Virus record (IMG/VR): IMGVR_UViG_3300045938_000231
Location: 5,423 to 69,422 of that record
Source: a virus
Lineage: Duplodnaviria; Caudoviricetes
DNA: 64,000 nucleotides
Direction: 5' to 3' (one strand)
Shown one piece after another: positions 1 to 64,000 of this stretch; position 1 is the first letter of the stretch; the number at the start of each line of letters is the position of its first letter. The position numbers and the translations under genes are program-made. The notes under the pieces were generated by a model, which was not told the DNA's origin, did not search any database, and saw nothing but the letters and a program-made list of their open reading frames with translations.

Positions 1-1
1 A

Positions 2-187
2 ACCCATCTCTTCAAAATGATTGCTGAAGCCTGGGCTATTTCACTAGGAGTTAAGAACTGGAGACCTTCGTTTCCTATAGGCAAGCCCATCTACGTAACC
101 AGTGCCAAACGCTGTAACCAAGTCGAAGACGTTCGGTATAGCCTTGAAATACGCGCTAGAGCCAGAAAGGAGGTCGTTGCAGCATGA
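2..187 (+). CDS. 5'-truncated hypothetical protein
   Basis: Open frame from base 2 (THLFKMIAEAWAISLG...KEVVAA) ending in a TGA that overlaps the ATG at 184. Confidence 0.55.
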   Translation, partial: THLFKMIAEAWAISLGVKNWRPSFPIGKPIYVTSAKRCNQVEDVRYSLEIRARARKEVVAA

Positions 188-414
188 TCTTCGTACAGAC
201 TCTCTGCCTGTCCTATTTCACAGTCGGCCTGTTAGCCATTGCCGTTGTCTTTGGCCCCGAAACGTTCCGCTATGTGCGGGACAACTACTTCCCTGCCTCC
301 CGATGGAAGTCGCTCAAAGCCAAGTATAAGCGCCTGGGTCTGCCACCGCTGAGCACGATTTTCTTTTTCGTTGCGGTCGTCTCTTTCTACCTGATTGGTA
401 CTGCCATCTTCTGA
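184..414 (+). CDS. Small membrane protein (2 TM)
   Basis: 76 aa with two hydrophobic stretches; ATGA coupling to the upstream ORF. Confidence 0.65.
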   Translation: MIFVQTLCLSYFTVGLLAIAVVFGPETFRYVRDNYFPASRWKSLKAKYKRLGLPPLSTIFFFVAVVSFYLIGTAIF

Positions 415-417
415 GCC

Positions 418-519
418 ATGCGCGAACTACTGCTGGCACTCTTTGGCCCTACTATGATCTGTATGGGGCTAGGATTCATCGTCTACGCACTCAAACACGC
501 TTTCAAGCCCAAGCCATGA
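418..519 (+). CDS. Small hydrophobic peptide (33 aa)
   Basis: MRELLLALFGPTMICMGLGFIVYALKHAFKPKP, read manually; tightly packed between neighbours. Confidence 0.5.
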   Translation: MRELLLALFGPTMICMGLGFIVYALKHAFKPKP

Positions 520-644
520 ACCGAATTATGCGCTATTGGTACGCGACAGCAATTGCCTTGCTGTTGCTCCTGTCAGTCTGGTTTTGGCTGATACGATTCC
601 GGTCAGTCCTGCCCGCTATCTGGGCCGACCTGTGTTCTAAATAA
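516..644 (+). CDS. Small hydrophobic peptide (42 aa)
   Basis: MNRIMRYWYATAIALLLLLSVWFWLIRF..., ATGA overlap with the previous ORF. Confidence 0.5.
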   Translation: MNRIMRYWYATAIALLLLLSVWFWLIRFRSVLPAIWADLCSK

Positions 645-649
645 TCCTT

Positions 650-1735
650 ATGCTATCGCATTCTTTCTCGGTTGAAGTAGCCAAAGTCGTTGGAGATCGG
701 GCAGCCATATTCCTGCAACACTTTTCGTTCTGGCATATCCAGAACGCGGCTCATCAACGCCATTACCACGACGGCCACTACTGGACCTATAACACCATCG
801 AGGCCTATACGGAGCAATACCCGTACCTCACCGTCAAGCAAATCAGGACGGTACTGGAGCGACTGGAAAAGGATGAATTCATCCTGACGGGCAACTACAA
901 TACCAAGGCGATGGACCACACGAAATGGTATGCCTTAACGGATAAATCACTGCTTTTACTCGGTATTTCAGATGGTCACGCGGTACCGGATCACGATTTG
1001 CCCGAAAAGGCAAATCGATCTGCCCAAAATGGCAATTCCATTTGTCCAAACGGGCAAAACCATTTGCCCGAAACGGCAAAACCATTTGCCCAAATGGGCA
1101 ACGCAATACCAGATACTAACACAGATACTAACACAGATACTTCTCTCCCTCCCTCACAAAAAAAAGGCGAGGCCGATTTTGAAAACGAAGGTAAAAACCA
1201 TCCGGACGAAGTAACCTCACCCCCCGGTTCCGGCCGCCCCCCCTCTCCACCGGAACAGGAGCCTAAGCCGCTCGACCCTGAAGCCACGGAGCGGCTAACC
1301 TTCACCCTCAAGCTCCAGACTGATCGGCGGCTTTTGGAAGGACTTCAAAAGCTCTTCGAATTCGATACCGAAACAGCCTGCTACTGGATAGACCGATTCG
1401 TAACGACGCAATGGCTGGCTGACAACCTCAAAGGCCGGCGCAACTTCGACCTCATCTCACACTGTCAAAGCTGGATTAAAAAAGAACTCAATGAACAACA
1501 ACGCCAACGCCCTCGCCACAACTCAGCCAACAACGCTGGCAATGGCCAGACAAGCTCGACAGGAACTGGCACTAGATCCAAAGAAGGCAGACAATCTGGG
1601 ATTATCCCCGCAGGCTCATTCAGCCGTGCTCGCCAAAATTCAGGGAACGCCCCTGTACAAGGCAACGGATCCACAATTCGAGTTGATGTGGAGCCAAGTG
1701 AGTTGGATGCTCGGAATAACGGTCAAGGACATTGA
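650..1735 (+). CDS. Phage replication initiator (lambda O-like, N-terminal winged helix)
   Basis: N-terminus (HSFSVEVA...YWTYNTIEAY...KQIRTVLERLEKDEFILTGNYN...TKWY) typical of phage initiators; internal iteron array; DTNT linker. Confidence 0.8.
   Translation: MLSHSFSVEVAKVVGDRAAIFLQHFSFWHIQNAAHQRHYHDGHYWTYNTIEAYTEQYPYLTVKQIRTVLERLEKDEFILTGNYNTKAMDHTKWYALTDKSLLLLGISDGHAVPDHDLPEKANRSAQNGNSICPNGQNHLPETAKPFAQMGNAIPDTNTDTNTDTSLPPSQKKGEADFENEGKNHPDEVTSPPGSGRPPSPPEQEPKPLDPEATERLTFTLKLQTDRRLLEGLQKLFEFDTETACYWIDRFVTTQWLADNLKGRRNFDLISHCQSWIKKELNEQQRQRPRHNSANNAGNGQTSSTGTGTRSKEGRQSGIIPAGSFSRARQNSGNAPVQGNGSTIRVDVEPSELDARNNGQGH
996..1103. repeat. Five iterons with exact 22-bp period (candidate replication origin)
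   Basis: ATTTGCCCGAAAAGGCAAAT-like units start at 996, 1018, 1040, 1062 and 1084; each is quasi-palindromic (TTTGCCC..GGGCAAA). Confidence 0.85.
1110..1141 (+). repeat. 12-bp tandem repeat CAGATACTAACA (about 2.6 copies)
   Basis: Directly visible; encodes the DTNTDTNTDT linker just after the iterons. Confidence 0.85.
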
Positions 1736-2354
1736 TGCTCACATTCAGGAGCTACTGGTGCTCACTGACTGGCTCATCGATGGCTACTCGGGAAAACTGA
1801 CTTGTGAAGAGGTTGTCAGAGCCTACAAAATGGCAACTACTGGCCAGCTGGAGATCGAGCAGCTTTTCTCGCTACTCGTCCCCAAGCACATCGGTACCGT
1901 GCTGAATGCTTACCTCAAGTATCTGAGTAAGCAGCCGGAACTGAACCGGATCTTTTCTCAGCAGCTGCTACTACCCGATGATGAGCAGTCAGCTGAAGCC
2001 ATCGATACGTTCATGGAAGAATGTGTCAGTAGTGCGGCCGAGGAAGTAGCGGCCGGTAAATTCTACTACGATGAGGGTAATGGTATGTATGCCTGGCTCG
2101 TCAGCAAACGCCGGATCGTGATCACCTCCTTGGAGGAAGTGGACAAGTACCGCGCCCTAGCTGCCGAAAAGATCAGCCCCCCGATCGGAAGTGAGCAGTC
2201 CCGGCATGCGCCAGTGGCCAAGCCGATAGGCTCTCTCGCAAAGCTCGTCGAACAACCCCTTCCACAAGACTACAATTCCCGCCTGAAAGCATGCGCTATG
2301 CGGCTTTACCTCAATGACTGGCTCAAAGACTACCATGAAAAAAGCAAGAAATAA
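1491..2354 (+). CDS. Hypothetical protein, positional analogue of a helicase loader
   Basis: 287 aa with ordered helical composition, directly after and overlapping the initiator; A-rich context before the ATG. Confidence 0.7.
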   Translation: MNNNANALATTQPTTLAMARQARQELALDPKKADNLGLSPQAHSAVLAKIQGTPLYKATDPQFELMWSQVSWMLGITVKDIDAHIQELLVLTDWLIDGYSGKLTCEEVVRAYKMATTGQLEIEQLFSLLVPKHIGTVLNAYLKYLSKQPELNRIFSQQLLLPDDEQSAEAIDTFMEECVSSAAEEVAAGKFYYDEGNGMYAWLVSKRRIVITSLEEVDKYRALAAEKISPPIGSEQSRHAPVAKPIGSLAKLVEQPLPQDYNSRLKACAMRLYLNDWLKDYHEKSKK

Positions 2355-2736
2355 CCCGTTCGAAATGACTGCTGAGCAGTTTCGTCGGAAATACGTCGAC
2401 CAGGAGGAGCACGGCCTGCAGGCCCGGTTCGTCGAGTGGTTCCGGCTCACGTATCGCTCGTTGAAAATGATCGCTATCCCAAACGGAGGCCTGCGCGATC
2501 CCATCACGGCCGCCAAACTGAAAGCCGAAGGTGTCGAGACTGGTGCACCCGACTTGCTGCTGATCTACGCCCATGGCGAGTACCACGGCCTTTGGATCGA
2601 GATGAAAACGATCAATGGGGCCCCATCACCTGAGCAGCTCATCTTTCACGCTTATCTGCGATCGCAGAACTACGCCATCGAGATGCCGCAAACACTTGAG
2701 GAAGCTCAACAGGCCGTATTTGACTACCTCCGCTGA
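2335..2736 (+). CDS. VRR-NUC domain nuclease (Holliday junction resolvase-like)
   Basis: AIPNGG..R....AAKLKAEGV..GAPDL...HGLWIEMK....PSPEQ motifs. Confidence 0.88.
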   Translation: MKKARNNPFEMTAEQFRRKYVDQEEHGLQARFVEWFRLTYRSLKMIAIPNGGLRDPITAAKLKAEGVETGAPDLLLIYAHGEYHGLWIEMKTINGAPSPEQLIFHAYLRSQNYAIEMPQTLEEAQQAVFDYLR

Positions 2737-2755
2737 CACGTAACCAATCCCGCTT

Positions 2756-3379
2756 ATGGAATACTTCGTAGCCAAAATCAATTACCCCTGTCTGGTGAAC
2801 GGTGAAGCCAAAACCGTCACCGAGCAATACCTGTTCGACGCCCTATCCTACACGGAAGTCGAGTCAAACTGCCTGACGCTTTTCCGAAGTCGTATCACCG
2901 AGGCCAGCATAGAGAACATCGATAACATCGGCAAAATGAAGGCTACTGAAATCGTTTTTCACGGCCTGCAGGACGAGGACGCCTTCTGGCAGGTGATCGT
3001 AAAAGTGCTCGAGGAGAAAAGCTACAAGTGGACATTCCTGATTCCGGCTAACAATGACCAACAGGCCAGCGCCCGGGTGAGGGAGCATCTAGGGGATATG
3101 ATGGTACCCTTTGAAGTCGTCAGCATCAAGAAGTCCGAAATCATGGCTTACTGGAAAAACGACAGCGAACTGTGGAAGGGTGACTGGCACAACCGGATGG
3201 ATCGGTACTACGCTGAAGGCCGGTTCCAGATCAAGCATACCACTGTGGAGGAAGACAAAGAGCCAGATCCTCAGCTCAACCTGTTCGACGACGCACAGCC
3301 GCCCAAGAAGGCTCCAACCAAACGCAATTTTTCAAACCTGAAACAGTCCCTGCAGCAACGGCAGGGCGCTACTGCCTGA
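2756..3379 (+). CDS. DUF4494 family protein
   Basis: YFVAKINY...KTVTEQYLFDALSYTEVE pattern recalled as the Bacteroidota DUF4494 family. Confidence 0.7.
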   Translation: MEYFVAKINYPCLVNGEAKTVTEQYLFDALSYTEVESNCLTLFRSRITEASIENIDNIGKMKATEIVFHGLQDEDAFWQVIVKVLEEKSYKWTFLIPANNDQQASARVREHLGDMMVPFEVVSIKKSEIMAYWKNDSELWKGDWHNRMDRYYAEGRFQIKHTTVEEDKEPDPQLNLFDDAQPPKKAPTKRNFSNLKQSLQQRQGATA

Positions 3380-3711
3380 TGACAAAGAAAGAAGAATTAG
3401 ACGCGGCCATTCTGAAGGTGCATGACCAGCTCGACGACCAGCCGGACGATGATCTATTCGTCGATTTCGTAACCGTGGCCAACAACATACAGGCCATCGA
3501 GAATGGCTTTGTAGACGTGCTCAAAGCCGCTGCGAATGTGCGGGATCTACAGAGACGATACTTCGTGGCACGTAAACAGAACATGACGGCATCGGCTGCT
3601 GAACTGCTCACAAAGTCGAAAGAGGCTGAGAAGAATTTCGACAAGCTAATCGCATCGTGGGCTGTACAGATGGGCAAAACCGATCAGAGCCAACTAGGGC
3701 TATTTAGCTAA
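3379..3711 (+). CDS. Hypothetical protein
   Basis: 110 aa, TGATG overlap with the upstream gene. Confidence 0.75.
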   Translation: MTKKEELDAAILKVHDQLDDQPDDDLFVDFVTVANNIQAIENGFVDVLKAAANVRDLQRRYFVARKQNMTASAAELLTKSKEAEKNFDKLIASWAVQMGKTDQSQLGLFS

Positions 3712-3774
3712 CAAACCGAATATCATTCGGCACCGGCAGCTGATATCTCGACGAAAAACCAAACAATCATTTGT

Positions 3775-3981
3775 ATGAGTGAAGTAAAGATGGATGATGT
3801 GGTTAGTGTGAGCTTTCACATCCTGCAGAACGGAACCCCCGTTCACAAAGAGGTCATGATCACCCGCGAAAACCTGATCAAATACACTGGCCAGCGTTAT
3901 AAAAAATGGTCAGAGATGTACGAGGCAATTGTCAGGGACAAAGCATATATCAGCATCACGGACAAATCAAACGCCAATTAA
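3775..3981 (+). CDS. Hypothetical protein
   Basis: 68 aa ORF in the co-directional early cluster. Confidence 0.65.
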   Translation: MSEVKMDDVVSVSFHILQNGTPVHKEVMITRENLIKYTGQRYKKWSEMYEAIVRDKAYISITDKSNAN

Positions 3982-4120
3982 GATGCTTCACCCCCTGCGT
4001 GGTCCACCTGGCTAATTGCTCCAGTACTGGCACTCTGCTTTGCTGCTATCATTTCCGTTGGAATGAAGGGCTAAAGATGGGACGGGGTGCCAGTTTTTCT
4101 AAACTTTATCAGCTACTTCT

Positions 4121-4387
4121 ATGAAATACCCTGCGCCTGGTACAGCCGTCATCATTACCACAAAGACGACCGGTACACCAGCAATCCGACATACAGGCAC
4201 GCTCGTTAGTGTTGGGCCCTTGTCAATTCCTATACCGTCGAACACTTCTGATTTTACGTCTAATGTCCTGTCAAAATTCCAATACGTCGTCGTAAAGAGG
4301 TACCTCGGCAACGATGAGAATGGTAAGCCCCGGTTTCGGCTTAACTCGATTCCCAAGGCTAACGTAATCGCGGTCAATCTATACTAA
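4121..4387 (+). CDS. Hypothetical protein
   Basis: 88 aa ORF in the early cluster. Confidence 0.65.
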   Translation: MKYPAPGTAVIITTKTTGTPAIRHTGTLVSVGPLSIPIPSNTSDFTSNVLSKFQYVVVKRYLGNDENGKPRFRLNSIPKANVIAVNLY

Positions 4388-4390
4388 CGA

Positions 4391-4591
4391 GTGCCAGTTC
4401 CTTACATCATTCTCAAGTGCTACGTAGTGTATTACCCGCCTGAGCAGCTGATCTGGAACGGTCGCACATTCGACAACGAACGGGATGCTGTCGACGGGAT
4501 CAAGGAATTTTTTGGATTCGATACCGCATGGCACCGGCTCAAGTCATCGGGCTGGATCATCAAACGGGCTTCACTTTCTGTCAAGATCTAA
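4391..4591 (+). CDS. Hypothetical protein
   Basis: 66 aa, GTG start 3 nt after the previous stop. Confidence 0.6.
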   Translation: MPVPYIILKCYVVYYPPEQLIWNGRTFDNERDAVDGIKEFFGFDTAWHRLKSSGWIIKRASLSVKI

Positions 4592-4595
4592 GACT

Positions 4596-5042
4596 ATGCG
4601 AATAATATCACTATATCAGCCTTACGCGACGCTGATGATGCTCAAGTTAAAGCGCAATGAAACCCGTGGGTGGAGCACAAACGTCCGCGGCCGGATCGGA
4701 ATTCATGCCACAGCTAATATGCCTGGCTGGTGTAAAGAGCTTTGTCGGAATCCCGAACTGCCTATCATGAGGGCGCTTCTTGATCACGGCCTCGTCGGAT
4801 CTACTTTGCCACGAGGGGCCATCTTAGGGACGCTAGAGATAGTCGGCTGTATTTCATCCGAGGAATGGCTTCAGAAAAACGACTATCGAGCCAATGATGA
4901 ATTCCATTTTGGCGACTATTCGCCCGGGCGTTTTGCTTGGCAAACGGATAACGTAATCGCGTTCGACGATCCTATTCCAGCGAAAGGCCGTCAGGGATTC
5001 TGGAATTATGATTTTACACCTTTTCTGAGTGGTCAGCTATGA
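4596..5042 (+). CDS. ASCH domain protein
   Basis: ISLYQPYATL....KRNETRGWST..RGRIGIHA...PRGAILG...PIPAKGRQGFW signature; ATG at 4596 preferred over the ORF-track start. Confidence 0.88.
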   Translation: MRIISLYQPYATLMMLKLKRNETRGWSTNVRGRIGIHATANMPGWCKELCRNPELPIMRALLDHGLVGSTLPRGAILGTLEIVGCISSEEWLQKNDYRANDEFHFGDYSPGRFAWQTDNVIAFDDPIPAKGRQGFWNYDFTPFLSGQL

Positions 5043-5284
5043 GCTTCGAATACTTTCCAGGAATCGGCATGGTGCACCTGAACATGGCCAAGCCGCCCCG
5101 AATCGTACCAGGTAACGAGCGGCACAAATGGGATAAGAAACTCGTCTGGGGTGGATCCTCGACGTGCATCAAATGCGGCTGCGTGAAGCGTGCACTGAAG
5201 CCAGAATACATCGAAACGTATCAAATGCCTGGTGGATCTGTGGTCAACGAGCGCCCGGCCTGCACTGGGGCAAATGCTCCATAA
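5039..5284 (+). CDS. Hypothetical protein with CxxC
   Basis: 81 aa, ATGA-type overlap, CIKC motif. Confidence 0.65.
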   Translation: MSFEYFPGIGMVHLNMAKPPRIVPGNERHKWDKKLVWGGSSTCIKCGCVKRALKPEYIETYQMPGGSVVNERPACTGANAP

Positions 5285-5366
5285 TTGCAAAAAGCGCGAT
5301 AAAAATTGCAGAAAGTGAGTCGATTTGGCCCAAAAACGTATCAAAAATTGCATTCCCTTATCAATT

Positions 5367-6161
5367 ATGAATATCTCTCATAAAGACGCTATGGACCGGG
5401 TAACAGCCACACTGAAGGCAGATCCGGATATGTTTATCGCCTTTCAGGCTAACATCGCTGTTCAGTTTCAGGACGAGTGCGCTCGTCGACAGTTGGGCAT
5501 TGATGCCGGGCTGATCCACCAGATTTCTAATGCTGCAGCTGAGCGGTTCCTGAATGAATTGTGCCGGACGGCCCCGGCCGATCTGGAGTTAACTGGCGCT
5601 GAGGAAATCGCTGAAGAGCGCCGGGAACATATTGTTAAACACGGTTGGGACGAAACCCATGACGACTATAGCGATGGTGATCTGGTGAAAGCCGCCCTAT
5701 TCACCCTGGGTAAAGCAAATTGGCCCTGGGGTTGGGAGGAATATTACCGGGATAAAATAACCAGCAAAAACCCGATCGGAAAGCTACGTGTGGCCGGCTC
5801 CTTCATTGCGGCCGAAATTGACCGGCTTAAAGCCCTAGCCAAAAAGCAGCGTGAAAAGCAGATAGCCGTAGTACTGCCAAAGACGCTCGACGAAGCTGTC
5901 GAGTACATTTTGCCCAGATTTAAGGGCATGGAGCAATATGCGGCCGCTGGAGAAACCTACTTTCTCAGCATGTGTAGTAGTCACCTTTTGGGGGCAGTAG
6001 GAATGCAGATCCGGAATGAATTAAAACTCTGGATTCATGAATCGCCCCTGCATCAGTATTTCCTGAGTGAGCATCGCCTGTTTAATCCGGACGATATGTC
6101 CCGGCTGATCCTGCAACGTGTGTATCAAAAAATCAAACCTATTACCGGAAACAATGCCTAG
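5367..6161 (+). CDS. Mosaic hypothetical protein (phage ERR..GW..HDD domain plus DUF6794-like C-terminus)
   Basis: EIAEERREHIVKHGWDETHDD...WPW...AGSFIAAEIDRL, then GMQIRNELKLW...NPDDMSRLIL. Confidence 0.65.
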   Translation: MNISHKDAMDRVTATLKADPDMFIAFQANIAVQFQDECARRQLGIDAGLIHQISNAAAERFLNELCRTAPADLELTGAEEIAEERREHIVKHGWDETHDDYSDGDLVKAALFTLGKANWPWGWEEYYRDKITSKNPIGKLRVAGSFIAAEIDRLKALAKKQREKQIAVVLPKTLDEAVEYILPRFKGMEQYAAAGETYFLSMCSSHLLGAVGMQIRNELKLWIHESPLHQYFLSEHRLFNPDDMSRLILQRVYQKIKPITGNNA

Positions 6162-6444
6162 ACCACTCAACCCAATATTTACAGTCGAGTACCAGTATCA
6201 AAAGTTCTTGGCCGGAATGAATCTGAACGAAGCGACCATGCCCGAACAGCAAAAGATTTATATGCGTCAGGCATTTTTCGGCGGATTTAGTCAGCTGTTA
6301 TACCTCCAGCGCGACGAGACTCCAGAACTCAGCACTGATGAGGTCATCGGGATGTACGAGAAGATGATCGAAGAAATCGGTGATTTCTGGGATAAGGATC
6401 AAAAGCGAATTAAGGATTCTAAGAAAATTAAGCCCAAACTATAA
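6154..6444 (+). CDS. Hypothetical protein
   Basis: MPRPLNPIF... overlapping the upstream stop. Confidence 0.7.
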   Translation: MPRPLNPIFTVEYQYQKFLAGMNLNEATMPEQQKIYMRQAFFGGFSQLLYLQRDETPELSTDEVIGMYEKMIEEIGDFWDKDQKRIKDSKKIKPKL

Positions 6445-6446
6445 CC

Positions 6447-6848
6447 ATGGCTAACGCAGTAACATTTGAAGGACAAAACGTGGTATATACCCACCCAGAC
6501 TGCTTTGATCTACCAACGTGCCAGCAGCCAACAGTGCTCGACAATCAGCCAACTATAGAGGTTATTTCGGCCTGGCAGTTTACCGAGCGGGAAAAGGCGG
6601 AGTTTGACCGCACTGGTACGATTTACCTACGTGTAGTAGGTAGACAACCGCCCGTATCAATCAGCTCGTTCAGCTTCGTAATCGGTGCTGAGAACAAACC
6701 ATCGGATTTTGAAACTGAGTTTGTGAAAGAGCTTGAAGCGAAAACAGTTCGGAATATGGACCTGATCAGCGCGTTCCTCGACCATGTGAAAGAGGAAACC
6801 GGCGTTGAGGTGCCGGAGTCGGCTCTGCTGTCATTTTTTAACGCATAA
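6447..6848 (+). CDS. Hypothetical phage protein
   Basis: 133 aa; SAWQFTEREKAEFDRTGTIYLRV resembles a common small phage family. Confidence 0.7.
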   Translation: MANAVTFEGQNVVYTHPDCFDLPTCQQPTVLDNQPTIEVISAWQFTEREKAEFDRTGTIYLRVVGRQPPVSISSFSFVIGAENKPSDFETEFVKELEAKTVRNMDLISAFLDHVKEETGVEVPESALLSFFNA

Positions 6849-6854
6849 CCGGGC

Positions 6855-7139
6855 ATGACTAATGCTGCTCAAATTGCCCGATCCCTCGAATCTGCTATAC
6901 CCATTATATGGGACCGATTCACAAAAACAGAAGATGGGTTTTATGTTGTCTATGGCTGGATTGCTCGGCTCGATGGGCGTGCCGACTTCATAATTTTCGA
7001 GCTATGGGAAGACTCGCCGGAAGATGTTTTTTGTACGACCAGCTCAGCAAAATTCTCGAAACGCGTTATGGAAGTGCTATATGGCTCAGCTGAGGGCCAT
7101 AATGATTGTCGAAAGATTGAGGAGCTATTCGCTGAATAA
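6855..7139 (+). CDS. Hypothetical protein, last gene of the early arm
   Basis: 94 aa ending at the terminator. Confidence 0.7.
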   Translation: MTNAAQIARSLESAIPIIWDRFTKTEDGFYVVYGWIARLDGRADFIIFELWEDSPEDVFCTTSSAKFSKRVMEVLYGSAEGHNDCRKIEELFAE

Positions 7140-7169
7140 AAAAAGCCCGGATCGTTGGTCCGGGCTTTT
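7138..7169. terminator. Bidirectional intrinsic terminator
   Basis: AAAAGCCCGGA-tcgttgg-TCCGGGCTTTT between convergent early and lysis genes. Confidence 0.9.
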
Positions 7170-7174
7170 ACAAT

Positions 7175-7756
7175 TTATGGCTCCAATGTAATCGGTATTC
7201 GGCTCAGCCATGAGTTCATAAACTTACGTTGCTTCGGATTCTTTTCGCAGATTTCCTGATAGCGTCGGAGCTGATAGCCCAGAATCAGTTTAAACACGTT
7301 CACCAGCTTCGGATGGTTGTTCAGCGCGTTCAACGTCTTGGCGCCTATCTTCCCATCGATGATTAGATCCGCGTAGTACTTCCCGTTGCCACTGGCCAGG
7401 TTCAGGGCTTTTTGTAACACCCGCGAAGCCGTACCCACGCCCGTATTGACGCCAATGTCGAATAGCTGGTTGGCTATCGTCTGGTTGCTGATCTGCCCAA
7501 GTCGGTTTACGTCCCAGTAATTAGCCTGGTACAACGCCCGTACCGACTGCAATAGCGCAGGCCGGTCGCGTAGCGCCTTATCCAGATCAGTTGGGCCGCT
7601 CTCTTTCACTTTATCGATGATCATCCAACCGCCCCAGTCCGGATTATTCACCCGGGACACACCGGCATAAGTTTCGCCCCCCGTATCGTCGGGATCGTTG
7701 GCATAGCCGCCCTCATGCCCCATCGTAATATCATAAGCGAGATTGAAGTTTGCCAT
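7175..7756 (-). CDS. Endolysin, glycoside hydrolase family 108 with C-terminal peptidoglycan-binding domain
   Basis: HEGGYANDPDDTGGET catalytic motif; DG.IG.KTL.AL; FMNSWLSR terminus. Confidence 0.92.
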   Translation of the reverse strand: MANFNLAYDITMGHEGGYANDPDDTGGETYAGVSRVNNPDWGGWMIIDKVKESGPTDLDKALRDRPALLQSVRALYQANYWDVNRLGQISNQTIANQLFDIGVNTGVGTASRVLQKALNLASGNGKYYADLIIDGKIGAKTLNALNNHPKLVNVFKLILGYQLRRYQEICEKNPKQRKFMNSWLSRIPITLEP

Positions 7757-8160
7757 TATTCCGGAGTGTCTAAAATTGCGATAAGCGCCCGTAGACGCTT
7801 TTTATAAAATAGTCCTAGCAAGCTGCTTTTCTCCAGATAAGCCTGAGCCTGCTTTCTGGCCTTGTCGTTTGTCCTGCTAATGTTCCGGATGCGACCGGTC
7901 CCAATTTGCTGGAGTAATTCGATCCGTAGATCTTTTGCCTTCAGCAGTCGGTTGCCAACGGCTTTCAACGAATCCCGATCGGCTTTTTCGGCCGTCAGCT
8001 GCTTTTGCAGTTTCGAGGCCTGCAGGCAACAATCAGGCGTAACGCCCGCGATCGACGGCGGCACCTGCCCAGCGCTGTCGATCGCGATGATCAGCAGTAG
8101 TACGGCGTACAGTACCGCGTAAAAGCCGACCACCCAAATGAGTGGCCGGCGTTGGAGCAT
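7756..8160 (-). CDS. Membrane-anchored coiled-coil protein (possible spanin-like lysis accessory)
   Basis: N-terminal TM followed by coiled coil; start at 8160 gives TAATG coupling. Confidence 0.55.
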   Translation of the reverse strand: MLQRRPLIWVVGFYAVLYAVLLLIIAIDSAGQVPPSIAGVTPDCCLQASKLQKQLTAEKADRDSLKAVGNRLLKAKDLRIELLQQIGTGRIRNISRTNDKARKQAQAYLEKSSLLGLFYKKRLRALIAILDTPE

Positions 8161-8627
8161 TATTTCAAATCGTCCCATTTCTTCTGATCGGCGGTTTCGG
8201 CCTGCGTTGGCTCTACAAAAAGACTGTCGACAATAGACGTTTCCGGATTAGGTCGGCCGGATCTGTCGAGGCCTGGCTTATCGAGGTGCACAATCAGCGT
8301 AGCGACGATCGCCACGCTGACGGCCGACAGGGCGAAAATGACCCCGAACCGTTTAGCCAGTTCGAATTTCTCCTCCCGGCTCAAGGCGGCTTTGTGCGTA
8401 TAGTGAAAGCCGATAATCGCAGACGCAATAACCGAACAGGCGATGGCTCCCAGCCCCCAGTCGACGTGCACTGAATTTCGCAGGTGAAGCAAGAGGGTAA
8501 GCAAAAACGCGGGACCAATGCTGGCCACGGTGAAACGAACCCGGCGCGGTACGTTGGCCAGGCCAGCCACAAAAAACACGCTGGAGAAAACGGCCAACGC
8601 CAGGACTAAATCGATGATGGTTTTCAT
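8160..8627 (-). CDS. Four-TM membrane protein in the lysis cassette
   Basis: Four hydrophobic segments and a polar C-terminus. Confidence 0.7.
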   Translation of the reverse strand: MKTIIDLVLALAVFSSVFFVAGLANVPRRVRFTVASIGPAFLLTLLLHLRNSVHVDWGLGAIACSVIASAIIGFHYTHKAALSREEKFELAKRFGVIFALSAVSVAIVATLIVHLDKPGLDRSGRPNPETSIVDSLFVEPTQAETADQKKWDDLK

Positions 8628-8632
8628 TACAG

Positions 8633-8995
8633 TTACGGGGTTGCTTGTTTGAAAAAACGCTTTTTAATTTCGTCAATTAAAAAGAGAATAAATTCTTTCC
8701 AGTCCATATCCCGAATCTCATGCGCTCGTTTCAGCATGATTTCGACGATAACCGAGTAGGCGATCGGTGCCCCCAAGGCAATCCACCAGGCGTTTCTCAT
8801 CTCCCAGCCAGTCAGCCAAAGAGAAATACCCGTGAGCACGGCTCCCACGATCAGCGCGAAATAGAATTCTTTCGCAGCTGACAACACTGAGATCGTCTCG
8901 TCCCGCGTCAACCGGGCCAGTGCCCCGCAAAACAGGCACATGCCGATCAGTACGTCCGACGGTATCGATCTCCATAAATTATAGGCTTCTTTCAC
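8633..8995 (-). CDS. Putative holin
   Basis: 120 aa, three TM segments, highly charged C-terminus, upstream of the endolysin. Confidence 0.65.
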   Translation of the reverse strand: MKEAYNLWRSIPSDVLIGMCLFCGALARLTRDETISVLSAAKEFYFALIVGAVLTGISLWLTGWEMRNAWWIALGAPIAYSVIVEIMLKRAHEIRDMDWKEFILFLIDEIKKRFFKQATP

Positions 8996-9071
8996 GCGAG
9001 TATTGAAAAGAGGTTAGTAGTTGATTGATTACAGAAAAAGACTCCTTATTCGCTGGTAGGTCTATCCTGTG

Positions 9072-12000
9072 TTAGTAGCTCGTTGGCGGGGTGAAATTGC
9101 CGTCGTATCGAGCCGTCCCCTTCGTGATCCGGATACCCTGCACATAGCCCTTGAATTTTTCCTGCTCGGGACTACCCGCGGTGTTCGGTGTCGGGAATGC
9201 ACCGATGTTGATCCGCTTGCTGGTGTTCATCGTTTCCATCGATAAGGTTGTGTTGCCGGTTCCGACGACATTACCATTTACATAGACTTTGACGACGTTT
9301 GACTTCCGCACCAGCGCGACGTGCTGCCAGGCGTTGAGCGTAAGCCCCGACGAACTACCCGCGATCGGACCGTTACCATAGCTACCGTTCTGCCGAATGA
9401 ATAGATCAGGAGATGTGCTGCTCCCATTATAGGAGAACGTCCACTGGTTATCCGTCTCGTCACCTCTACTGATCAGACCCCCGTATTGACGAACCAGCTC
9501 TGTCGGCCGCGCGAACAATTCGACAGTGAAGTCACCCGTACCGAAATCGAAGTCGCTACTCGTTGGGATCGTCAGGAAGCTATTACCATCGAAGTAGATC
9601 GACGAACCGCCGAACTGGCTCTGTGCGGTCGAGATAACCGGGTTACCTACCCGCGAAATCGTCTTGCCAGTCGCGTCGGTAATGTTCGTGCTGCCGTCAC
9701 TGCCCGTTCCGGCAATCATCAGCACCGTACCAGCGGTGACTGTTCCCGTACTGGGGGCCGTCGTGGTCGAGCTTGGCGGGGTGGTTGTCGTACCACTCAG
9801 CAGGAAGGCAATCGACTGAGGATTGAAGCCCGTCACCAGCAGAGGTGCTACTTTACCAGCAATGAAATTGCCGATCTTGATATAACCAGCATCGTCCGTA
9901 TGGGTCTTGTCCGGGTAGGTCAGATCGGGTATCGTATTTAGATCAGCGAATACATCGGCAAACTCCAGATAATGCAGTTTGAGGTAGTCATTGACTACCG
10001 CCCGGCGTGATGCGAATTCAGCAATCGACATGCCCGATCCAAAAAAGGATTCACGGGGCAGTACTGGCGTGGCGACCACTAAAAATCCTTTGGCCCGACG
10101 CGCTTTGCAGTATGCGACGTACGAATCAATGGCCTGTTGAGCCGTCGCCCCTCCGTCCGCAATGTGGTTTGTGATCTCACCCGCGACGATAATCTGCCGG
10201 TCGAAGAGTGCCGGATTGAACTGCGCATCAACCTGACCGGAATTGGCGATCATCGTAGGCGTCTGCCGACCCGATACCGAGAAATTCTTTTTGGCAAACG
10301 TGGCCGATGGGAACTGCGCGGCCAGCGTGTTCATCATCGTATACGGGAACGGACCCGGCGAATAGTCGTCCGGATTCGAGATCTCGTGTGAACTACCACG
10401 ACCGGCCCCCAGGCTGTTGAAATCGACAATGATCAGCGCCGATCCGGCGTAAGAAGGCGAGTAGCTGCCGCCTGTCGTAGCTACCGGTACGGTCGTCATT
10501 ATCTTGCCATCGGGAAATTCAATTCCCTGACTCACTTTCAAGCGTGGGCCAACAGTAACGGTCGGCCCACCTCCGTACGACTGTATGCTGTTGACAGACG
10601 TAGTAGGGGCGGCTAGTTGATTTGAGTAGACTTCATCGGCCGTAACACGCCCACCAGCCTCCGTAACGACTGACTTTACGATCAGCGTCCGGTCAGCTTC
10701 CCAGCGAAAGGGATATTGATTCTCACTACCCGCCCCCTGATCGCCTTTCCGGGCTGTGATCGCCTGAATTTTGTTTACACGCAAACCATTACTTGTGCCG
10801 TTGCCCACTACCTCAAACGTAAGACGTAGGTAGTTCGCTTCCCCGATTGGTGGCACGGCAACAATCATCGTTTCCGCCGAGTTTGTGGTCGAGCCTACGC
10901 CCTTTTGTGTCCACGCACTACCATCGACACTGGTTTCTACCTTGACGTTATACGTGTGTCCATTGCCCGTATAGTTAATGCCAATGACAATGTTTTCAAC
11001 CAGCGAATAGTTGATGGTTCCGTTGTGCCACGTGTAACGAGCCCCGTCCATTGTATTATCGTTTTCCGCGACTAATACCTGGGAGATATTTTCCTTGTTG
11101 GTGAACGGGGTCAATGGCGCTGGCTTGTCAACCCAGCTCCCACTAATACGCTGCTCAAACGTGGGGTTTCCGGTGTGGTAGCCGAAGGCAAGAATATCGT
11201 GCCAGTACTCGAACGACTCCGGGCGTTTCGCAATATCCTTTACGGTTTGCGTGGCGATGCCTGGATTCGGGTAATTGCCCGATAACGAGCCACCAGCTGC
11301 GCCGGATGGCGGCGATGATCCCGCCCCCAGCAGCGTACCATTGGCCTTCACGCCCGACTGGGTAATCTCAAAATTCGGCGGGGTAGTCCCTGAATCGTAG
11401 ACCTTCGTGCCGGTAGGTGTTGCGGTTTGGATCGTCAGAGCCGGTACACCTGTCGCCTGCGTTAGCTGCCGGTAATCAACGCCCACCTGAGCGAACGTGC
11501 CGACTGATGCGTAGAAGATTGTCGAGTTGTCCGTTTGCCGATAGGCGACCACTGAGCCAGGGGATGAATTATCGCCCTGGCTGATCAGGTTTACGACCAG
11601 ACCTTCCCGCTGCCCCACGCGCAGGGTATAGTGCTTTTTCGAGTTGCCTGCCCAGCCGCCGAGCGTAACACCAACCACCGCATTATCGAGCGAACCGCCC
11701 GACGTCGGCGGCAGCGTCAGGAAGGGCACGAAACCCCCGCTACCCGTCGTGACCAGGTTCAAATCCTGCCGGTAGCCCATGTCAATAGGTGACCCGTCAA
11801 TCCGGTAGTTACCAGCAAAACGCAGGGTATAGCCAATCCGCTGCGGGTTCACTAGATCACCCGTGTAGTTGACGATTGGCCCGGCCGTTTCGTTGTTGGT
11901 GAACATGCTGCCCGATGAGGTCAGCGTATTCTCGAACGAAAACGGATCATCCCACATACCACCCGTAAAGCCGTACGCATGGTTTCCTGCGACCCGAGCC

Positions 12001-14087
12001 CCGGTTGCTGGCTCTGAGTTTGACCGCCACGTAATGCGGATCTCGTTGGCGCCGGTTCCCGTTCCTACGTAGTTAAAGATATTCCCCTCAATAACTGCGT
12101 TCTTACCGCCTTGCACCCACAGGCCAGCCCCGCCGTTGGTTGTAAACGTACAGGCCCGAATCTGCGACCCTAGTACGTCCACCATCTGCGAGTAACCCCC
12201 TGTGATCTTGACGTTATTGAACTGAAGATCTTCGTTCCAGCTTGGCGAACCGTTTTTTGGATCGACCGCACCGTCCGTTGAGATCGGATTGATTGACCAG
12301 TGCGTCGTAATCGAGCCGCCGTTGATGGCGATATGTTTGTTCTTATTGGTCTTGCCGTTATTGTTCGCAAAACCCTTATAACCGGGGCCGTACCCCTGTT
12401 CCTGTATAATCTCAACTACGTTAAAGTTGTCATTCTCACAGCCGTTATAGACCGCAATCCCGCCGTGAATACCGTTCTTACCGTAGACGTTCGAAAACGT
12501 ACTGTTGAACGTTTCCTCAAAGTCAAATAACAGATCGCCAAAGAACTCCGCCGACAGGGCCGTACACGTCCAGCCACGCGCTTTGTTAACCCAGAAGCCC
12601 GCACCGGTACCATTACGAACCTTCGTATTGGTGATGCTCCATCGTTCGCAGTACCGGGTATTGTCACCCCAGCCCTGAATACCATGCGTGCCCCCGTCAT
12701 GTCGGTAATTGTCGATCGTTACGTCCGACGTGGTAATAATGTGCAGACCCCGATCGTCACCGCCGAACGTGTTTACGTCCCGAATGGTAACCCCACCATC
12801 AACGTGCTGCATCCGGATGTTATCACCAGACATATTGAAGACAGTAATACCCTCAATAGCCGCTCCGCCCACGGTGTTGGCCGCGAAAATGCCGTAGCCC
12901 TGCGAGCGGTTAGCCTTGTTGCCATCGATGCGACCCCGCCCACCTAAAGCGGCACCATCACCCAGTTCAAGACCGGCGTATTCCAGGCCGTACGAACTGA
13001 TTTGCGCGCTTGACAGCGGTAGATATTTGACCGTTGCCCCCAGCGAGATAATGAGCCGTTTGTAAGCCGGTACCAGTACCCTGCTGATTGAGTAGGTCCG
13101 ACCGGGCGGCAGAATGATTTCAGGAGCCGACGAGTTGAGCGCGGCCATGATCGAAGGCGCATCATCGGCTCCCGTCCCGAGGTTACCGAATCGGGTGGCT
13201 TCCAATGGCCCAGTGTAATAGTATTTGTAGCGTTTACCAGATGATACTACGCAGGTAGCCCCGCCATCGTCGGGCGTGGTCGTATCGCTCGGATCATAGT
13301 AGAACGTGCCCCGCTTCCCGGCATCGGTCAGGTTGACGTACTGCGCGATCGTGCCAGTGGCCCGCAGTTGAGCCGCACTCAGAATGTCGGTCTTCAGGAG
13401 CAGCTGCAGCGCTACGTCGGAGGCCACGGCCGCGCCGATTGAACCGGGCGTAATCGTTGCACTCTCGACTTTGGTGGCCCGACCTTTGGTGTCGAACGTC
13501 GGGATCGGGATAACGTTGGAAGCCCCGACCCGCCCGGGGTTAGGGTTCACATCGGCCAGGGTAACCGAGCCGGGAGCCGTGACCCGCAGGGTACCATCCG
13601 AATCGATCTGCACATTTTCTGAGCCTTTAACCAAACCCGGCGTTGTGGCGGAGCCAATGGGTGGGGTGTAGCCTTTACCTAAATATAGACCGTCCGCGTC
13701 CACTCTACGTAGCCGCTCATTGATGGCATTATTTAGCCCTAGAACGCTCTGATTCGTCGCACTCTGTAGTGAGTTGATTGAGTTGGCGTACTGGAGAAAC
13801 TTATACTGAAGGCCAGTAACGCCGTTTGTGTCAGGTTTGTAGCTGTTGGGCTTATACAGCTGATTAGTCTGCTGGAGCGTCGGACGCTTTGCCAGCGAAT
13901 CAGCCAGGCCTGGAACAGATCCGCCCGCACTACCAATAGCATTCTTCAGACTATCTAGCGTTTTGTTCAGTCCCGACACGTTGGCCTTGGGAACGATCGT
14001 AAATACGGTCGGCTTAGGTGTTCCCTGCCCAAACCCCTGCGTGATAATTGACGTGGCCAGTAGCCAAAGAATTAAGAAACGTTTCAT
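9072..14087 (-). CDS. Tailspike/fibre-like multidomain protein with signal peptide (beta-helix, SGNH-like hydrolase, LamG)
   Basis: MKRFLILWLLATSIITQGFGQ signal peptide; SATTPGLVKG fibre motif; DDAPSIMAALNS...IILPPGRTY beta-helix start; FNSLG / GEITNH / DKTH SGNH blocks; C-terminal LamG ending RITKGTARYDGNFTPP. Confidence 0.8.
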   Translation of the reverse strand: MKRFLILWLLATSIITQGFGQGTPKPTVFTIVPKANVSGLNKTLDSLKNAIGSAGGSVPGLADSLAKRPTLQQTNQLYKPNSYKPDTNGVTGLQYKFLQYANSINSLQSATNQSVLGLNNAINERLRRVDADGLYLGKGYTPPIGSATTPGLVKGSENVQIDSDGTLRVTAPGSVTLADVNPNPGRVGASNVIPIPTFDTKGRATKVESATITPGSIGAAVASDVALQLLLKTDILSAAQLRATGTIAQYVNLTDAGKRGTFYYDPSDTTTPDDGGATCVVSSGKRYKYYYTGPLEATRFGNLGTGADDAPSIMAALNSSAPEIILPPGRTYSISRVLVPAYKRLIISLGATVKYLPLSSAQISSYGLEYAGLELGDGAALGGRGRIDGNKANRSQGYGIFAANTVGGAAIEGITVFNMSGDNIRMQHVDGGVTIRDVNTFGGDDRGLHIITTSDVTIDNYRHDGGTHGIQGWGDNTRYCERWSITNTKVRNGTGAGFWVNKARGWTCTALSAEFFGDLLFDFEETFNSTFSNVYGKNGIHGGIAVYNGCENDNFNVVEIIQEQGYGPGYKGFANNNGKTNKNKHIAINGGSITTHWSINPISTDGAVDPKNGSPSWNEDLQFNNVKITGGYSQMVDVLGSQIRACTFTTNGGAGLWVQGGKNAVIEGNIFNYVGTGTGANEIRITWRSNSEPATGARVAGNHAYGFTGGMWDDPFSFENTLTSSGSMFTNNETAGPIVNYTGDLVNPQRIGYTLRFAGNYRIDGSPIDMGYRQDLNLVTTGSGGFVPFLTLPPTSGGSLDNAVVGVTLGGWAGNSKKHYTLRVGQREGLVVNLISQGDNSSPGSVVAYRQTDNSTIFYASVGTFAQVGVDYRQLTQATGVPALTIQTATPTGTKVYDSGTTPPNFEITQSGVKANGTLLGAGSSPPSGAAGGSLSGNYPNPGIATQTVKDIAKRPESFEYWHDILAFGYHTGNPTFEQRISGSWVDKPAPLTPFTNKENISQVLVAENDNTMDGARYTWHNGTINYSLVENIVIGINYTGNGHTYNVKVETSVDGSAWTQKGVGSTTNSAETMIVAVPPIGEANYLRLTFEVVGNGTSNGLRVNKIQAITARKGDQGAGSENQYPFRWEADRTLIVKSVVTEAGGRVTADEVYSNQLAAPTTSVNSIQSYGGGPTVTVGPRLKVSQGIEFPDGKIMTTVPVATTGGSYSPSYAGSALIIVDFNSLGAGRGSSHEISNPDDYSPGPFPYTMMNTLAAQFPSATFAKKNFSVSGRQTPTMIANSGQVDAQFNPALFDRQIIVAGEITNHIADGGATAQQAIDSYVAYCKARRAKGFLVVATPVLPRESFFGSGMSIAEFASRRAVVNDYLKLHYLEFADVFADLNTIPDLTYPDKTHTDDAGYIKIGNFIAGKVAPLLVTGFNPQSIAFLLSGTTTTPPSSTTTAPSTGTVTAGTVLMIAGTGSDGSTNITDATGKTISRVGNPVISTAQSQFGGSSIYFDGNSFLTIPTSSDFDFGTGDFTVELFARPTELVRQYGGLISRGDETDNQWTFSYNGSSTSPDLFIRQNGSYGNGPIAGSSSGLTLNAWQHVALVRKSNVVKVYVNGNVVGTGNTTLSMETMNTSKRINIGAFPTPNTAGSPEQEKFKGYVQGIRITKGTARYDGNFTPPTSY

Positions 14088-14101
14088 TGAGTACGGATTG
14101 A

Positions 14102-16033
14102 TTAATTAACACGGCCAGCATAACCAGCTTTTTCCCAAGAGGCCTGAGTATTGAATACAGCCTGATAGGTTTGATTCGAGTCCTGATTCGACACCGCGAA
14201 CTCGTACACCTGCGCTGAAGGCCCACGAAGCTTGACCCGAAAACTATTACCGTTGAATAGGCCCGGCACCCGGATTATGTCCGTCCGCTCTTGTCCCCAC
14301 CCCTGATTCATGCCGCCCATGATCAGCACGCGCCAGCCGCTGCCTGTCTGCTGGTAGCGCAGGCTGTAGGCCGGGCGCTGAGTCCCGAAAACGCCTGAGT
14401 CGTAATTGTAGGCCTGCGCCCCGTCGTAGCTCTGAAAATCCCCCTGCTCGTTTACTTTGACTTCAGGATCCTGGACTAATGTTGAGTTGTCGAAAAACAC
14501 CTCGTAGGGCTGCAGATCGGCCCGGGCCTGAAAAAGCGACGTAATCGAATGATAGACCTGGTTATAGCCTGGCTCCGAGTCGGGATTGAATTTGGCCGGT
14601 GCGTTGAACAGGTAGAATCCCGAGTTCGGCGTACCGCCCTCCAAAAAGCGGTGGGTCATGTAATACGAGTACATTTCGTAGGGCGGAATCCAGGGCTTTG
14701 GCATATCGTCGCAGTTCGAGCCGCCGTCGCCAAAATCGAGACAGCCCGTACCGAAACTGCCGGGCACCCGCGCTGACTCCTGCCGAAGTTGGCCATTGAC
14801 TAACGCAAAAGCGCCTTCGAACATAGGTTCGCGCATACACAATGTGCCGCGAATGCCTTCGCCCCGGTTAATCATTCTATATCTATTTGCCTGCCAGTGC
14901 CCCTTCTGATCGGCCACGACGTGGCGCGGGGTCATTAGGCCCCAGAACTCTGGGTACGTACGAACGGTCTGGTTCACAAATACCGCTTGCAGTGCCGATT
15001 CACTCAGCTCGTAATAGAAGCGGTAATAGTAATCCAACATGAAGTTTTCCCGGCCGTAGAAACTGCCCTTGAGGTTGTACTGCCGGCCGTTGATCGTGAT
15101 GTTGCCGTTGCCGTCGCCCCCGATTTTCGAGACGTCTGCGTTGCCGTCATTGAATGCCTGAGTCGAATAGACTTGGCTCATGCGGGGCTCCGCCTGGTAC
15201 ATCGATGCGCCGTACGCGATACGGCCCGCTGCCGGCGATCGCTGCTTGGCCATAGTCAGAATCAGGCTTAACCGGTTTGACCGCCGGATACTTTTTTCGG
15301 CCTCCCAGCTACCCACTCCTCTGGCGGCCAGCTGGCCAATGGTGATCGTTTCCCCGGTACTCTCCAGCTGGATCGATTTGTTTTGGGAGGATTCCCAGCT
15401 GGGGGAGTGAGCGGTGCCGTAACTGCCGTAGGGATAGCCGGGCAACGGACTCGATGCGTTGCCCGGATACCACTCGTTGCTGGTCTCGATATTGGGTACC
15501 CACCAGCCCCAGCTGGCTCCCTCTATCGTGCCCTGCCAGAAAGCCTCCATCGTCGACAGACTCGCTTCGTAGAAACCGGTGCCTTCGTAGGGGCCGTTGA
15601 TGCCTCCATCGAAGGCCATGATCATCCCCTCCCCGAACTGGAGAGCCGATCTGAATTCGCCATCCAGCAGCGAACGCGTCGAAAACAGGGTTTCGCCCCT
15701 GGCACGGCGTTGAGCGACCGGCAGATTGAAATTGAAATCAATCCCGAACCGATAGTTAGGGCTGAAGTATTTACCGGTACCGAACTGCGTCAGATTCAGT
15801 TGTCGTTTGTCCTCCAGCGCGTACGGGATCAGCACCCGGCCCCCGTTCCGAGCGCGGGTCGCGTCGCTCGGCAGACTGGACACGACAACATCGAAGACCC
15901 CGGAACCGGGTACCGATTCTTTCCGGACAACCTGCGTGCCGTCGCTTCGCTTGGTCGCCTTGTAACTAACCTGTTGCGGGGAACCAAGCAACGGCAACAG
16001 GAGCCCAACTAAGAGCAGGATTCTGGTTTTCAT
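14102..16033 (-). CDS. Hypothetical protein with signal peptide; aromatic-rich, possibly carbohydrate-active
   Basis: MKTRILLLVGLLLPLLGSPQQ N-terminus; 643 aa rich in W/Y/G. Confidence 0.75.
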   Translation of the reverse strand: MKTRILLLVGLLLPLLGSPQQVSYKATKRSDGTQVVRKESVPGSGVFDVVVSSLPSDATRARNGGRVLIPYALEDKRQLNLTQFGTGKYFSPNYRFGIDFNFNLPVAQRRARGETLFSTRSLLDGEFRSALQFGEGMIMAFDGGINGPYEGTGFYEASLSTMEAFWQGTIEGASWGWWVPNIETSNEWYPGNASSPLPGYPYGSYGTAHSPSWESSQNKSIQLESTGETITIGQLAARGVGSWEAEKSIRRSNRLSLILTMAKQRSPAAGRIAYGASMYQAEPRMSQVYSTQAFNDGNADVSKIGGDGNGNITINGRQYNLKGSFYGRENFMLDYYYRFYYELSESALQAVFVNQTVRTYPEFWGLMTPRHVVADQKGHWQANRYRMINRGEGIRGTLCMREPMFEGAFALVNGQLRQESARVPGSFGTGCLDFGDGGSNCDDMPKPWIPPYEMYSYYMTHRFLEGGTPNSGFYLFNAPAKFNPDSEPGYNQVYHSITSLFQARADLQPYEVFFDNSTLVQDPEVKVNEQGDFQSYDGAQAYNYDSGVFGTQRPAYSLRYQQTGSGWRVLIMGGMNQGWGQERTDIIRVPGLFNGNSFRVKLRGPSAQVYEFAVSNQDSNQTYQAVFNTQASWEKAGYAGRVN

Positions 16034-16035
16034 AA

Positions 16036-16602
16036 TTAATTAGATTTTGTCGTTAGAAAATGAGCCTCAGTTTCTCCCGCCTGATCACCCTGATCGACAG
16101 TCGGCGTGAGTTCTTCGACCGGTTTTGTGTCAGGTCTGACCGGTTCCGTTACTGGCAAATCGAGCAGGTAAATCGGCCCGGGGAATGCCGTCGTGAAAGG
16201 CACAATCCCCCAGGCACCGTCACCCGATGGCCCAGGAAACCAGCCCCAGCCCGGGGGCAATGTGAAGCGACCAGGCACGGCCCAATTTCCGAAGGGGTTT
16301 GGGTTTGTCGGCGTCGGACGTGGCCAGAGTACCTCATCGATCAGTTCGTAATACACGTCCTGACCTTTTCCCCGAAACAGGTTCGGCTTTTTGGGGTCAA
16401 CCAGGCCGCCCAGCAGATCAGCCCGGGTAATGGGCGATAAGACGGGTTCAGGTTTAGCCGGGTCTGGCCCCACCGGGTCTGGCCTGACCGGGTCCGTTAC
16501 CGGTGGGGCAGTAGATTCCACGACTTCCGAAATGATACCAAGCGCCAGCAGCGGCCCGGGATTGATGCGGTAGGTCTTTCCACCGAGTTTGAAGGTTTCC
16601 AT
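16036..16602 (-). CDS. Proline-rich hypothetical tail-region protein
   Basis: 188 aa, PDPVGPDP linker, C-terminal DQAGETEAHFLT. Confidence 0.7.
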   Translation of the reverse strand: METFKLGGKTYRINPGPLLALGIISEVVESTAPPVTDPVRPDPVGPDPAKPEPVLSPITRADLLGGLVDPKKPNLFRGKGQDVYYELIDEVLWPRPTPTNPNPFGNWAVPGRFTLPPGWGWFPGPSGDGAWGIVPFTTAFPGPIYLLDLPVTEPVRPDTKPVEELTPTVDQGDQAGETEAHFLTTKSN

Positions 16603-16904
16603 TATTGAGAACCGGTTAAAAATTGGGTTTCGCTTTCGCCCGACTGATCAGACGGGTCTGAGATTGTAGGATTTGTGGGGTTTGTGGGGGTGGTAGGATT
16701 CGTCGGCGTGATTACCGAGTCGGCACCGACCAGGTACCACTCCTCATCGCCTGGCAGGGCCGGGAGCGTGGAAACGACCCGGCTCCCTGCCGTTTTATCG
16801 GCGGCTTTTACTTCGGCCTGCGCGGAGGACACACTGGAGCCTTCCGTTACGGGGTAAAAGCCATTGGTCCCAGCGCTGCCGGTCACGCGTAAGTAGTCGC
16901 TCAT
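16602..16904 (-). CDS. Small tail-region protein with PTN repeats
   Basis: 100 aa, TPTNPTTPTNPTNPT linker, C-terminal DQSGESETQFLT; overlaps both neighbours. Confidence 0.7.
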   Translation of the reverse strand: MSDYLRVTGSAGTNGFYPVTEGSSVSSAQAEVKAADKTAGSRVVSTLPALPGDEEWYLVGADSVITPTNPTTPTNPTNPTISDPSDQSGESETQFLTGSQ

Positions 16905-19900
16905 GATTGGGTGGCGGTGTAAACGTTGACACGGGCAGCATTTCCGCGAATGTTCGCAGGCCGGTTGACCGTGAATGATATTTCAGGGGCGCTAGGATTA
17001 TTCGTATCCCGGAAGTGGGCCGTAATAGCGACCGGCGCGTCACGCAGGATTCGGAACGTTGCCGTACCGGTGCCCGGTGGGTTGAGCCACTGGCCCGGCT
17101 CTTGAGCGCCGTACGTGGCATCGGTAGGCCACGAGATAGCCATCTGTAGGCCGTCGGTGCCAAAGTTTGTCGTGATGTACCAGAGCAAGTACGATGAGCC
17201 GTTCTGGGTCAGGTATTCGAAGTCAATCGAGAGGATCTTACGAGCGACCGGCGCTTCGGCCATCACCACAACGAGGAAATCATCCGCTACGCTGAGTCCC
17301 TTCGAATCGGCAGCCCGTACCAGTACGGCCACCGATCCCGACGAGAAATCTGCCGCTTTAGTGAACGTCCGCGTAGCCGGGTTATACGTCAGCCAGGCAG
17401 GCAGCGCCGAGCCGTTCGTCTGCGTGACCGTCAGCGTCAGGGCGTCACCATCGGGGTCCGTGAACTGCGTATCAGGGAGGGCGAAGGTTTGCAGCGCCGA
17501 CGTACTGATCGGCACGTCTGGCATTGGATCGGAAACGATAGGTGGTCGGTTGGCAACTACTACCGTTTTGTCAATGACGCTGATCGTACCCTTAGCTTGG
17601 GCATTCTCAAACTGGCAGATAACCTGCTGTGTCCGATTGTTTCCTGCTACGCTATCAGCCGCAACCGTGTACAGGCCGTTACGCCCCAGCGTTGCCCCCT
17701 CGACGGTAATGACCGCCCCCCGGAATATGCCGTCGGCCCCGGCAATGAACCATAGCCCTTTGTCGGTAATGGTGACGCTCGACCCGTCCGAGTACCGGGC
17801 TGTGGCGGACAGCTGAGCGCCGGTACCTTCATCGACCGAAACGGGGTTGTTGAGCGTCAGACTCGTCATTGCCCGGCGGTTGACCGTCAGCAGCCATTTG
17901 GTCGTGACCGGGTTACCGTCCGGATCTTTGGCCGTGATGAACATCGGGTAAGACCCGTTCGGCATCGTCGCTGTCACCGTGAACGGCTTGGCCGCTAGTG
18001 GCTCAAATTTCAGCCCGGCAGGCATATTGGCCGATGGATTTCCGGCCCCGTCGAGCGAACCCGCCGTATAGGTCAGCGAATCCCCGTCGGCGTCGGAGAA
18101 CGTGCCGGTGATCGCGGCCAGCTGCTGATCACCGGTCAGGTTCACGACCTGATCGGGGTACGGATTTGATACGACAGGGGCCGTTCCGGTACGGGCGATC
18201 GTGAACGTTTTCGTTACCCAGACGTCGGAACCCTCCGATCGGGCCGAAAACTCGTACGTACCAGAGACCGCAGTCACGTAGATTTTGCGGAATGTGCCGG
18301 GCATTCCGTTGCCGTTGTCGACAAGCTCCGTTGCGTAAGTGCCGGTATCGGTAAACGAGGTTAAAGCCAGACCGCCGACAGGCTTTAGTTTGACGTAGTT
18401 TGGCCCGTACGCATTGACCAGGCCGACGATCCATCCCAGCGATTTTTCAAAACTCGGGTAAACGTCATTGATCTTGTAAACAGGCGTTACGACCTTCTTC
18501 CTTCGACGCCACAATTCGGTGGTACCAGTGAAGGTTTCGGCCGGTGTCGTTGGCGCAGGGGGCTCATAAGCCGGGGCGGTACCCGTACCGGCGCATTGAT
18601 CCAGGCTGTGAGAACCAAAAATGTCCGCCGAAATACGTTCGGTCGGGATAATAAAGCGCTCAAATGTCTTGCCTAGTAGTGGATTTTCACCCGGGCCAAA
18701 AACGATATGTTCCACCGAGGGGGCCGCTGTTTTGTCGGCATAGATTTGGCGAATACGCGCCGAGTAGCGCGTCTGCATCGGAATGGTTACCGGTGCAGTA
18801 CTACCTTCCGGGTCGGGGCCGACCTCGAAACCCAGTTTTGTCGCCAGCTTCTTAAAGTAGGCCCGTTCCTGCGCCGGGTCGAGTGGAATACCGTCGGCAT
18901 CACGCCCCCCATTCACTACGTCCTGAAAGCAGCGTAGCTCCTCAATGTAGTAGGTCAGGGAGGTAACTGTGCCGCCCCCGACCGTACCCCCTCCACCAGC
19001 TGCGGCTATTTCGGCTTTAACCTGTTCCTGAATTCGGGCGTACTGAATAGCTGCTGGAACAAGTCCATGCTGTATGAGCGCCAGTTCAGCTACGCCAATT
19101 TTTACCTCGACAAACCCTTTTATGTCAGAATTGTAAAACTCGGACTTTATGTTGTTGATGAACGATACGCGAGGAATCTCCTGACTATTTATAAAGAAAC
19201 CCGCCCCCAGTGGCCCCGGTGTGGCGTACCCGTTGGCAGCCACATCGGCAATCGTCGGTTTCTTACCTACGATGTCGATTGTGCCGTTCTGATTCTTCCG
19301 GAACATGGCGAACATGCCCGTATCGACACCATCGGTGATCGTCCGAACGACACTGAGCCAGTCCCGAAGATCTTCCGGGAACATCATTTCCAGCGCGTTC
19401 TGATCCGGCGCATTGGCCGACCAGGCCGCAACACCCAGCGCCCGTTTGATGGGTACGGGTTGGGTGTTGCGGATGATACCGGCGAAGGATGCTGATTTAC
19501 TGGTGACGTAGCCTTTGAGGTTATCGAGCGTAACCTCCAGCTGATCGGCCTTGCTCTTATCGACGTTGACGACCGTAAGGGCCCCATCTTCGTCGACAAA
19601 AAGCGAGAGCAGTTGCCCGGTCTTTACCTCCTCAAAAGCGAACGTGGGAATATTGAGTGCTGCCAGCACGGCACCCAGCGTAAACGGTGTGATAGCTGTG
19701 GTATGATCTTCCCGCTTCTTGGCCATCGACTCCGTGGCCAGCTTCAGAATACCCGATTTTATTTCGGTAGCAGGTGTTACTCCAGCAATTGCCTCCAGAT
19801 CCTCCCGACTGGCGAACGCGCCGGTTAGATCAAGCGTCATTATATCACCGCCGTCCGTCATGAATGTGACAATGCCAGTCACATCGTTGACAGTTACGTC

Positions 19901-19996
19901 GACAATAAGGAGAGCAGCATTTGTATTGACGACCTCCTGGCTATTACGTATTACTTCCCCGCGATCAAGTTTGGCGGGTTTTGGGAGTTGGGACAT
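16901..19996 (-). CDS. Tail fibre-like protein with cadherin-like/putative Ig domains
   Basis: ATEIKSGILKLAT...TAITP fibre repeat; two FSDADGDSLTY / FTDPDGDALTL...LPAWLTYNPATRTF Ig modules; ATARYSDGS Big-like module. Confidence 0.8.
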   Translation of the reverse strand: MSQLPKPAKLDRGEVIRNSQEVVNTNAALLIVDVTVNDVTGIVTFMTDGGDIMTLDLTGAFASREDLEAIAGVTPATEIKSGILKLATESMAKKREDHTTAITPFTLGAVLAALNIPTFAFEEVKTGQLLSLFVDEDGALTVVNVDKSKADQLEVTLDNLKGYVTSKSASFAGIIRNTQPVPIKRALGVAAWSANAPDQNALEMMFPEDLRDWLSVVRTITDGVDTGMFAMFRKNQNGTIDIVGKKPTIADVAANGYATPGPLGAGFFINSQEIPRVSFINNIKSEFYNSDIKGFVEVKIGVAELALIQHGLVPAAIQYARIQEQVKAEIAAAGGGGTVGGGTVTSLTYYIEELRCFQDVVNGGRDADGIPLDPAQERAYFKKLATKLGFEVGPDPEGSTAPVTIPMQTRYSARIRQIYADKTAAPSVEHIVFGPGENPLLGKTFERFIIPTERISADIFGSHSLDQCAGTGTAPAYEPPAPTTPAETFTGTTELWRRRKKVVTPVYKINDVYPSFEKSLGWIVGLVNAYGPNYVKLKPVGGLALTSFTDTGTYATELVDNGNGMPGTFRKIYVTAVSGTYEFSARSEGSDVWVTKTFTIARTGTAPVVSNPYPDQVVNLTGDQQLAAITGTFSDADGDSLTYTAGSLDGAGNPSANMPAGLKFEPLAAKPFTVTATMPNGSYPMFITAKDPDGNPVTTKWLLTVNRRAMTSLTLNNPVSVDEGTGAQLSATARYSDGSSVTITDKGLWFIAGADGIFRGAVITVEGATLGRNGLYTVAADSVAGNNRTQQVICQFENAQAKGTISVIDKTVVVANRPPIVSDPMPDVPISTSALQTFALPDTQFTDPDGDALTLTVTQTNGSALPAWLTYNPATRTFTKAADFSSGSVAVLVRAADSKGLSVADDFLVVVMAEAPVARKILSIDFEYLTQNGSSYLLWYITTNFGTDGLQMAISWPTDATYGAQEPGQWLNPPGTGTATFRILRDAPVAITAHFRDTNNPSAPEISFTVNRPANIRGNAARVNVYTATQS

Positions 19997-20014
19997 TAGT
20001 CGGGCGTTACTGGC

Positions 20015-22660
20015 TTACAGTACGTCGACGCTGACGTACGTGCATAGCTCAATTCGGCGTCGCGTCCGATCATCAGCATTTTCTGCCTGTTCAAACGTCC
20101 ATCCTCTGAATTGAGCACAGTCCAGCCCCGAACTGGTGTCATTCAAATCTAACGCAGTACGGTGTAACTCGAAAGTTGCGATCTCGTCGGTGTCCTTCCA
20201 CTTGAGCGAATCCACGTAGCCAGCCACCCGAATTCCGGCCGGATCTAACAGCGATACGTAGCCATAGTTGCGGTCAATCGGTTCGCCATCGTCGTTGATT
20301 TGAATGGGTAGCATACCAGTTAGCCCCAGCCGTAACCGTTGCACCTGCTGATACTTCAGCCGCACCTGAAACAGTAATTTCTCCGGAGCATAGATCAGCC
20401 GTGGTGCTACCTCGTCGACGTAAACCGATTTTCGCTCGGTAACACGAGTTGGATTCTCTCCCGCTATGGCCGTGGCCAGCATCTTGTTTTGTGGCGTCCG
20501 GCTTTTGTAGATCTCCTCATTCGGCTCTTTGTAGCGGAGGCACCCACCCCACATGGCCACAGTGTTGAACAGCATCCGACCAGGCGTGAGCCGTAGATTG
20601 AATGCCGTGTCAGCTGCAGCGATACCTGTGACCGCTCCCAGATCAGCGCCGGTTTCGGGCATCAATGGAGACAACTGAGAGGGTTTGATCTGCCCGTTTC
20701 CGACTACTTCGTCGACAAACACATCACCACCCTTCACGTAAAACGTCCATGGCACGCGTGATACGTCGCTGATGTACGTGACCTCATAAGGGTAATTGTT
20801 GCTGACAGATCCGAATACAAACACGGTCATACCAGGCGTCATCCATTCGATTGCCTTTGGCACTTCAATGATGCTGCCCCCCGTAAAACTGTCCTTGTAT
20901 AGCTTGATCGGGCCGCTGTAGGTCGATGCAGGCTTACACTGGACAATGAAAATCGAATCGTCGAACTCAGTACCATCCTTTGGCTTGTCGGTAAACTGTT
21001 CACGCCTGGTACGCTCGATCGCCAGCGTAGAGGCTACCAGTTTGCTGACAAATGACTTTTTACCTTCGTAATTCCGTACGGGTGTAGTCAGCTGGTGTTT
21101 GGTGTGCACCTCCTCCAGGGCGCTGGTACCCTCTTCCACGTACTTATCATAACCGACCTCGACGCTGCTGATCAGTTCAGTCGGAATCTCCTGTTCTTTG
21201 TAGTCGATCACTTCATCGAGTCGTAGCAACTCAACGGCCTGGTAAAACTCCGAAACGGGTTTGATCACAACGGTATCGATCGGAATCCCCAGATCGTTGA
21301 TTTCGGTACCGAACGCCATACCCACTCCGTCGATCGCCTGACAACTGCTCATCAGATCCTGTAAGTTGGTCGAAATAGGATGTTCGGTTTCTTTGAAATT
21401 CCTGGCCGCAAAACCGTTGAACAATAACCGTTCAGCGCCCGGGCCGGAAACTGGGTAACGCCCTCCCTGCAGTCCGTAGTAGGAACTACGCAGCCGGTCA
21501 AACAGATCTGTCGACGCTACTACTCCAGCCTCTAAAGCGTCGTACAACGTAACGGCACCAGCTGAGGTTGCGGAATTCTTTGTTGTTGAGCCACTTAGCG
21601 TAAGCCTAACTGTGAGAGGAATAACTTCAATTTGGGTTTGTTGCAGTTCATTCTTGTTGTGAGAGAAGGTTAGTCTGCCGTATAAAAACAGCTTGTCACC
21701 GGCCTTTATGTCTATCTGCTTAGTGATGCGACCTTTAGGCATTAATAGCACCTCAGTTGTACCGTTGTTTCCTGAGGATAAAGGCTCTGTAATGCTTATG
21801 TCCTGACGTTGACCGTTAAGGCTTATAACGGTTATATAAGTGTTTGCTGCGTAACGTGTGATTCGAGCGGCCCCTACCGATATGGTGCGCTTCTTGACGG
21901 TCCACCAAAGCCGGTAATTGACGGTAAAGTCCAGATTGAATGTACCCCCTCCACGAAACTTGAATAACCAGTTGTCGTCAGCAACAGGATCGGATGACTC
22001 ACTAATACCTGCTGGCTTCCCGCTGGCGAACTCTTCGATGTCAGCCGTTTGTGGATTGGCTGTATCAAATTGAATCCATACATGGCCGTTACAATCACCA
22101 GAGAAGGTCTGTTCTACTTTAGTGACGCCAGTCTTAAGGTTACACTCAAATTTTTCGGCGAGAGATTGCGATAGTAACGGGATTTTTTGAGTGCTGCTGA
22201 TTGTGAAATCGGAAGCCCACCGGGCCATTAGTTTGTCTCGCAAGCTCTTACGTTCGAGAGCAACGGCAATTTTCCGTTTTTCTACTTGACGAGTTCCAAA
22301 GCTGAGACAGCCCTCGTACTCAACTATGTATGTATCGCCATATCTGACCCCTATTTGTAGGGTGACGATGGCGTCATGCCCCTCAGCCTGATAGATTGTC
22401 TCAATAAAATCACGGCCTGATTTTCCCGAAAACTGAACTCTTGCATTGGAGTACTCCTGACTGACTCCATGCCAGTCAGGGTCACGTTTTAACGTGAAGT
22501 CTACCTTATCCCAGCCTTCGGGTTCGCGAATGATTAGCGAGTCTCCCAGACTGCCGTTCGGGTTGTAATGTTGCAGGCGGAAGAACTTCGGAAAGTCAGA
22601 ATACAGGCCGGGAAGGACAAAGAAGCGACCGTATGCGTCGTAAATAGTTTCAGTTTTCAT
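20015..22660 (-). CDS. Tail tip / baseplate hub-like structural protein
   Basis: 881 aa between tape measure and fibre genes; EPEGWDKVDFTLKRDPDWHGV N-terminus resembles Bacteroidota siphovirus tail proteins. Confidence 0.65.
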   Translation of the reverse strand: MKTETIYDAYGRFFVLPGLYSDFPKFFRLQHYNPNGSLGDSLIIREPEGWDKVDFTLKRDPDWHGVSQEYSNARVQFSGKSGRDFIETIYQAEGHDAIVTLQIGVRYGDTYIVEYEGCLSFGTRQVEKRKIAVALERKSLRDKLMARWASDFTISSTQKIPLLSQSLAEKFECNLKTGVTKVEQTFSGDCNGHVWIQFDTANPQTADIEEFASGKPAGISESSDPVADDNWLFKFRGGGTFNLDFTVNYRLWWTVKKRTISVGAARITRYAANTYITVISLNGQRQDISITEPLSSGNNGTTEVLLMPKGRITKQIDIKAGDKLFLYGRLTFSHNKNELQQTQIEVIPLTVRLTLSGSTTKNSATSAGAVTLYDALEAGVVASTDLFDRLRSSYYGLQGGRYPVSGPGAERLLFNGFAARNFKETEHPISTNLQDLMSSCQAIDGVGMAFGTEINDLGIPIDTVVIKPVSEFYQAVELLRLDEVIDYKEQEIPTELISSVEVGYDKYVEEGTSALEEVHTKHQLTTPVRNYEGKKSFVSKLVASTLAIERTRREQFTDKPKDGTEFDDSIFIVQCKPASTYSGPIKLYKDSFTGGSIIEVPKAIEWMTPGMTVFVFGSVSNNYPYEVTYISDVSRVPWTFYVKGGDVFVDEVVGNGQIKPSQLSPLMPETGADLGAVTGIAAADTAFNLRLTPGRMLFNTVAMWGGCLRYKEPNEEIYKSRTPQNKMLATAIAGENPTRVTERKSVYVDEVAPRLIYAPEKLLFQVRLKYQQVQRLRLGLTGMLPIQINDDGEPIDRNYGYVSLLDPAGIRVAGYVDSLKWKDTDEIATFELHRTALDLNDTSSGLDCAQFRGWTFEQAENADDRTRRRIELCTYVSVDVL

Positions 22661-23065
22661 CTACCCAAGTTAGCCCCGCCCTATGCGAGGACTAACCCCA
22701 TCCGAGAAGGTGACTTGTCCGTTTGGCCTTACACTATAAGCGTAGGGTAAAAACTAATCTCCCCTTTTGCTTCGGAAAATGCTTTCGGTATAATAATCAC
22801 CAAAGTTTTCGACGCTGTTTTCTCCTCACAAAAGATTGGAAAGGGAAGGAAAATGAAGAGTAAGTGGTGGTGCCGTACTGAACATATTCGTGTAGATACA
22901 CTAAATACAGAGATAGACAAAAAAGGAAAATTACCGTACGTTCTGTACAGAATATACTTTTTTTAACTTCTGGAACTTTTTTGCTTTTAGTATAGTTACC
23001 CCTATATAAGCACCAGATGGGCTTATATATTTTTTGAGTAATGTCCCGCTGTTGGCGGGCCAAAT

Positions 23066-23083
23066 TTGACAGCCCTAATAGGG
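23066..23083 (+). promoter_or_regulatory. Candidate toxin-antitoxin promoter/operator
   Basis: TTGACA at 23066 followed by palindrome CCCTA-A-TAGGG (23073-23083) just before the antitoxin ATG. Confidence 0.4.
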
Positions 23084-23091
23084 ATTAGGAT

Positions 23092-23343
23092 ATGCTAGTT
23101 TATTCAGCACAGGATGCCCGGAAAGACTTTTCCGAGATTGTCAGCAAAGCTGCCTTTGCAAACGAAGCAACAGTGATCACCCGGTCAGGAAAAAGCGTTG
23201 CGGTGGTCATCTCTTATGATGACTTCGAGTTCTACCGGGAGTTAGAAGACAAACTCGATGGCGAGCTAGCGACGGCGCGCCTTGCTAAGAAGGGAAAGCG
23301 TTTGTCACTGGAAGAGGTAAAGGCCAAACATGGTCTTGAGTAA
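23092..23343 (+). CDS. phd: Phd/YefM family antitoxin
   Basis: SAQDARKDFSEIVSKA....EATVITRSGKSVAVVISYDDF motif. Confidence 0.9.
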   Translation: MLVYSAQDARKDFSEIVSKAAFANEATVITRSGKSVAVVISYDDFEFYRELEDKLDGELATARLAKKGKRLSLEEVKAKHGLE

Positions 23344-23399
23344 GAGGAGTAATTGAGGTGTCAGGGTTGCCACCTCAATAGTTTAACCATTAAACACAG

Positions 23400-23693
23400 A
23401 TGAGTATTGATAAAAAAAGCTATACGATAGAGTTCGAAGAAAGTGCGTCCGACGATTTAGATGGACTGACCAAAAAGGTTAAGGCACAAGTTTTATCTGC
23501 CATTGAAAAACTAGAAGATGGCCCCCGATCAGGTAATGTTAAGAAGCTGAAAGGGTACGATAATTTATACCGTTTGAGAAGTGGAGATTACCGAGTGATT
23601 TATACCATTGAAGATGATGTCCTAGTTGTCTTAATTGTTGCAATAGGAAACCGCCGGGACATATATGAATTACTGAAACGACGAATCAGCTAA
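23400..23693 (+). CDS. relE: RelE/ParE family toxin
   Basis: YTIEFEESASDDL...VKKLKGYDNLYRLRSGDYRVIYTIEDDVLVVLIVAIGNRRDIY. Confidence 0.92.
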   Translation: MSIDKKSYTIEFEESASDDLDGLTKKVKAQVLSAIEKLEDGPRSGNVKKLKGYDNLYRLRSGDYRVIYTIEDDVLVVLIVAIGNRRDIYELLKRRIS

Positions 23694-23703
23694 ACCATAC
23701 ACA

Positions 23704-23753
23704 AACCAACAGCCCCTTCCTCGATCTTAGCTCAGGAAGGGGCTGTTGGTTTT
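23704..23753. terminator. Intrinsic terminator after relE, probably bidirectional
   Basis: AACCAACAGCCCCTTCCT...AGGAAGGGGCTGTTGGTT followed by TTT. Confidence 0.85.
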
Positions 23754-23776
23754 GCCGCGGCTAACTCGGCCCGTCC

Positions 23777-25165
23777 CTACAGGTGGGACCACGACCTACC
23801 CTTCTTGATAGAGGAGACCAGGGAGGTAGAAATCCCGAATAGAGTTGAAATGTACCGACCCGTTTCACCTCTTAAAAGGAGACGCTTTATCTCCAGTACC
23901 TTGTCGGTAGTTAGGGCCGAATGGGGGTTTGCTTCGCCTTTGCGAGCTTTGCCTTGAAACTCGTAAACGAACCCGGTTACATGAGCCCAAATTTTGCCGC
24001 AACGTATTTTTGAAATTGCATCCTTGCTTATGTCGAATTTTAAGGCAATGTCAGGATTTGACCACCCAGCAAGAATCAGCTCTTTTATTTCCAAGACGTT
24101 GCTTTCATTCAGTTTAGCCATTCCGTGAAAGCTGCCTTTGGGATTCCCTTGTCCTAAATTATTGCGCTCGTTCCAGCCTGTTAGATGGTGCCATGTTCGG
24201 CCTATACGAACATCATTTATTGCATCAATACTAAACTTGGTAGCGGATTGTATTTTCCGGTTTGTAAGGCCATTTAATATCAATTCTTTAATTTTCAGAA
24301 CGTCGGTTTCGGCTAAAGTAGACAGGTGACAATCGCTACCGTTTGGCTTTGTTTTGTAATAGACCGGCGTTAAAACCGTTTCGGCTTTTCGCTTCTTTCG
24401 CTCTAAGTAGATGGTGGCATCTTTATACAGCCAAGCCAGAAGAGTAGACGTTTGGTCGCGACCACTGACGACCACTTGTATAATTTCGGGAGTAGTATGA
24501 TGCTTCTGAATAAATGATCGAATCTGACATTTATTTTCAATCAGTTCACCCAGCCTTTCAATGAACGGAATTGACCCTACTGCACCCACTACAGATTCCT
24601 GCCCTTCCCCCCTGAAACTAATCCAGCCATCACCGTCTATATAGCCTCGGATAAAGTGCGGCAATAGCTCTTCTGGCATCCATTCAGGAAAGGTCAGGGT
24701 AAATGATTTTGCTCGACCGCAACCCCACTTAGTAAGGGACTCCGACAACCTTTTACTGCCGATGTCAAGACAAGCCTGCTTGCGCTTATCCACCCGAATC
24801 GGGTGGTTACTATCCAGTGCAACCTTAAATGCTTCCAAAATGTGAACATCTCTCTCTTGAAGGTGTAGTGCTACTTTGTATTTCTGATCCTTCTCGCCGT
24901 TATACCCATCAGCATACAGAAAGCCCAAGAAGTAGGCTTTGGCCTCACAGTCTATGTGATCAAAATAAGCATCGTTGATTTTATGCTTAGTTGAGCAGCT
25001 TTCGGATTTGGTGCGCTTCTGGACGGCATTCTGTGATAGGATTTCATTTAAAGCTAGACGACCAATCTTAAACTGCTTTGTAAGGCTCGTGACTCTTGCC
25101 CCTTGAACATAAGCCCTTACCATTTGCTTTTGTTCTTCCGTGGATTTCTTGGGATATATTCTCAT
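23777..25165 (-). CDS. Free-standing LAGLIDADG homing endonuclease with three C-terminal HTH repeats (cassette A)
   Basis: AYFLGFLYADG and FIRGYIDGDG motifs; repeats ending GRTWHHL, GKIWAHV, GRSWSHL. Confidence 0.88.
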   Translation of the reverse strand: MRIYPKKSTEEQKQMVRAYVQGARVTSLTKQFKIGRLALNEILSQNAVQKRTKSESCSTKHKINDAYFDHIDCEAKAYFLGFLYADGYNGEKDQKYKVALHLQERDVHILEAFKVALDSNHPIRVDKRKQACLDIGSKRLSESLTKWGCGRAKSFTLTFPEWMPEELLPHFIRGYIDGDGWISFRGEGQESVVGAVGSIPFIERLGELIENKCQIRSFIQKHHTTPEIIQVVVSGRDQTSTLLAWLYKDATIYLERKKRKAETVLTPVYYKTKPNGSDCHLSTLAETDVLKIKELILNGLTNRKIQSATKFSIDAINDVRIGRTWHHLTGWNERNNLGQGNPKGSFHGMAKLNESNVLEIKELILAGWSNPDIALKFDISKDAISKIRCGKIWAHVTGFVYEFQGKARKGEANPHSALTTDKVLEIKRLLLRGETGRYISTLFGISTSLVSSIKKGRSWSHL

Positions 25166-25167
25166 GG

Positions 25168-25530
25168 CTAATGATGCTTCACATTACGTTTTTCAGTCTT
25201 TTTCCTAATGAAGTTTTTCGGGTAGGACGCAGTTTGTTCGTGGCACGAATGGCACAAGGTTCGCCCGTTACTTGAGTCCCACAGGAACGAACAGCCTAAA
25301 GCGTCCTCTATACTTTTTAGCCGGTATTCTGTGAGGATTTCCGAGACGCTTTTAATGTGATCGGCTTCAATTACCCTTTTTCGTCCGTTACGCCTACCGC
25401 ACTGCTGACAGGTGAAACGATCACGGATAAACACCGCCCGTTTCCACTGTTCATATTCATCTAGCTTGCGTATTTGACGAACGAGGGCAACGCGGCCCCC
25501 GTTCGTTTTTGCTTGTTTAATTTCAGGCAT
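25168..25530 (-). CDS. HNH endonuclease
   Basis: WKRAVFIRDRFTCQQC...EADHIK...SNGRTLCHSCH. Confidence 0.88.
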   Translation of the reverse strand: MPEIKQAKTNGGRVALVRQIRKLDEYEQWKRAVFIRDRFTCQQCGRRNGRKRVIEADHIKSVSEILTEYRLKSIEDALGCSFLWDSSNGRTLCHSCHEQTASYPKNFIRKKTEKRNVKHH

Positions 25531-25702
25531 TGGACTGTTCACTGATTGAGCTTATGCTTGCCTCAATTCGCTCAATCTGACCTTTGCAAAAAGCTAGGTC
25601 AGTTGTTGGTGTATCGGGGTTCTTTTCGATTTGAGCTAGGTACACTTTCCAGTCGTGTAGCTGAATCTGGAGCATTTGTTTCGGGGTGATTTGATTTGCC
25701 AT
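25523..25702 (-). CDS. MANQ micro-protein, copy 1 (59 aa)
   Basis: Manual translation MANQITPKQMLQIQLHDWKVYLAQIEKNPDTPTTDLAFCKGQIERIEASISSISEQSNA; paralogous to 44727 and 59651. Confidence 0.85.
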   Translation of the reverse strand: MANQITPKQMLQIQLHDWKVYLAQIEKNPDTPTTDLAFCKGQIERIEASISSISEQSNA

Positions 25703-25714
25703 GATGAGGGTTGA

Positions 25715-26050
25715 TTATGAAAGTTGATTGGTGAAATACTGATTAACTGATTGTTGGCGACGGCGAGCAACGGGTAAATCCTGGCCGCTACGAAGGCGCA
25801 CGTACCGATGACTCTTTCCGGTTATCCCCCGCACAAAAGCAGGGTTCACCAAATGGCCTTTGTGGATGCGGATGAAGCCAGGAAGTTGGGCGGCTATCCG
25901 GCTCAGGGTCTGGGACAAGAGGTAGCGCCCGCCATCGCTGGTGAATATGTAGCTGTAGTTGTTGTCTCCCCGAACGCGCACGATCAGGCGAGTGGCTACC
26001 CGGCAGGTCAGTCGACCCACCGGAAGCCAGATAAAAGGCTCGTTTAGCAT
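25715..26050 (-). CDS. Stand-alone LytTR DNA-binding protein
   Basis: GDNNYSYIF...LLSQTL...FIRIHKGHLVN...LPVARRR. Confidence 0.88.
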   Translation of the reverse strand: MLNEPFIWLPVGRLTCRVATRLIVRVRGDNNYSYIFTSDGGRYLLSQTLSRIAAQLPGFIRIHKGHLVNPAFVRGITGKSHRYVRLRSGQDLPVARRRQQSVNQYFTNQLS

Positions 26051-26056
26051 GGTTGA

Positions 26057-26818
26057 TTATTCTTCGGAGTAGTGTAGCTCGGACATAATCAGCGAATACA
26101 GCTCATTGAGATGACCGTACCGCTCGATAGCATCCACGATGCTTTCCGTGCCGATGCGCTGGAGCCGGTAGACGGAAATGCGGTAGACCTCATAAAGCCG
26201 CTTATAGAGGTAATTCCAGGTGGTATAGGTGGCACAATGATTGCGCGCTGCTATCTCTATCACCAAGCGGGGGATCGTCTGCCGTAATGAGGCACCCCCG
26301 ATTGGTACCCGCAACTGTTGCCCCGGTATTGAGGGGGGCGTTTGCTGGGCGGGGGCATGGACTAACCTTTGGCCCGACATGATCAGGTCAACGTCGGCCC
26401 GTAGACGATCAAGTTGCTGTTGCTGATTGGCGAGAAGCTGGTTGCTTTGAGCCATCAACTGTAGCAACACCTGCTCAGTTGTTGGCGGTAGATTGGTTGG
26501 CTGTTCGACTACCTGACGCAAAGTCTCCTCGCAATGGATGAAGTACTGCCGGGCTTCCTTCCCTTTTTCGTTACGCTCGACCATTGACAACTCCTTTGCC
26601 ATGCTCAGCGTCAGGGCGTAGTCGGTTTCAATTCCCCCGCCTACTAAATTCTTAGTAAGCGTTACGTAGTCCCGATCCTCCAGAAAGCCGTACTTGATGA
26701 TGCGGTTCTTGATCCAGTCGTTGAAGCGAGATTTGACCTCCAAAAAGGCGTGCAGATCACGGGCAGACACTACCGACGAACCTTGTCCGTCGGTAGTAAC
26801 TTTTATCAGCTCTTCCAT
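26057..26818 (-). CDS. AntA/AntB-type antirepressor (cassette A)
   Basis: VSARDLHAFLEVKSRFNDWIKNRI...DYALTLSMAKELSMVERNEKGKEARQYFI. Confidence 0.88.
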   Translation of the reverse strand: MEELIKVTTDGQGSSVVSARDLHAFLEVKSRFNDWIKNRIIKYGFLEDRDYVTLTKNLVGGGIETDYALTLSMAKELSMVERNEKGKEARQYFIHCEETLRQVVEQPTNLPPTTEQVLLQLMAQSNQLLANQQQQLDRLRADVDLIMSGQRLVHAPAQQTPPSIPGQQLRVPIGGASLRQTIPRLVIEIAARNHCATYTTWNYLYKRLYEVYRISVYRLQRIGTESIVDAIERYGHLNELYSLIMSELHYSEE

Positions 26819-26830
26819 GATACCCGCTTA

Positions 26831-27274
26831 TTAGTCGATGAGGTTGCTGGTGATGCGGTAGAGCTGGTCTAGCATCGCGCTCTGTATTTCATCAATCTCA
26901 GCGGCAACGTCTAACCCGTAGTTATTGCGCATGGCAACCATTGAGCGTCGATAGCTGGTCAGTGCCTCAAGGACGATCTCAAAATGTGACATCTGGCTAC
27001 CCGATGTAGGGCGGCTGACGTAGAGGGGGAGATATGCCGCCAGGTTGTTGACTGGCATCTGCTCAGTACCTAGATGGTAGGCAGCATTGATAGCGGCTGA
27101 CACCAGATCAGCCTTGATGCTGACAGTGGAGGGGTTTTGCAGGAGTTGGGTTAACTCCTGAAGTTCCCAGTTGACCTCATCCAAGAGGTGCAGAGGGATG
27201 GTGATTTGTCGAGCCGTTGGCTCAAAGGGGGTTGTACAGGCGGCTCGGCCTGCGTAGTTTTGTCCCGTTGACAT
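26831..27274 (-). CDS. Hypothetical protein (cassette A), paralog of 43442-43894
   Basis: TGQNYAG..ACTT.FEPTARQITIP.HLL.EVNWELQEL shared by both copies. Confidence 0.8.
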   Translation of the reverse strand: MSTGQNYAGRAACTTPFEPTARQITIPLHLLDEVNWELQELTQLLQNPSTVSIKADLVSAAINAAYHLGTEQMPVNNLAAYLPLYVSRPTSGSQMSHFEIVLEALTSYRRSMVAMRNNYGLDVAAEIDEIQSAMLDQLYRITSNLID

Positions 27275-27302
27275 TTGAACGAACTGTTTAAATGTTGCAC
27301 TC

Positions 27303-27348
27303 GGCCCCCGTCGCTCTGCTCTGCCAAGAATGTGAGCGCCGGGGGTTT
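27303..27348 (-). promoter_or_regulatory. Conserved leader hairpin (cassette A)
   Basis: Minus strand AACCCCCGGCGCTCACATTCTTGGCAGAGCAGAGCGACGGGGGCC; core ACATTCTTGGC shared with 43371-43414. Confidence 0.55.
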
Positions 27349-27356
27349 TCTATGCC

Positions 27357-27377
27357 TGTCAATGTCCTTCATTGACA
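27357..27377. promoter_or_regulatory. Palindromic operator candidate (cassette A)
   Basis: TGTCAATG-tcctt-CATTGACA, perfect 8-bp arms, between the XRE gene and the cassette ORFs. Confidence 0.6.
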
Positions 27378-27429
27378 ATACAATAATAGCAAAAGTTCTA
27401 TTATGATGCAACTTTTAGGGCAAAAAAAT

Positions 27430-27636
27430 TTAGCTGGCTTTGATTGACAGCTTCGCGCCCATTGCTTCTAAAACCCTGCTTAAAGTCTCGACTGTAATAT
27501 TGTGCTTACCGCTTTCATAGCGATTTATAGTAGTCTTACCTATTCCCAGCTTTTCCCCTAACTCCTCCTGTGTGAGCCTTTTTGCCTTTCTGGTTTCCTT
27601 AATTAACTGCCCTACTTGTTCTGTAATGGTTGACAT
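27430..27636 (-). CDS. XRE-family HTH regulator (cassette A)
   Basis: IKETRKAKRLTQEELGEKLGIGKTTINRYESG. Confidence 0.9.
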   Translation of the reverse strand: MSTITEQVGQLIKETRKAKRLTQEELGEKLGIGKTTINRYESGKHNITVETLSRVLEAMGAKLSIKAS

Positions 27637-27707
27637 GGTTCTGGATAAGTGATGAACAAAGGTAAGGACGGTCATCTCTAGCCACTCTCCTTATTGAGCC
27701 AACGGCT

Positions 27708-28598
27708 TCAATAAAGGGAGTTTGGAAGTAAATCAGAAGTGAAAAATTCATACCATATATATAGGGGAAGGCATAAGAAGAATATAGCTAATAATGTATT
27801 GATTATCACCCAATACGGGACTCCTCTGTACAACTCTTTTGACTGAGGTAATTTATTCAGCGAAAGCATCATGAAAGAGAATAGTAATCCCATCATAGTG
27901 ACAACTATGCCACTAACAAACATTGCTGGTTTTGTTTCACGAGGATCTTTCTGCTTTTCAACTTCGACAAAACCAGCAGGAAAGCCCTTGATTCGAGCGT
28001 TGACGCGCCAATGGTAGTCCGTTGCCTTTGTCGTGTATAAGATTTGATACACTGCGCCGTCTTGTGCTTCAAATCCATCGTCTCCTTTTATTTCTAAACT
28101 GACATCATCGTAAATACTGGCTACCGTGTCTTCGGGGGTACCATAGATGTCGTCTATATGCAGCGTTAGGCCAAGAGCAAGATCAGGTCGGGATGTTTTG
28201 GTCTGATAAACTTCTAATATACCTACTGCTTTGTCGCAGCTAATCGATATCGGATGGTCTTTCGTAAACGCTGACTTGTCAATGAATTCATTACCTGCAT
28301 TCCAAAGGGCAATCGTTACAACACGGACGTTTTTGACCTCTACTGAATCATATATGACTTTTATCTTCGAGTTGGGCAGTCCTTCTGTTATCACCACATC
28401 CGATAAGACCTTGTATACAGGCTTAATCTCCTTGTTAAAGGCATACGTAAGATAAAGCCCCCATATACCAAGCGGAAAACTAATTACTCCCAACCAGTCA
28501 ACCAAGCTTAAATTGCCCCAGAGCGACTTGGAGGTAGGTTTTGTATCCTTGGTAGATAACTCATCAGATAAGCTTTCCTGATCGCTATATTCACTCAT
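27708..28598 (-). CDS. Membrane protein (1 N-terminal and 2 C-terminal TM), cargo
   Basis: Hydrophobic segments flank a beta-rich domain; AT-rich DNA. Confidence 0.75.
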   Translation of the reverse strand: MSEYSDQESLSDELSTKDTKPTSKSLWGNLSLVDWLGVISFPLGIWGLYLTYAFNKEIKPVYKVLSDVVITEGLPNSKIKVIYDSVEVKNVRVVTIALWNAGNEFIDKSAFTKDHPISISCDKAVGILEVYQTKTSRPDLALGLTLHIDDIYGTPEDTVASIYDDVSLEIKGDDGFEAQDGAVYQILYTTKATDYHWRVNARIKGFPAGFVEVEKQKDPRETKPAMFVSGIVVTMMGLLFSFMMLSLNKLPQSKELYRGVPYWVIINTLLAIFFLCLPLYIWYEFFTSDLLPNSLY

Positions 28599-28672
28599 AG
28601 GTTCTGTAGCCTGCTTGAACAAAGTCTAACAAAGCAATAAAAAAATCAATAGCTTTAGTTTCTGTCAACAAC

Positions 28673-28704
28673 AAAAAAGCAGATCAACATTGCTGATCTG
28701 CTTT
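28673..28704 (-). terminator. Intrinsic terminator on the minus strand
   Basis: AAAGCAGATCAGC-aat-GTTGATCTGCTTTTTT on the minus strand. Confidence 0.75.
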
Positions 28705-28748
28705 CCGCTTCTATCCACACCATACAGGCCTGAGCCTGATTGATTGGT

Positions 28749-28756
28749 CAAAGATA
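28749..28756 (-). promoter_or_regulatory. Bacteroidota -7 promoter element TATCTTTG
   Basis: Exact TAnnTTTG match on the minus strand; no clear -33 TTTG. Confidence 0.5.
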
Positions 28757-28915
28757 GACATCTTCATGTACATACACGAACTTAGCCAGTGGTTGTGTAA
28801 GCAAGTTGCGTATAGCCTCTAACTAATCTGAGTACCTCTTGTAAATAAAAGCACAAAATCAGTTCTTGCAGCCTGACTGCTAACAGCCAAAATCCACAAA
28901 ACTCATTTAAGGGTT

Positions 28916-29401
28916 ATGATTTGGGAACAAGAATTATGGGATCGCCTGGACAATTATTCTAAAGCGACAAAATTAGAAAAAGGGAATGCTTTACCACTTT
29001 CTATAAAAATTAGAGTAACCGCAGGCTGTTTTCACAGAGAGCATTCGCCGGAAGCATATACAATAATTGATGAGTTTTATAGTCAAAATACGGACAAATC
29101 AATAAAGCTAGTTGAACACGAGAATGGCCCTGAGTTATTGGTTTATCTTGCATTCACTACAGCAGTACTAAGCCTTTCTGCTCAGACTATCAATTTTGTC
29201 TCTACAATCATTAAGGCTAGAAGTGAAGGTGTAAAGAAAGGAGACATGCCAAATGAGTCAATTGAATTAATTGTTAGAGGCTTTGACAAGAAGGGTAAGA
29301 TAAAAGAAGAGAAGGTACTTAAAATTAATTCGACTGATAAAATATCAAATAAAAATATAGACGTAGCCTTAAAGCACGTCATGAAAAAATTTATAGAGTA
29401 A
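28916..29401 (+). CDS. Hypothetical cargo protein
   Basis: 161 aa, AT-rich, opposite strand to the late operon. Confidence 0.75.
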   Translation: MIWEQELWDRLDNYSKATKLEKGNALPLSIKIRVTAGCFHREHSPEAYTIIDEFYSQNTDKSIKLVEHENGPELLVYLAFTTAVLSLSAQTINFVSTIIKARSEGVKKGDMPNESIELIVRGFDKKGKIKEEKVLKINSTDKISNKNIDVALKHVMKKFIE

Positions 29402-29418
29402 TAGGATTACTACAATAA

Positions 29419-30000
29419 ATGATTTTTAAGATAATAGCCATTCTTGCAAGAATAAGTATTCGTTACGGTGGCGCTAGCGGTAAATTTTACTCGGTTTTTT
29501 CAGAAGATTCTAAGTACAATATTTACAAGAAAGCACAAGGCTTCCGGAGGAATAATCAGGTTGACTACGAAATATCCAAAGCCACATTCTATAAAATGCG
29601 TAATAAGGGGCTTGTTATAGACGGAACAAAGGGAGGGTTAATCGTTGGCCCTTCGCACGAGGAAGGTGGAGTGTTAGTTGTTCGGGAGTACTTAGATAAG
29701 ATTTTAGTAGTAGCTGAGCTAGAGGGTTACGAATATTTTATAAATGCAAAAGCCTCAAAGCAGTACTATAGCGAAATAGAAAAAATAAACTCAGCTTATG
29801 AGCAACGGGTTGATTATGTGAAATTCGCTTCATATAAAATTCCAGCTACAATACGTGTTATTGATGTTCAGCATAAGAAAGTAGATGGTAAGTCGGAGCG
29901 TCCACTTTTGTTGATGCGTCAAGATCAGTGGTGTGTAAATAGGTTATCAAGCAAAGAATACCTAAAGCAGTTAGATCAGATGAATAACAAGTGTATTTAG
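29419..30000 (+). CDS. Hypothetical cargo protein with GPSHxxGG motif
   Basis: GGLIVGPSHEEGGV...ELEGYEYFINAKAS. Confidence 0.7.
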   Translation: MIFKIIAILARISIRYGGASGKFYSVFSEDSKYNIYKKAQGFRRNNQVDYEISKATFYKMRNKGLVIDGTKGGLIVGPSHEEGGVLVVREYLDKILVVAELEGYEYFINAKASKQYYSEIEKINSAYEQRVDYVKFASYKIPATIRVIDVQHKKVDGKSERPLLLMRQDQWCVNRLSSKEYLKQLDQMNNKCI

Positions 30001-30019
30001 CTCAGTAATCAGTCGCTCT

Positions 30020-31018
30020 CTATATTCGGTAGGGTAACGCAGATTTTGTTATAGCACAACCACTGTAGCCGTGTTGTTTGAGAAGTATTTCTATTCCCTT
30101 CTTCGCTGGCTCATAGTCTAGGCTTGGCCCTACAATAATTTTCGTTATTGGAAGCCTTTTGTGCATCTCAACCATAGTAGGTAGTGCACCAGCATCACTA
30201 AGATGCTCTCGGTCCTTATAATATTTATACCTGTTTTGAAGTAATATGTAAGGAATTAGTAGGTTGCCATTCGTCCGAAAGTTTATTTTTAACTCATCGC
30301 CTTCATCGGGATTTTCTTCATTGTACTCTTCATTTTCAGAGTGGTATATAAACCGACATTCTTGTTCATGGGCAAAACATGGGTGCTTAAAGGATGATAG
30401 ATAATCAGCCATGTTTCTAATCATACACAAAGTCACCAATTGGTTGTGTTTTTCGTCTCGCCAGTCGGAGAAATTCGTATTAAAGTATTCTATTGTCCCT
30501 AGAACACAATTCTCTATAATATCTCTTTGATCGGTTTGGTTATAGATTATCCTCGTACTCTTTATATCTGGTTCAAGATTGTAATGCCTTTCATGGAACG
30601 TAAATCCTACTGATACACCTTTCCCATCTTTTGCGTAGGAGCGCCATTGTTGCAACAAGTCACCGTCCGAAGAGAAGCACGTCACGTATTTATCTTCCGG
30701 AAAATGAGTGTCGAGTTTATCTAAGAGATTATCTATGATAGCTTTGTTTCCAGCGTTACTCAATGAAGATATTATCTCTTTTGATAGATTTATTCCGTAA
30801 TCGAATTCGGTGCTATCATTTAGAAATCTTATATCAGAAGCAAACAAAGACTGGTTAGTTACAATGCCTATCAGACCATTCAAATCCGTATAGTGGTAAA
30901 GCTCATTTATCTTTCCACTATATCTACTCATTTTTTCTGTTTTTGTAAAAACATAGTACCAACAATCAAGCAAAAGGACATTTAACTGTTGGTTAGATAA
31001 ATCTTTTAGTTGTTCCAC
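30020..31018 (-). CDS. DUF2971 family protein
   Basis: LYHYTD...YVTCFS..GDLLQQWRSYA..GKGVSVGF...FKHPCFAHEQECR. Confidence 0.85.
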   Translation of the reverse strand: MEQLKDLSNQQLNVLLLDCWYYVFTKTEKMSRYSGKINELYHYTDLNGLIGIVTNQSLFASDIRFLNDSTEFDYGINLSKEIISSLSNAGNKAIIDNLLDKLDTHFPEDKYVTCFSSDGDLLQQWRSYAKDGKGVSVGFTFHERHYNLEPDIKSTRIIYNQTDQRDIIENCVLGTIEYFNTNFSDWRDEKHNQLVTLCMIRNMADYLSSFKHPCFAHEQECRFIYHSENEEYNEENPDEGDELKINFRTNGNLLIPYILLQNRYKYYKDREHLSDAGALPTMVEMHKRLPITKIIVGPSLDYEPAKKGIEILLKQHGYSGCAITKSALPYRI

Positions 31019-31080
31019 TATAAAATGCAGTTGGTTGTAAGTTGAGAGTTGATTAGTTCGAACGGGATTCAGGTCTGGTT

Positions 31081-31395
31081 CTATACCACCTTCCTAAACT
31101 CCCACTCGGTAGCTCCGTCTGGGTTAAAGTCAGGTTCTAGTGATGCCACTGGCACCTGACCCGTGGCTTTCTGGCGTTCAAACTCCTCTTCGCTTACCAG
31201 TAGAACCTCTTGTAGCAGGCCGCCTGCTTTCATTCCCTTCATGGTTGGGAGACTACCTACCCGGTACAGGGTATTATCGATTATTACCTCAGCCCCATAG
31301 TCGAGCTGAGGCAGGTCATCAAACGTTTGTTCGGGTCCGAGCTGCTGGAGTGCGCCCTGGGCGTCTTGGATGAGGTAGCGAACGAGGTAGTTCAT
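31081..31395 (-). CDS. Hypothetical protein (moron)
   Basis: 104 aa; has its own upstream TAnnTTTG element. Confidence 0.7.
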   Translation of the reverse strand: MNYLVRYLIQDAQGALQQLGPEQTFDDLPQLDYGAEVIIDNTLYRVGSLPTMKGMKAGGLLQEVLLVSEEEFERQKATGQVPVASLEPDFNPDGATEWEFRKVV

Positions 31396-31420
31396 AAAGC
31401 GAGAAAGGGTATGTTTGACT

Positions 31421-31428
31421 CAAAAGTA
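31421..31428 (-). promoter_or_regulatory. Bacteroidota -7 promoter element TACTTTTG
   Basis: Exact TAnnTTTG match 26 nt upstream of the 31395 ATG. Confidence 0.5.
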
Positions 31429-31438
31429 AGAAACAATA

Positions 31439-31472
31439 GGGGCCATTTTCGAAAGAAATAGCCCCCTTTTTT
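31439..31472. terminator. Terminator hairpin after the tape measure gene
   Basis: GGGGCCATTTTC-gaaa-GAAATAGCCCC with flanking A/T runs. Confidence 0.7.
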
Positions 31473-31477
31473 ATCTA

Positions 31478-34400
31478 CTACTTGCCGGGTTTGCGGTTGA
31501 GGTACTCGATTAGATTGTCTTTGTCGCGGTAATATTCGCGCTGACCATCCACGTCAATATGGGTTTCGTGTCGTGGCGCATCCCTCAAGGCTCGCAAATG
31601 GGCTTCGTACATATCGTCTGCGCTCATCGGAGGAGTTGCGTTTTGTCCAGCCTTCTGATAAATAAGTACCTGCTCATTAAGTCGGCCCTCCTGTAGCCGC
31701 GAACTGGCCCTGTCGTTGAGGTGCATTTGTTGTAGGGTCTGTTGGGCCTGCTCCTGTCGCTTCCAGTCCTGAACGAGCCTACTCGTCTCCGATGCAGTAT
31801 AGATCGTGTCACCCCGCTTTGTGTTGATGATTGTAGGCTTTGTAAGCAGTTGCGCCTTCCCTTTTCTGTCAACATACAACTCTGTACCAGCCTCCCCTGC
31901 TAACGCTGGACCTTCATAACTGTCTCCAGCCCGTTTACCGATGCGGTAGGCTGGAAGGGGTTGGGCCAATACGGCAGCGGCCTCCAATGCGCCAGTGGCA
32001 ACAACGAACGCGGTAAGCAGTCCCGCCGAAATACCTAAATCGGCATAGTAGGTACCACCGCCCGTAGACAGTACTGACGCAACCCCCATTGCCGTTCGGA
32101 TAGCAATCGAAAAAAGCGCCTGCTCACGCTCCTGTACAGCCTGTTTTCGGGCGATTTCAGCCCTTCTTTTGTCGTACTGCTCATCAATCTTAGTTTTGGC
32201 ATCAGCGTTGTCTCCTGCCAGTTTTAGGTCATTCTGGTGCTGCTTTTCCAGCGTTTGAGACTCTCGCTCTGTATTACTTGACAGTACACTGAACGTAGCA
32301 TTACCGATGCTCTGGGCAAACTCAAGCCCCATTTGTATCAATGCGTCCCGCTTCTGCTTGGCTTTATTGATATTCTGCACCTCATGCTCTGTGCTTCTGT
32401 CACTCTGAGCAATACTATTATCGGCAACCTTTTTGTCGAGGCTTATTTTATCGTCAGCCGCTTCTTGTTGACGTACCTTTTCCAGGTCGGTGATCTGTTT
32501 GTTTGCTTCTGCTACTTCGGAGGCCGTCATCATTCCGTAGTCACGCAGATTCTTTAGTTTCTCGATTTTATCGTCAACGAGCGCATTGCTGAGTGTGCGA
32601 TCTTTGGCGTAAGCAGTTTCGTAGGCTTTGGCCTGATCTTTCAAATGCCCCATTTCAAGGGCAAATAGCCGGGTATCCCCTTCGGCTGGCGTGATATTAT
32701 TTTTGGCTACATCGAGCTTAACCCTGTTGACTTTATTGGCATGAAGTTTATCCAACAAGCTCAGGCGATCCTCTAGGTCGTTGGCCGCCGTTTCATTGAC
32801 AAGTTTCAGGGACTCTTTCGCTTCGGATAACTCATCTTTCCAGGCTTTCTTCTGGGCATCAAACCGCCGTTTGAAATAATCGGACTGTTTATCAAGTTGC
32901 CGCTGGTAGGCTTGTTTGTACAGCTCTGAACCTTCCTGACCGGCGTCCTTCAAAATGGCTTGCTCCTGTCTAATGCTGGACAACAACAACGAGTGCCGCT
33001 GTTCAACGTAATCGAGTTCTGGCACGCTCCCCTCGTTGCGGGAACTGTCGAGCGTAGACAACTTACTGTCTGTCGAGGATTTGTTAGACTTTAAATCAAG
33101 CTGCAACTGAGAGCGCTTGTAATCGGTTTCGGCTTTGGTTTTGGCGCTTAGCACCTTTTGGTAGTCATCGGTTTCTTTTTTACCTGCCTTATCCAGCATC
33201 GCCTGACGAGTTTTTAGGCCAGCGAGGGTTAAACTGAGTCGCTGTTCTATAAAATCCTGCTCCGACATTAGGCCATCCTGATGCTGATCGTTGAGGATAG
33301 CCAGTTCTTTTGTTGAGGTCGCTTCTGATTTAGATAATGACTCTCTCAGGTTGCGCTCCGCTTCGGCCTGAGCCTTTTTTCGGGCCGCTTCGGCAGCCTT
33401 GCGTCTACGTTCGGCAGCCGGATCATCGTCAGCAGTTGGTTTTTTGCCGGGCAGTGTCGGGTTTAGAATTTCACGGCGCTGATCCTCCAGCGTTTTTAAT
33501 TCCTTCAAAACAGCTTCCCGTTTTTTCAGACTATCCTTATCTGCCTTTTGAAACAATACAGCGGCTTCGGCCTGCTTGCCGAATATTTTTTGATTCGTAT
33601 CGTCAATAAGCAGTAGTTGCTTCGTAGAAAAATCACCCGACTGTTCAACGTATTTACGTAGCTCACCCGTCAACGTGCCACCATTGGCGATAATCTGTTT
33701 GATTGTTGTCTGAGCCTGCTCATTAAGTCCCCTTAACTGTCCAGCCGCTTCCTTTTTATCGTCGGCAGTCATGTCCTCTGCCCCTAAGTAGGGGTTGCGA
33801 ACCTTAACCCCTTGTTTCAGATTGTTTTGCAGAAACTTCGTTCCTCCTACCTGTTTGGTTGCCTGTGCGGTCAGGTCGCTCAATACCTGTTTGTTAAGTT
33901 CGGCGTTTAGCTCACGTTGGGCCTGAGTGTAGGCCAGAACTTTACCCTTGTTAATGTCCAGCGCGTTGCCGTACTGGTCAAATCCGGTAGCAGCCGCCGG
34001 AACAATCCCCGATAATTCGTTGATCGTTGTCTGTAGCTCCTTTTGTTCGGTAGCAGATAGGTTTGTCTTCGTTTTAAGTTCGTCGTAACGAGTCAGCAGT
34101 GCAGGTAGTGCCGATTCCAGTTCCTTAACTTTTTCGGTCTGCTCCATGAGTCTGTTGTTGGACTTCTCAACAGAGCTGGCGAACATTTCCCGAATCGACC
34201 GTGACCCCTGTGTGACCCATCCGATAAATCCACTCATAGCCCCGCCTATGTCGAGCATCTTGACCCACTCGACCCCTTCATTACGTACACGGGCGAACGT
34301 AGCGGCCAAGCCTTCTACGCGCTTCTCGTGATTAGGATTGAACGTTCGTTCAAGCTCATCGGCAAACTTGGGCAGGAAGTCACTGGCAATTACCTCTCCT

Positions 34401-35635
34401 TTCTGTAGCATATCAGTCAGCTTGCTGGTCGTAACACCTATCGCGCGAGCTGCTATAGAAAAACTTCCCGGAAGGGTCTCCGCGAGTTGGCCCTTAAGTT
34501 CTTCACTGGCAACGGTGCCTTTTGACATCATTTGCCCGATTGCTAACAATGCCCGTTCCGTCTGCTCAGAGGGCTTTTTCAGCCGCCCCATTGTGCTGAC
34601 AATCGAATTGAAAATCTTGTCGGTAGCCTCCCCTTCCAGTCGAGTGCCGAGGCTGGAAGCTGTCAGGCTGGTGTATTGCTCCTCAACTAATGACAGGTCT
34701 TGCCCTAAATCTTCCGACGCTTTTTCAAGCATCCGTTGCCGCTGAACAAACAGATCAGTATCATTGGAAACAACCTTTAAGGCTGAGTCCAGCGAATCAA
34801 ACTGTAGGGTAACGTCATTGACCTTTTGTACAGCATCAAGTGCTGAGGTGATACCAATAAGCGTTCCTGCTCCGGAAAGCAGACTGGAGCCCGCTCCTGA
34901 CAATGGCGACTGTTCCTGTTTGGGGTAATTGCCTACGTTTCGGTTGAAAATTCCCTGTCCCTGCTCGACTTTTTTAATAACAGCAAGGTTCTTTTGGTAC
35001 TGATTGTTGAGGGCTACGGCGGCTTTATTCTGTTCGTTTATTTTGCCCGTCGATAGATCGTAAGCGTCGCCCATCAGGTCGAGCGACTTCTTTAACTGAG
35101 ATGTCTGTTGCTTGAGGTGAGAAAGTGACCCCTCGGCCGCTACAGCCGAATCCCGGCCTACTTTCAGGCTCTTGCTCTGTGCGTCAATAGCACGGGTAAC
35201 AGACCGCGTTTCAGAAAGGATAGCCTGCTGTTCTTTTCTGTAGCCCTTCTGGGATGGGTCGAGACTATCATAGCGTTGCTTTAACGCCACAAGCCGGTTT
35301 GTCAGATCGACAACGACCTGATTATTCAACTCACGAGCCTGGGAAAGTTGCGCTTCTGCTTGTCGTGCCGTTTCCAGTCTTGTTATAACATCCGCAACCT
35401 TTTGAGCATAAGCGCTCATTGCGCCAGTAGCATCTTTCTGATTGCCAAAACTGAGCTTACTGATTTGCGAGACGAGGGTTTCTGCTTCTCGCTGAGTGGC
35501 TTTATAGGCGGCCCCTACGCGATCTATCCACGTAACGGTACTGTCCGCCCATGCTTGGGCATTTTTGTTTAATTCGTTGAGTTGACGCTGGTAGGAGTCA
35601 AAATCAAAAATATCTTCGGGTCTAATTACAGCCAT
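31478..35635 (-). CDS. Tail tape measure protein
   Basis: 1385 aa helical; tape-measure N-terminal motif ALLAIGQMMSKGTVASEELKGQLAETLPG; C-terminal GPALAGEAGTE motif. Confidence 0.95.
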   Translation of the reverse strand: MAVIRPEDIFDFDSYQRQLNELNKNAQAWADSTVTWIDRVGAAYKATQREAETLVSQISKLSFGNQKDATGAMSAYAQKVADVITRLETARQAEAQLSQARELNNQVVVDLTNRLVALKQRYDSLDPSQKGYRKEQQAILSETRSVTRAIDAQSKSLKVGRDSAVAAEGSLSHLKQQTSQLKKSLDLMGDAYDLSTGKINEQNKAAVALNNQYQKNLAVIKKVEQGQGIFNRNVGNYPKQEQSPLSGAGSSLLSGAGTLIGITSALDAVQKVNDVTLQFDSLDSALKVVSNDTDLFVQRQRMLEKASEDLGQDLSLVEEQYTSLTASSLGTRLEGEATDKIFNSIVSTMGRLKKPSEQTERALLAIGQMMSKGTVASEELKGQLAETLPGSFSIAARAIGVTTSKLTDMLQKGEVIASDFLPKFADELERTFNPNHEKRVEGLAATFARVRNEGVEWVKMLDIGGAMSGFIGWVTQGSRSIREMFASSVEKSNNRLMEQTEKVKELESALPALLTRYDELKTKTNLSATEQKELQTTINELSGIVPAAATGFDQYGNALDINKGKVLAYTQAQRELNAELNKQVLSDLTAQATKQVGGTKFLQNNLKQGVKVRNPYLGAEDMTADDKKEAAGQLRGLNEQAQTTIKQIIANGGTLTGELRKYVEQSGDFSTKQLLLIDDTNQKIFGKQAEAAVLFQKADKDSLKKREAVLKELKTLEDQRREILNPTLPGKKPTADDDPAAERRRKAAEAARKKAQAEAERNLRESLSKSEATSTKELAILNDQHQDGLMSEQDFIEQRLSLTLAGLKTRQAMLDKAGKKETDDYQKVLSAKTKAETDYKRSQLQLDLKSNKSSTDSKLSTLDSSRNEGSVPELDYVEQRHSLLLSSIRQEQAILKDAGQEGSELYKQAYQRQLDKQSDYFKRRFDAQKKAWKDELSEAKESLKLVNETAANDLEDRLSLLDKLHANKVNRVKLDVAKNNITPAEGDTRLFALEMGHLKDQAKAYETAYAKDRTLSNALVDDKIEKLKNLRDYGMMTASEVAEANKQITDLEKVRQQEAADDKISLDKKVADNSIAQSDRSTEHEVQNINKAKQKRDALIQMGLEFAQSIGNATFSVLSSNTERESQTLEKQHQNDLKLAGDNADAKTKIDEQYDKRRAEIARKQAVQEREQALFSIAIRTAMGVASVLSTGGGTYYADLGISAGLLTAFVVATGALEAAAVLAQPLPAYRIGKRAGDSYEGPALAGEAGTELYVDRKGKAQLLTKPTIINTKRGDTIYTASETSRLVQDWKRQEQAQQTLQQMHLNDRASSRLQEGRLNEQVLIYQKAGQNATPPMSADDMYEAHLRALRDAPRHETHIDVDGQREYYRDKDNLIEYLNRKPGK

Positions 35636-35972
35636 CTATCATGCGTACGTTTGAAATGTTACGCAGCAAGCCCCGACTGTTTATTCATGCCGTTTTGAAG
35701 ATAATGAAAAAGGCCGGTTGTTACGCTAAAGTAGTATTTGACAAGTGGCCTATCTAGGCTAGGCTTCGACTTCGGAGGGTAATTGAATTGGAGTTTTGAA
35801 AGGCAGAGCAATGTATCGGATAGGCCTTTTCGGATAAAGGTTTACATGAACAAAGAAAAAATGTACCCTCTAATAAATATAGTATAAGTTAAATTTTACA
35901 TAAACATATCTTTAAAGGATTTTATTTTGCAAATGTTCATTATTTCAATGTTTCACCCACAATCAACTTTCA

Positions 35973-37382
35973 ATGAAAAAATTTTTAGTCACATTTTTGT
36001 TTGTTAGCATTTTTTTGCCTTTTGGATGTAATCGAGATTTTGTTCCTGAACCTCAATCTGATGAGCCGCTAACATTAACATCCGCTCGCAAATGGTTCGA
36101 AAATACTTTCTCTTCACCTAACGCTAGGCAAGATACGGCTTCTAAAACCTTAATTTGGGATAGAGCATTTTACCATGACTTTTCGTTTGGTAAGTGCGTA
36201 GTGGTACCAGTAGTTTATAAAAACCCCGAAATTTCTCAGTACTCTATCAAAGGGAAAAAGTTTCAAGATTCTCCCAAATTCAAAATTTCGAACAATGACC
36301 TAGACTTTCTGATTATAAGACAGAACGATAAGAAAAAAAATATCGAACGATTCGTACAAGTTGTACCCGATCAAGACTACTTGTCGAGATCGAATGGGAG
36401 AAAAAAAAGAATACCTTTTGATGGACTTGTTTTTATAAAAAACTGGAATAATAAGTTGATAGGAGGATATAAGTATGAAAGTGGCAAGCGAGTAGCACTT
36501 TTAACTAATTCGCAAAATATGAGACTTGCTTCATCTTTAAATCTTGAATGTGAAACGACAGATTGGTTTACTTGTGTAAGTGCTGACCACGGCGGTTCTT
36601 GGATGTGCAGATACACTCACTCATCTACAGATTGTTTGTGGGCACCTCAAGGAAGCGATGGTAGCATCACCCCCCCTCCTAATGAAGATTATGATTGTGT
36701 TGAGTTTTCTAGTGGCGGAGGCGATATAATTCAAACTGCAAACGATTATTTTCTAAGTAATTACCGTGTAATTGGACCGGATATCCCGATTAATATAGTT
36801 AATAAATTAAATTGTTTCGGATCAATCCCAAACGACCCTAAGTACAAATACAAAGTTACTGTGTATGTAGATCAGCCTGTTTATAACTCTAGAGATGTTG
36901 TAAACCTCAGTCTAGCGTCACGTAAACCGGGGCACACATATCTGGGTTTTGAACGTCTTGATCAAAACACTGGAGAAGTTATAAGAGTTGTTGCAGGCTT
37001 TTACGTTCAAAGTGAGGCTACTGCTGCCTCGTTAGTGTACACAACCAGCGCGTGGGGAGACGATGGAAATACACCTTATGATGCTTCTCTTAACGTTGAT
37101 GTATCGGCAGCTCAGTTTAAGAATATTGTTGACTTAATAAAACATAATCCGAACCCTGATTATCATTTAGTAGCTAATAACTGCACAACAGTCGCCTGCG
37201 AGACTGTTAGTCAATATATTGGTTTGCCTAGTGGACAATCATGGATTGGGCCTTTAGGTATTGGTTATAATCCTGGTGCTCTTACGCAAGATTTACGGGA
37301 TCTAAAACAGAACCCCCAGTACAGCAACAAGATTACAGTTGGTAATAATTTAACTTCCCCATCTACTACTAATTGTAATTAA
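35973..37382 (+). CDS. Lipoprotein with C-terminal permuted papain-like (His...Cys) domain
   Basis: Lipobox LPFG-C19; Cys-rich mid region; KPGHTYLGF...YHLVANNCT motif; AT-rich. Confidence 0.75.
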   Translation: MKKFLVTFLFVSIFLPFGCNRDFVPEPQSDEPLTLTSARKWFENTFSSPNARQDTASKTLIWDRAFYHDFSFGKCVVVPVVYKNPEISQYSIKGKKFQDSPKFKISNNDLDFLIIRQNDKKKNIERFVQVVPDQDYLSRSNGRKKRIPFDGLVFIKNWNNKLIGGYKYESGKRVALLTNSQNMRLASSLNLECETTDWFTCVSADHGGSWMCRYTHSSTDCLWAPQGSDGSITPPPNEDYDCVEFSSGGGDIIQTANDYFLSNYRVIGPDIPINIVNKLNCFGSIPNDPKYKYKVTVYVDQPVYNSRDVVNLSLASRKPGHTYLGFERLDQNTGEVIRVVAGFYVQSEATAASLVYTTSAWGDDGNTPYDASLNVDVSAAQFKNIVDLIKHNPNPDYHLVANNCTTVACETVSQYIGLPSGQSWIGPLGIGYNPGALTQDLRDLKQNPQYSNKITVGNNLTSPSTTNCN

Positions 37383-37395
37383 ACTTATAAACGTC

Positions 37396-37833
37396 ATGAA
37401 ATGGCTATTCGACAATATGTATAACGAAAGAGATACAGTTAAAGCTAGGTTATGGCTTGCTTTATCTTTGACGCTTTTCTCATTGACCACTTATAACGAT
37501 TCAAAATTCACTTTACCTATAATAGTCTGGACGTTTGCAGGCGTATTACTCGGTAATATCTTCGATAAGCTCATATGTATACCAGTATTTTTCAGTTGGG
37601 CGTATTTGTGGTTTGCAGTATTTAGCGAGAAAGTATTTAGTAGAAAAGTAATCTGGCCATTTATAATCATTCTTATTGCATCAATTGTTCATCAATTCGT
37701 AATTTGTCTCTCATCTCAATCTCCAGATGTGATTGGCCGTAATCATTGGCTTCTAGTTGTGGGGTCACTATTTATTTTATCTTCTATAGGCTTCTTTATT
37801 GAGTTGTATTTTTTAAATCGAGACAAAATTTAA
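37396..37833 (+). CDS. Four-TM membrane protein, partner of the lipoprotein
   Basis: Starts 13 nt after the lipoprotein stop; strongly hydrophobic. Confidence 0.75.
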   Translation: MKWLFDNMYNERDTVKARLWLALSLTLFSLTTYNDSKFTLPIIVWTFAGVLLGNIFDKLICIPVFFSWAYLWFAVFSEKVFSRKVIWPFIIILIASIVHQFVICLSSQSPDVIGRNHWLLVVGSLFILSSIGFFIELYFLNRDKI

Positions 37834-37861
37834 CACCGTAATAATTAGGTACCCAAATAAG

Positions 37862-37897
37862 AAACGCCCTACTGCTCCGGAACAGTAGGGCGTTTTT
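37862..37897. terminator. Bidirectional terminator
   Basis: AAACGCCCTACTG-ctccggaa-CAGTAGGGCGTTTTT. Confidence 0.85.
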
Positions 37898-37938
37898 GTG
37901 ATGGCTTTCCACTTCCTATCACGGTTCAAATATAAAAG

Positions 37939-38721
37939 TTAGGACCGATGGATCGACGAGAATCTTTCGTCAGACAAGGAAAATTCTCCTCTCGACAATG
38001 AATCGCCCTCAGTCATATTAGCTGCATAGGGCTGATTGAAGGCATAAGGCAGGCCATTGATCAGTATCGTGTCATGTTCCAGCACCGCTGCCATCGCTAA
38101 ATGGCCGTCGATGTTATATTCATCCGTAACGAACGTCAGCACCTTACTCGGTTCTGAATAGGAGTGTACGGTCTTTCCTGTTGTCGATTCCCGGTAAATC
38201 TCCTTGTTGCTCGATGGATCTACACCCTTTACCGCTATGCGTACCCGGAACTGCTGATAAAAGTCATCCGGCAGATAGCCATAACGGAACCCCAGGATCC
38301 GGCCCTCATCACGGAACTTTAGCACGGCCGAATACCGGTTTGCTTTGGCCGCCGTCGTCAACCATACCCATTGCGTCAGGTAGTTACCAATAGCTACCCG
38401 GTAGAATCCCTCCGATAGCGCTGGTACGGTCAAGGAACCATAGGTATGCTGGCCATCGGGGAAATCAATCGTGCTGAGTGAGCCTGCCAAAGCATTTTGT
38501 ACATTGCGCTCGTCGATCAGAGCCAAGGCGCCCGATATCGCTGTGTTGTCGAACGAATTGATGTAAAAACTTACAGTTTCACCTGGTACCAGCCACACAA
38601 CCGGGCTGAGGGCGTCAGGTTCCAACACGTACGGCCGCGGTAGATCACTCGCCGTTGGTGACTGGCCAGCTAGATACCAGACAAAGAAATTACTTTCGTT
38701 TATTCCCATTTTTAGAGGCAT
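37939..38721 (-). CDS. Putative tail structural protein
   Basis: 260 aa beta-rich, between tail chaperones and the tape measure gene. Confidence 0.6.
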   Translation of the reverse strand: MPLKMGINESNFFVWYLAGQSPTASDLPRPYVLEPDALSPVVWLVPGETVSFYINSFDNTAISGALALIDERNVQNALAGSLSTIDFPDGQHTYGSLTVPALSEGFYRVAIGNYLTQWVWLTTAAKANRYSAVLKFRDEGRILGFRYGYLPDDFYQQFRVRIAVKGVDPSSNKEIYRESTTGKTVHSYSEPSKVLTFVTDEYNIDGHLAMAAVLEHDTILINGLPYAFNQPYAANMTEGDSLSRGEFSLSDERFSSIHRS

Positions 38722-39082
38722 TTAGGGCGTCGATCTGCGCCTGGTACTTTTCGTCGAGACTCTCCAGCCAGGTATAGAATTGAAAGACGGTTAGGTCTTC
38801 GTAATTCTTACACCCGCACTCAGCGAGGGTAACTCCCAATTTGGCATAGCCTTTTTCCATCGATGCAACGACGTGCTTTTCGTTGTTGCGGAAACAAGAC
38901 GGTGGCGTTTGCATGACCACAATCTCGAATGCGGCCTGCAGACGCTTTTCGGTTTCTGGGGTTGGGGCCATAGCATGCATAAGCTGAGCTACCAGGTACT
39001 CCTGACGCTGAGCCAGCTGGTTTCTGCCTAAACCTCCAGTAAATCGCTTTGGAAAGTATCGAGCCAGTTCTGACTGGAGTTT
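38690..39082 (-). CDS. Tail assembly chaperone, -1 frameshift extension (gpGT-like)
   Basis: Protein-like sequence begins at the A9 run (KKKLQSELARYF); ends DLTVFQFYTWLE, typical of T-region chaperones. Confidence 0.7.
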   Translation of the reverse strand, partial: KLQSELARYFPKRFTGGLGRNQLAQRQEYLVAQLMHAMAPTPETEKRLQAAFEIVVMQTPPSCFRNNEKHVVASMEKGYAKLGVTLAECGCKNYEDLTVFQFYTWLESLDEKYQAQIDALNASKNGNKRK

Positions 39083-39489
39083 TTTTTTACGTTGTCGAGG
39101 TGATCGACGATCATTTGCTGAGTCAGGCCCAGGGTAGACCATTTCTCAATCAATTTGAACAGGTTGTCTTCGGAATAATCAGTAACGGGCTCCCCATTGA
39201 CGGAGTGGACATGGCACGCCCAGTCCAGCTGGCCAGCCTGGTAGCCGTCCTTGGCCATCACCCGGGCAAGCCGGTAATTGTACAGCTGTTCCCGGAACTC
39301 GTCGACCTTGCCGGCAGCACCGAACATTTCAGCGCGGCTCAGCATAGCATCCTGTTCGGTTTCGTTCTGGCCTAACTCAGCAGCCACGATTTCGTATTGC
39401 TTCGCCTTCTGATACAGGCTTGCCGGCATCTCCATGCACGAATCATACATGGTGTACTTTAGAGACGGACTAATATGGTGCTCTGTCAT
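39028..39489 (-). CDS. Tail assembly chaperone (gpG-like)
   Basis: 153 aa upstream of the tape measure gene with a slippery run near its 3' end. Confidence 0.72.
   Translation of the reverse strand: MTEHHISPSLKYTMYDSCMEMPASLYQKAKQYEIVAAELGQNETEQDAMLSRAEMFGAAGKVDEFREQLYNYRLARVMAKDGYQAGQLDWACHVHSVNGEPVTDYSEDNLFKLIEKWSTLGLTQQMIVDHLDNVKKNSSQNWLDTFQSDLLEV
39080..39088 (-). other. Programmed -1 ribosomal frameshift site (A AAA AAA/C)
   Basis: Minus strand GTA AAA AAA AAC; the -1 frame is the open downstream ORF. Confidence 0.72.
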
Positions 39490-39774
39490 TTTCGATACAT
39501 TGAACGGTTAGAGCCAGGCGAAAACACACGTACGCGAGTAGAACCTCATCCGCTTTACAACGTGGGCACTCATTAAACAATACGTAACAGGTTAGGGGAA
39601 TAGGCATCTAGGCGTCGGGGTTAAGCGGGACGCAGCAAGCCTGGTGAGATGTGCCGAAGGGTAAAGATAACAGATAGGCAGCTTTTTGAGGGAGTATCTT
39701 ACTTACAGTTTTACTATTATTGGCAACTAACAATAATAAAGAGCTTCACACCCTAAAGACCTGCTTTAATAACC

Positions 39775-41091
39775 GTGAGTTCCACCGAGAAAAAGTACCA
39801 GCTATTTATCAGTTCCACCTATGAGGATTTGAAAGGAGCACGTGATGAAGTCATCAAAGCGATCCTTAGTATGTATCATATCCCTATTGGCATGGAGATG
39901 TTTAGTGCCGATGATACGGAGCAGTGGGATACCATCAAAGAAACCATTGATAACAGCGACTATTACGTTTTGATCATTGGGCATCGCTACGGCTCAGAGA
40001 CAAAACAGGGAATCAGTTATACGGAGAAAGAGTTCGACTACGCCCGCAAAAAGAAGATTCCTGTCTATACGTTTGTTCGCAACCGAAACGTACCCACCTC
40101 GCCCCAGGAGAGAGATACCGACCCCAGTAAGGCAGTGAAGCTTGAGGCCTTCATCAAGAAAGCCCAGGCTACAATGGTAGACTTTTGGGATACTCCAGGC
40201 GATTTAGGCCAAAAAGTGTCCATTGCGATGATGAAAGCTTTTACCCGGCGGCCGAGAACGGGATGGGTAAAGAGCGACCAGGCGGCCTCGTCAGAAACCC
40301 TGAAAGAACTAACTACGCTTAGCCGTGAGAATCGAGAACTAAAGGAGGAATTGAACAAACTTAAGGCTTACAAAGCGGCAACACCATCTTTACAGGTCAC
40401 TTTTAATGGAGAAGAAAATATAGTATTAAATTTTTCTCAAGATTACGATTCCTCAACCCTTATATCATTTATTACCCCTGAGATTCTCAATAGTCAGGAT
40501 GATGGAATTATTGATAGACTGAATTCACGTTTAATCGATCCGTACAATAAATGGATAGAAAGTAATCCCAAGGTTGTAAAAGAATATAATCAATCTATAA
40601 TTCACTATGAAAAAGCTAAAGCTAGTGTCGCTAAATTCATGGTTGGCCTGAAGAACACCGGAACACTTAAAGCTAATGATATTAACGTCATTATCACCTT
40701 CCCGGTTGAGTTTATGGTATTTGACTCGAAAACAAAAAAGCAAATACCAAATCGCCTTCCCTTTGAAAACTTACCTGATAATCCTCTTGAAGAAGCAATA
40801 AAACTTTATAATAAAGAAAATAAAATCAGCAAAAAAGCACGTGATTACACAAAATCTATTTTGGCATCAGAGCTAAATATAAAGTCGAACCACCATTTTA
40901 TAGAAATAAAAGAACGGACTGTTAATTTCCATTGCAAGTACCTGCTTCATACGCAAAGTTTACGTGATGATAATGATTTAAACATTTACTTATTACCAAT
41001 AGCGATAGGGAACTTTTTGGCCAAGGTGGAAATAATATGTGAGGAGTACAGTGAACCTCAGAATTATGAAATCCCTATCATAGTACAATGA
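39775..41091 (+). CDS. DUF4062 domain protein with variable C-terminal domain
   Basis: KYQLFISSTYEDL...PIGMEMFSA...IDNSDYYVLIIGHRYGS...SYTEKEFDYA. Confidence 0.88.
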   Translation: MSSTEKKYQLFISSTYEDLKGARDEVIKAILSMYHIPIGMEMFSADDTEQWDTIKETIDNSDYYVLIIGHRYGSETKQGISYTEKEFDYARKKKIPVYTFVRNRNVPTSPQERDTDPSKAVKLEAFIKKAQATMVDFWDTPGDLGQKVSIAMMKAFTRRPRTGWVKSDQAASSETLKELTTLSRENRELKEELNKLKAYKAATPSLQVTFNGEENIVLNFSQDYDSSTLISFITPEILNSQDDGIIDRLNSRLIDPYNKWIESNPKVVKEYNQSIIHYEKAKASVAKFMVGLKNTGTLKANDINVIITFPVEFMVFDSKTKKQIPNRLPFENLPDNPLEEAIKLYNKENKISKKARDYTKSILASELNIKSNHHFIEIKERTVNFHCKYLLHTQSLRDDNDLNIYLLPIAIGNFLAKVEIICEEYSEPQNYEIPIIVQ

Positions 41092-41180
41092 AATAGCCTA
41101 CTATCAGACAAGATTCATAAAATTAGCTCAGGTATTTTACGGTATTTACTATGTTTTGCATTTGCTTGTAATATTTATAT

Positions 41181-41804
41181 ATGGACGAAAGGCAGGTTAT
41201 TTTGAGGGTCGATGGTTGGTACATTGGCTCAGCCAGAGAGGTGATTAGTCTATTGACGGATTTAGAGGCCGCTTATGACAGCCTCTATGCATTTGAGGCT
41301 ATTGTTGACTCGTTATATCAGCACGTTTATGCCGTTCGAGATCAAAAGCGATATGACTGGAGCGATATTTTGTTTCGTAACCGTAAAGGGCTTGGCTCTG
41401 TCTATGGTTTCTTACCAAGTCTTTATGATTTGGTTGCAGACATCAATATCGGACGGATTGTTCTACCTGAGCATCGGCTTCAAATCAACAAAGTAAGCTT
41501 TCAGTCACCTGGATTTTGGGAGTTCTTGGGGTCAATGAACCCAATGCAACAAATAAGAGAGTACTTGAAGGATGCTCATGAGCGCGACAAAGACCGTCTT
41601 TATCGTATTGACCAAGAAAGGCGTAGCGGAGAGCTGGAGATACAGCATAAACAAAACGAGCTAATCAATCAGCGGATTGATACACTTAAAAAACTGGGCT
41701 ACAGTGAAATAGAGATCAGGGAATTTATTGCAGTAATGGTTCACGAGCCGTTAGCTAAGCTGGATAAATACAAAGATTCAGGCCAGTTGGGTGAACCTCA
41801 ATAG
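41181..41804 (+). CDS. Hypothetical cargo protein
   Basis: 207 aa, SPGFWEFLG motif and coiled coil. Confidence 0.75.
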   Translation: MDERQVILRVDGWYIGSAREVISLLTDLEAAYDSLYAFEAIVDSLYQHVYAVRDQKRYDWSDILFRNRKGLGSVYGFLPSLYDLVADINIGRIVLPEHRLQINKVSFQSPGFWEFLGSMNPMQQIREYLKDAHERDKDRLYRIDQERRSGELEIQHKQNELINQRIDTLKKLGYSEIEIREFIAVMVHEPLAKLDKYKDSGQLGEPQ

Positions 41805-41836
41805 CCTTGAAAAGATTGCCTATAAACTTAACTCAT

Positions 41837-43000
41837 ATGATTTGCTTATACTGTAATTTAGAGAAAGACGAAAGTGAGTTTTCACAAGAACACGTTATAC
41901 CAAAAGCTTTAGGAGGAAATATAGAAACTAACAATCCCTTCTCAATCAATAACGTTTGTAAAAAGTGTAACAATATAAGTGGACTCTTTATAGATGCTGC
42001 CTTTATTAAAAGTTGGACTTCGACAAAATCGAAAGCATATTTTTACTATAAATATTTTGATTTGACTATAGATTCAGTAGTTCCATTAGATTACCTAGGG
42101 GAATTCCAAAGTACTGAACTAGATGATAATATATGTGATGTATGGACTTGTGCAGGAGGGGATTTAATATATCACTTCCATAAGCCTTACCCCAAAGATA
42201 TCGACTGCCCTCCAATCGTTGGTATACCTTCAACAGCGTACAAGAAAGAGATTGATCCTGGGTTTGTAATTTTCTTCTTATTAACCAGTAACAAAGCGTG
42301 GCATCCAGCTATCCTAAAGGCATTAAATCAACAATTTAAAAAGTCTAGGTTTTATCTTGGAGTTGGCCCTAAGCCAGAAAATATACCAAATTTTTTTAAT
42401 TTAGAAGAAGATAAAAAGAAGTATTTAAACTTAGTGATGCCTGATGGCCGTGTTCAGAACATTCTTATAAAAATAGGGGTAAATTTTGATTTTAGATTTA
42501 TTTGTAAAATTGCTTTAGGTATTGGAGGGGCTGTTTTGCATGAGAGCTTCCAGCAAAGTCGTTCCGCACAATTGCTTAGAGATGGTATGTGGGCAAAGAC
42601 ATACGAACAGAAATTAAAAACAGAAGTAAATCTTAAGGGATCTTTTGCTTACACTATTCCTAAAAACTTGGAACCAGCCTTTATTTGGGAATCTGGACAT
42701 CTCGTGTTATTAAATATTATAAACAAATCTTTATACTTGAATGTAAACTTTTATGGTACAGACAATTTTACTGTACTATTATCTAATGAACCTCAACATT
42801 GGTCGGGAATTTTGGCGTCAAGCATAGCATACGTTATATGCCCAACGCTCAAAAGAGCTGTAGGCCCAGTAATGTTAAAAGATTTTTTAGCTTTCCAATT
42901 AGGTGAGATTAATGACCTTGATTCTTTAAATCAACTAAAGGAGGAAATGAATCGAAAGAGAGATATACCACCATTCTTTATAGATAGAGAAGATGCTTAG
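41837..43000 (+). CDS. N-terminal HNH nuclease with large unknown C-terminal domain
   Basis: CLYC...SQEHVIPKALGG...NNVCKKCNN; AT-rich. Confidence 0.82.
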   Translation: MICLYCNLEKDESEFSQEHVIPKALGGNIETNNPFSINNVCKKCNNISGLFIDAAFIKSWTSTKSKAYFYYKYFDLTIDSVVPLDYLGEFQSTELDDNICDVWTCAGGDLIYHFHKPYPKDIDCPPIVGIPSTAYKKEIDPGFVIFFLLTSNKAWHPAILKALNQQFKKSRFYLGVGPKPENIPNFFNLEEDKKKYLNLVMPDGRVQNILIKIGVNFDFRFICKIALGIGGAVLHESFQQSRSAQLLRDGMWAKTYEQKLKTEVNLKGSFAYTIPKNLEPAFIWESGHLVLLNIINKSLYLNVNFYGTDNFTVLLSNEPQHWSGILASSIAYVICPTLKRAVGPVMLKDFLAFQLGEINDLDSLNQLKEEMNRKRDIPPFFIDREDA

Positions 43001-43079
43001 GCTTTAACCGCTTTTATGTAATGTTATTTCATAGTTTACAAAGTCGTTATATTTATAGCCTGATCAACAAAGTATTCAA

Positions 43080-43286
43080 GTGAGTGAAATTCTAAAACAA
43101 GCAGGCGAACTGCTTAAACAAACCCGCCTAGCAAAAGGGCTGACCCAGCAGGAGTTAGGTGAGAAATTAGGGTTAAACCGATCAACGATCAACCGCTATG
43201 AAAATGGAACTCAGAATTTGACGCTTGACACCTTACAAAGGGTAATGGGTGCCATGGGTGAGAAAATAAAGCTTACTAAAACATAA
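43080..43286 (+). CDS. XRE-family HTH regulator (cassette B)
   Basis: LKQTRLAKGLTQQELGEKLGLNRSTINRYENG; paralog of 27430-27636. Confidence 0.9.
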   Translation: MSEILKQAGELLKQTRLAKGLTQQELGEKLGLNRSTINRYENGTQNLTLDTLQRVMGAMGEKIKLTKT

Positions 43287-43339
43287 GTTTTTTTCTCTTT
43301 ATTGTTGTTATATAATGAAACAATTGGTAATATTGTAAG

Positions 43340-43358
43340 GTTAACAAAGTACGTTGAC
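43340..43358. promoter_or_regulatory. Operator candidate (cassette B)
   Basis: GTTAAC-aaagtac-GTTGAC; 14 of 19 positions match the cassette A operator read on the minus strand. Confidence 0.55.
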
Positions 43359-43370
43359 ACTAAATAAAAA

Positions 43371-43414
43371 AGCCCCCTAACGCTACATTCTTGGCGGAAC
43401 CGGCGAAAGGGGGT
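43371..43414 (+). promoter_or_regulatory. Conserved leader hairpin (cassette B)
   Basis: AGCCCCCTAACGCTACATTCTTGGCGGAACCGGCGAAAGGGGGT. Confidence 0.55.
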
Positions 43415-43441
43415 GCGACACAATCAAACTATACAGTTATC

Positions 43442-43894
43442 ATGTGTACGGGACAAAACTACGCAGGCCAACCCGCCTGTACAACCTCCTTTGAGCCAAC
43501 GGCTCGACAAATTACCATCCCCCCGCACCTCTTGGGTGAGGTCAACTGGGAACTTCAGGAGTTAGCCCAACTCCTACAAAACCCCTCCGTTTCCAGCATT
43601 AACGCTGAGCTGGTGGCCGCTGCCATTAATGCTGCCTATCATCTGGGCACCCAGTATCCTTCTGCTCAGCCTGTGGTAACCGAGGGAGTCACTATCACCC
43701 TCTACGTTAACCGGCCTGCTACGGGTAGCCAGATGTCCCAGTTCGAGGTCGTCAACACCGCCCTCACCCGCTACCGCCAGAGCCTGATCAGTATCAAGGG
43801 CTGTGGCTACGAGGATATCATCTCCGACATCGACGAAGTGCAGGAGGAGTTGATGGACCAACTCTGTCAGATCACATCCAACCTGATTGGTTAA
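43442..43894 (+). CDS. Hypothetical protein (cassette B)
   Basis: MCTGQNYAG...; paralog of 26831-27274. Confidence 0.8.
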   Translation: MCTGQNYAGQPACTTSFEPTARQITIPPHLLGEVNWELQELAQLLQNPSVSSINAELVAAAINAAYHLGTQYPSAQPVVTEGVTITLYVNRPATGSQMSQFEVVNTALTRYRQSLISIKGCGYEDIISDIDEVQEELMDQLCQITSNLIG

Positions 43895-43899
43895 CACCA

Positions 43900-44658
43900 A
43901 TGGAGGAGCTTATCAAGCTAACTCGTGACGGACTAGGTTCGTCACGGGTTGACTCTGCTCGTGAACTGCACGCCTTTCTGGGCGTCAAGTCCCGCTTTGC
44001 CGACTGGTTCAAGAACCGGGTCCGACAGTACGAGTTCGTCGAGGACCGGGACTACGTAACGTTTTCTAAGAATTTAGAAAACGGGGGACGGGAGTTGGAC
44101 TACGAGTTGACGCTGGGCATGGCCAAGGAGTTGGCGATGGTGGAGCGCACCGAGAAGGGCAAACAGGCACGGCAGTATTTTATTCAGTGCGAGGAGATGC
44201 TACGGGAGGTCTACCAGCAAGCCCTGCCCACCCAACAAGCGGCCAACACGGAGCAGGTCTTGCTCCAGCTAGTGAGCCAGAGCAACCAGCTTCTGGCCAA
44301 TCAGCAACAGCAACTTGACCGCCTACGGGCTGACATGGATCTGATCATGGCCGGCCACAAGCCCGTCCGGCACACCCCGCCCCTGCCCGGTCAACAGCTA
44401 CGTATTCCCGGCGTGCCACCGGCTTCGCTTCGGCCCATGATCTCCCGGCTGGTGCTGGAATACTGCGGCACCAGCGGGGCCAGCACCCATGACACCTGGA
44501 ACTACCTCTACAAACGACTCTTCGAAGTCTACGGCATTTCGGTGTACCGCTTGCAGCGCATCGGCACCGAAAGCATCGTGGACGCCGTGGAGCGCTACGG
44601 CCATCTGGACAAGCTGTATTCGCTGATCATGGCCGAACTCAACTACGCTGAAGAGTAA
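43900..44658 (+). CDS. AntA/AntB-type antirepressor (cassette B)
   Basis: SARELHAFLGVKSRFADWFKNRV...MAKELAMVERTEKGKQARQYFI. Confidence 0.88.
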   Translation: MEELIKLTRDGLGSSRVDSARELHAFLGVKSRFADWFKNRVRQYEFVEDRDYVTFSKNLENGGRELDYELTLGMAKELAMVERTEKGKQARQYFIQCEEMLREVYQQALPTQQAANTEQVLLQLVSQSNQLLANQQQQLDRLRADMDLIMAGHKPVRHTPPLPGQQLRIPGVPPASLRPMISRLVLEYCGTSGASTHDTWNYLYKRLFEVYGISVYRLQRIGTESIVDAVERYGHLDKLYSLIMAELNYAEE

Positions 44659-44726
44659 TCAATTCTTTCTCTCACCGGGGCCGCAAGGTCGCTACCTGAC
44701 CGGCTCCCAGCTTTTCAATCTCCATT

Positions 44727-44897
44727 ATGGCAAACCAAATCACCCCCAAAGCAATGCTTACCCTCCAGTTACACGACTGGAAAGTTTTACTGGCTCAACT
44801 AGAAGCCAATCCCGATACACCGGCGGCTGATATAATTTTTTGTCAGGCTAAAGTGCAACAGATCGAACGGGAGATCAACGATCTGACAATTCAGTAA
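44727..44897 (+). CDS. MANQ micro-protein, copy 2 (56 aa)
   Basis: MANQITPKAMLTLQLHDWKVLLAQLEANPDTPAADIIFCQAKVQQIEREINDLTIQ. Confidence 0.85.
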   Translation: MANQITPKAMLTLQLHDWKVLLAQLEANPDTPAADIIFCQAKVQQIEREINDLTIQ

Positions 44898-44900
44898 CGT

Positions 44901-45074
44901 ATGGGGAAGACGCGGCCAACCCCGCTGGAGCGGCTGACGCAGCAACTGGGCAGTTGTGAGGCCTGGTTGGCTGAGTTGGAGAAGCAACGCCCCCCGGTCA
45001 GCCTTAATGAGCTTATCTACTGGCAGGCTCAGGTCAGGCGGCTCAAGAAAGAAATAGAAGTACTTAGTAAGTAA
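44901..45074 (+). CDS. Divergent MANQ-like micro-protein (57 aa)
   Basis: MGKTRPTPLERLTQQLGSCEAWLAELEKQRPPVSLNELIYWQAQVRRLKKEIEVLSK; aligns loosely with the MANQ copies. Confidence 0.65.
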   Translation: MGKTRPTPLERLTQQLGSCEAWLAELEKQRPPVSLNELIYWQAQVRRLKKEIEVLSK

Positions 45075-45126
45075 TCAAACGGGCCGGTTGGCTCACTAGC
45101 TAACCGGCTCTAAATAGAGCTAATTT

Positions 45127-46407
45127 ATGGCACCCAAAAGCGCCTTGTTAGGCAAAGAGGCAGAGGTTATCAAATTGTATGAAAGTGGTCAAAGTTGTAT
45201 TGGAGTCGCGAAACAGTATAAAGCTTCTGAACTGACTGTCAAAAAAATTCTACTTAAGAATGGGGTTGTTCTGAACAGACAAAAATCCTCAGAAAGGGCC
45301 ATTTACGTAGTACAGGCTTATCAGAACGGAAAGAGCCTTACAGCAACAGGGGACGAATTTGGTCTAAGCGCCATTGCTGTCTTAAAGATTCTGGCTAAAC
45401 ATGGTATTGAGCCTAGATCAAAAAGCAGACAGTTGAAAGAGAAGATGCTCAGGCAGGGAGAAGAAATAATAGAAGCTTACAGACAGGGAAAGAATCAGAA
45501 TGAAATCTGCACTACGTATAGAATTGGCCGTTTAGCTCTACTTTCCTTGCTTGAAAAGGCTGGTTGTAAGAAAAGGCACCACGGCGATAATATTCGACGC
45601 TACGCTGTAGATCACTCATATTTCGACAATATTGACTCAGAACAAAAAGCCTATTTTCTAGGCTACATGTTTGCAGATGGGTACAACAATGAGCAGGAAG
45701 GCTATTTCCTGTTGACTCTTCATCCAAAGGATGTAGAAGTACTTACTTCTTTCAAAAACGCACTCCAGACTGAGGCTCCTGTGCGCGTTAAACAGAGAGA
45801 GAGAAGTCCATATTGTAAATTACTTGTACACAGCAAACGACTATCCGAGCGACTAGCCGAACTAGGTTGCGTACAAGCCAAAACTTTTAAAATAACCTTC
45901 CCTAATTGGCTCAACCCAAATTTATATAATCACTTTGTACGTGGTTATTTCGATGGCGATGGGTCAATTTCAGACGTTAATAGGGCAAAATTCAAAAGCT
46001 TTATTGACATACTTGGTACTACGTCATTTATATCAACCCTTGCAGATATAGTTAGCAAGCTTTGCAATGTCAGGACTAAAATCATTGCACACCCCCGTAG
46101 CTTAGGCATTGAACGAGTGAATGTTCGGGGAAACAATCAAGTGAAACGAGTAGTGAGCTGGCTATATCAAGATGCCACGGTATTTTTAAGTCGAAAGAAG
46201 CAACGGGCCGATGCGATTTTATCAACCAATTTTGTCAGGGCAAGAGGTAAAGCAACAAAAAGAGCAGTAACGAAAAGCATGGCCCAAGAGATCAAAAACC
46301 TGTTAAGCGTTGAATTATCAGATCGTATCATCGCCGAGAGGTTTGATATTTCTACGCACGTTGTCTATCAAATCCGAACTGGCCGTTCTTGGGCTAGGGT
46401 ATTATAA
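45127..46407 (+). CDS. Free-standing LAGLIDADG homing endonuclease with HTH modules (cassette B)
   Basis: AYFLGYMFADG and FVRGYFDGDG motifs; three N-terminal HTH-like repeats; C-terminal GRSWARV module. Confidence 0.88.
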   Translation: MAPKSALLGKEAEVIKLYESGQSCIGVAKQYKASELTVKKILLKNGVVLNRQKSSERAIYVVQAYQNGKSLTATGDEFGLSAIAVLKILAKHGIEPRSKSRQLKEKMLRQGEEIIEAYRQGKNQNEICTTYRIGRLALLSLLEKAGCKKRHHGDNIRRYAVDHSYFDNIDSEQKAYFLGYMFADGYNNEQEGYFLLTLHPKDVEVLTSFKNALQTEAPVRVKQRERSPYCKLLVHSKRLSERLAELGCVQAKTFKITFPNWLNPNLYNHFVRGYFDGDGSISDVNRAKFKSFIDILGTTSFISTLADIVSKLCNVRTKIIAHPRSLGIERVNVRGNNQVKRVVSWLYQDATVFLSRKKQRADAILSTNFVRARGKATKRAVTKSMAQEIKNLLSVELSDRIIAERFDISTHVVYQIRTGRSWARVL

Positions 46408-46410
46408 TCA

Positions 46411-46443
46411 AGCGGGTATCAACCGTAACGGTTGATACCCGCT
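46411..46443. repeat. Near-perfect 33-bp palindrome
   Basis: AGCGGGTATCAACCGT-A-ACGGTTGATACCCGCT. Confidence 0.9.
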
Positions 46444-46462
46444 GTGAGAACAGCCTTTTGGG

Positions 46463-47026
46463 TTAAACAGGATCGTTCTCGATACATTGCACAACCAAAC
46501 TTAGCCTCCAGCACACGTACGGCCAACGATCGTAGGTGCGGTCAGAAGCCGATACGACAAATGGAGCGAATGCGGCCTGTAGGGTTGTGTCCTGCCAGGT
46601 GCTGATACGTAGTACGCAGGGCTCGTACTTGAGTGCGTTTCTTATCTGCACTTTGATTTCTTCCGGAAAGCCGTCGACAGACTTATACGGAGCCGCTAGC
46701 TTTTTCATATTGGCCCAGCCAATCAAAACAACATTCCGCTCTGTCCGGATCGCGTGTCGTGGGCTATGCCGTGCCCGGTTGAAGTCGCTGACTTCTGGAT
46801 CTGGAGCGTAGAAGAACAGAACCGACTTATACGAGTCCGACGGCCGACAGTCGATGTACTCACCATCCTTGATCAGCGCCTTGGGAATAGGTTGCGCCCT
46901 CTCAGATCCAACCTTTGATTCATCATGAAGATGCACCCGGCCAAATAGCTGATCGATGAAGCCGATTGGCAGAAGCCGTTCCTGAATGCGTTTGATGGCG
47001 TCAGTTAATGTGCGCGGCTCGTTCAC
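46463..47026 (-). CDS. Putative tail terminator / neck protein
   Basis: 187 aa after the head-completion genes; assigned by position only. Confidence 0.55.
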   Translation of the reverse strand: MNEPRTLTDAIKRIQERLLPIGFIDQLFGRVHLHDESKVGSERAQPIPKALIKDGEYIDCRPSDSYKSVLFFYAPDPEVSDFNRARHSPRHAIRTERNVVLIGWANMKKLAAPYKSVDGFPEEIKVQIRNALKYEPCVLRISTWQDTTLQAAFAPFVVSASDRTYDRWPYVCWRLSLVVQCIENDPV

Positions 47027-47409
47027 TAGAATAGATATTTAATGCGTTCCAGAACATCATCGGACGAATGACCATCCCACGTCGGAGCTAGATCAGCTGT
47101 ATAAGCGAAATCGCATTCCCCCCAACACGATAGCGGCAAATGATAGGTCAACTGCTCCCCCAGTTCGGTTCCAATACCCAGCACGAACCAACCACCCCCA
47201 AATGCTAACTCGCCATCAGAATGACGCATTGACCGCCAAACATGACGAACGTTCGGCCGCTGTAGGGATTTCTCACGGCATAGGGCAATCCATAGCGCGA
47301 TTCGATGATCATACAATTCGCCAAATGTGTGATAGCCGTCGGACACCTGGTTAGCGTCGATATCCGACGTTTTAATGATGGTGTTAATTTCAGATACCTG
47401 AATCTTCAT
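47026..47409 (-). CDS. WDGH-motif hypothetical phage protein
   Basis: SDGYHTFGELYDHR...APTWDGHSSDDVLERI. Confidence 0.75.
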   Translation of the reverse strand: MKIQVSEINTIIKTSDIDANQVSDGYHTFGELYDHRIALWIALCREKSLQRPNVRHVWRSMRHSDGELAFGGGWFVLGIGTELGEQLTYHLPLSCWGECDFAYTADLAPTWDGHSSDDVLERIKYLF

Positions 47410-47855
47410 CGTTGTAAAGCCTGTTTAAAGTCGTCCTGAATAAATGGTTTCAGACGGTCCTGCAGCTGCTCCGTGCTCGGCACCGTTAATCCGAATATCC
47501 TATCACTATAGCGCTTCACCAAATAGGGCGTTTTCGGATCTGCCGAATCGAGTTCAGTATCGCCGTTAGCCACTGGCTTGGTCCGTATCCCTTTGTAGAA
47601 TTTCTCCTCATCCTTCAGGTCGACCACAGCCGTCTGCAGGCCTTTCTTCTTCCGGGCGACAACCGTACCCTTTTTGTAAAACGGTTTGATATCGGAGCCG
47701 TCGGATAGTTGGCCGTGCTCCAGCTGATCCCGGTTCAGATCCTCGATGTAATTACCGTTCGCCTGAATCTGATTGGCCACGATCGCACGGATGTCGATGT
47801 TCAGCAGCTTACCGATCATCAGATCTTTCAGGTCGTCTCTTATACCCGGCCTCAT
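47406..47855 (-). CDS. Putative tail completion / neck protein
   Basis: 149 aa; LNRDQLEHG...VDLKDEEKFYKGI...RIFGLT pattern seen in Bacteroidota phages. Confidence 0.6.
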   Translation of the reverse strand: MRPGIRDDLKDLMIGKLLNIDIRAIVANQIQANGNYIEDLNRDQLEHGQLSDGSDIKPFYKKGTVVARKKKGLQTAVVDLKDEEKFYKGIRTKPVANGDTELDSADPKTPYLVKRYSDRIFGLTVPSTEQLQDRLKPFIQDDFKQALQR

Positions 47856-48901
47856 CAGACTGTCGTGAACGTTATTTCGTCCGAATGATCAACGTCTAGC
47901 GCTTTGGAGGCTTCGGCCTGGAGCGCCTTGACCAATGAGGACAGCGCTTTATCCAGTTTGATTGGCACCCGATCCGTATTGTCCTTTTCGGTAAGCCAGA
48001 ACAAGGCAGCCTGTATAGCATCCTCCGTTTCCCCGTTTTTACGCGTTGAATTGGCAATCTTGCTCAGGAACGAAACGGCGATTTGATGCCGTAGGGCTGT
48101 CAGTAGCCGGCGCGGATCGTCAACAAGTCGGCCTGATACGTCACCAGCAGCTGATAGTACGATGTTGAGTCCGAAATTGCTGGAGCGCGTCGTTACCCCG
48201 TTACCAATGCCGCTGATCTTGGCGAACGAACTAATGCAGGGCCCCACGCAATTCCGGCAATTATTATGCGATTTCGGCCACTGGGTAACTGTATTGTATG
48301 CGTTGTTACCGTCCCCCAGATCGTTTTCCTGATACGTCAACGTGTAGGTGTGGCCAGCCAGTAGCGGTAGCGACGTTTCTCCTACATCCTGCCATTTTCC
48401 ACCAATGGGCACCGGTATTTCGGTTTCACTGCCTGTATCAACGTCTGTCAATACTAGGCTCAAGCCCTCTACCTCCGTAAAGCCGAACAACTGAGTACGC
48501 TCCAGTTGCAGACTTACATCAGTTCTGATCGGGATAATTTCCAGGCCAACGGTGCGGCCGCTCTTCTCAATGATTGGCGGTTGACCAAACGACCCTTTGA
48601 ACAGCGTGGTCGGACGCATGAGCGCAGGCGCCAGGCCTGCCTCGATCAACCGGGTTTCCAGATCGCTCAGCAGTGTGGTAATCGCATCCTGACGCGTTTG
48701 AGCCAGGAAGGAAACAAACTGATCGGCTATGTTGGGAAACGTTTTTTCCAACGTCGTCAGCCGTAGCAAATCATGGCATTGATCCACCGTCAGCCCGGTC
48801 GTCGTCTTTTTCAGTTCATCGGTCAATCCCTGTTCTAGTTCCGGATCGGGCCGAAAGCCAACCATAGCGGTAAGCAGGGAGGTAAGTTGAAGGGTAAGCA
48901 T
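47855..48901 (-). CDS. Putative head-tail adaptor
   Basis: 348 aa immediately after the capsid gene. Confidence 0.6.
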   Translation of the reverse strand: MLTLQLTSLLTAMVGFRPDPELEQGLTDELKKTTTGLTVDQCHDLLRLTTLEKTFPNIADQFVSFLAQTRQDAITTLLSDLETRLIEAGLAPALMRPTTLFKGSFGQPPIIEKSGRTVGLEIIPIRTDVSLQLERTQLFGFTEVEGLSLVLTDVDTGSETEIPVPIGGKWQDVGETSLPLLAGHTYTLTYQENDLGDGNNAYNTVTQWPKSHNNCRNCVGPCISSFAKISGIGNGVTTRSSNFGLNIVLSAAGDVSGRLVDDPRRLLTALRHQIAVSFLSKIANSTRKNGETEDAIQAALFWLTEKDNTDRVPIKLDKALSSLVKALQAEASKALDVDHSDEITFTTV

Positions 48902-48919
48902 AGGGTAAGCTGGAGTAAA

Positions 48920-48955
48920 GCAAAAAGCCCCCTCAGAATCGAGAGGGCTTTTTGC
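48920..48955 (-). terminator. Terminator after the major capsid gene
   Basis: GCAAAAAGCCC-cctcagaatcgaga-GGGCTTTTTGC. Confidence 0.85.
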
Positions 48956-48974
48956 TGGTATGAGTTAAAAGAGG

Positions 48975-50015
48975 TTAGGCAGCAGCTGCTACGTTCAGTT
49001 TCACAATGGGCGATTGCGTAGCGACTGATGAGTACGCTTTGGCAAAGGCAATATCGACAAATGGATACCAGTACTCCGTGTAGGCACGCTCCAGGCCAGG
49101 GATGATATCGGCATGGTTTTCGGGCTTGCCGACGTACACAACCCCCAATTCCAGCGTGAACGTATAACCAGATAGGCTGGTAAAGGTCAGCGGCATGGTG
49201 TAGTATTTCAGCCCCGAATCATACGAGCCGATTCCTTTACGGCAGTCATATTCCGTCCACTGCGTAATCGACAGCGAATTGGTCGGGATCACGTAGGACG
49301 AAGCGAAGTTGCCCGTCGATGGTGTGATCGCTGGCGAGTAAGCGAACTCATATCCGGCCAGCAGCTTTTCCAGGTTCTGCTGGTTGTACGTACCGAACGT
49401 GGTTTTCTCCAGTACGATAGACATAGCCTCCACGTTGGAAATCATGTGGAATGGACCGGTCATGTTCAGTTTCCGCATTACTGAAGGCAGCTGCAGGTAT
49501 AGATCTTTCGTATTTGTGGAGTATGCGCCACCTGTTGGCGTGCCCATTAACGACGAAACCGGCAACGAAGAGAACTTAGCAGCTTCTAACATCGACGTAC
49601 CATCGGTTTCCAGCTTCTCGCAGATCGAACGGATCAAATCTTCAAGCTGGCCGGCCAGATCATCTTCGGCAGTCAGGTAGTTATCAGCATTGACCGACTC
49701 GATCAAACCAACGACACCGCCGTAGGTATTGTAATTCAGGCCAACTTTTGCGGTGTTAGAGCCAGTAGGCTGAGCGGTAATCGTGCGCGTGGTCAATACG
49801 GGTGGGGTAGACCGTTTACGAACGATGGTTTCCACCGGCCGACGAGCTGAGGAACGAAGGCGGGTTTGTTCAGAAGGGGAAATGATCCCGTTCTTATACT
49901 TGTCAAATGCTTCGAGTACTCCCAGATCCGGGCGACGCTTCTCGAAGGCCATCATGGCGTCTTTTGCTTTGAGCACGGCGTTAGTAAACACCGATGCGGA
50001 TAAATCTCCAGCCAT
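48975..50015 (-). CDS. Major capsid protein
   Basis: 346 aa after the scaffold, followed by a strong terminator; resembles Bacteroidota prophage capsid proteins. Confidence 0.78.
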   Translation of the reverse strand: MAGDLSASVFTNAVLKAKDAMMAFEKRRPDLGVLEAFDKYKNGIISPSEQTRLRSSARRPVETIVRKRSTPPVLTTRTITAQPTGSNTAKVGLNYNTYGGVVGLIESVNADNYLTAEDDLAGQLEDLIRSICEKLETDGTSMLEAAKFSSLPVSSLMGTPTGGAYSTNTKDLYLQLPSVMRKLNMTGPFHMISNVEAMSIVLEKTTFGTYNQQNLEKLLAGYEFAYSPAITPSTGNFASSYVIPTNSLSITQWTEYDCRKGIGSYDSGLKYYTMPLTFTSLSGYTFTLELGVVYVGKPENHADIIPGLERAYTEYWYPFVDIAFAKAYSSVATQSPIVKLNVAAAA

Positions 50016-50088
50016 TGTTTGTGAAAAAGTTAAACGATTGTTGGCAGCCCTGCTTTATGTCGTTTGCTAATTCACAGCCCTGGTTTAC

Positions 50089-50928
50089 TTACTTGCCAAT
50101 CGCCTTCATGGCTTTGCGGAATAACTCCTCCCACTCCGGCGTCATGTACGCTTTACCCATCTCAGATAGTTTTTCCTCGATGGTTTTTTGATCCGGTCCT
50201 AGATAGCCTTCGTTTTTGCTGTTAGGATCGTTCTTTCCGGAACCTGAACCACCCTGAGAATGCGTTGAGGTTGTCAGTTCCGAAGCGAAGTCACGAGCGA
50301 CAATCTGATCAGCCGTCATTGGCTCACCATTTTCCATCTGTGCTTCACCTTTACCGTTAACGTAGACGAGCCCGCCGTTTTCGCTCTTTGCGCTGTAAGT
50401 CGCATTGAAAACGATTCCCTTTTGGGTTCGCTGGCTTTTCTGGAAAGCCGCAATCTCATCGTCTTTACGCAGATGAGGAGGTACGGCAAACGTTAGGGCG
50501 TTCAGTGCACCAGACACCTGCGCGTTAACCGTGGCCTTAAAAGCATTCTTCCGTTCTGTGTCGATCTCAGTCCGTAGAGTCGTCAGTTCAGTACGTAATC
50601 CTTTTACTGTCGCTGATTCTGGCGTATCACCATCCTCCAGGTACTTCAGTTTGGCGGAAACCCGGTCAAAATAATCGTGACCTGATTCACCAGCGTTTTT
50701 CTTGATACCCGTCAGTTTCTCGATTTTGGTCTCATAACCTTCGTGGTTCTTCCGAACCGCTTCATTGATCGATGTCTGGGTGTTCCGCGTGTACTCGTCC
50801 ATGGTACCGACGAACATGCCCTTTTTATCGGTCAGGTGTTTAGTGAAGCCATCACCATGATTGTCATAGATAGAATCAATCAATACAGGATCCTTATCAA
50901 GTTCAGCTTTAAATTCTTCGTAATTCAT
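50089..50928 (-). CDS. Capsid scaffolding protein
   Basis: Charged coiled coil, GGSGS linker, short C-terminal helix; directly before the capsid gene. Confidence 0.75.
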   Translation of the reverse strand: MNYEEFKAELDKDPVLIDSIYDNHGDGFTKHLTDKKGMFVGTMDEYTRNTQTSINEAVRKNHEGYETKIEKLTGIKKNAGESGHDYFDRVSAKLKYLEDGDTPESATVKGLRTELTTLRTEIDTERKNAFKATVNAQVSGALNALTFAVPPHLRKDDEIAAFQKSQRTQKGIVFNATYSAKSENGGLVYVNGKGEAQMENGEPMTADQIVARDFASELTTSTHSQGGSGSGKNDPNSKNEGYLGPDQKTIEEKLSEMGKAYMTPEWEELFRKAMKAIGK

Positions 50929-50986
50929 GATTTGCGTTAACAGTAGCCCTGTCTTGTGGTAGAATAAATGAGACTAATAGTTTGAT

Positions 50987-51355
50987 TTAGGCTTCAGGTT
51001 CACCTTCCGGTGCTTTTTCCTCCGGTGTGTGCCATACTTCATGCGATAACCCCAGACGCTCAAACAGGCCGTCTTCAGCCGTATGGGCTTCATATTCTTC
51101 CGGAGTATACACACCAATAGCCGATACGTGATCAGCAGGCACATCGTACTCATGCTCCCGAATCTTCTGTTTGGTGAACTGGTAAACGATTACGTTATCC
51201 AGATCATGCTTTTGAAGCGGGTACTGCTTTTTGGTATCCTTATCCAGATAAATAGGATCCGGTAGACCACTTAGATTAACTGACTTCGGGTTGCCGTCCT
51301 TTGCCGCTTCCTGCTGGCTCTGGGACTTTGCGTCGGTTGCTGTCTTCTTGGACAT
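50987..51355 (-). CDS. Hypothetical head-region protein
   Basis: MSKKTATDAK...; overlaps the last 80 nt of the portal gene. Confidence 0.65.
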   Translation of the reverse strand: MSKKTATDAKSQSQQEAAKDGNPKSVNLSGLPDPIYLDKDTKKQYPLQKHDLDNVIVYQFTKQKIREHEYDVPADHVSAIGVYTPEEYEAHTAEDGLFERLGLSHEVWHTPEEKAPEGEPEA

Positions 51356-53069
51356 ACGTGTAAAGAGTTTTAGAAATGGTACTGATACGAGTGGCCATTG
51401 AGAGTGCTTTCCCGAATATCTCAACGCCGAAATTTTCCCGTTCGAATCGGGCGATGTACTGGCTGAAATTAGCTTTTAATTCCCATACGTCCGTGCCGAC
51501 AGGAACGGCGGTTAGGGCCAGATCAGGGTACGGCTCCAGCTGAGCCAGGATGTAATAGCGGATCTGTTCTGACTCCGACGCTCCCGCCAGCAGCTTATCG
51601 ATACGCGACCGGCGCGTCATCAGTTGATACGTCGGCAGACCTGATTTCCGGGCGGCATCATAATCGGCAATCGCCTGCCCAGGGGAGAGCAGGTGAAACT
51701 CGGTACCGTAACTGACCGACACGTTTAGAAACTGGGGACCATAGCGAAGGGCCAACAAGCACCGGCGTAGAGCAGCATCGGTCTGCTGTAAGTGTTCAGC
51801 CCAGTACTTGAGAATGCCTTTCCGCTTTTCGAACCGGGCCTGCACCTGGTCCATGTTCACAGGTGTCGTGCTCTGATCGACCGTCCCATCATCACCGGTC
51901 AGGGCGTCCACCAGGTCGCGCTCCATGTCGTCAATCTTCTCGGCGTTATAGTCGAGTAGTTGACGGTCGGCATTGATAAACCCGGCTGGTTCGCTCAGGT
52001 CGGCAGATTCGCGGTCCCTGGGCTGAGGAACCTCATAGTTCGAGCCTGGACCGATGGGCTTTCGTTTGGCGCAGGCAGGACAGGCATACTGTTTAACCAC
52101 CTCCTCCATTTGGCCCGTTCTCGGGTTTTCCTGCTCGACCGTGTAATTGATAAAGCCCTCATTACAGGGTACGCCTTCTGGTGACTCGTACCGACAGGTC
52201 GATTTGTAATTCCACAGGATGGGAAACGAGCTATACAGATCGACGTGCTCGCGGAAGATGCAGGCAGCGACGTATTTGTCCAGATCCGAAAACAGGGCGT
52301 GTAAAGGCGATTGGATGCGCAGGGGTCTGCTTTCGATCAGCCGATCATGCCAGATGAAACCAGTCGGCGCATAGCCTAACTGATGCGGATTGGTCAGCAG
52401 CCAGGACGCTTCACTATCCCCATTACGCTTGCGGAACACGCGGTAACATTCATCGTCAATGACAGCCCAGCGCTTCTCCACCTCTTTGCCGTGCTCATCT
52501 TTGATCGAGTCGAGCGGAAATATGACGTACTCGATCTGACCGCGCTTGGTAACACCAATATCCGTGAGTTGACCTACTTCGCGCAGGAGTGGCTCAGGCT
52601 CCGCATAGCCCGACTCGTTGGGCGTTGCAGATAGATCCACAATCCAGACAGCTGCTGACGCCTGGAGACACTGATTGAAGAGATTCTTATTCAGAAAGTT
52701 ATCGTATTGGATGGTTTCCATGTACTCGGTCGCATCCACTTTGAGCCCTTCCCGGGTGAACTCCATATCGATGTACTTATCCTCAGCGTCAAACGCCTTC
52801 AGATATTCATCAGCGGCTTTATCAATGAGCCGGGATGACGAAATAGGAAACAGCATGAGCTGCTTGAACCGGGCGAACTTTTCGGCGTTGTTGAGGACGC
52901 CTTCAATCCACTTTTCGAACGTGGCCAGGTATGAGCCAGCGTCGTCTCTACTGGTTGCCGTCAGTGCGTGGAACCGTTGCCGCTCGTTGTCCTTGGCGGC
53001 TCTGTCTAGTTCCGACTTGCTGAGCGGTTTTTTGATCCGCTGTATCGCTTGCAGGTCTGTGATCGGCAT
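51276..53069 (-). CDS. Portal protein
   Basis: 597 aa from MPITDLQ; RQRFHA...KFARFKQLMLFPI; CPAC insertion; position between terminase and scaffold. Confidence 0.8.
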   Translation of the reverse strand: MPITDLQAIQRIKKPLSKSELDRAAKDNERQRFHALTATSRDDAGSYLATFEKWIEGVLNNAEKFARFKQLMLFPISSSRLIDKAADEYLKAFDAEDKYIDMEFTREGLKVDATEYMETIQYDNFLNKNLFNQCLQASAAVWIVDLSATPNESGYAEPEPLLREVGQLTDIGVTKRGQIEYVIFPLDSIKDEHGKEVEKRWAVIDDECYRVFRKRNGDSEASWLLTNPHQLGYAPTGFIWHDRLIESRPLRIQSPLHALFSDLDKYVAACIFREHVDLYSSFPILWNYKSTCRYESPEGVPCNEGFINYTVEQENPRTGQMEEVVKQYACPACAKRKPIGPGSNYEVPQPRDRESADLSEPAGFINADRQLLDYNAEKIDDMERDLVDALTGDDGTVDQSTTPVNMDQVQARFEKRKGILKYWAEHLQQTDAALRRCLLALRYGPQFLNVSVSYGTEFHLLSPGQAIADYDAARKSGLPTYQLMTRRSRIDKLLAGASESEQIRYYILAQLEPYPDLALTAVPVGTDVWELKANFSQYIARFERENFGVEIFGKALSMATRISTISKTLYTYVQEDSNRRKVPEPAGSGKGRQPEVS

Positions 53070-53220
53070 TTTCTGGGGGTACGGTAGGTACGGAATCAGC
53101 CTCTTTAAAATTGAATACTCCCATTCGATTCTGCAGGGCCAGAAGCCGTGGCACCTGCTCAGTGGGGAATGATTCCGGCTCCCCATCAGAGAGCCGGATC
53201 AATTCGGTAGTTTCGCCCAT
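52948..53220 (-). CDS. Small hypothetical protein overlapping the portal start
   Basis: Starts 9 nt after the tail tube stop; N-terminal half looks like an ordered protein. Confidence 0.6.
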   Translation of the reverse strand: MGETTELIRLSDGEPESFPTEQVPRLLALQNRMGVFNFKEADSVPTVPPENADHRPASDTADQKTAQQVGTRQSRQGQRAATVPRTDGNQ

Positions 53221-53229
53221 AGGGTTGGA

Positions 53230-53871
53230 TTAAACGCCCGGTACGTTCACCAGCGTCGATACGACGAAATTGGCCTCAAAGACCTGTTCGTCATCGCCCC
53301 AGCCGCCCTCCAGGTGGAAGTTGATGTCGTAATCGTTGGAGGCACCCTGACCACCTTTCTTGGGATCCGACACGAACAGGTTGTACACTGGAATTGGCTT
53401 ACCTGCAGCCAGACCACCGATGCCAGATCCTTCGTGAAGGAGATACATACCGACGCGGGTACCGTGCTGGTAGTTACCAGACTTGGCCGCGATTTTGCGT
53501 AGCTCTTTCATCTGAGCAGCTGAAGCGCCTGAAATGGTGCCAGTGCCGGCCACGAAAGAGGTTGTACGCAGACGAGGAACGCCATTTGCTGTCGACGCAT
53601 CGTTGCCACCTTCCGTAACTGCAGTCGATTTAGGGATGTCAAGGCTGTCGATGAAGGGCGTAACAACCACGAGGCCTACCGCGCCTGACGCTTTGGTAAC
53701 GGCCGTCTGCCAGGCAGCTGAGGTTTTAATCGTGACTTCCGTAAACACGTTATCAGCCAGCAGGACGAAAGCGAGCTTGAGCACGTTACCAGGAATCAGG
53801 TCATAACCGGGATCAACCGCAACCGTGAGTTTAGCCAGCTGATCAGCTTGGGAATAGAGGGGTTTGGGCAT
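53230..53871 (-). CDS. Putative major tail (tube) protein
   Basis: 213 aa, beta-rich, VVVTPFI...EGGND...PIPVYNLFVSD pattern; no other tube candidate in the window. Confidence 0.55.
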   Translation of the reverse strand: MPKPLYSQADQLAKLTVAVDPGYDLIPGNVLKLAFVLLADNVFTEVTIKTSAAWQTAVTKASGAVGLVVVTPFIDSLDIPKSTAVTEGGNDASTANGVPRLRTTSFVAGTGTISGASAAQMKELRKIAAKSGNYQHGTRVGMYLLHEGSGIGGLAAGKPIPVYNLFVSDPKKGGQGASNDYDINFHLEGGWGDDEQVFEANFVVSTLVNVPGV

Positions 53872-54068
53872 TGTAAAAGGGGATATGTGTGACGTGCTTT
53901 GCAGTCAGCCCCCCGCCTGGAGATGGCGTGTAAATAACTTATGCGCCCTTGGTTGCAGCCCCTATGATGAGTTGGCAGTTAGGCAGGAACACCGTCGTTA
54001 GTGCTCCTGCCCTTCCACCTCGGCATAAGTCAGGGCTGCTGTTTTGCGTTTTGAAGATAGCGGAATGA

Positions 54069-55334
54069 TCATCGATGATTAATGTCACCCCCACTCCAGG
54101 GGTCCGTCAGCTCCCCATATCTGAGTCCGTCGAGTAAGTGATCGTGCTTAGGAACTGGTTTATCTGTCGGCTTTTTCTCATTGTCGAGTTCCCAGCGGTA
54201 CTCCTGATACTCGTAAGCTAGGTTGGCTGAACTCTCCGTGTAGTACCACTCACACCCCTGCACTTTCTTGATTCCGTAGAGGATCGAATCCGGCCCTTTC
54301 TTGGCTTTGATGACATTGAAGCCCTTATCCTGCAGGTAGGCAATGGATTTTGGCTCAGCATTATCAGCGATAATCGGACGAAAACCGACCTTTAGCGCCT
54401 TCAATCGACGTACTAATTCATCGTCAGATATGCCTGTTTCGTAGATTAACTCCTTAGCGTACCGCTTTTTGTTGTGGCGTTTGACCTCCGACAGCGCCAA
54501 CGGATCGTTCGAGTAGCCAAAGTCCAGCGTGTAGTAGCTGCTGTACGGCAGCCTGCTGAACTCGTAATCAGGTATGGCAGTCCAGTTCCGGTAGATCCGA
54601 CCTTTCGCCCCTTCGCTAACCAGGCCACGTATGACAGTCCAGTACCATTCCGGATTGGTGTAGAAGTACTGCTCGTAGTTGTCGATCGTTTTCTGATCGA
54701 TGTTAGCGATGTTGTTATAGTAAGTTGAGAAAATAGATAGGAAATTACTTTCGGTTTTAGGTTTGGCGATGTAATACCCTTCTATTTTCGACTCCTGAAG
54801 CGTGTACCAACGCTTGATGATCCAGTGGTTTTTCTTCGGCGGATTGAAGATTAGGACCACGCGTAATTCCCCTTTTGTGGTACGCAGGGAGTCATCAAGT
54901 TGTTGGAATTCGGTCTCCTCGATCTCCTCCGCTTCCTCGACGAATACGTGTGTCGCTCCGGCGATGGATTTCATCCGCGCGGTCTGCCCTTTGCTACTGG
55001 CCCGGAAGCCCCGTGAACGGATGGTGTTGCCGGTGGGGATGTGAACCACCGACATTTCATTGTTATTGATGTGGAAGTCTGCTTTGTTGAGGGTGCCTTT
55101 CTCCTCCTTCTCATTCATGCGGTCCATCAGATCCCGCCAAAGCGATTCCCGTATGTCTTTCCCCAGGGCGCGCATGAGGTAGCCACGGAAATAGACCGTA
55201 TCCATCAGGCAGGCCAGCGCGTACTCTGTACCAAAGAAAGAGCCGCCCCGGCCACGTCCACCCCAAAGGTGGATGTACCGGACGGCGGCATCAGCATTAA
55301 CTACAGGTACAAAGACGGGGTTGCACGCGAACAT
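54069..55334 (-). CDS. terL: Terminase large subunit (PBSX-like)
   Basis: GGRGRGGS Walker A, VFVEEAEE Walker B, LIFNPP coupling motif, LDFGYSNDP and DHLLDGLRY nuclease motifs. Confidence 0.95.
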   Translation of the reverse strand: MFACNPVFVPVVNADAAVRYIHLWGGRGRGGSFFGTEYALACLMDTVYFRGYLMRALGKDIRESLWRDLMDRMNEKEEKGTLNKADFHINNNEMSVVHIPTGNTIRSRGFRASSKGQTARMKSIAGATHVFVEEAEEIEETEFQQLDDSLRTTKGELRVVLIFNPPKKNHWIIKRWYTLQESKIEGYYIAKPKTESNFLSIFSTYYNNIANIDQKTIDNYEQYFYTNPEWYWTVIRGLVSEGAKGRIYRNWTAIPDYEFSRLPYSSYYTLDFGYSNDPLALSEVKRHNKKRYAKELIYETGISDDELVRRLKALKVGFRPIIADNAEPKSIAYLQDKGFNVIKAKKGPDSILYGIKKVQGCEWYYTESSANLAYEYQEYRWELDNEKKPTDKPVPKHDHLLDGLRYGELTDPWSGGDINHR

Positions 55335-55343
55335 GCCTAGAAG

Positions 55344-55712
55344 TTACTGCCTTAACGGCTTAGGGGTCTCGTCACGATTCAAGTAGACGACGGTTGTTCG
55401 CCCGATGTATTTTTTATCTGACTCAGGAGCCTCCTCGCCAACTGATAAAATCTTTGCTTCGTACTGCCACTTATCGGGTATGAGCGTACAAGTGCCTTCA
55501 ATGATTTCCACTACCCCAGTATGCTTTCCACCATAAGGGGTGTATTCGATTTTATCCCCTGCTTTCAATGGCGAGTACAGCCGACTATACTCTTGGGTAA
55601 GGGCGTACAGCTCGTCATGCACTGGAGCCATACTGTCTTTGTGTCGTTTGTTCAGCAATTCAATATCCTCTTGAACCCTGCCGATTTTTCCAATAAGTTG
55701 TCTTTCAGTCAT
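55344..55712 (-). CDS. Hypothetical protein
   Basis: Coiled coil plus SH3-like C-terminus. Confidence 0.65.
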   Translation of the reverse strand: MTERQLIGKIGRVQEDIELLNKRHKDSMAPVHDELYALTQEYSRLYSPLKAGDKIEYTPYGGKHTGVVEIIEGTCTLIPDKWQYEAKILSVGEEAPESDKKYIGRTTVVYLNRDETPKPLRQ

Positions 55713-55729
55713 AGCCTTTAGGCGATAGT

Positions 55730-56278
55730 TTAGATTATACCGTTTCGACGTGGCCAACCCTTCACCAGGTCGACAATGATTGCGCGATTCGCCAGGCGTA
55801 TAAGGCCGGCCCGACGTAGCCGATCGACGGACCGGTCGAAACGCATTTGCTGACTCTCTAGCATCAGACGCCGATACCGCTTCATCGTTTGACGTACCAG
55901 CTGAGGGGGGAACGCAATGACCTCCTCTTTGACAGGATCAGCCTCACCCAAGAAGCCGGGACCAATGTTGTATTTATCGGAAGCAGGCCACGGAATGACA
56001 TGAGACTTGATATTGACGTTTACCTCGTGAACCTCATCACTGCCCTGGTATCTCCAGAGAATGGGAAACAGGGCGTACGTCTCTGCCAGCTCATTCATGG
56101 CCTGGTACAACATCTCACGAGCACAGGTTACCTGCTCATTTCGGACACGATCACATTTCTGCACGCAGGTGCCTAATTCGTTTACGTCAGGAGGGTAGAT
56201 CGATCTCAGCCTAATATTGACAGGCTCTTTTCTATTTGCCTTTAGAGCGTATTCCAATGCATCGACAGTATGGCTCAT
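55730..56278 (-). CDS. Hypothetical protein
   Basis: 182 aa, ATGA coupling. Confidence 0.65.
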   Translation of the reverse strand: MSHTVDALEYALKANRKEPVNIRLRSIYPPDVNELGTCVQKCDRVRNEQVTCAREMLYQAMNELAETYALFPILWRYQGSDEVHEVNVNIKSHVIPWPASDKYNIGPGFLGEADPVKEEVIAFPPQLVRQTMKRYRRLMLESQQMRFDRSVDRLRRAGLIRLANRAIIVDLVKGWPRRNGII

Positions 56279-56421
56279 CGTTCGTATTTGGAGGGGATAA
56301 AGGCCACAACAAAGCCCAGGATGAGGAGTATTTCTGAAAACTGATTATCTCCAGCTAGGCGCATTACACACGCACAGATCAGGCAGATGATTATGATAAA
56401 GGCTTTGCCAAGCATGCTCAT
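56275..56421 (-). CDS. Small two-TM peptide (48 aa)
   Basis: MSMLGKAFIIIICLICACVMRLAGDNQFSEILLILGFVVAFIPSKYER, right after the terS stop. Confidence 0.55.
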   Translation of the reverse strand: MSMLGKAFIIIICLICACVMRLAGDNQFSEILLILGFVVAFIPSKYER

Positions 56422-56425
56422 TGAC

Positions 56426-57010
56426 TTAATTCTGTTTAGGGGTTGGTAAACTATCCGGATCCGGTACTGCCCGACCTCCAGTGTGATCGAGCACCAGCCA
56501 CGTACGAGCTGCCACGACGTTGTTGCCTTCGTTATCTGTCTGAGAAATCTTGAAAGGAGCATCCAAGCCCAGCAGCTGACGCCTGGCCTGTGAGCATTTG
56601 AGCATACCATCGAGACAGCGGGGATCGCCAAGCCGCTCCTCCGTATAGTCGGACGTGCGCATATTCTTGATCGACTGCTTTTTCCGTTTCTCCGGATCTT
56701 GCTCAGCCGTATCGACGTCGCCACTCATGACGGTGTACTTTTTCTTGATCGGCTTCTTTGAATCGATCCAGGCCTGCCAGTAGGTAGCTTCCAGCATATC
56801 AATCTTGGCCAGCTCCTTATTTTTGGCCTCGTTGAAATTGAAGATTGTCGAGTCCTCCCAGGCTTTGCGGATAGCAGCCAGGTCTTGACTGATTTGCCCC
56901 TGGGAAACGTTTACCTCTTCGGCTATTTCGTGCTGGAGCATCCCCTGCAGATAGAGCCGACTCACCAGCTCACGCCGGGCCAGTATGTCGAGTTCTTTGT
57001 TAAATGGCAT
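56426..57010 (-). CDS. terS: Terminase small subunit
   Basis: N-terminal HTH (RRELVSRLYLQGMLQHEIAEEVNVSQGQISQD), helical core, upstream of terL. Confidence 0.78.
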   Translation of the reverse strand: MPFNKELDILARRELVSRLYLQGMLQHEIAEEVNVSQGQISQDLAAIRKAWEDSTIFNFNEAKNKELAKIDMLEATYWQAWIDSKKPIKKKYTVMSGDVDTAEQDPEKRKKQSIKNMRTSDYTEERLGDPRCLDGMLKCSQARRQLLGLDAPFKISQTDNEGNNVVAARTWLVLDHTGGRAVPDPDSLPTPKQN

Positions 57011-57055
57011 GAAGGCAAAATATTAGAGTACTATGGTATTAGAGTAAGCGCCCGT

Positions 57056-57904
57056 TTATGCCACTTTTTGGAACCTCGTACTGACCAGCTTTGGACAGAC
57101 GTTTTGCCAGTTTACCCGGTGATGATACCGCCCGTATTTGATGACCAGCTTTACCGCGTTGGGAGCAATCATGACAGCGTAAGCCGTCTTACGTACCGTA
57201 CCCGATTCCTGGTATATCTCCGTGTTGCCTCCCTTCTCAGATTGGCTATCGCGCATACTGATCTGCATGAAGTTTAGGCTGAGCTCGACCTTACCACGAC
57301 GCCACGACTCTATCGCATTGATCAAGTCGTCATTCATCCGGCCACGCCACACAGTGAACAGTTCCGGATCACTCGGCATGTTATGAGCGTTGAAGACACG
57401 ACGGCTGAATTTGAATACCCGGTCAGGTCTAGCATCGGCGCCAACCGCAAAGCCACAATTCACAAGCCCCGCTTTATGGGCGAAGGCGCTGAGCAGACTA
57501 AGACGTTTCTGGAAAGCCTCACCATCTAACCGCAGGTGCTTGGGCGCGTCGTTCTGTTTGGTGATACTATAGAAAGCCGTATAGTCGTCGTCAAACTGCC
57601 AGTGGCGCAGTTCCCCCCGCTCCTGGCTGATCCGGCGCGTAGCGTTGCGAACCGGGACAGCCCCGCTCCCCATTGTCTCGACGCCGAAGTTGTCGAGTAG
57701 GTCAGATTCTTTTACCTGCTCGTACCAGTCGAACACTAACACACGTTCCCCCCAGGTAGCCTGGTAGTCGGGTAGCTTCTCGTCATTCGTCCCACACACG
57801 ATAAACTAGGGGCCGGGGTAATTCATATCGGTCAAGGTCTGCGCGGTCGTACACTTGGGGCGCCCCTTCGAAATGATGTAAATCGTATTCAGTGACTCAC
57901 TCAT
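57056..57904 (-). pseudogene. TET-associated (TAGT/GREB1-like) glycosyltransferase interrupted by an in-frame TAG at codon 33
   Basis: ATG 57904 gives MSESLNTIYIISKGRP...NYPGP-TAG-FIVCG...VRN...HWQFDDDY...GGNT...HHRVNW; TAG at 57806-57808. Confidence 0.8.
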
Positions 57905-58691
57905 GATCGGCGTCGGTTTGAGTGTCACTAAATCCATTCAATTCCTTCACCTCATCGATGATATCGGAGAAGCCGTTCTCGATCAGCCCGTCTTTGTCCA
58001 GCAGCACAAGCCCCAACTTCTCAAATAGACGCTGCTCATCGGGGGTAGCCTGGTAGGCGTAGTAGTCGGCGATCTTGGAGAAATTGAACGACGTAAAGAA
58101 GCAGGCCCGTGCGCGCATCATTTCCCTGAGGACCGGATCAACCAGGGCGTTGATTTCGGTCTCAAACTTATTTTCACAGCAGAACAGATCACTGGGGCGA
58201 TGAACCGTCTGCTTTGGCTCGTATAAAACCTCCCCTACTTTCGGCGAATAGGAAGAACGAAGCGGTTGCTCGGGTTCTGATTCAGGAACCGTAAAGCCCC
58301 AGGCCTCCGTGTCGATGTCGAATACAGCCCCGAGTCGCTCAACTTCAGCCATATCGAACGATAGGTTTTCCTGCTGAACCTTATTGTCGGCTAGGGCCAG
58401 CTCGTGGAATTCTTTCGTGCCTGGTTGAATGTCGGTACGGACAGTAGCGACCAACGTATCACCATCGGCCGGGACAAAGACGACTTTCGTTTTACCGAGT
58501 GCACGCATCGCTTCCGTTACGTGGTTACCGCCGATGATTGTTTTGTCAGCCGCTAACACAACGCCCCGACCAACCCCTAGTTCGTCGAGCGATTTCTTCA
58601 GTAGCTCTTTACCATGCTCCGTGCCCTGGTTGGCATTGTTGGGATCGAACTTGAGCTCGTCGATTGTCCCTTCGTAGATTTCCTCGGTCAT
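57897..58691 (-). CDS. ParB/Srx-like N-terminal domain fused to a conserved C-terminal domain
   Basis: IDELKFDPNNAN...SLDELGVGRGVVL....IIGGNH...LALADNK; C-terminal FNFSKIADYYA...LVLLDKDGLIENGF. Confidence 0.8.
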   Translation of the reverse strand: MTEEIYEGTIDELKFDPNNANQGTEHGKELLKKSLDELGVGRGVVLAADKTIIGGNHVTEAMRALGKTKVVFVPADGDTLVATVRTDIQPGTKEFHELALADNKVQQENLSFDMAEVERLGAVFDIDTEAWGFTVPESEPEQPLRSSYSPKVGEVLYEPKQTVHRPSDLFCCENKFETEINALVDPVLREMMRARACFFTSFNFSKIADYYAYQATPDEQRLFEKLGLVLLDKDGLIENGFSDIIDEVKELNGFSDTQTDADHE

Positions 58692-59137
58692 ACGGACTTA
58701 ATGGTTTTGGAGTCCATATCAAGTCGATAGAAGGGGGATGGGTAATCACGCGGATCTAGCCCCAGTTCAACAGCAGACACGCAGAAGGTCATGACGGGCA
58801 CTTTGACTACATCTTTTGAGCCACACGTCCATACCTTACGAAGCCCATCACACAGTTGACGGCTGCACATGGCAGCGCCGGTTACACCAAACTTTGGGTC
58901 TTTTAGCTCCCGAATTAGGAGCGCATTCTTGGCGCTGGTTTGGAAAATGTAGAATGACCCCTTATGCTTGAAGAGGGCAACACGAAGCGTTGCCCCTCCG
59001 ATATTGAGCAGGTCATACAAGCCTTTTGTGAGGTAAACCTCACCATCATTCATGCGAAAATTCAGAAAGTACTTAGCGTTACGTTTGGGCAATGAATCGG
59101 CATAAAAAAAGCCGGATTCGGCACTCGTGTCGAACAT
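58688..59137 (-). CDS. Hypothetical protein, first gene of the late arm
   Basis: 149 aa, ATGA coupling to the ParB-like gene. Confidence 0.7.
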   Translation of the reverse strand: MFDTSAESGFFYADSLPKRNAKYFLNFRMNDGEVYLTKGLYDLLNIGGATLRVALFKHKGSFYIFQTSAKNALLIRELKDPKFGVTGAAMCSRQLCDGLRKVWTCGSKDVVKVPVMTFCVSAVELGLDPRDYPSPFYRLDMDSKTIKSV

Positions 59138-59280
59138 AGATAATCTTGGATGAAGAGATGAGAGACAATTGCGACTGCTAAAATATAGAAGAAATATTTT
59201 TATTTTTTATTACCCTTATTTATTTGTTTTTAAACCTTACTATACCTTACTTTGCAATGTAATCATAAACAATTACATCC
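59138..59280. promoter_or_regulatory. AT-rich divergent promoter region
   Basis: Intergenic gap between the two arms; TTTG (59223), 20-nt spacer, TTACTTTG (59247), one mismatch from the Bacteroidota consensus. Confidence 0.55.
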
Positions 59281-59637
59281 ATGAAAAGTACGGTTAACAC
59301 TTCCCCTATCGCTCGGGCAGACGCTATGCGCCTGGCCTGGGAAATCCGCCGGCAAGGCATTGCATTCGGCGAGGCTATCAAGAAGGCTTGGAGAACCCTC
59401 CGCCTGAAAATCCAACTCGGTAAGACCGACGAAAAAGGCACCTGGATTGCCTTTGAAAAAGAGGATGGCGAGATACGTAGAGCACTGGCTACACGTACGT
59501 TAGAGCACATTCCTACGCAGTTCCACCCAAAGAAAGCCGACGGTGCTACGTCTGGTCTGGTGGTTAAGTTCTTCGATATTTTAAAGGACGGTTGGCGCTC
59601 ATTCCGCGCTGATCGGCTAATTATCACTAACGCTTAA
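59281..59637 (+). CDS. DUF2693 / WYL-like SH3-fold protein
   Basis: AMRLAW..R...FGEAIKKAW...FEKEDGEIRRALAT...FFDILKDGWRSFRADRL. Confidence 0.78.
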   Translation: MKSTVNTSPIARADAMRLAWEIRRQGIAFGEAIKKAWRTLRLKIQLGKTDEKGTWIAFEKEDGEIRRALATRTLEHIPTQFHPKKADGATSGLVVKFFDILKDGWRSFRADRLIITNA

Positions 59638-59650
59638 CCTCCCTACCATC

Positions 59651-59821
59651 ATGGCAAATCAAGTCACTCCCCTTTCGATGCTCAAGCTCCAGTTACATGA
59701 CTGGAAAGTACTACTCAGTCAACTGGAGAAAAACACCGATACTCCGACAGCTGACATAGCCTTTTGTAAGGGCAAAATCCAACAGATAGAGCAGGAGGTA
59801 AAAGACCTGACACTCGAATAG
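59651..59821 (+). CDS. MANQ micro-protein, copy 3 (56 aa)
   Basis: MANQVTPLSMLKLQLHDWKVLLSQLEKNTDTPTADIAFCKGKIQQIEQEVKDLTLE. Confidence 0.85.
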   Translation: MANQVTPLSMLKLQLHDWKVLLSQLEKNTDTPTADIAFCKGKIQQIEQEVKDLTLE

Positions 59822-59863
59822 GATCACCGGCCCGGCTAACCACCGGGCCTAATCTCTTCCCAT

Positions 59864-60241
59864 ATGAAAGCGTATCTGGTTGACCCCAACGCCCGCACTA
59901 TTACGGAGGTAGAGCAAACCGGCCTACAAAGTTTGTACGCACTAGTTCAGTGCCAGACGGTTGAAATGGTCTATCCATTCAACACCTGTACGGATAGCAT
60001 ATACGTCGATGAAAACGGCTACTATGCTGACCCGCGCCCCGCTTCATTCAAGATCAAAGGTCACACTGTTCACTACATCGGCAACGGTGTTGTGGTTGGC
60101 TCTGGAGCCGACGGCGAGGACGTAGCCCCACGGCTCACGCTGGACCTGTTGGAGCAGCTAGTCGTCTGGCTCGGCGTAGAGGATACCGAACCGGAAATAA
60201 TCGTCATGTCTTGGTCTGAACGGGAAAACCTGTACGAATAA
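59864..60241 (+). CDS. DUF3846-like protein
   Basis: AYLVDP...LQSLYALVQCQTVEMV...IYVDENG...IGNGVVVG. Confidence 0.6.
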   Translation: MKAYLVDPNARTITEVEQTGLQSLYALVQCQTVEMVYPFNTCTDSIYVDENGYYADPRPASFKIKGHTVHYIGNGVVVGSGADGEDVAPRLTLDLLEQLVVWLGVEDTEPEIIVMSWSERENLYE

Positions 60242-60290
60242 TCAACCTGCCCGGCTGCTACCCAGTGGCCGGGCGTAAACCCCTTTTAAT

Positions 60291-60533
60291 ATGAACGCCA
60301 ACGACACTTTCTGGGGAAAATGGGATGACAATACGCCCGACCGGGAGACTGCCAAGCCTGATCAAATGGGCTTTGATGAATACTACGATGAAGTGATACG
60401 TCTGCTGCGTGAAATGAACGAAACGTTGAACCCTGTCCCAGATCGTGACACTGTCCGGGATGATTACGATAACGATTGTACACCAACGGAATCGGCACAT
60501 GCATTCTCTCTCGATTGGTCACTCAACCCCTAA
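60291..60533 (+). CDS. Acidic hypothetical protein
   Basis: 80 aa in the early operon. Confidence 0.6.
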   Translation: MNANDTFWGKWDDNTPDRETAKPDQMGFDEYYDEVIRLLREMNETLNPVPDRDTVRDDYDNDCTPTESAHAFSLDWSLNP

Positions 60534-60546
60534 CGAAGTATAACCT

Positions 60547-61047
60547 ATGGAACTGAACGTATTAACCGCCCCCCTTACCACTCACGAGGTTGAGTGGCGT
60601 GTACAGAGTCAAACGAAAGATGGTCAAAAGATCGTCGTCGTTCCCTACATCACGAACCGGTGCGTCATGCAGCGTTTCGATGAACAATTCGGCTGGGCTG
60701 GCTGGCAGAATGAGATCAAAGAGATTGACGGTGGTTTCCTGTGTACGATCACCGCCGTATTGCCTGGTGGCGAAATTGTTCGTAAAACGGACGGGGCCAG
60801 CCGCACGGCCGTCGAACCGGTGAAGGGAGGAATCAGCGACGCTATGAAACGTGCAGCTGTACAGTTTGGCCTGGGCCGGGCGCTGTATGACTTCCCCAAA
60901 ATCCTGATTCAGTGTACGGATAAATACATTCCAGACTGGTCAACGCCTTTGCTCGACAAGCTAGTCGAGAAGATAAACGCTGGTGGCCAGGTACGTGATG
61001 TCGTCGTATTGAAGCCAGAACACGCAAAACAAACCCGGCAATCATGA
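60547..61047 (+). CDS. Rad52/Rad22-like single-strand annealing recombinase (Sak)
   Basis: EVEWRVQS...VPYITNRCVMQRFDEQFG..GWQ...KGGISDAMKRAAVQFGLGRALY. Confidence 0.88.
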   Translation: MELNVLTAPLTTHEVEWRVQSQTKDGQKIVVVPYITNRCVMQRFDEQFGWAGWQNEIKEIDGGFLCTITAVLPGGEIVRKTDGASRTAVEPVKGGISDAMKRAAVQFGLGRALYDFPKILIQCTDKYIPDWSTPLLDKLVEKINAGGQVRDVVVLKPEHAKQTRQS

Positions 61048-61925
61048 TCTATCAAGCTATTCAATCAATGGACGACTACGTGTCTACGTGGTCGCATACC
61101 CACGATTTGCGGCAGGTCGCTGACAGCCACCCTTTTGCCTGCTTTCCGTCAATGGTTATGTCAATGATACAATTTGAAAAGCTGCTCTTGAATTCCTGGT
61201 CGGCTGAGTACGCGCTACGTATTACACCAGCGGTAAATGATAAACAGTACCTTCAAAGCTCACTACATTGGACATTTCCCCAAGCGTACTACAGTATTCT
61301 GTTTTCGGCCCGGGCGTTCCTGGCCGCTAAACTCTGGCCTGACTCTAATCCCGACGTAGTTGCCCGCCGGGTAGGCCGCCTGGTTGCGGCAGGGTATTAC
61401 CCACAGAGCTTAAGCTACTATACAGTTGGGGCGGGAAAGCGTTACAAAGTGAACCGACTACCACCCGATCAGCCCTTGAGGGTGCACCTGGATTATACAC
61501 GCGACCGCATGCTCAAACAGGAGATTCATCGGGTTCAATGCAACCCCAAAACTGCCCTTCGTCATCCCACGACGGGAGCGATTAGTAAGACGCTGACCAT
61601 CGATCAACTTCGTTGCATAGCGCGCAATCTGGGGCATACCTCCTTTTTCGACGTAATGACCCGCCTGCGCATCTCATCGACAGACAGAGATATTGAACGG
61701 TTGTACCAGGAAGGAGAAGCGTTTGACGTTAGTCTTTTTCACGACTATCTCCTCGCTCTAGTTGAGCATATCAACTCTGTGCATGAGCTATATGTGTTAA
61801 AAGCTGTAGGGACGGAAGCTTACTCAGATGCTGTTTGGAAACTCCCGTCTTATCTGCGGGAATCATTCGTTAATGAGCGTTTTCTAAAAGTTTTGCTCCC
61901 CGCTCTTGCGGGTGTACCTGCTTAA
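61044..61925 (+). CDS. Hypothetical protein, possibly HEPN-like
   Basis: WTFPQAYYSILFSARAFL resembles the HEPN N-terminal helix; no canonical RxxxxH seen. Confidence 0.5.
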   Translation: MIYQAIQSMDDYVSTWSHTHDLRQVADSHPFACFPSMVMSMIQFEKLLLNSWSAEYALRITPAVNDKQYLQSSLHWTFPQAYYSILFSARAFLAAKLWPDSNPDVVARRVGRLVAAGYYPQSLSYYTVGAGKRYKVNRLPPDQPLRVHLDYTRDRMLKQEIHRVQCNPKTALRHPTTGAISKTLTIDQLRCIARNLGHTSFFDVMTRLRISSTDRDIERLYQEGEAFDVSLFHDYLLALVEHINSVHELYVLKAVGTEAYSDAVWKLPSYLRESFVNERFLKVLLPALAGVPA

Positions 61926-61931
61926 TACAAC

Positions 61932-62126
61932 ATGTCAGAAGTAAACACTGAAATAAAGGTAGGCAGCCGGGTTCGGGTTGCCTACCATAAAGGCGGGTAC
62001 CATAAGCGGAATTTTACCGCAACCTGCAAAGGATGGACAAAGGGCGGTCAGATTCGCGTCTTGGAGGATGGGACAACGAAGATCGTCAACGTATCGAGTG
62101 AGCACGTAACGCTGATCAAGCAATGA
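61932..62126 (+). CDS. Small KOW/SH3-like hypothetical protein
   Basis: IKVGSRVRV... 64 aa. Confidence 0.6.
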   Translation: MSEVNTEIKVGSRVRVAYHKGGYHKRNFTATCKGWTKGGQIRVLEDGTTKIVNVSSEHVTLIKQ

Positions 62127-62413
62127 CGGCCGACGAATTAAATGCCCTGCAACCTGGCACGCTCTTCTACATACCGACCACTGACGACGTACAGGCCTGG
62201 ATCTATTCCGGGCCTGTTGTCGGTCGTGACTGGCACACCCTCACCTACCCTCCTGATCAGGACGGGGTAGTCAGTAACAAACGCCCGGTGTACGTTTCGT
62301 CGATCGACCTGCTACACGCCACGCTCGACGAAACATCTGCCTGGCAGCACGTAAAACAACGACTCGACGAACGTGTCGAGTGGATCCAAAAACGGAAACT
62401 GAATCAGCAATGA
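62123..62413 (+). CDS. Hypothetical protein
   Basis: ATGA coupling on both sides. Confidence 0.7.
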   Translation: MTADELNALQPGTLFYIPTTDDVQAWIYSGPVVGRDWHTLTYPPDQDGVVSNKRPVYVSSIDLLHATLDETSAWQHVKQRLDERVEWIQKRKLNQQ

Positions 62414-62706
62414 CTCTAAAAACAACACTGCAGCTAATCACCTGGCTATGGCTTATCCCGATCGTGTTCAACTACATCATTTATCGGCTACTCATTAGTG
62501 ACTTATTGCCAAACTCATGGGCCAGTCAGGAGCTAAAATCCCTACGGCTGGACGAGTCCAGGAAACGGAGTCCAGCATATTTCAAGTACCTGCCTGGTTT
62601 CTCGCTCTTCATGGCAATACTGATAATCTTAGCAATCATTGGTGACTGCATTGTGATGATTAGAAGTCGCATAAACGATCAGGATAAATGGGACGAAGAC
62701 GAATAA
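62410..62706 (+). CDS. Two-TM membrane protein
   Basis: Two hydrophobic segments; ATGA coupling. Confidence 0.65.
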   Translation: MTLKTTLQLITWLWLIPIVFNYIIYRLLISDLLPNSWASQELKSLRLDESRKRSPAYFKYLPGFSLFMAILIILAIIGDCIVMIRSRINDQDKWDEDE

Positions 62707-63071
62707 ACCAACTCAGCCTATCATTTGAAGCAATGGAAACACCAGTCGATATGGTACCAGCTCCAGCTAAACCAACGAAGGAAATTAACTGGGAACAGTA
62801 CGATCGGGAATTGCAGGAATACTATCGTCCACTGCCTGACATAATAGATCCTGACGAGGAGGTACGCGTAAGCTGGCACTGCCCGGTACTACGTGGGCCA
62901 AGATCCCTAATGAACTGCTCAAGCATGTCGATGACATTCAAGCTATCTGCACTGGATCCGGACGCGATTTACTGCCGGCACCCTGGGGGAGCCTGGGAAC
63001 CGATGGGACCAATGCCCTGCCCAAGTTGCGCGAGTAAGGTTGTTAAATTCCTAAAGCTATTCCTGCCATGA
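62688..63071 (+). CDS. Hypothetical protein with Cys/His motifs
   Basis: 127 aa; CPSC; overlaps neighbours. Confidence 0.6.
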   Translation: MGRRRINQLSLSFEAMETPVDMVPAPAKPTKEINWEQYDRELQEYYRPLPDIIDPDEEVRVSWHCPVLRGPRSLMNCSSMSMTFKLSALDPDAIYCRHPGGAWEPMGPMPCPSCASKVVKFLKLFLP

Positions 63072-64000
63072 AAATAGCCTTTTTCAAACGTTCGGATAAC
63101 GATCCGAGCACGCTGATTCTGCCGAAACAACCTGGTAAATGTCAGTATAGAAACTATACCGAGCTTGAGAAACAGTTCATACGTGATCATTATGAAAGCC
63201 TTACCACAACTGAAATCGCACAGGCGTTAGGTCGGCCAAAGTCGGGTATTCAAACCTATGCCTGGCGGGTGCTCAAGATTCGAAAGTCTCCTCAGGCATT
63301 CGCAAAATCTGTAAGCAAAGGACAGCAGGCTAGACAGGATATAGATCTGTATTCTGAACAGGAAAGGCAATTTATGCGCGATAACTGGCAGACAATGACC
63401 AACGCTGAAATAGCTAGTGCATTGGGCCGCACATTTGCTTCTGTCAAAAAGTATGGAAATAATGAACTGGGACTGAAAAGGACTCACGAAACTTTGAGTA
63501 GGATAAGCCAGCGCCCTAATGCTGGCCAGTTTCAAAAGGGTCAGCTTCCCCCTAACACCATATATGGCGACGAACAGACAATCAGAATACGGCACAGTAA
63601 TAAAGGGCCTGATTACAAGTACATCCGTACAGGTTTCCGTAAATGGCAGGAGTATCATAGATGGTTATGGATTCAGCACAACGGTCCAATACCCAAAGGC
63701 TTTATAGTAGCCTTTGAAAATGGAGATACGATGGACGTACGGATTGATAATCTTAAGCTGATTACCCTGAAAGAAAACGTATTGCGTAATTCTGGCAGTA
63801 TCAACTTATCAGATGGTTTTGTGGTCAATACACTAGCCCGACTTAATCCAGAACTAAAGCAGGAAATTCGATCAAATCATCCCGAATTAATTGAAGTCAA
63901 ACGCGCTCATATTCTTCTGAATCGGGCCTTAAAATCAGACAATCATGCCGAAATCATTGGAAATACGCCTGGAGGATCGTCTACGGACAATGAAGGATAA
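63068..64000 (+). CDS. HNH-fold protein with two N-terminal HTH repeats, catalytically degenerate
   Basis: Two YTE.EKQF.RD...T..EIA.ALGR repeats; FQKGQLPPN; HRWLWIQHNGPIPKGFIVAFENG. Confidence 0.78.
   Translation: MKIAFFKRSDNDPSTLILPKQPGKCQYRNYTELEKQFIRDHYESLTTTEIAQALGRPKSGIQTYAWRVLKIRKSPQAFAKSVSKGQQARQDIDLYSEQERQFMRDNWQTMTNAEIASALGRTFASVKKYGNNELGLKRTHETLSRISQRPNAGQFQKGQLPPNTIYGDEQTIRIRHSNKGPDYKYIRTGFRKWQEYHRWLWIQHNGPIPKGFIVAFENGDTMDVRIDNLKLITLKENVLRNSGSINLSDGFVVNTLARLNPELKQEIRSNHPELIEVKRAHILLNRALKSDNHAEIIGNTPGGSSTDNEG

Follow-up and report, generated by a model that had tools for sequence, protein, structure and literature searches.

Paralogous copies of a proposed modular accessory operon with distal homing-endonuclease genes in a Spirosoma-type prophage

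The window analyzed here, a 64,000-nucleotide stretch of viral DNA, holds two gene cassettes, A and B, within one integrated, Spirosoma-type prophage whose late operon lies on the minus strand. We interpret them as old paralogs that represent a modular accessory operon specific to the Spirosomataceae. The operon has three parts: a regulated front end, a payload that tracks the phage lineage, and distal nuclease genes by which the unit may home. We consider this interpretation to be about evenly balanced between right and wrong.

Results

Pfam matches and reading of the open reading frames gave the gene content that a sequence-only reading had described for both cassettes:

Cassette A, 27636-23777, minus: XRE, leader, ORF2, AntA, LytTR, MANQ, HNH, LAGLIDADG
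XRE_A, 27430..27636, minus: 68-aa HTH_3 regulator (Pfam HTH_3, E 3e-16)
Leader A, 27245..27412, minus: promoter-like element, inverted repeat, hairpin, and conserved ORF2 start, read directly from the sequence
ORF2_A, 26831..27274, minus: 147 aa, function unknown
Ant_A, 26057..26818, minus: 253 aa (PF08346, E 8e-26)
LytTR, 25715..26050, minus: stand-alone DNA-binding protein, 111 aa, cassette A only (PF04397, E 6e-14)
MANQ_A, 25523..25702, minus: 59-aa micro-protein
Small HNH endonuclease, 25168..25542, minus: 124 aa, cassette A only (PF01844, 24.7 bits against a cutoff of 21.4)
LAGLIDADG_A, 23777..25165, minus: 462 aa (PF14528 above cutoff; phrog_4645 "endonuclease", E 1e-52)
Hairpin closing cassette A, 23703..23752: perfect 19 bp, between convergent genes
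AT-rich island 1, 27708..31018: directly 5' of XRE_A, GC 0.36-0.41
Cassette B, 43080-46407, plus: XRE, leader, ORF2, AntA, MANQ, MANQ-like, LAGLIDADG
XRE_B, 43080..43286, plus: 68-aa HTH_3 regulator (Pfam HTH_3, E 9e-16)
Leader B, 43304..43471, plus: promoter-like element, imperfect inverted repeat, hairpin, and conserved ORF2 start
ORF2_B, 43442..43894, plus: 150 aa, with an ATG that aligns with that of A
Ant_B, 43900..44658, plus: 252 aa (PF08346, E 2.5e-26)
MANQ_B (B_56), 44727-44897, plus: 56 aa
MANQ-like paralog B_57, 44901-45074, plus: 57 aa, cassette B only
LAGLIDADG_B, 45127..46407, plus: 426 aa (PF14528; phrog_4645, E 1e-64)
Hairpin closing cassette B, 46411..46443: perfect 16 bp
AT-rich island 2, 39775..43000, plus: directly 5' of XRE_B, GC 0.34-0.39
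Insertion scar at site B, 39486..39534, minus: relic of the last ~16 codons of gene 46463-47026
MANQ backbone copy, 59651..59821, plus: early operon, upstream of DUF3846 and a Rad52-family annealing protein

Gene order is identical in A and B, and pairwise amino acid comparison confirmed that the cassettes are true, old, diverged paralogs, with identities of 58% for XRE, 62% for ORF2, 70% for Ant, 59% for MANQ_A against B_56, and 34% for LAGLIDADG; the DNA is 70% identical across ~1.55 kb. The earlier claim that both copies are under selection also holds. Differences between the two Ant genes number 58, 35, and 114 at codon positions 1, 2, and 3, and the dN/dS of 0.15 for Ant (pN 0.09 against pS 0.64 over the last 50 codons), 0.155 for MANQ, and 0.40 for ORF2 point to purifying selection. 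With 36% identity, B_57 is a weak paralog of MANQ; the copy in the early operon is 70% identical to B_56 and 61% to MANQ_A.

Ant_A consists of an AntA N-domain, a coiled coil, and a small helical C-domain, and it matches phrog_373 ("anti-repressor") over its full length; the AF2 model of Ant_B has a mean pLDDT of 77.5. A structure search with the C-domain gave no significant match, and Ant contains no ANT/KilAC domain, to which its C-domain is unrelated. The putative role of antirepressor is taken from the family name of the N-domain only. ORF2_A opens with the motif M-x-T-x-Q-N-Y-x-G, common to all cassettes, after which the body is specific to the phage lineage; identity to B is 90-95% over a tract made up of the first ~47 codons, and an exhaustive HMMER search returned the two paralogs only. 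A TTG start at 43391 would yield an ORF2_B of 167 aa. For XRE_A there is an alternative start at 27675, and 27636 is preferred from homologs, which measure 67-70 aa in other cassettes. LAGLIDADG_A has a double-motif core with flanking HTH repeats, both motifs being visible in the translation, and homologs of LAGLIDADG_B match PF14528 or PF00961. The small HNH protein matches PHROG HNH families, and orthologs ~60% identical to it adjoin Ant in L005, L007 (twice), L169, L170, L088, and L092; a LytTR homolog follows Ant in L171, L179, L191, and L192.

The conserved promoter/operator/hairpin leader is a new element, found only in Spirosomataceae genomes. In leader A, a Bacteroidota-type promoter-like sequence (GTTG at 27409-27412, 20 nt, and TATTATTG at 27381-27388) precedes a perfect inverted repeat, TGTCAATG-N5-CATTGACA (27357-27377), which comes directly after the -7 box, and a hairpin (27305-27345). 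Leader B has GTTG (43304-43307), 20 nt, and TAATATTG (43328-43335), followed by a repeat (43339-43359) and a hairpin (43373-43413). The operator and hairpin of the sequence-only reading were found in both leaders, but the repeat of B is imperfect, with symmetry at 5 of 8 positions, which counts against our interpretation of the unit. Covariance-model matches span 27245-27353 (88.5 bits) and 43366-43471 (92.6 bits), and the conserved front end includes the first ~12 codons of ORF2. Conservation was seen at first in 14 cassettes and then in 37, across which 95% of hairpin cells are paired and 7 of 11 pairs show compensatory change, a level reached in none of 500 shuffles. The leader has no Rfam family. 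It is present in 13 of 121 sampled Spirosomataceae genomes, with copy numbers of 5, 16, and 12 in three genomes, and an order-level search returned members of the Spirosomataceae only.

The cassette genes occur together well beyond the window. Their order recurs in no fewer than eight Spirosoma/Fibrella genomes as well as in viral contigs; among the carriers are Spirosoma spitsbergense (two cassettes), S. arboris, S. oryzicola, S. validum, Fibrella forsythiae, and metagenomic or viral contigs. Related prophage cassettes in Spirosoma/Fibrella carry GIY-YIG, HNH, or LAGLIDADG nucleases, and at least 18 of ~30 Ant-bearing cassettes have their nuclease in the same distal position. Among 20 leader-marked loci, Ant is found in 11 and a nuclease in 8, so nucleases are not obligatory; others have an integrase, TnpB, DUF6932, or Peptidase_M78, and the XRE-leader front end appears to drive other payloads as well (integrase, TnpB). 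The earlier description of an endonuclease-mobilized antirepressor cassette thus captures the commonest form but not the whole family, in which one endonuclease class can stand in for another and about half of the leader-marked loci lack Ant or lack a nuclease.

Sequence and tree comparisons did not bear out a single co-inherited block. The cassette is a mosaic in which ORF2, the C-terminal half of Ant, and MANQ track the host phage, while XRE, the Ant N-domain, and the nucleases are shuffled. ORF2 is 62% and 82% identical within a prophage and shares little beyond its N-terminus between genomes; MANQ is 59-70% and 69% identical within a genome and 23-38% between genomes; and same-prophage pairs are sisters in the tree of the Ant C-half (100/98-100). 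Sspi_1 has a Rha N-domain in place of AntA, a sister relationship of the S. spitsbergense XREs is rejected (p-AU 0.024), and LAGLIDADG_A has more in common with copies in other genomes (41%, 38%) than with LAGLIDADG_B (34%). The two window copies could stem from a simple, old duplication of XRE-ORF2-Ant-MANQ, which the trees do not reject (XRE pair 78/78; N-domain p-AU 0.19).

Both cassettes are missing from four collinear backbone relatives. At site A, the tape-measure gene directly adjoins an 881-aa homolog in L168/G009, G213, G081, and S. spitsbergense. At site B, gene 46463-47026 and gene 39028-39489 overlap directly in G081, and a LytTR homolog occupies the site in G009 and G213. Related phages carry cassettes at no fewer than four different tail-cluster junctions, so the cassettes are not fixed at the same loci. 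The site-B scar lies directly before the start of gene 39028-39489 and differs from the intact copy (46473-46521) by 8 synonymous and 3 nonsynonymous codon changes. It is a diverged allele rather than a target duplication and shows that block B was imported from another lineage, by recombination with a diverged phage. We looked for a scar at site A and for terminal repeats around either window cassette and found none. Taken together, these comparisons indicate that both copies were inserted with adjacent AT-rich cargo at tail-gene-cluster junctions that are empty in the closest relatives.

The islands lie directly 5' of each XRE, as the sequence-only reading stated, with GC of 0.34-0.41 against ~0.50-0.55 in the backbone. 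Island 1 encodes unknown proteins of 304, 161, and 193 aa and a DUF2971 protein; island 2 encodes DUF4062, a 207-aa unknown protein, and an HNH_5 protein (Pfam). The DUF2971 protein is the sole island gene matching a PADLOC candidate defense family (PDC-S31, E 8e-9), and island 2 gave no PADLOC match; a role as defense cargo, as the sequence-only reading suggested, is conceivable. Genes with defense- or toxin-type domains (DUF4062, TIR_2 [twice], Ntox44, Mrr, AAA_21/OLD-TOPRIM, AbiGi, Abi_alpha, RES-Xre, and ParE) lie within ~5 kb of most examined cassettes, a frequency for which there is no baseline.

Discussion

Our results largely support the view of the cassette as a modular mobile unit, given the empty sites in four relatives, the scar at site B, and the use of other tail-gene junctions, but not as one co-inherited block. 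The front end would comprise the 68-aa XRE repressor gene, the Bacteroidota-type promoter with its inverted repeat, the leader hairpin, and the ORF2 start; the payload, the ORF2 body, the coiled coil and C-domain of the AntA/Rha-type protein, and MANQ; and the distal part, free-standing genes for homing endonucleases of the small HNH type and of the LAGLIDADG or GIY-YIG type with HTH arrays. In a lysogen, XRE bound to the inverted repeat would keep the operon off. On entry into a cell without that XRE, or during induction, derepression would yield the nucleases and the Ant-like protein along with its partners. The presumed target of this protein and its partners is specific to the phage, and the simplest candidate is the CI-type S24 repressor at the prophage end; a CI-like HTH_3 and Peptidase_S24 repressor is encoded with an integrase in the same provirus. 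Because that repressor carries an S24 domain for autocleavage, SOS induction would not need an antirepressor. The nucleases could cut cassette-less alleles of co-resident related phages, and repair would copy the cassette and neighboring cargo (intron-less homing). A conserved backbone gene has its 3' end 55 nt from the end of LAGLIDADG_B, a placement typical of free-standing homing endonuclease genes. Under site-specific homing, relatives should have the cassette at one and the same site; the sites differ, however, which fits homing only if the nucleases differ in specificity. Also against it are the scarless site A and the paired ~50-nt hairpin elements that bound some cassettes and hint at another route of mobility.

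It is unlikely, though the case has some substance, that the unit does not move at all. XRE-leader-ORF2-Ant would then be an ordinary "moron" operon of Spirosoma temperate phages, inherited, duplicated, and lost, beside which homing endonuclease genes landed independently and repeatedly in late-operon intergenic gaps that tolerate them. Variation in nuclease class between cassettes, a nuclease phylogeny uncoupled from the payload, the nuclease-free half of leader-marked loci, the old duplication not rejected in the window, and the lack of terminal repeats there all accord with such a history. It has difficulty with the recurrent distal position of the nuclease, with a small HNH gene conserved beside Ant across genomes beyond chance landing, with different junctions in related backbones and empty sites in four relatives, and with a scar that marks import from another lineage. 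We judge improbable a module for inter-phage competition or superinfection rather than a selfish homing element, in which XRE keeps the prophage operon silent, the nucleases degrade genomes of rival related phages, and the Ant-like protein drives rival prophages from lysogeny or disturbs their regulation. The AT-rich genes next to the cassettes (DUF4062, DUF2971, TIR, Abi, and others) would belong to the same defensive neighborhood, in keeping with the defense-type genes around most cassettes and the PDC-S31 match, and homing endonucleases are known to exclude co-infecting phages (PMC7468147, PMC10448857). Yet only one island gene matches a candidate defense family, the frequency of such neighbors has no baseline, the payload tracks its own phage lineage, which better fits a self-directed than a rival-directed target, and the front end also drives an integrase.

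A further alternative, which we regard as very improbable, is a hairpin-bounded transposable cassette moved by a trans recombinase or by its own nuclease acting on flanking ~50-nt hairpins, the window copies being old insertions with lost ends. Paired palindromic elements do exactly bracket the cassettes of L170 (35 nt, 91%), L088 (56 nt, 86%, homologous to those of L170), and L169 (28 nt, 82%), TnpB genes adjoin two cassettes, and a genome may hold up to 16 copies. However, no bracketing repeats were found at either window cassette or around those of L005, L172, and L187, the unit contains no transposase of a known family and shows no target duplication, and the scar at site B represents a diverged allele.

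Free-standing homing endonuclease genes of phages include the T4 seg and mob genes and nuclease genes at recombination boundaries in ICP1-type phages (PMC2790892, PMC2988022, PMC10448857). Like these, the cassette nucleases (LAGLIDADG, HNH, GIY-YIG) sit between conserved phage-operon genes, are polymorphic for presence in relatives, and appear to carry flanking DNA along, and LAGLIDADG_B adjoins a conserved gene with a foreign-allele 3' end. Unlike them, the cassette nuclease comes last in an operon of 5-7 genes that is equipped with a repressor, a conserved structured leader, and a lineage-specific payload; the nuclease class is interchangeable, and an integrase or TnpB sometimes takes the place of the nuclease. 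The host is a temperate Bacteroidota phage, and cleavage by the nucleases is putative.

Secondary immunity regions that control an antirepressor include P22 immI (mnt-arc-ant, in the late region) and P1 immI (c4-icd-ant). By analogy, the cassette may be comparable: its ant-family gene is part of the late cluster and distant from the primary CI/integrase region, and it is preceded by a small repressor gene of its own and by a structured leader. In contrast, its regulator is an XRE HTH protein rather than an RHH protein (Mnt/Arc) or antisense RNA (c4, sar), Ant matches AntA in the N-domain only, and a phage has two cassettes with different regulators and attached endonucleases, Ant being a putative repressor binder. 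Bro-N/KilA-N/Rha/AntA proteins of DNA viruses were reportedly described by Iyer, Koonin and Aravind in 2002 as domain-shuffled DNA-binding proteins. Ant resembles them in its exchangeable N-terminal module (AntA or Rha) on a common C-terminal part, its multiple copies per genome, and its association with nuclease domains, but here exchange occurs within a conserved operon and the C-terminal half covaries with ORF2 and MANQ by phage lineage. Aca-controlled anti-CRISPR loci are HTH-gated accessory operons of phage late regions, and they too have a small HTH autoregulator gating a strong promoter and small, fast-evolving accessory genes among structural genes. In the cassette, the regulator is the first gene and is separately transcribed, and the payload is an Ant-like protein with nucleases, for which no anti-defense activity is known.

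The sequence-only reading knew of no description of this unit, and we likewise found none in the searchable literature. The unit is real and is apparently an undescribed variant of two known kinds, free-standing homing-endonuclease cassettes and immI-like ant operons. Its conserved leader may double as a homology patch for the exchange of front ends and payloads, which would explain the mosaicism of the cassettes.

Prophage context and paralogy of the cassettes

Two diverged copies of one regulatory cassette, A and B, lie within the late operon of an integrated temperate phage. The provirus record spans 69.4 kb of a parent contig of 166.7 kb, and the window covers record positions 5423-69422. 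An integrase, a CI-like repressor and a divergent HTH_17 gene just left of the window identify the phage as temperate and integrated, its primary immunity region being a normal one. The same integrase and CI-S24 repressor rule out a phage-plasmid devoid of both.

Features of the provirus (window coordinates unless marked as record)
Record 1424-4508: tyrosine integrase (451 aa), CI-like HTH_3 + Peptidase_S24 repressor (342 aa; record 2779-3807) and divergent HTH_17 gene (locus L173, genome G000)
20015-22660 (-): 881-aa tail protein, late operon
23400-23693 (+): ParE/RelE-family toxin (PF05016, E 9e-15), with an 83-aa partner upstream (pair 23092-23693)
27636-23777 (-): cassette A, with XRE, ORF2, Ant, LytTR, MANQ, small HNH and LAGLIDADG
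31478-35635 (-): tape-measure gene, late operon
37939-39489 (-): tail genes, late operon
39486-39534: relic of the last ~16 codons of gene X, directly before the start of gene Y (intact copy 46473-46521)
43080-46407 (+): cassette B, with XRE, ORF2, Ant, MANQ, MANQ-like and LAGLIDADG
46463-48901 (-): head and head-tail genes, late operon

The nearest homologs of the cassette proteins are found in Spirosoma and Fibrella (Cytophagales), and neither cassette nor backbone has a close relative in the INPHARED phage collection. The prophage might be thought to be decaying from a split gene, phrog_8914 ("virion structural protein"), which occupies two overlapping ORFs in the window (39028-39489 and 38690-39142, both -). 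It is a single ORF of 257 to 263 aa in loci L168 and L196. Decay is ruled out by relative G213, where the same two overlapping ORFs occur (L195, 3742-4167 and 4089-4529); the split may reflect a programmed frameshift instead. Elsewhere in the tail region, the window encodes an antisense protein of 469 aa and a further protein of 145 aa at 35973-37833 (+). Relatives carry two co-oriented genes of ~150-180 aa in the tail-chaperone position, between the tail-tube-like and tape-measure genes, and no homolog of these two was found anywhere in the window. In addition, two more free-standing nuclease-type genes, an HNH_5 gene with a long C-terminus of no assigned function (41807-43000, +) and an HNH_3 gene with a sigma-70 region-4 HTH (63068-64000, +), bring the nuclease genes of this one prophage to five.

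The sequence-only reading had described two collinear cassettes, both under selection, each beside an AT-rich island, and our analysis bears this out. All of its domain calls were recovered by Pfam, and the blocks share one gene order, to which A adds LytTR and the small HNH. Amino acid identity between A and B is ~56-58% for XRE, 62% for ORF2, 70% for the antirepressor-type protein Ant, 59% for MANQ and 34% for LAGLIDADG, and the DNA running from within XRE through the last codons of Ant is 70% identical. The second micro-protein of cassette B is a weak MANQ paralog (36% identity). Ant differences number 58, 35 and 114 at codon positions 1, 2 and 3 (dN/dS 0.15), dN/dS is 0.155 for MANQ and 0.40 for ORF2, and synonymous sites are saturated in XRE and LAGLIDADG. 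Taken together, these values indicate that selection maintains both copies and that the duplication is old; near-saturation of synonymous sites rules out a recent one. A single old duplication of the window's XRE-ORF2-Ant-MANQ is statistically not rejected. Each XRE has its island (GC 0.34-0.41) immediately on the 5' side.

Two short stretches are more similar between A and B. Over the ~140 nt that hold the first ~47 codons of ORF2 (27130-27270 and 43446-43586), identity is 90-95% against an A/B background of 55-80%, and the majority of the few changes there are non-synonymous. This tract represents either a recent conversion tract or constraint at the nucleotide level. Likewise, a tract of ~60 nt with 90% identity in the coiled coil of Ant (26400-26451 and 44276-44330) is either a conversion tract or a nucleotide-level element.

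Insertion into empty junctions

Alignment to four collinear relatives without cassettes, the check that the sequence-only reading had proposed, made the insertion junctions visible. Site A is empty in all four (L168/G009, G213, G081 and the S. spitsbergense prophage), where the homolog of the 881-aa protein begins 0-9 bp after the tape-measure gene. In the window, the same junction holds 8.8 kb comprising small ORFs, a ParE toxin-antitoxin pair, cassette A, island 1 and a 104-aa gene. The toxin pair is convergent with LAGLIDADG_A within this inserted block. Site B is empty in G081, where the homologs of genes X (46463-47026 in the window) and Y (39028-39489) overlap by 8 nt; in G009 and G213, just a LytTR gene (plus a 113-aa gene) separates them, and in the window 7 kb of island 2 and cassette B do. 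Both sites therefore show the presence/absence polymorphism between conserved flanking genes that is expected of free-standing homing endonuclease genes.

Site B also retains a scar. Of the codon differences between the relic of gene X and its intact copy, 8 are synonymous and 3 non-synonymous, as in two functional alleles that have diverged and unlike a decayed target duplication; block B thus entered by recombination with another phage lineage. One crossover fell within X, and the second was an illegitimate joining a little upstream of where X and Y formerly overlapped. A similar scar was looked for at site A and none was found. The stand-alone LytTR gene is coupled to gene X at site B in two cassette-free relatives (L168, 2362-2679; L195, 3390-3761), and LytTR also lies directly after Ant inside cassettes of the window (25715-26050) and several other genomes. 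LytTR seems to travel as a module between backbone and cassette.

Recurrence of the gene order

A search for the cassette elsewhere, also proposed from the sequence alone, showed that the order recurs around full-length Ant homologs.

Cassettes in other genomes
S. spitsbergense, two cassettes 9 kb apart in one prophage, first: XRE-132aa-Rha/Ant-61aa-GIY-YIG
S. spitsbergense, second: XRE-132aa-AntA-61aa-HNH-LAGLIDADG, upstream of the tape-measure gene
S. arboris: XRE-133-AntA-61-HNH-...-GIY-YIG
S. arboris, further cassette: XRE-NUMOD4/HNH_3-110-126-AntA-HNH-GIY-YIG, upstream of a tape-measure gene
S. oryzicola: XRE-Ant-LytTR-103-integrase-like-HNH
S. validum: XRE-124-105-AntA-YopX-GIY-YIG, antisense, between tail genes
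Metagenomic contigs L006, L007 (two cassettes), L088 and L092: order as in the other cassettes

From these contexts, related phages bear the cassette at at least four different tail-cluster junctions. Locus searches with ORF2 or gene X as the query returned nothing in viral contigs or two metagenome scans.

The cassettes are mosaics with a lineage-specific core. Paralogs of ORF2 from a single prophage share 62% (window) or 82% (S. spitsbergense) identity, whereas across genomes the similarity shrinks to the N-terminal ~35 residues or to weak partial matches. In the C-terminal half of Ant, pairs from the same prophage share 69%, 70% and 83% identity and group as sisters (support 100/98-100); nearly all other pairs fall at or below 62%, the highest exception being L088/Sarb_21 at 78%. 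MANQ identity is 59-70% and 69% within genomes and 23-38% between them, and a third window copy of MANQ lies in the early operon beside DUF3846 and a Rad52-family annealing protein. Other parts follow different histories. The XRE pair of S. spitsbergense is 42% identical and rejected as a clade (p-AU 0.024), and the N-domain of Ant is sometimes Rha in place of AntA, with the N-domain of the window's Ant_A grouping with the L007 pair.

A conserved, covarying leader

The XRE-ORF2 intergenic region, or leader, is alignable across species. A T-run past the XRE stop codon is followed by a Bacteroidota-type promoter (TTG, 20 nt, TAnnTTTG-like), a TGTCAATGAGG-type box immediately past the -7 element, a hairpin (CCCC..GCU..CUUGGCRGA..AGC..GGGG) and the first ORF2 codons (M-x-T-x-Q-N-Y-x-G). 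In short-leader variants the box is an inverted repeat whose halves change together; in cassette B this putative operator is imperfect.

Halves of the inverted repeat
Cassette A: TGTCAATG / CATTGACA
L007: TGTTAATG / CATTAACA
L092: TATCAATG / CATTGATA

A covariance model of the leader, a 106-nt marker, has exactly 2 matches in the window and 37 across the loci examined. On these 37 leaders, 95% of cells pair in the hairpin, and compensatory changes (34 cells) were seen at 7 of the 11 pairs. No shuffle out of 500 scored as high, and slid controls pair at 42-58%. Rfam 15 yielded no leader match at E <= 1 for the window and three other loci. The marker occurs 5 times in S. spitsbergense, 16 in S. 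arboris and 12 in F. forsythiae. Among 121 sampled family genomes it turned up in 13, a lower bound because stricter filters were used, and in a sample at the order level all genomes with the marker were members of the family. Seven cassettes (L006 9330-9430, L169, L171, L088, L018, L014 and the first of L005) have an extra conserved insert of ~60 nt (GGCGATATAGTACC...GGTTGCC) between operator box and hairpin, flanked by direct copies of the GTCAAT box. This insert has no Rfam match and is not in the window.

We examined 20 marker-defined loci, 18 of them independent of the model's training set. XRE lies directly upstream in 18, the ORF2 N-motif follows in 16, Ant in 11 and a nuclease in 8; other front ends continue into a tyrosine integrase (L178, L189), NUMOD4/HNH_3 (L177), TnpB (L175), DUF6932 (L184) or Peptidase_M78 (L185). 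The front end is therefore more general than the payload.

Cassette proteins

Both LAGLIDADG proteins have two motifs in a single chain, of the LGFLYADGY and IRGYIDGDG types. PF14528 scores 24.0 bits for A and 25.2 for B (cutoff 22.5), and matches to phrog_4645 reach E 1e-52 and 1e-64, with homologs carrying PF14528 or PF00961; a PDB sequence search with LAGLIDADG_A gave no match. The small HNH (PF01844, 24.7 bits, cutoff 21.4) has a CxxC...H...N...CxxC-H pattern and matches ten PHROG HNH families. The AntA N-domain (PF08346) was detected in Ant at E 8e-26 (A) and 2.5e-26 (B). Many AntA proteins have an ANT/KilAC C-terminal domain (PF03374). No match to it was found in Ant_A, Ant_B or their full-length relatives; more distant AntA proteins do have it. 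In an AF2 model of Ant (mean pLDDT 77.5), a winged-helix-like N-domain is followed by a helix of 34 residues, and a disordered linker then leads to a C-domain of four helices. This C-domain is modelled with confidence, and Foldseek gave no significant PDB match for it. For ORF2, a word-seeded search and exhaustive HMMER recovered the two paralogs only, and the ESM Atlas gave no lead.

Discussion

Our results establish a cassette that is real and widespread in its clade. Its ingredients, namely free-standing homing endonucleases, immI-type ant operons and HTH-gated accessory operons, are already known, and free-standing homing endonucleases mobilise flanking DNA (PMC2790892, PMC2988022, PMC10448857). 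In agreement with the sequence-only reading, the searchable literature yielded no earlier description of the combination, the leader or the distribution. A likeness to immI of P22 and P1 is suggested by the location of the ant gene and the gene order. The immI regulators are Mnt/Arc (RHH) or c4/sar antisense RNAs, whereas the putative regulators here are an XRE protein (HTH_3) and a leader with no Rfam counterpart. Where immI has a dedicated repressor at the ant promoter, the cassettes have an inverted repeat directly past the -7 box, a candidate operator that is imperfect in B.

We propose that XRE would repress the leader promoter through the inverted repeat and that the payload would have a target specific to the phage; the simplest candidate is the CI-S24 repressor, in which case Ant would be a true antirepressor. 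The lineage-specific C-half of Ant is compatible with this provirus repressor as a candidate target. The distal nucleases would spread the cassette and its neighbors by cutting cassette-less alleles, and the conserved leader could serve as a recombination joint for module exchange.

Other explanations have to be weighed against this proposal. The nucleases could have landed independently beside an ordinary accessory operon; LAGLIDADG_A is nearer to its counterparts in other genomes than to LAGLIDADG_B. Against this, the most constant neighbor of Ant is the small HNH, about 60% identical. The cassette could also be a module for competition between phages. Most of the cassettes examined have neighboring genes with domains of defense or toxin type (TIR_2, Ntox44, Mrr, OLD-TOPRIM/AAA_21, AbiGi, RES-Xre and ParE), and the DUF2971 gene of island 1 matches the PADLOC candidate PDC-S31; PADLOC gave no match for ORF2, Ant or 6 of 7 island genes, DUF4062 and HNH_5 among them. 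The association with such genes is only suggestive.

Finally, the cassette could be a hairpin-bounded transposable element. Paired palindromic elements of 28-56 nt bracket three cassettes (L170, L088 and L169), and each window cassette ends in a perfect hairpin, without paired elements. Neither flanking repeats of >=14 nt around A or B nor a transposase was found, and the window cassettes differ from a TIR-bounded transposon, which is recognized by terminal repeats, a transposase and target-site duplication. The apparent terminal inverted repeats of L170 (8021-8055 and 12530-12583) and L088 (8697-8752 and 12543-12598) are two copies of a ~50-nt palindromic element with the center GTAGCTAC, a candidate terminator, recombination site or nuclease target. 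About 7 kb from a cassette of S. arboris, L169 also has a tRNA gene with a YrlA (Y RNA-like) match immediately behind it (1816-1999); this match is weak, its 36.9 bits falling short of the gathering score.

A more far-reaching reading, which we consider rather unlikely, is that these cassettes constitute a new composite class of mobile element in temperate phages of Bacteroidota. A universal XRE and structured-leader front end would act as a lysogeny-linked switch and a homology patch for module exchange. The payload (ORF2, the Ant C-domain and MANQ) would co-evolve with the repressor or recombination machinery of the host phage, and the mobility gene would be interchangeable (three homing-endonuclease classes, tyrosine integrase and TnpB), with more than 10 copies per genome and defense-type cargo dragged into tail-gene junctions.

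To our knowledge, homing endonucleases, antirepressor-type regulators and late-operon islands are usually separate fields of study, and temperate phages of this phylum are almost unstudied. One self-regulated unit would join homing endonucleases, antirepressor-type regulators and the accessory or defense islands of phage late operons. The 106-nt covarying leader, not in Rfam, offers a specific searchable marker for copy number, spread and payload diversity. Furthermore, lysogens are available in culture (S. spitsbergense DSM 19989, S. arboris HMF4905 and F. forsythiae HMF5405), so homing, repression and antirepression are all directly testable. The findings from such experiments would tell whether prophages have in endonuclease-linked cassettes a general means of gaining and exchanging accessory cargo.

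Follow-up and report, generated by a model that had tools for sequence, protein, structure and literature searches.

A ParB-TAGT gene cassette with an amber codon in its glycosyltransferase frame at the head of the packaging operon of a putative Spirosoma prophage

A frame for a TAGT-family glycosyltransferase, interrupted by one amber codon and overlapping a ParB-like gene, is found just upstream of the terminase genes in a 64,000-nt stretch of phage DNA (the window). The explanation preferred here, at a probability of roughly 0.55, is that the two genes form a cassette heading the packaging operon of a Spirosoma prophage, that the glycosyltransferase was recently inactivated, and that the intact cassette glycosylates phage DNA. 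We infer DNA as the substrate, and an anti-restriction role. As sequenced, translation of the gene ends after 32 residues and a full-length glycosyltransferase cannot be made from it. We regard the cassette as an uncharacterised variation on the ParB-linked DNA-modification modules already known from phages. The first-pass annotation had described a DNA glycosylation module linked to packaging and silenced by a single amber codon; the observation is confirmed, and the interpretation is partly supported.

The TAGT frame and its amber codon

The frame lies on the minus strand at positions 57056..57904 and measures 849 nt (282 sense codons and the final stop). Its read-through protein (P0002) matches the Pfam family TAGT (TET-associated glycosyltransferase; JGT/GREB1-like), PF20691, over residues 8-217 with 44.8 bits against a gathering cut-off of 27.5 bits (E=1.9e-11), and PHROG 842, labelled T-even type 'beta-glucosyl-HMC-alpha-glucosyltransferase', at E=1e-28. 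TAGT was reportedly defined by Iyer et al. in 2013. There are 236 detectable homologues, and PF20691 is found in homologues too; the best is 75% identical, and a homologue from an Arsenicibacter rosenii prophage (70% identity) is annotated 'GREB1-related'. The AF2 model of the read-through protein (pLDDT 81) displays a GT-A fold. Its top PDB matches, with a probability of 1.00, are the GT-A enzymes WrtF, the glycosyltransferase domain of LH3, and TarP; GalNAc-T is also among the closest solved folds, and the top viral models in a BFVD search are TAGT-domain phage proteins. A family-profile sequence search of the PDB gave no match, and fold comparison alone succeeded. The residues D105-D107 (DDD, the DxD metal/nucleotide-sugar motif), R86 and the N-terminal SKGRP loop are all invariant, and the protein displays neither a signal peptide nor a membrane segment. 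The read-through frame is a TAGT-family enzyme with a predicted GT-A fold, and both the profile searches and the model bear out the TAGT/GREB1-like assignment first made from sequence motifs.

The only in-frame stop within 57056-57904 is the TAG at codon 33 (57807..57809, minus strand), in the context YPGP*FIV. Translation and alignment show that it replaces an invariant Trp (TGG), from which it differs by a single transition. The coding strand reads CCC TAG TTT where the inferred ancestor is CCC TGG TTT, and the altered base is at position 57808, with a T on the plus strand where a C is expected. An otherwise intact frame with a stop one base from TGG is what had been noted at first; the position singled out then, 57807, is inside the amber codon but one nucleotide away from the altered base. 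A homologue alignment at this codon, suggested in the first-pass annotation, gave Trp33 in 27/27 homologues (28 sequences with the frame of the window). In the same alignment the remaining invariant columns are all retained on both sides of the stop, including N6, Y9, I10, S12-P16, R86, DDD 105-107, FNAHN, GGNT, GTVRK and RYHH, and the motifs originally listed (IYIISKGRP, VRN, HWQFDDD, GGNT and HH) all fall on invariant columns. The remainder of the gene is untouched, thus the change appears to be recent. The TAGT ORF is uninterrupted in 20/20 relatives examined, at codon 33 and elsewhere, and the stop is therefore not a conserved feature. The public gene call at this locus is a shortened protein of 228 aa, which indicates that the TAG is present in the source record.

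A GTG at codon 36, 6 nt past the stop, is a possible restart. According to the AF2 model, a product starting there would miss strand beta1 (residues 7-11), the invariant SKGRP loop and helix 1. The beta1/SKGRP region of GT-A enzymes holds the nucleotide-sugar, and for this reason the restart product should be inactive. An N-terminal strand and loop are thus lost, as had been proposed, but the region is the nucleotide-sugar-binding beta1/KGRP element, and the catalytic role that had been given to it is unproven.

Origin of the stop

A real and recent TGG-to-TAG nonsense mutation at codon 33 is the highly probable origin of the stop. On the plus strand, the inner C of an inferred CCAGG (a CCWGG site) has become T. 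C-to-T at this position of CCWGG is the classic pattern of 5-methylcytosine deamination, provided that the host methylates CCWGG; the site is mildly rarer than expected in the contig (158 observed vs about 203 expected). The transition would have arisen while the TAGT gene was silent and unselected in the lysogen.

An error of sequencing or assembly, or a consensus that took up a minority allele, is an unlikely source of the TAG; the phage would then truly have TGG and an intact enzyme. An error would fit with one transition in an otherwise perfect gene with the other invariant residues all kept. It would also fit with the finding of this exact sequence in one contig only, so that there is no independent copy, and with the closest match of the host gene, a metagenome protein of 96% identity, so that the source may be a metagenome assembly. 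An exact-protein look-up with the source gene call returned no match, and a phage blastn search no near relative displaying the ancestral codon 33. The contig, however, is without signs of poor quality, as it is about 93% coding under greedy ORF choice and has ORFs of 1671 and 1385 aa that are intact, and a C-to-T at an inferred CCWGG is a typical biological mutation. Partial cassettes are moreover frequent in E. coli prophages (see below), and consensus substitution errors are rare relative to real nonsense mutations in silent prophage genes.

Some full-length enzyme could still be made if the amber were decoded, be it by regulated read-through, a host suppressor tRNA or recoding. A stop situated early in a translationally coupled and otherwise intact gene is consistent with such decoding, and controlled read-through had been among the initial proposals, but it is very improbable here. 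TAG ends 16 of the 88 greedily chosen ORFs of the contig, including the 1385-aa gene; the entire 69.4-kb record, window included, has no tRNA gene and no suppressor tRNA; none of the 20 relatives has a stop; and codon 33 requires the invariant Trp. To our knowledge there is no natural TAG-to-Trp decoding. Global recoding of TAG was considered separately and is ruled out by the same 16/88 ORFs, among them long structural genes.

The ParB-like partner and the packaging operon

The ParB-like gene (P0001, 264 aa; 57897..58691, minus strand) precedes the TAGT frame. Its stop codon, TGA (57897-57899), and the TAGT start codon, ATG (57902-57904), overlap as ATGAGTGA, 8 nt, in agreement with the coupling first described. 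Upstream, an ORF of 149 aa (58688..59137, minus strand) is the first gene of the minus-strand operon and overlaps the start of the ParB-like gene by 4 nt (ATGA). By these two overlaps the three genes are translationally coupled. The 149-aa ORF has no Pfam or PHROG match, finds only viral hypothetical proteins in the protein atlas, and has no homologue adjoining the cassette in 85 related loci.

The next gene downstream of the TAGT frame is terS-like (56426..57010, minus strand; 194 aa), as had been stated, with an N-terminal HTH recognised by weak Sigma70_r4/HTH matches. It is intact. Its protein shows 42% identity over 155 residues, in a single frame, to a terL-overlapping ORF of a related locus (L004). 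The overlapping ORFs 56275-56724 and 56426-57010 might have represented a second broken gene of the operon; this was ruled out, since the terS-like protein matches its homologue in one frame along its length. Two to three small ORFs separate the terS-like gene from the gene for the large terminase subunit, terL (54069..55334, minus strand; Terminase_3 E=1e-16, Terminase_3C E=1e-12). A search for parS- or pac-like repeats around the cassette revealed nothing above chance.

The record is classified in IMG/VR as a 'provirus' and comprises 69,422 bases from a contig of 166.7 kb. At its left end is a host gene for an HD-domain phosphohydrolase that is 89% identical to a protein of Spirosoma sp. KUDC1026, and the element encodes an integrase, a tape-measure protein, a GH108 lysin, antirepressors and Erf. 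Its gene content is best explained by a temperate phage that is probably integrated in a Spirosoma chromosome. With the terS-like gene intact and a coding density of about 93%, the prophage looks otherwise intact.

P0001 matches PHROG 620 (ParB-like) at E=6e-17. No Pfam model matches it at E <=0.01; its orthologues carry PF02195. The AF2 model displays a ParB/Srx-type N-domain (residues 1-135), a disordered linker (138-159) and a helical C-terminal domain (160-230), with no HTH DNA-binding domain. Foldseek matches are to pNOB8 ParB-N, Noc and the ParB proteins of Myxococcus and Caulobacter, with weak E-values and high probability; the ParB/Srx fold is also found by Foldseek in sulfiredoxin and a serine kinase, which are non-DNA enzymes. 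Across 21 partners the strongly conserved segments are the linker motif YSxKxGEVxYEPK and a C-terminal block, KIADYYAYQAT...LVLLD, and the N-domain is variable. The ParB proteins of the window and of two related loci (L001 and L021) have NNANQG and GGNHVTEA where most of the family has NPR and GGNMRLKA. The N-domain in this clade is thus without the NPR and GxxR arginines used in CTP binding.

A profile HMM of the ParB N-domain finds it directly upstream of TAGT in 28/28 close loci (21/21 when non-redundant) and in the upstream flank of TAGT, mostly adjacent, in 43 of 57 distant loci. The corresponding profile of the C-terminal domain detects only the 28 close loci and none of the 57 distant ones. 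Mean pairwise identity is 57% for TAGT, 52% for the ParB C-terminal domain and 32% for the N-domain; compared with locus L004 alone, the values are 74%, 58% and 22%. The C-terminal domain tracks the identity of TAGT and the N-domain diverges, which shows that the linker, the C-terminal domain and TAGT were co-inherited and that the N-domain was exchanged. The linker, ParB C-terminal domain and TAGT are therefore the unit of inheritance, where the term denotes co-inheritance only and not physical contact.

Occurrence of the cassette and its possible substrates

The ParB-like gene overlaps the TAGT gene in all 21 non-redundant close loci. A gene for UDP-galactopyranose mutase (Glf) is beside the cassette in 12 of these, and the terL family of the window is recognisable in 11, at 1.2-2.6 kb downstream; there is no Glf in the window. 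More distant versions, with TAGT proteins 27-29% identical to that of the window, are found in cultured phages. Lactobacillus phage c5 displays the order cos site, ORF1 (ParB-like), ORF2 (GT), two small ORFs and terL; Lactobacillus phage phi jlb1 also has a distant ParB-TAGT version; and in Salmonella phage SPF_0923 the order trkG, ParB, GT, terminase is that of the Rac prophage. Part of ynaK together with a 'GREB1-related protein' gene is present in 1,580 of 5,426 complete E. coli genomes. The Rac-type cassette is at least 80% present in 889 of the 1,580 and less than 80% present in the other 691, and E. coli K-12 retains only the start of ynaK plus the ydaY remnant. Partial cassettes are thus common in resident prophages, and the lesion in the window is unremarkable. 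The Rac-type ynaK/GREB1-related pair and ORF1-ORF2 of c5 resemble the pair in the window in that a ParB-like gene overlaps a TAGT-like gene (about 27-29% identity) and is followed by small ORFs and the terminase, but their ParB C-terminal domain differs from that of the window. From gene order in these loci, ParB-TAGT appears as a widespread, self-contained cassette upstream of terS/terL.

To assay for an enzyme that could make an acceptor base, essentially all ORFs of the 69.4-kb record were scanned directly with hmmscan. No Tet_JBP (PF12851), other 2OG oxygenase, thymidylate synthase (PF00303) or DNA methyltransferase was detected. The absence of TET/JBP and hydroxymethylase genes from the window, noted earlier by eye, is thereby upheld, and the rest of the record, where a hydroxylase might have been located, is likewise without Tet_JBP. 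A hidden dioxygenase in the neighbouring ORFs was also considered and rejected: the 149-aa ORF belongs to no family, and the C-terminal half of the ParB is helical and not a jelly roll. In the complete 50.8-kb terminal-repeat genome of a relative with the order ParB-TAGT-Glf (G014), hmmscan identified 22 Pfam families and no acceptor-making enzyme.

A profile search found Tet_JBP in 0/50 related viral records, 16 of them at least 90% complete, in a run whose positive control gave no signal; for the A. rosenii genome and for phages c5, phi jlb1 and SPF_0923 the same search, with the control equally silent, gave no match exceeding noise. These tallies carry less weight because the control was silent, and the direct hmmscans are free of that weakness. 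ThyA was found in 1/50 related viral records (control positive in 10 genomes) and, by profile search with the control again positive, in 0/3 of phages c5, phi jlb1 and SPF_0923. The relatives are also without a hydroxylase, so that its absence characterises the cassette in general and is not peculiar to this window, and with neither Tet_JBP nor ThyA the known chemistry, a sugar added onto hmC, hmU or 5hoC, has no substrate here.

Three known systems can be compared with the cassette. A phage ParB of the layout NBD-linker-CTD, without HTH, activates its cognate 5mYOX thymine dioxygenase on dsDNA; mutants in its NTP-binding residues were not markedly impaired in activation, and the commonest neighbours of phage 5mYOX genes are GTs, ParBs and terminases (O'Toole et al., PNAS 2026, PMC13229309). 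The ParB of the window similarly has a ParB/Srx N-domain, an unstructured linker, a helical CTD and no HTH, and its gene likewise adjoins that of a modification-family enzyme near the terminase; in the 5mYOX pairs this enzyme is a post-replicative DNA modifier. [quoted passage not shown] The partner here is, in contrast, a GT-A enzyme, no 5mYOX is present anywhere in the record, and the ParB of the window, unlike that of most relatives, no longer has the arginines of NPR and GxxR. Activation of a GT by a ParB would have no known precedent.

The second system consists of the JGT-like GT-A phage enzymes, which glycosylate 5hmC in DNA, an acceptor supplied by the C5-methyltransferase and 5mYOX encoded nearby (Pyle et al., bioRxiv 10.1101/2023.12.21.572611 / Cell Rep 2024). 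About 65% of the GT contigs surveyed in that work are without 5mYOX or ThyS, and the authors judged those less likely to be DNA-modifying (bioRxiv 10.1101/2023.12.21.572611). Like these enzymes and the base-J glucosyltransferase, the TAGT protein of the window belongs to PF20691, has a GT-A fold with an active-site signature of Arg and DDD, and counts TarP among its closest solved structures. The window differs in having no methyltransferase, 5mYOX or ThyS, and in that the gene is broken.

In the third, glycosylated 5-hydroxycytosine of phages RB69, DLP3 and Rhizobium phage RL38JI requires a ThyA homologue (D169N) that makes 5hodCMP before replication, and RL38JI makes UDP-galactofuranose with a phage NDP-sugar mutase (PMC13326640). 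The cassette relatives with Glf also encode a mutase for UDP-galactofuranose, and glycosylation of RL38JI DNA proceeds without a hydroxymethyl group. In contrast to this pathway, ThyA is absent from the record of the window and from 49/50 related viral records, and the cassette phages are small and encode no DNA polymerase where checked (G014 and phage c5). No description of a ParB-GT pair without a hydroxylase was found in the accessible literature.

In the preferred explanation, glycosylation of phage DNA, the intact cassette, which opens the late (packaging) operon, would work late in infection. As donor the GT-A enzyme would take a UDP-sugar, possibly UDP-galactofuranose in the relatives that add the Glf mutase. 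The ParB-like protein may be the cognate DNA-loading or activating partner of the GT, by analogy with the ParB-dependent phage thymine dioxygenases, and the phage DNA would be glycosylated just before it is packaged. Counted against this explanation are the lack of an acceptor-making enzyme, the protein target of GREB1, the lost CTP-binding arginines in the ParB of the window, and the doubt expressed by the authors of the GT survey.

A target other than DNA is possible, if doubtful. The cassette, stop or no stop, would then modify a glycan or a protein (the ParB itself, the terminase, the portal or a virion protein), with the ParB/Srx protein acting as an adaptor or as a partner that binds nucleotides. 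Galactofuranose is typically found in surface glycans. Polyol phosphates, glycans and proteins are the substrates of TarP, WrtF, LH3 and GalNAc-T, the solved folds closest to the enzyme. Speaking against such a target, the enzyme itself is cytoplasmic, with no signal peptide or membrane segment. No recognised base-hydroxylating enzyme is present in the record or in the complete relatives, and the ParB/Srx fold with its occurrence in sulfiredoxin and serine kinase, together with the degenerate CTP-binding residues in the ParB of the window, is consistent with a non-DNA role. Against this, TAGT is always tied to a ParB-like gene near the terminase rather than to genes for structural proteins or lysogenic conversion; DNA is the substrate of JGT and of the only TAGT-like phage enzymes that have been characterised; and the only characterised phage ParB of the same layout serves a DNA-base-modifying enzyme. 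A protein target nevertheless stays alive because GREB1, a member of the same Pfam family, O-GlcNAcylates a protein (PMC7968844).

A further reading, which we hold to be rather unlikely, is that the cassette glycosylates DNA on its own, with no hydroxylated base required beforehand. During packaging the GT-A enzyme, helped by ParB, would attach its sugar (galactofuranose in many members) straight to the backbone, to a DNA end or to a canonical base, and such a system would extend from Spirosoma and Lactobacillus phages to the Rac-type prophages of E. coli. If this were true, the window would hold a natural knock-out allele.

Taken alone, the stop codon is nothing out of the ordinary, either a prophage lesion or a base-call error, and the value of the locus lies in the cassette: a GT of the family of base-J and phage-DNA glycosylation is tied to ParB in many unrelated phages that have no TET/JBP or thymidylate-synthase homologue. 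The question of its role is directly testable, since cultured Lactobacillus phages and hundreds of Rac-type prophages of E. coli carry the cassette in intact form. Should the cassette modify DNA, the activating role of ParB would extend beyond the dioxygenases to DNA-modifying enzymes in general.

Domain exchange in the ParB-like partner and the genes upstream

Alignment of the ParB-like protein of the window (57897-58691) with its counterpart in the related locus L004 shows 22% identity in the N-terminal domain. Identity in the linker and C-terminal domain is conserved, at 58%, and the accompanying TAGT sequences are 74% identical. Judging from these comparisons, the N-terminal ParB domain is swapped among lineages; the linker and C-terminal domain are kept together with TAGT. 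The same alignment of ParB-like partners shows that the NPR and GxxR arginines have been lost in the window's clade.

Upstream of the ParB-like gene, and translationally coupled to it via ATGA, is a 149-aa open reading frame of no known family (58688-59137). A homologue of this frame adjoining the cassette was found in none of the related loci. Farther upstream, a 126-aa Arg/Ser-rich frame with a GTG start (59247-59627, minus strand) looks spurious; it is overlapped by an antisense frame on the plus strand (59281-59637). This antisense region (59247-59637), with an AT-rich palindrome at 59179-59212, probably serves as the divergent promoter region separating the late operon from the early one.

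Sequence context of the amber codon

In the interval 57800-57815, the inferred ancestral codon 33 of TAGT falls within CCTGG/CCAGG, and thus the amber would have arisen by a change of CCAGG to CTAGG. Deamination of 5-methylcytosine at a putative Dcm-type site would leave this pattern. CCWGG is mildly rarer than expected in the contig (158 observed, about 203 expected).

Host, provirus boundary and homing-endonuclease-like genes

An HD-domain phosphohydrolase is encoded at the left end of the record, outside the window (contig bases 1-1275, L087 1-1275). It is 96% identical to a metagenome protein and 89% identical to a protein of Spirosoma sp. KUDC1026, the latter indicating that the host is a Spirosoma. 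Host DNA thus makes up this end of the "provirus" record, and the provirus boundary lies inside the record.

Dispersed along the prophage are two LAGLIDADG_3 + HTH proteins of 462 and 426 aa (23777-25165 and 45127-46407) and two HNH proteins, HNH_5 and HNH_3 (41807-43000 and 63068-64000). Four homing-endonuclease-like genes are an unusually high number for a temperate phage.

Related cassettes and the donor sugar

The Rac-prophage ynaK gene (ParB/Srx), with the adjoining "GREB1-related protein" gene, is a distant version of the ParB-TAGT cassette. It is found in Salmonella phage SPF_0923 (L095, 1935-3651) and, as an E. coli example, in NZ_CP010440.1 (2182497-2182750). Among 5,426 complete genomes of E. 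coli, 1,580 carry some part of it and 889 retain at least 80%; in K-12 MG1655 it is reduced to the start of ynaK and a ydaY remnant.

A complete 50.8-kb relative (G014, L088-L090) encodes, besides ParB-TAGT-Glf, a MazG-like nucleotide pyrophosphohydrolase and DnaB, and no recognisable polymerase, methyltransferase or hydroxylase was found in that genome. Glf, the UDP-galactopyranose mutase, is absent from the window and from the Arsenicibacter rosenii prophage. Its gene directly adjoins the TAGT gene in 12 of the 21 close loci (L002, 10836-11942; L003, 8977-10083; and 10 others). This placement suggests that the donor sugar in the Glf-bearing cassettes is galactofuranose.
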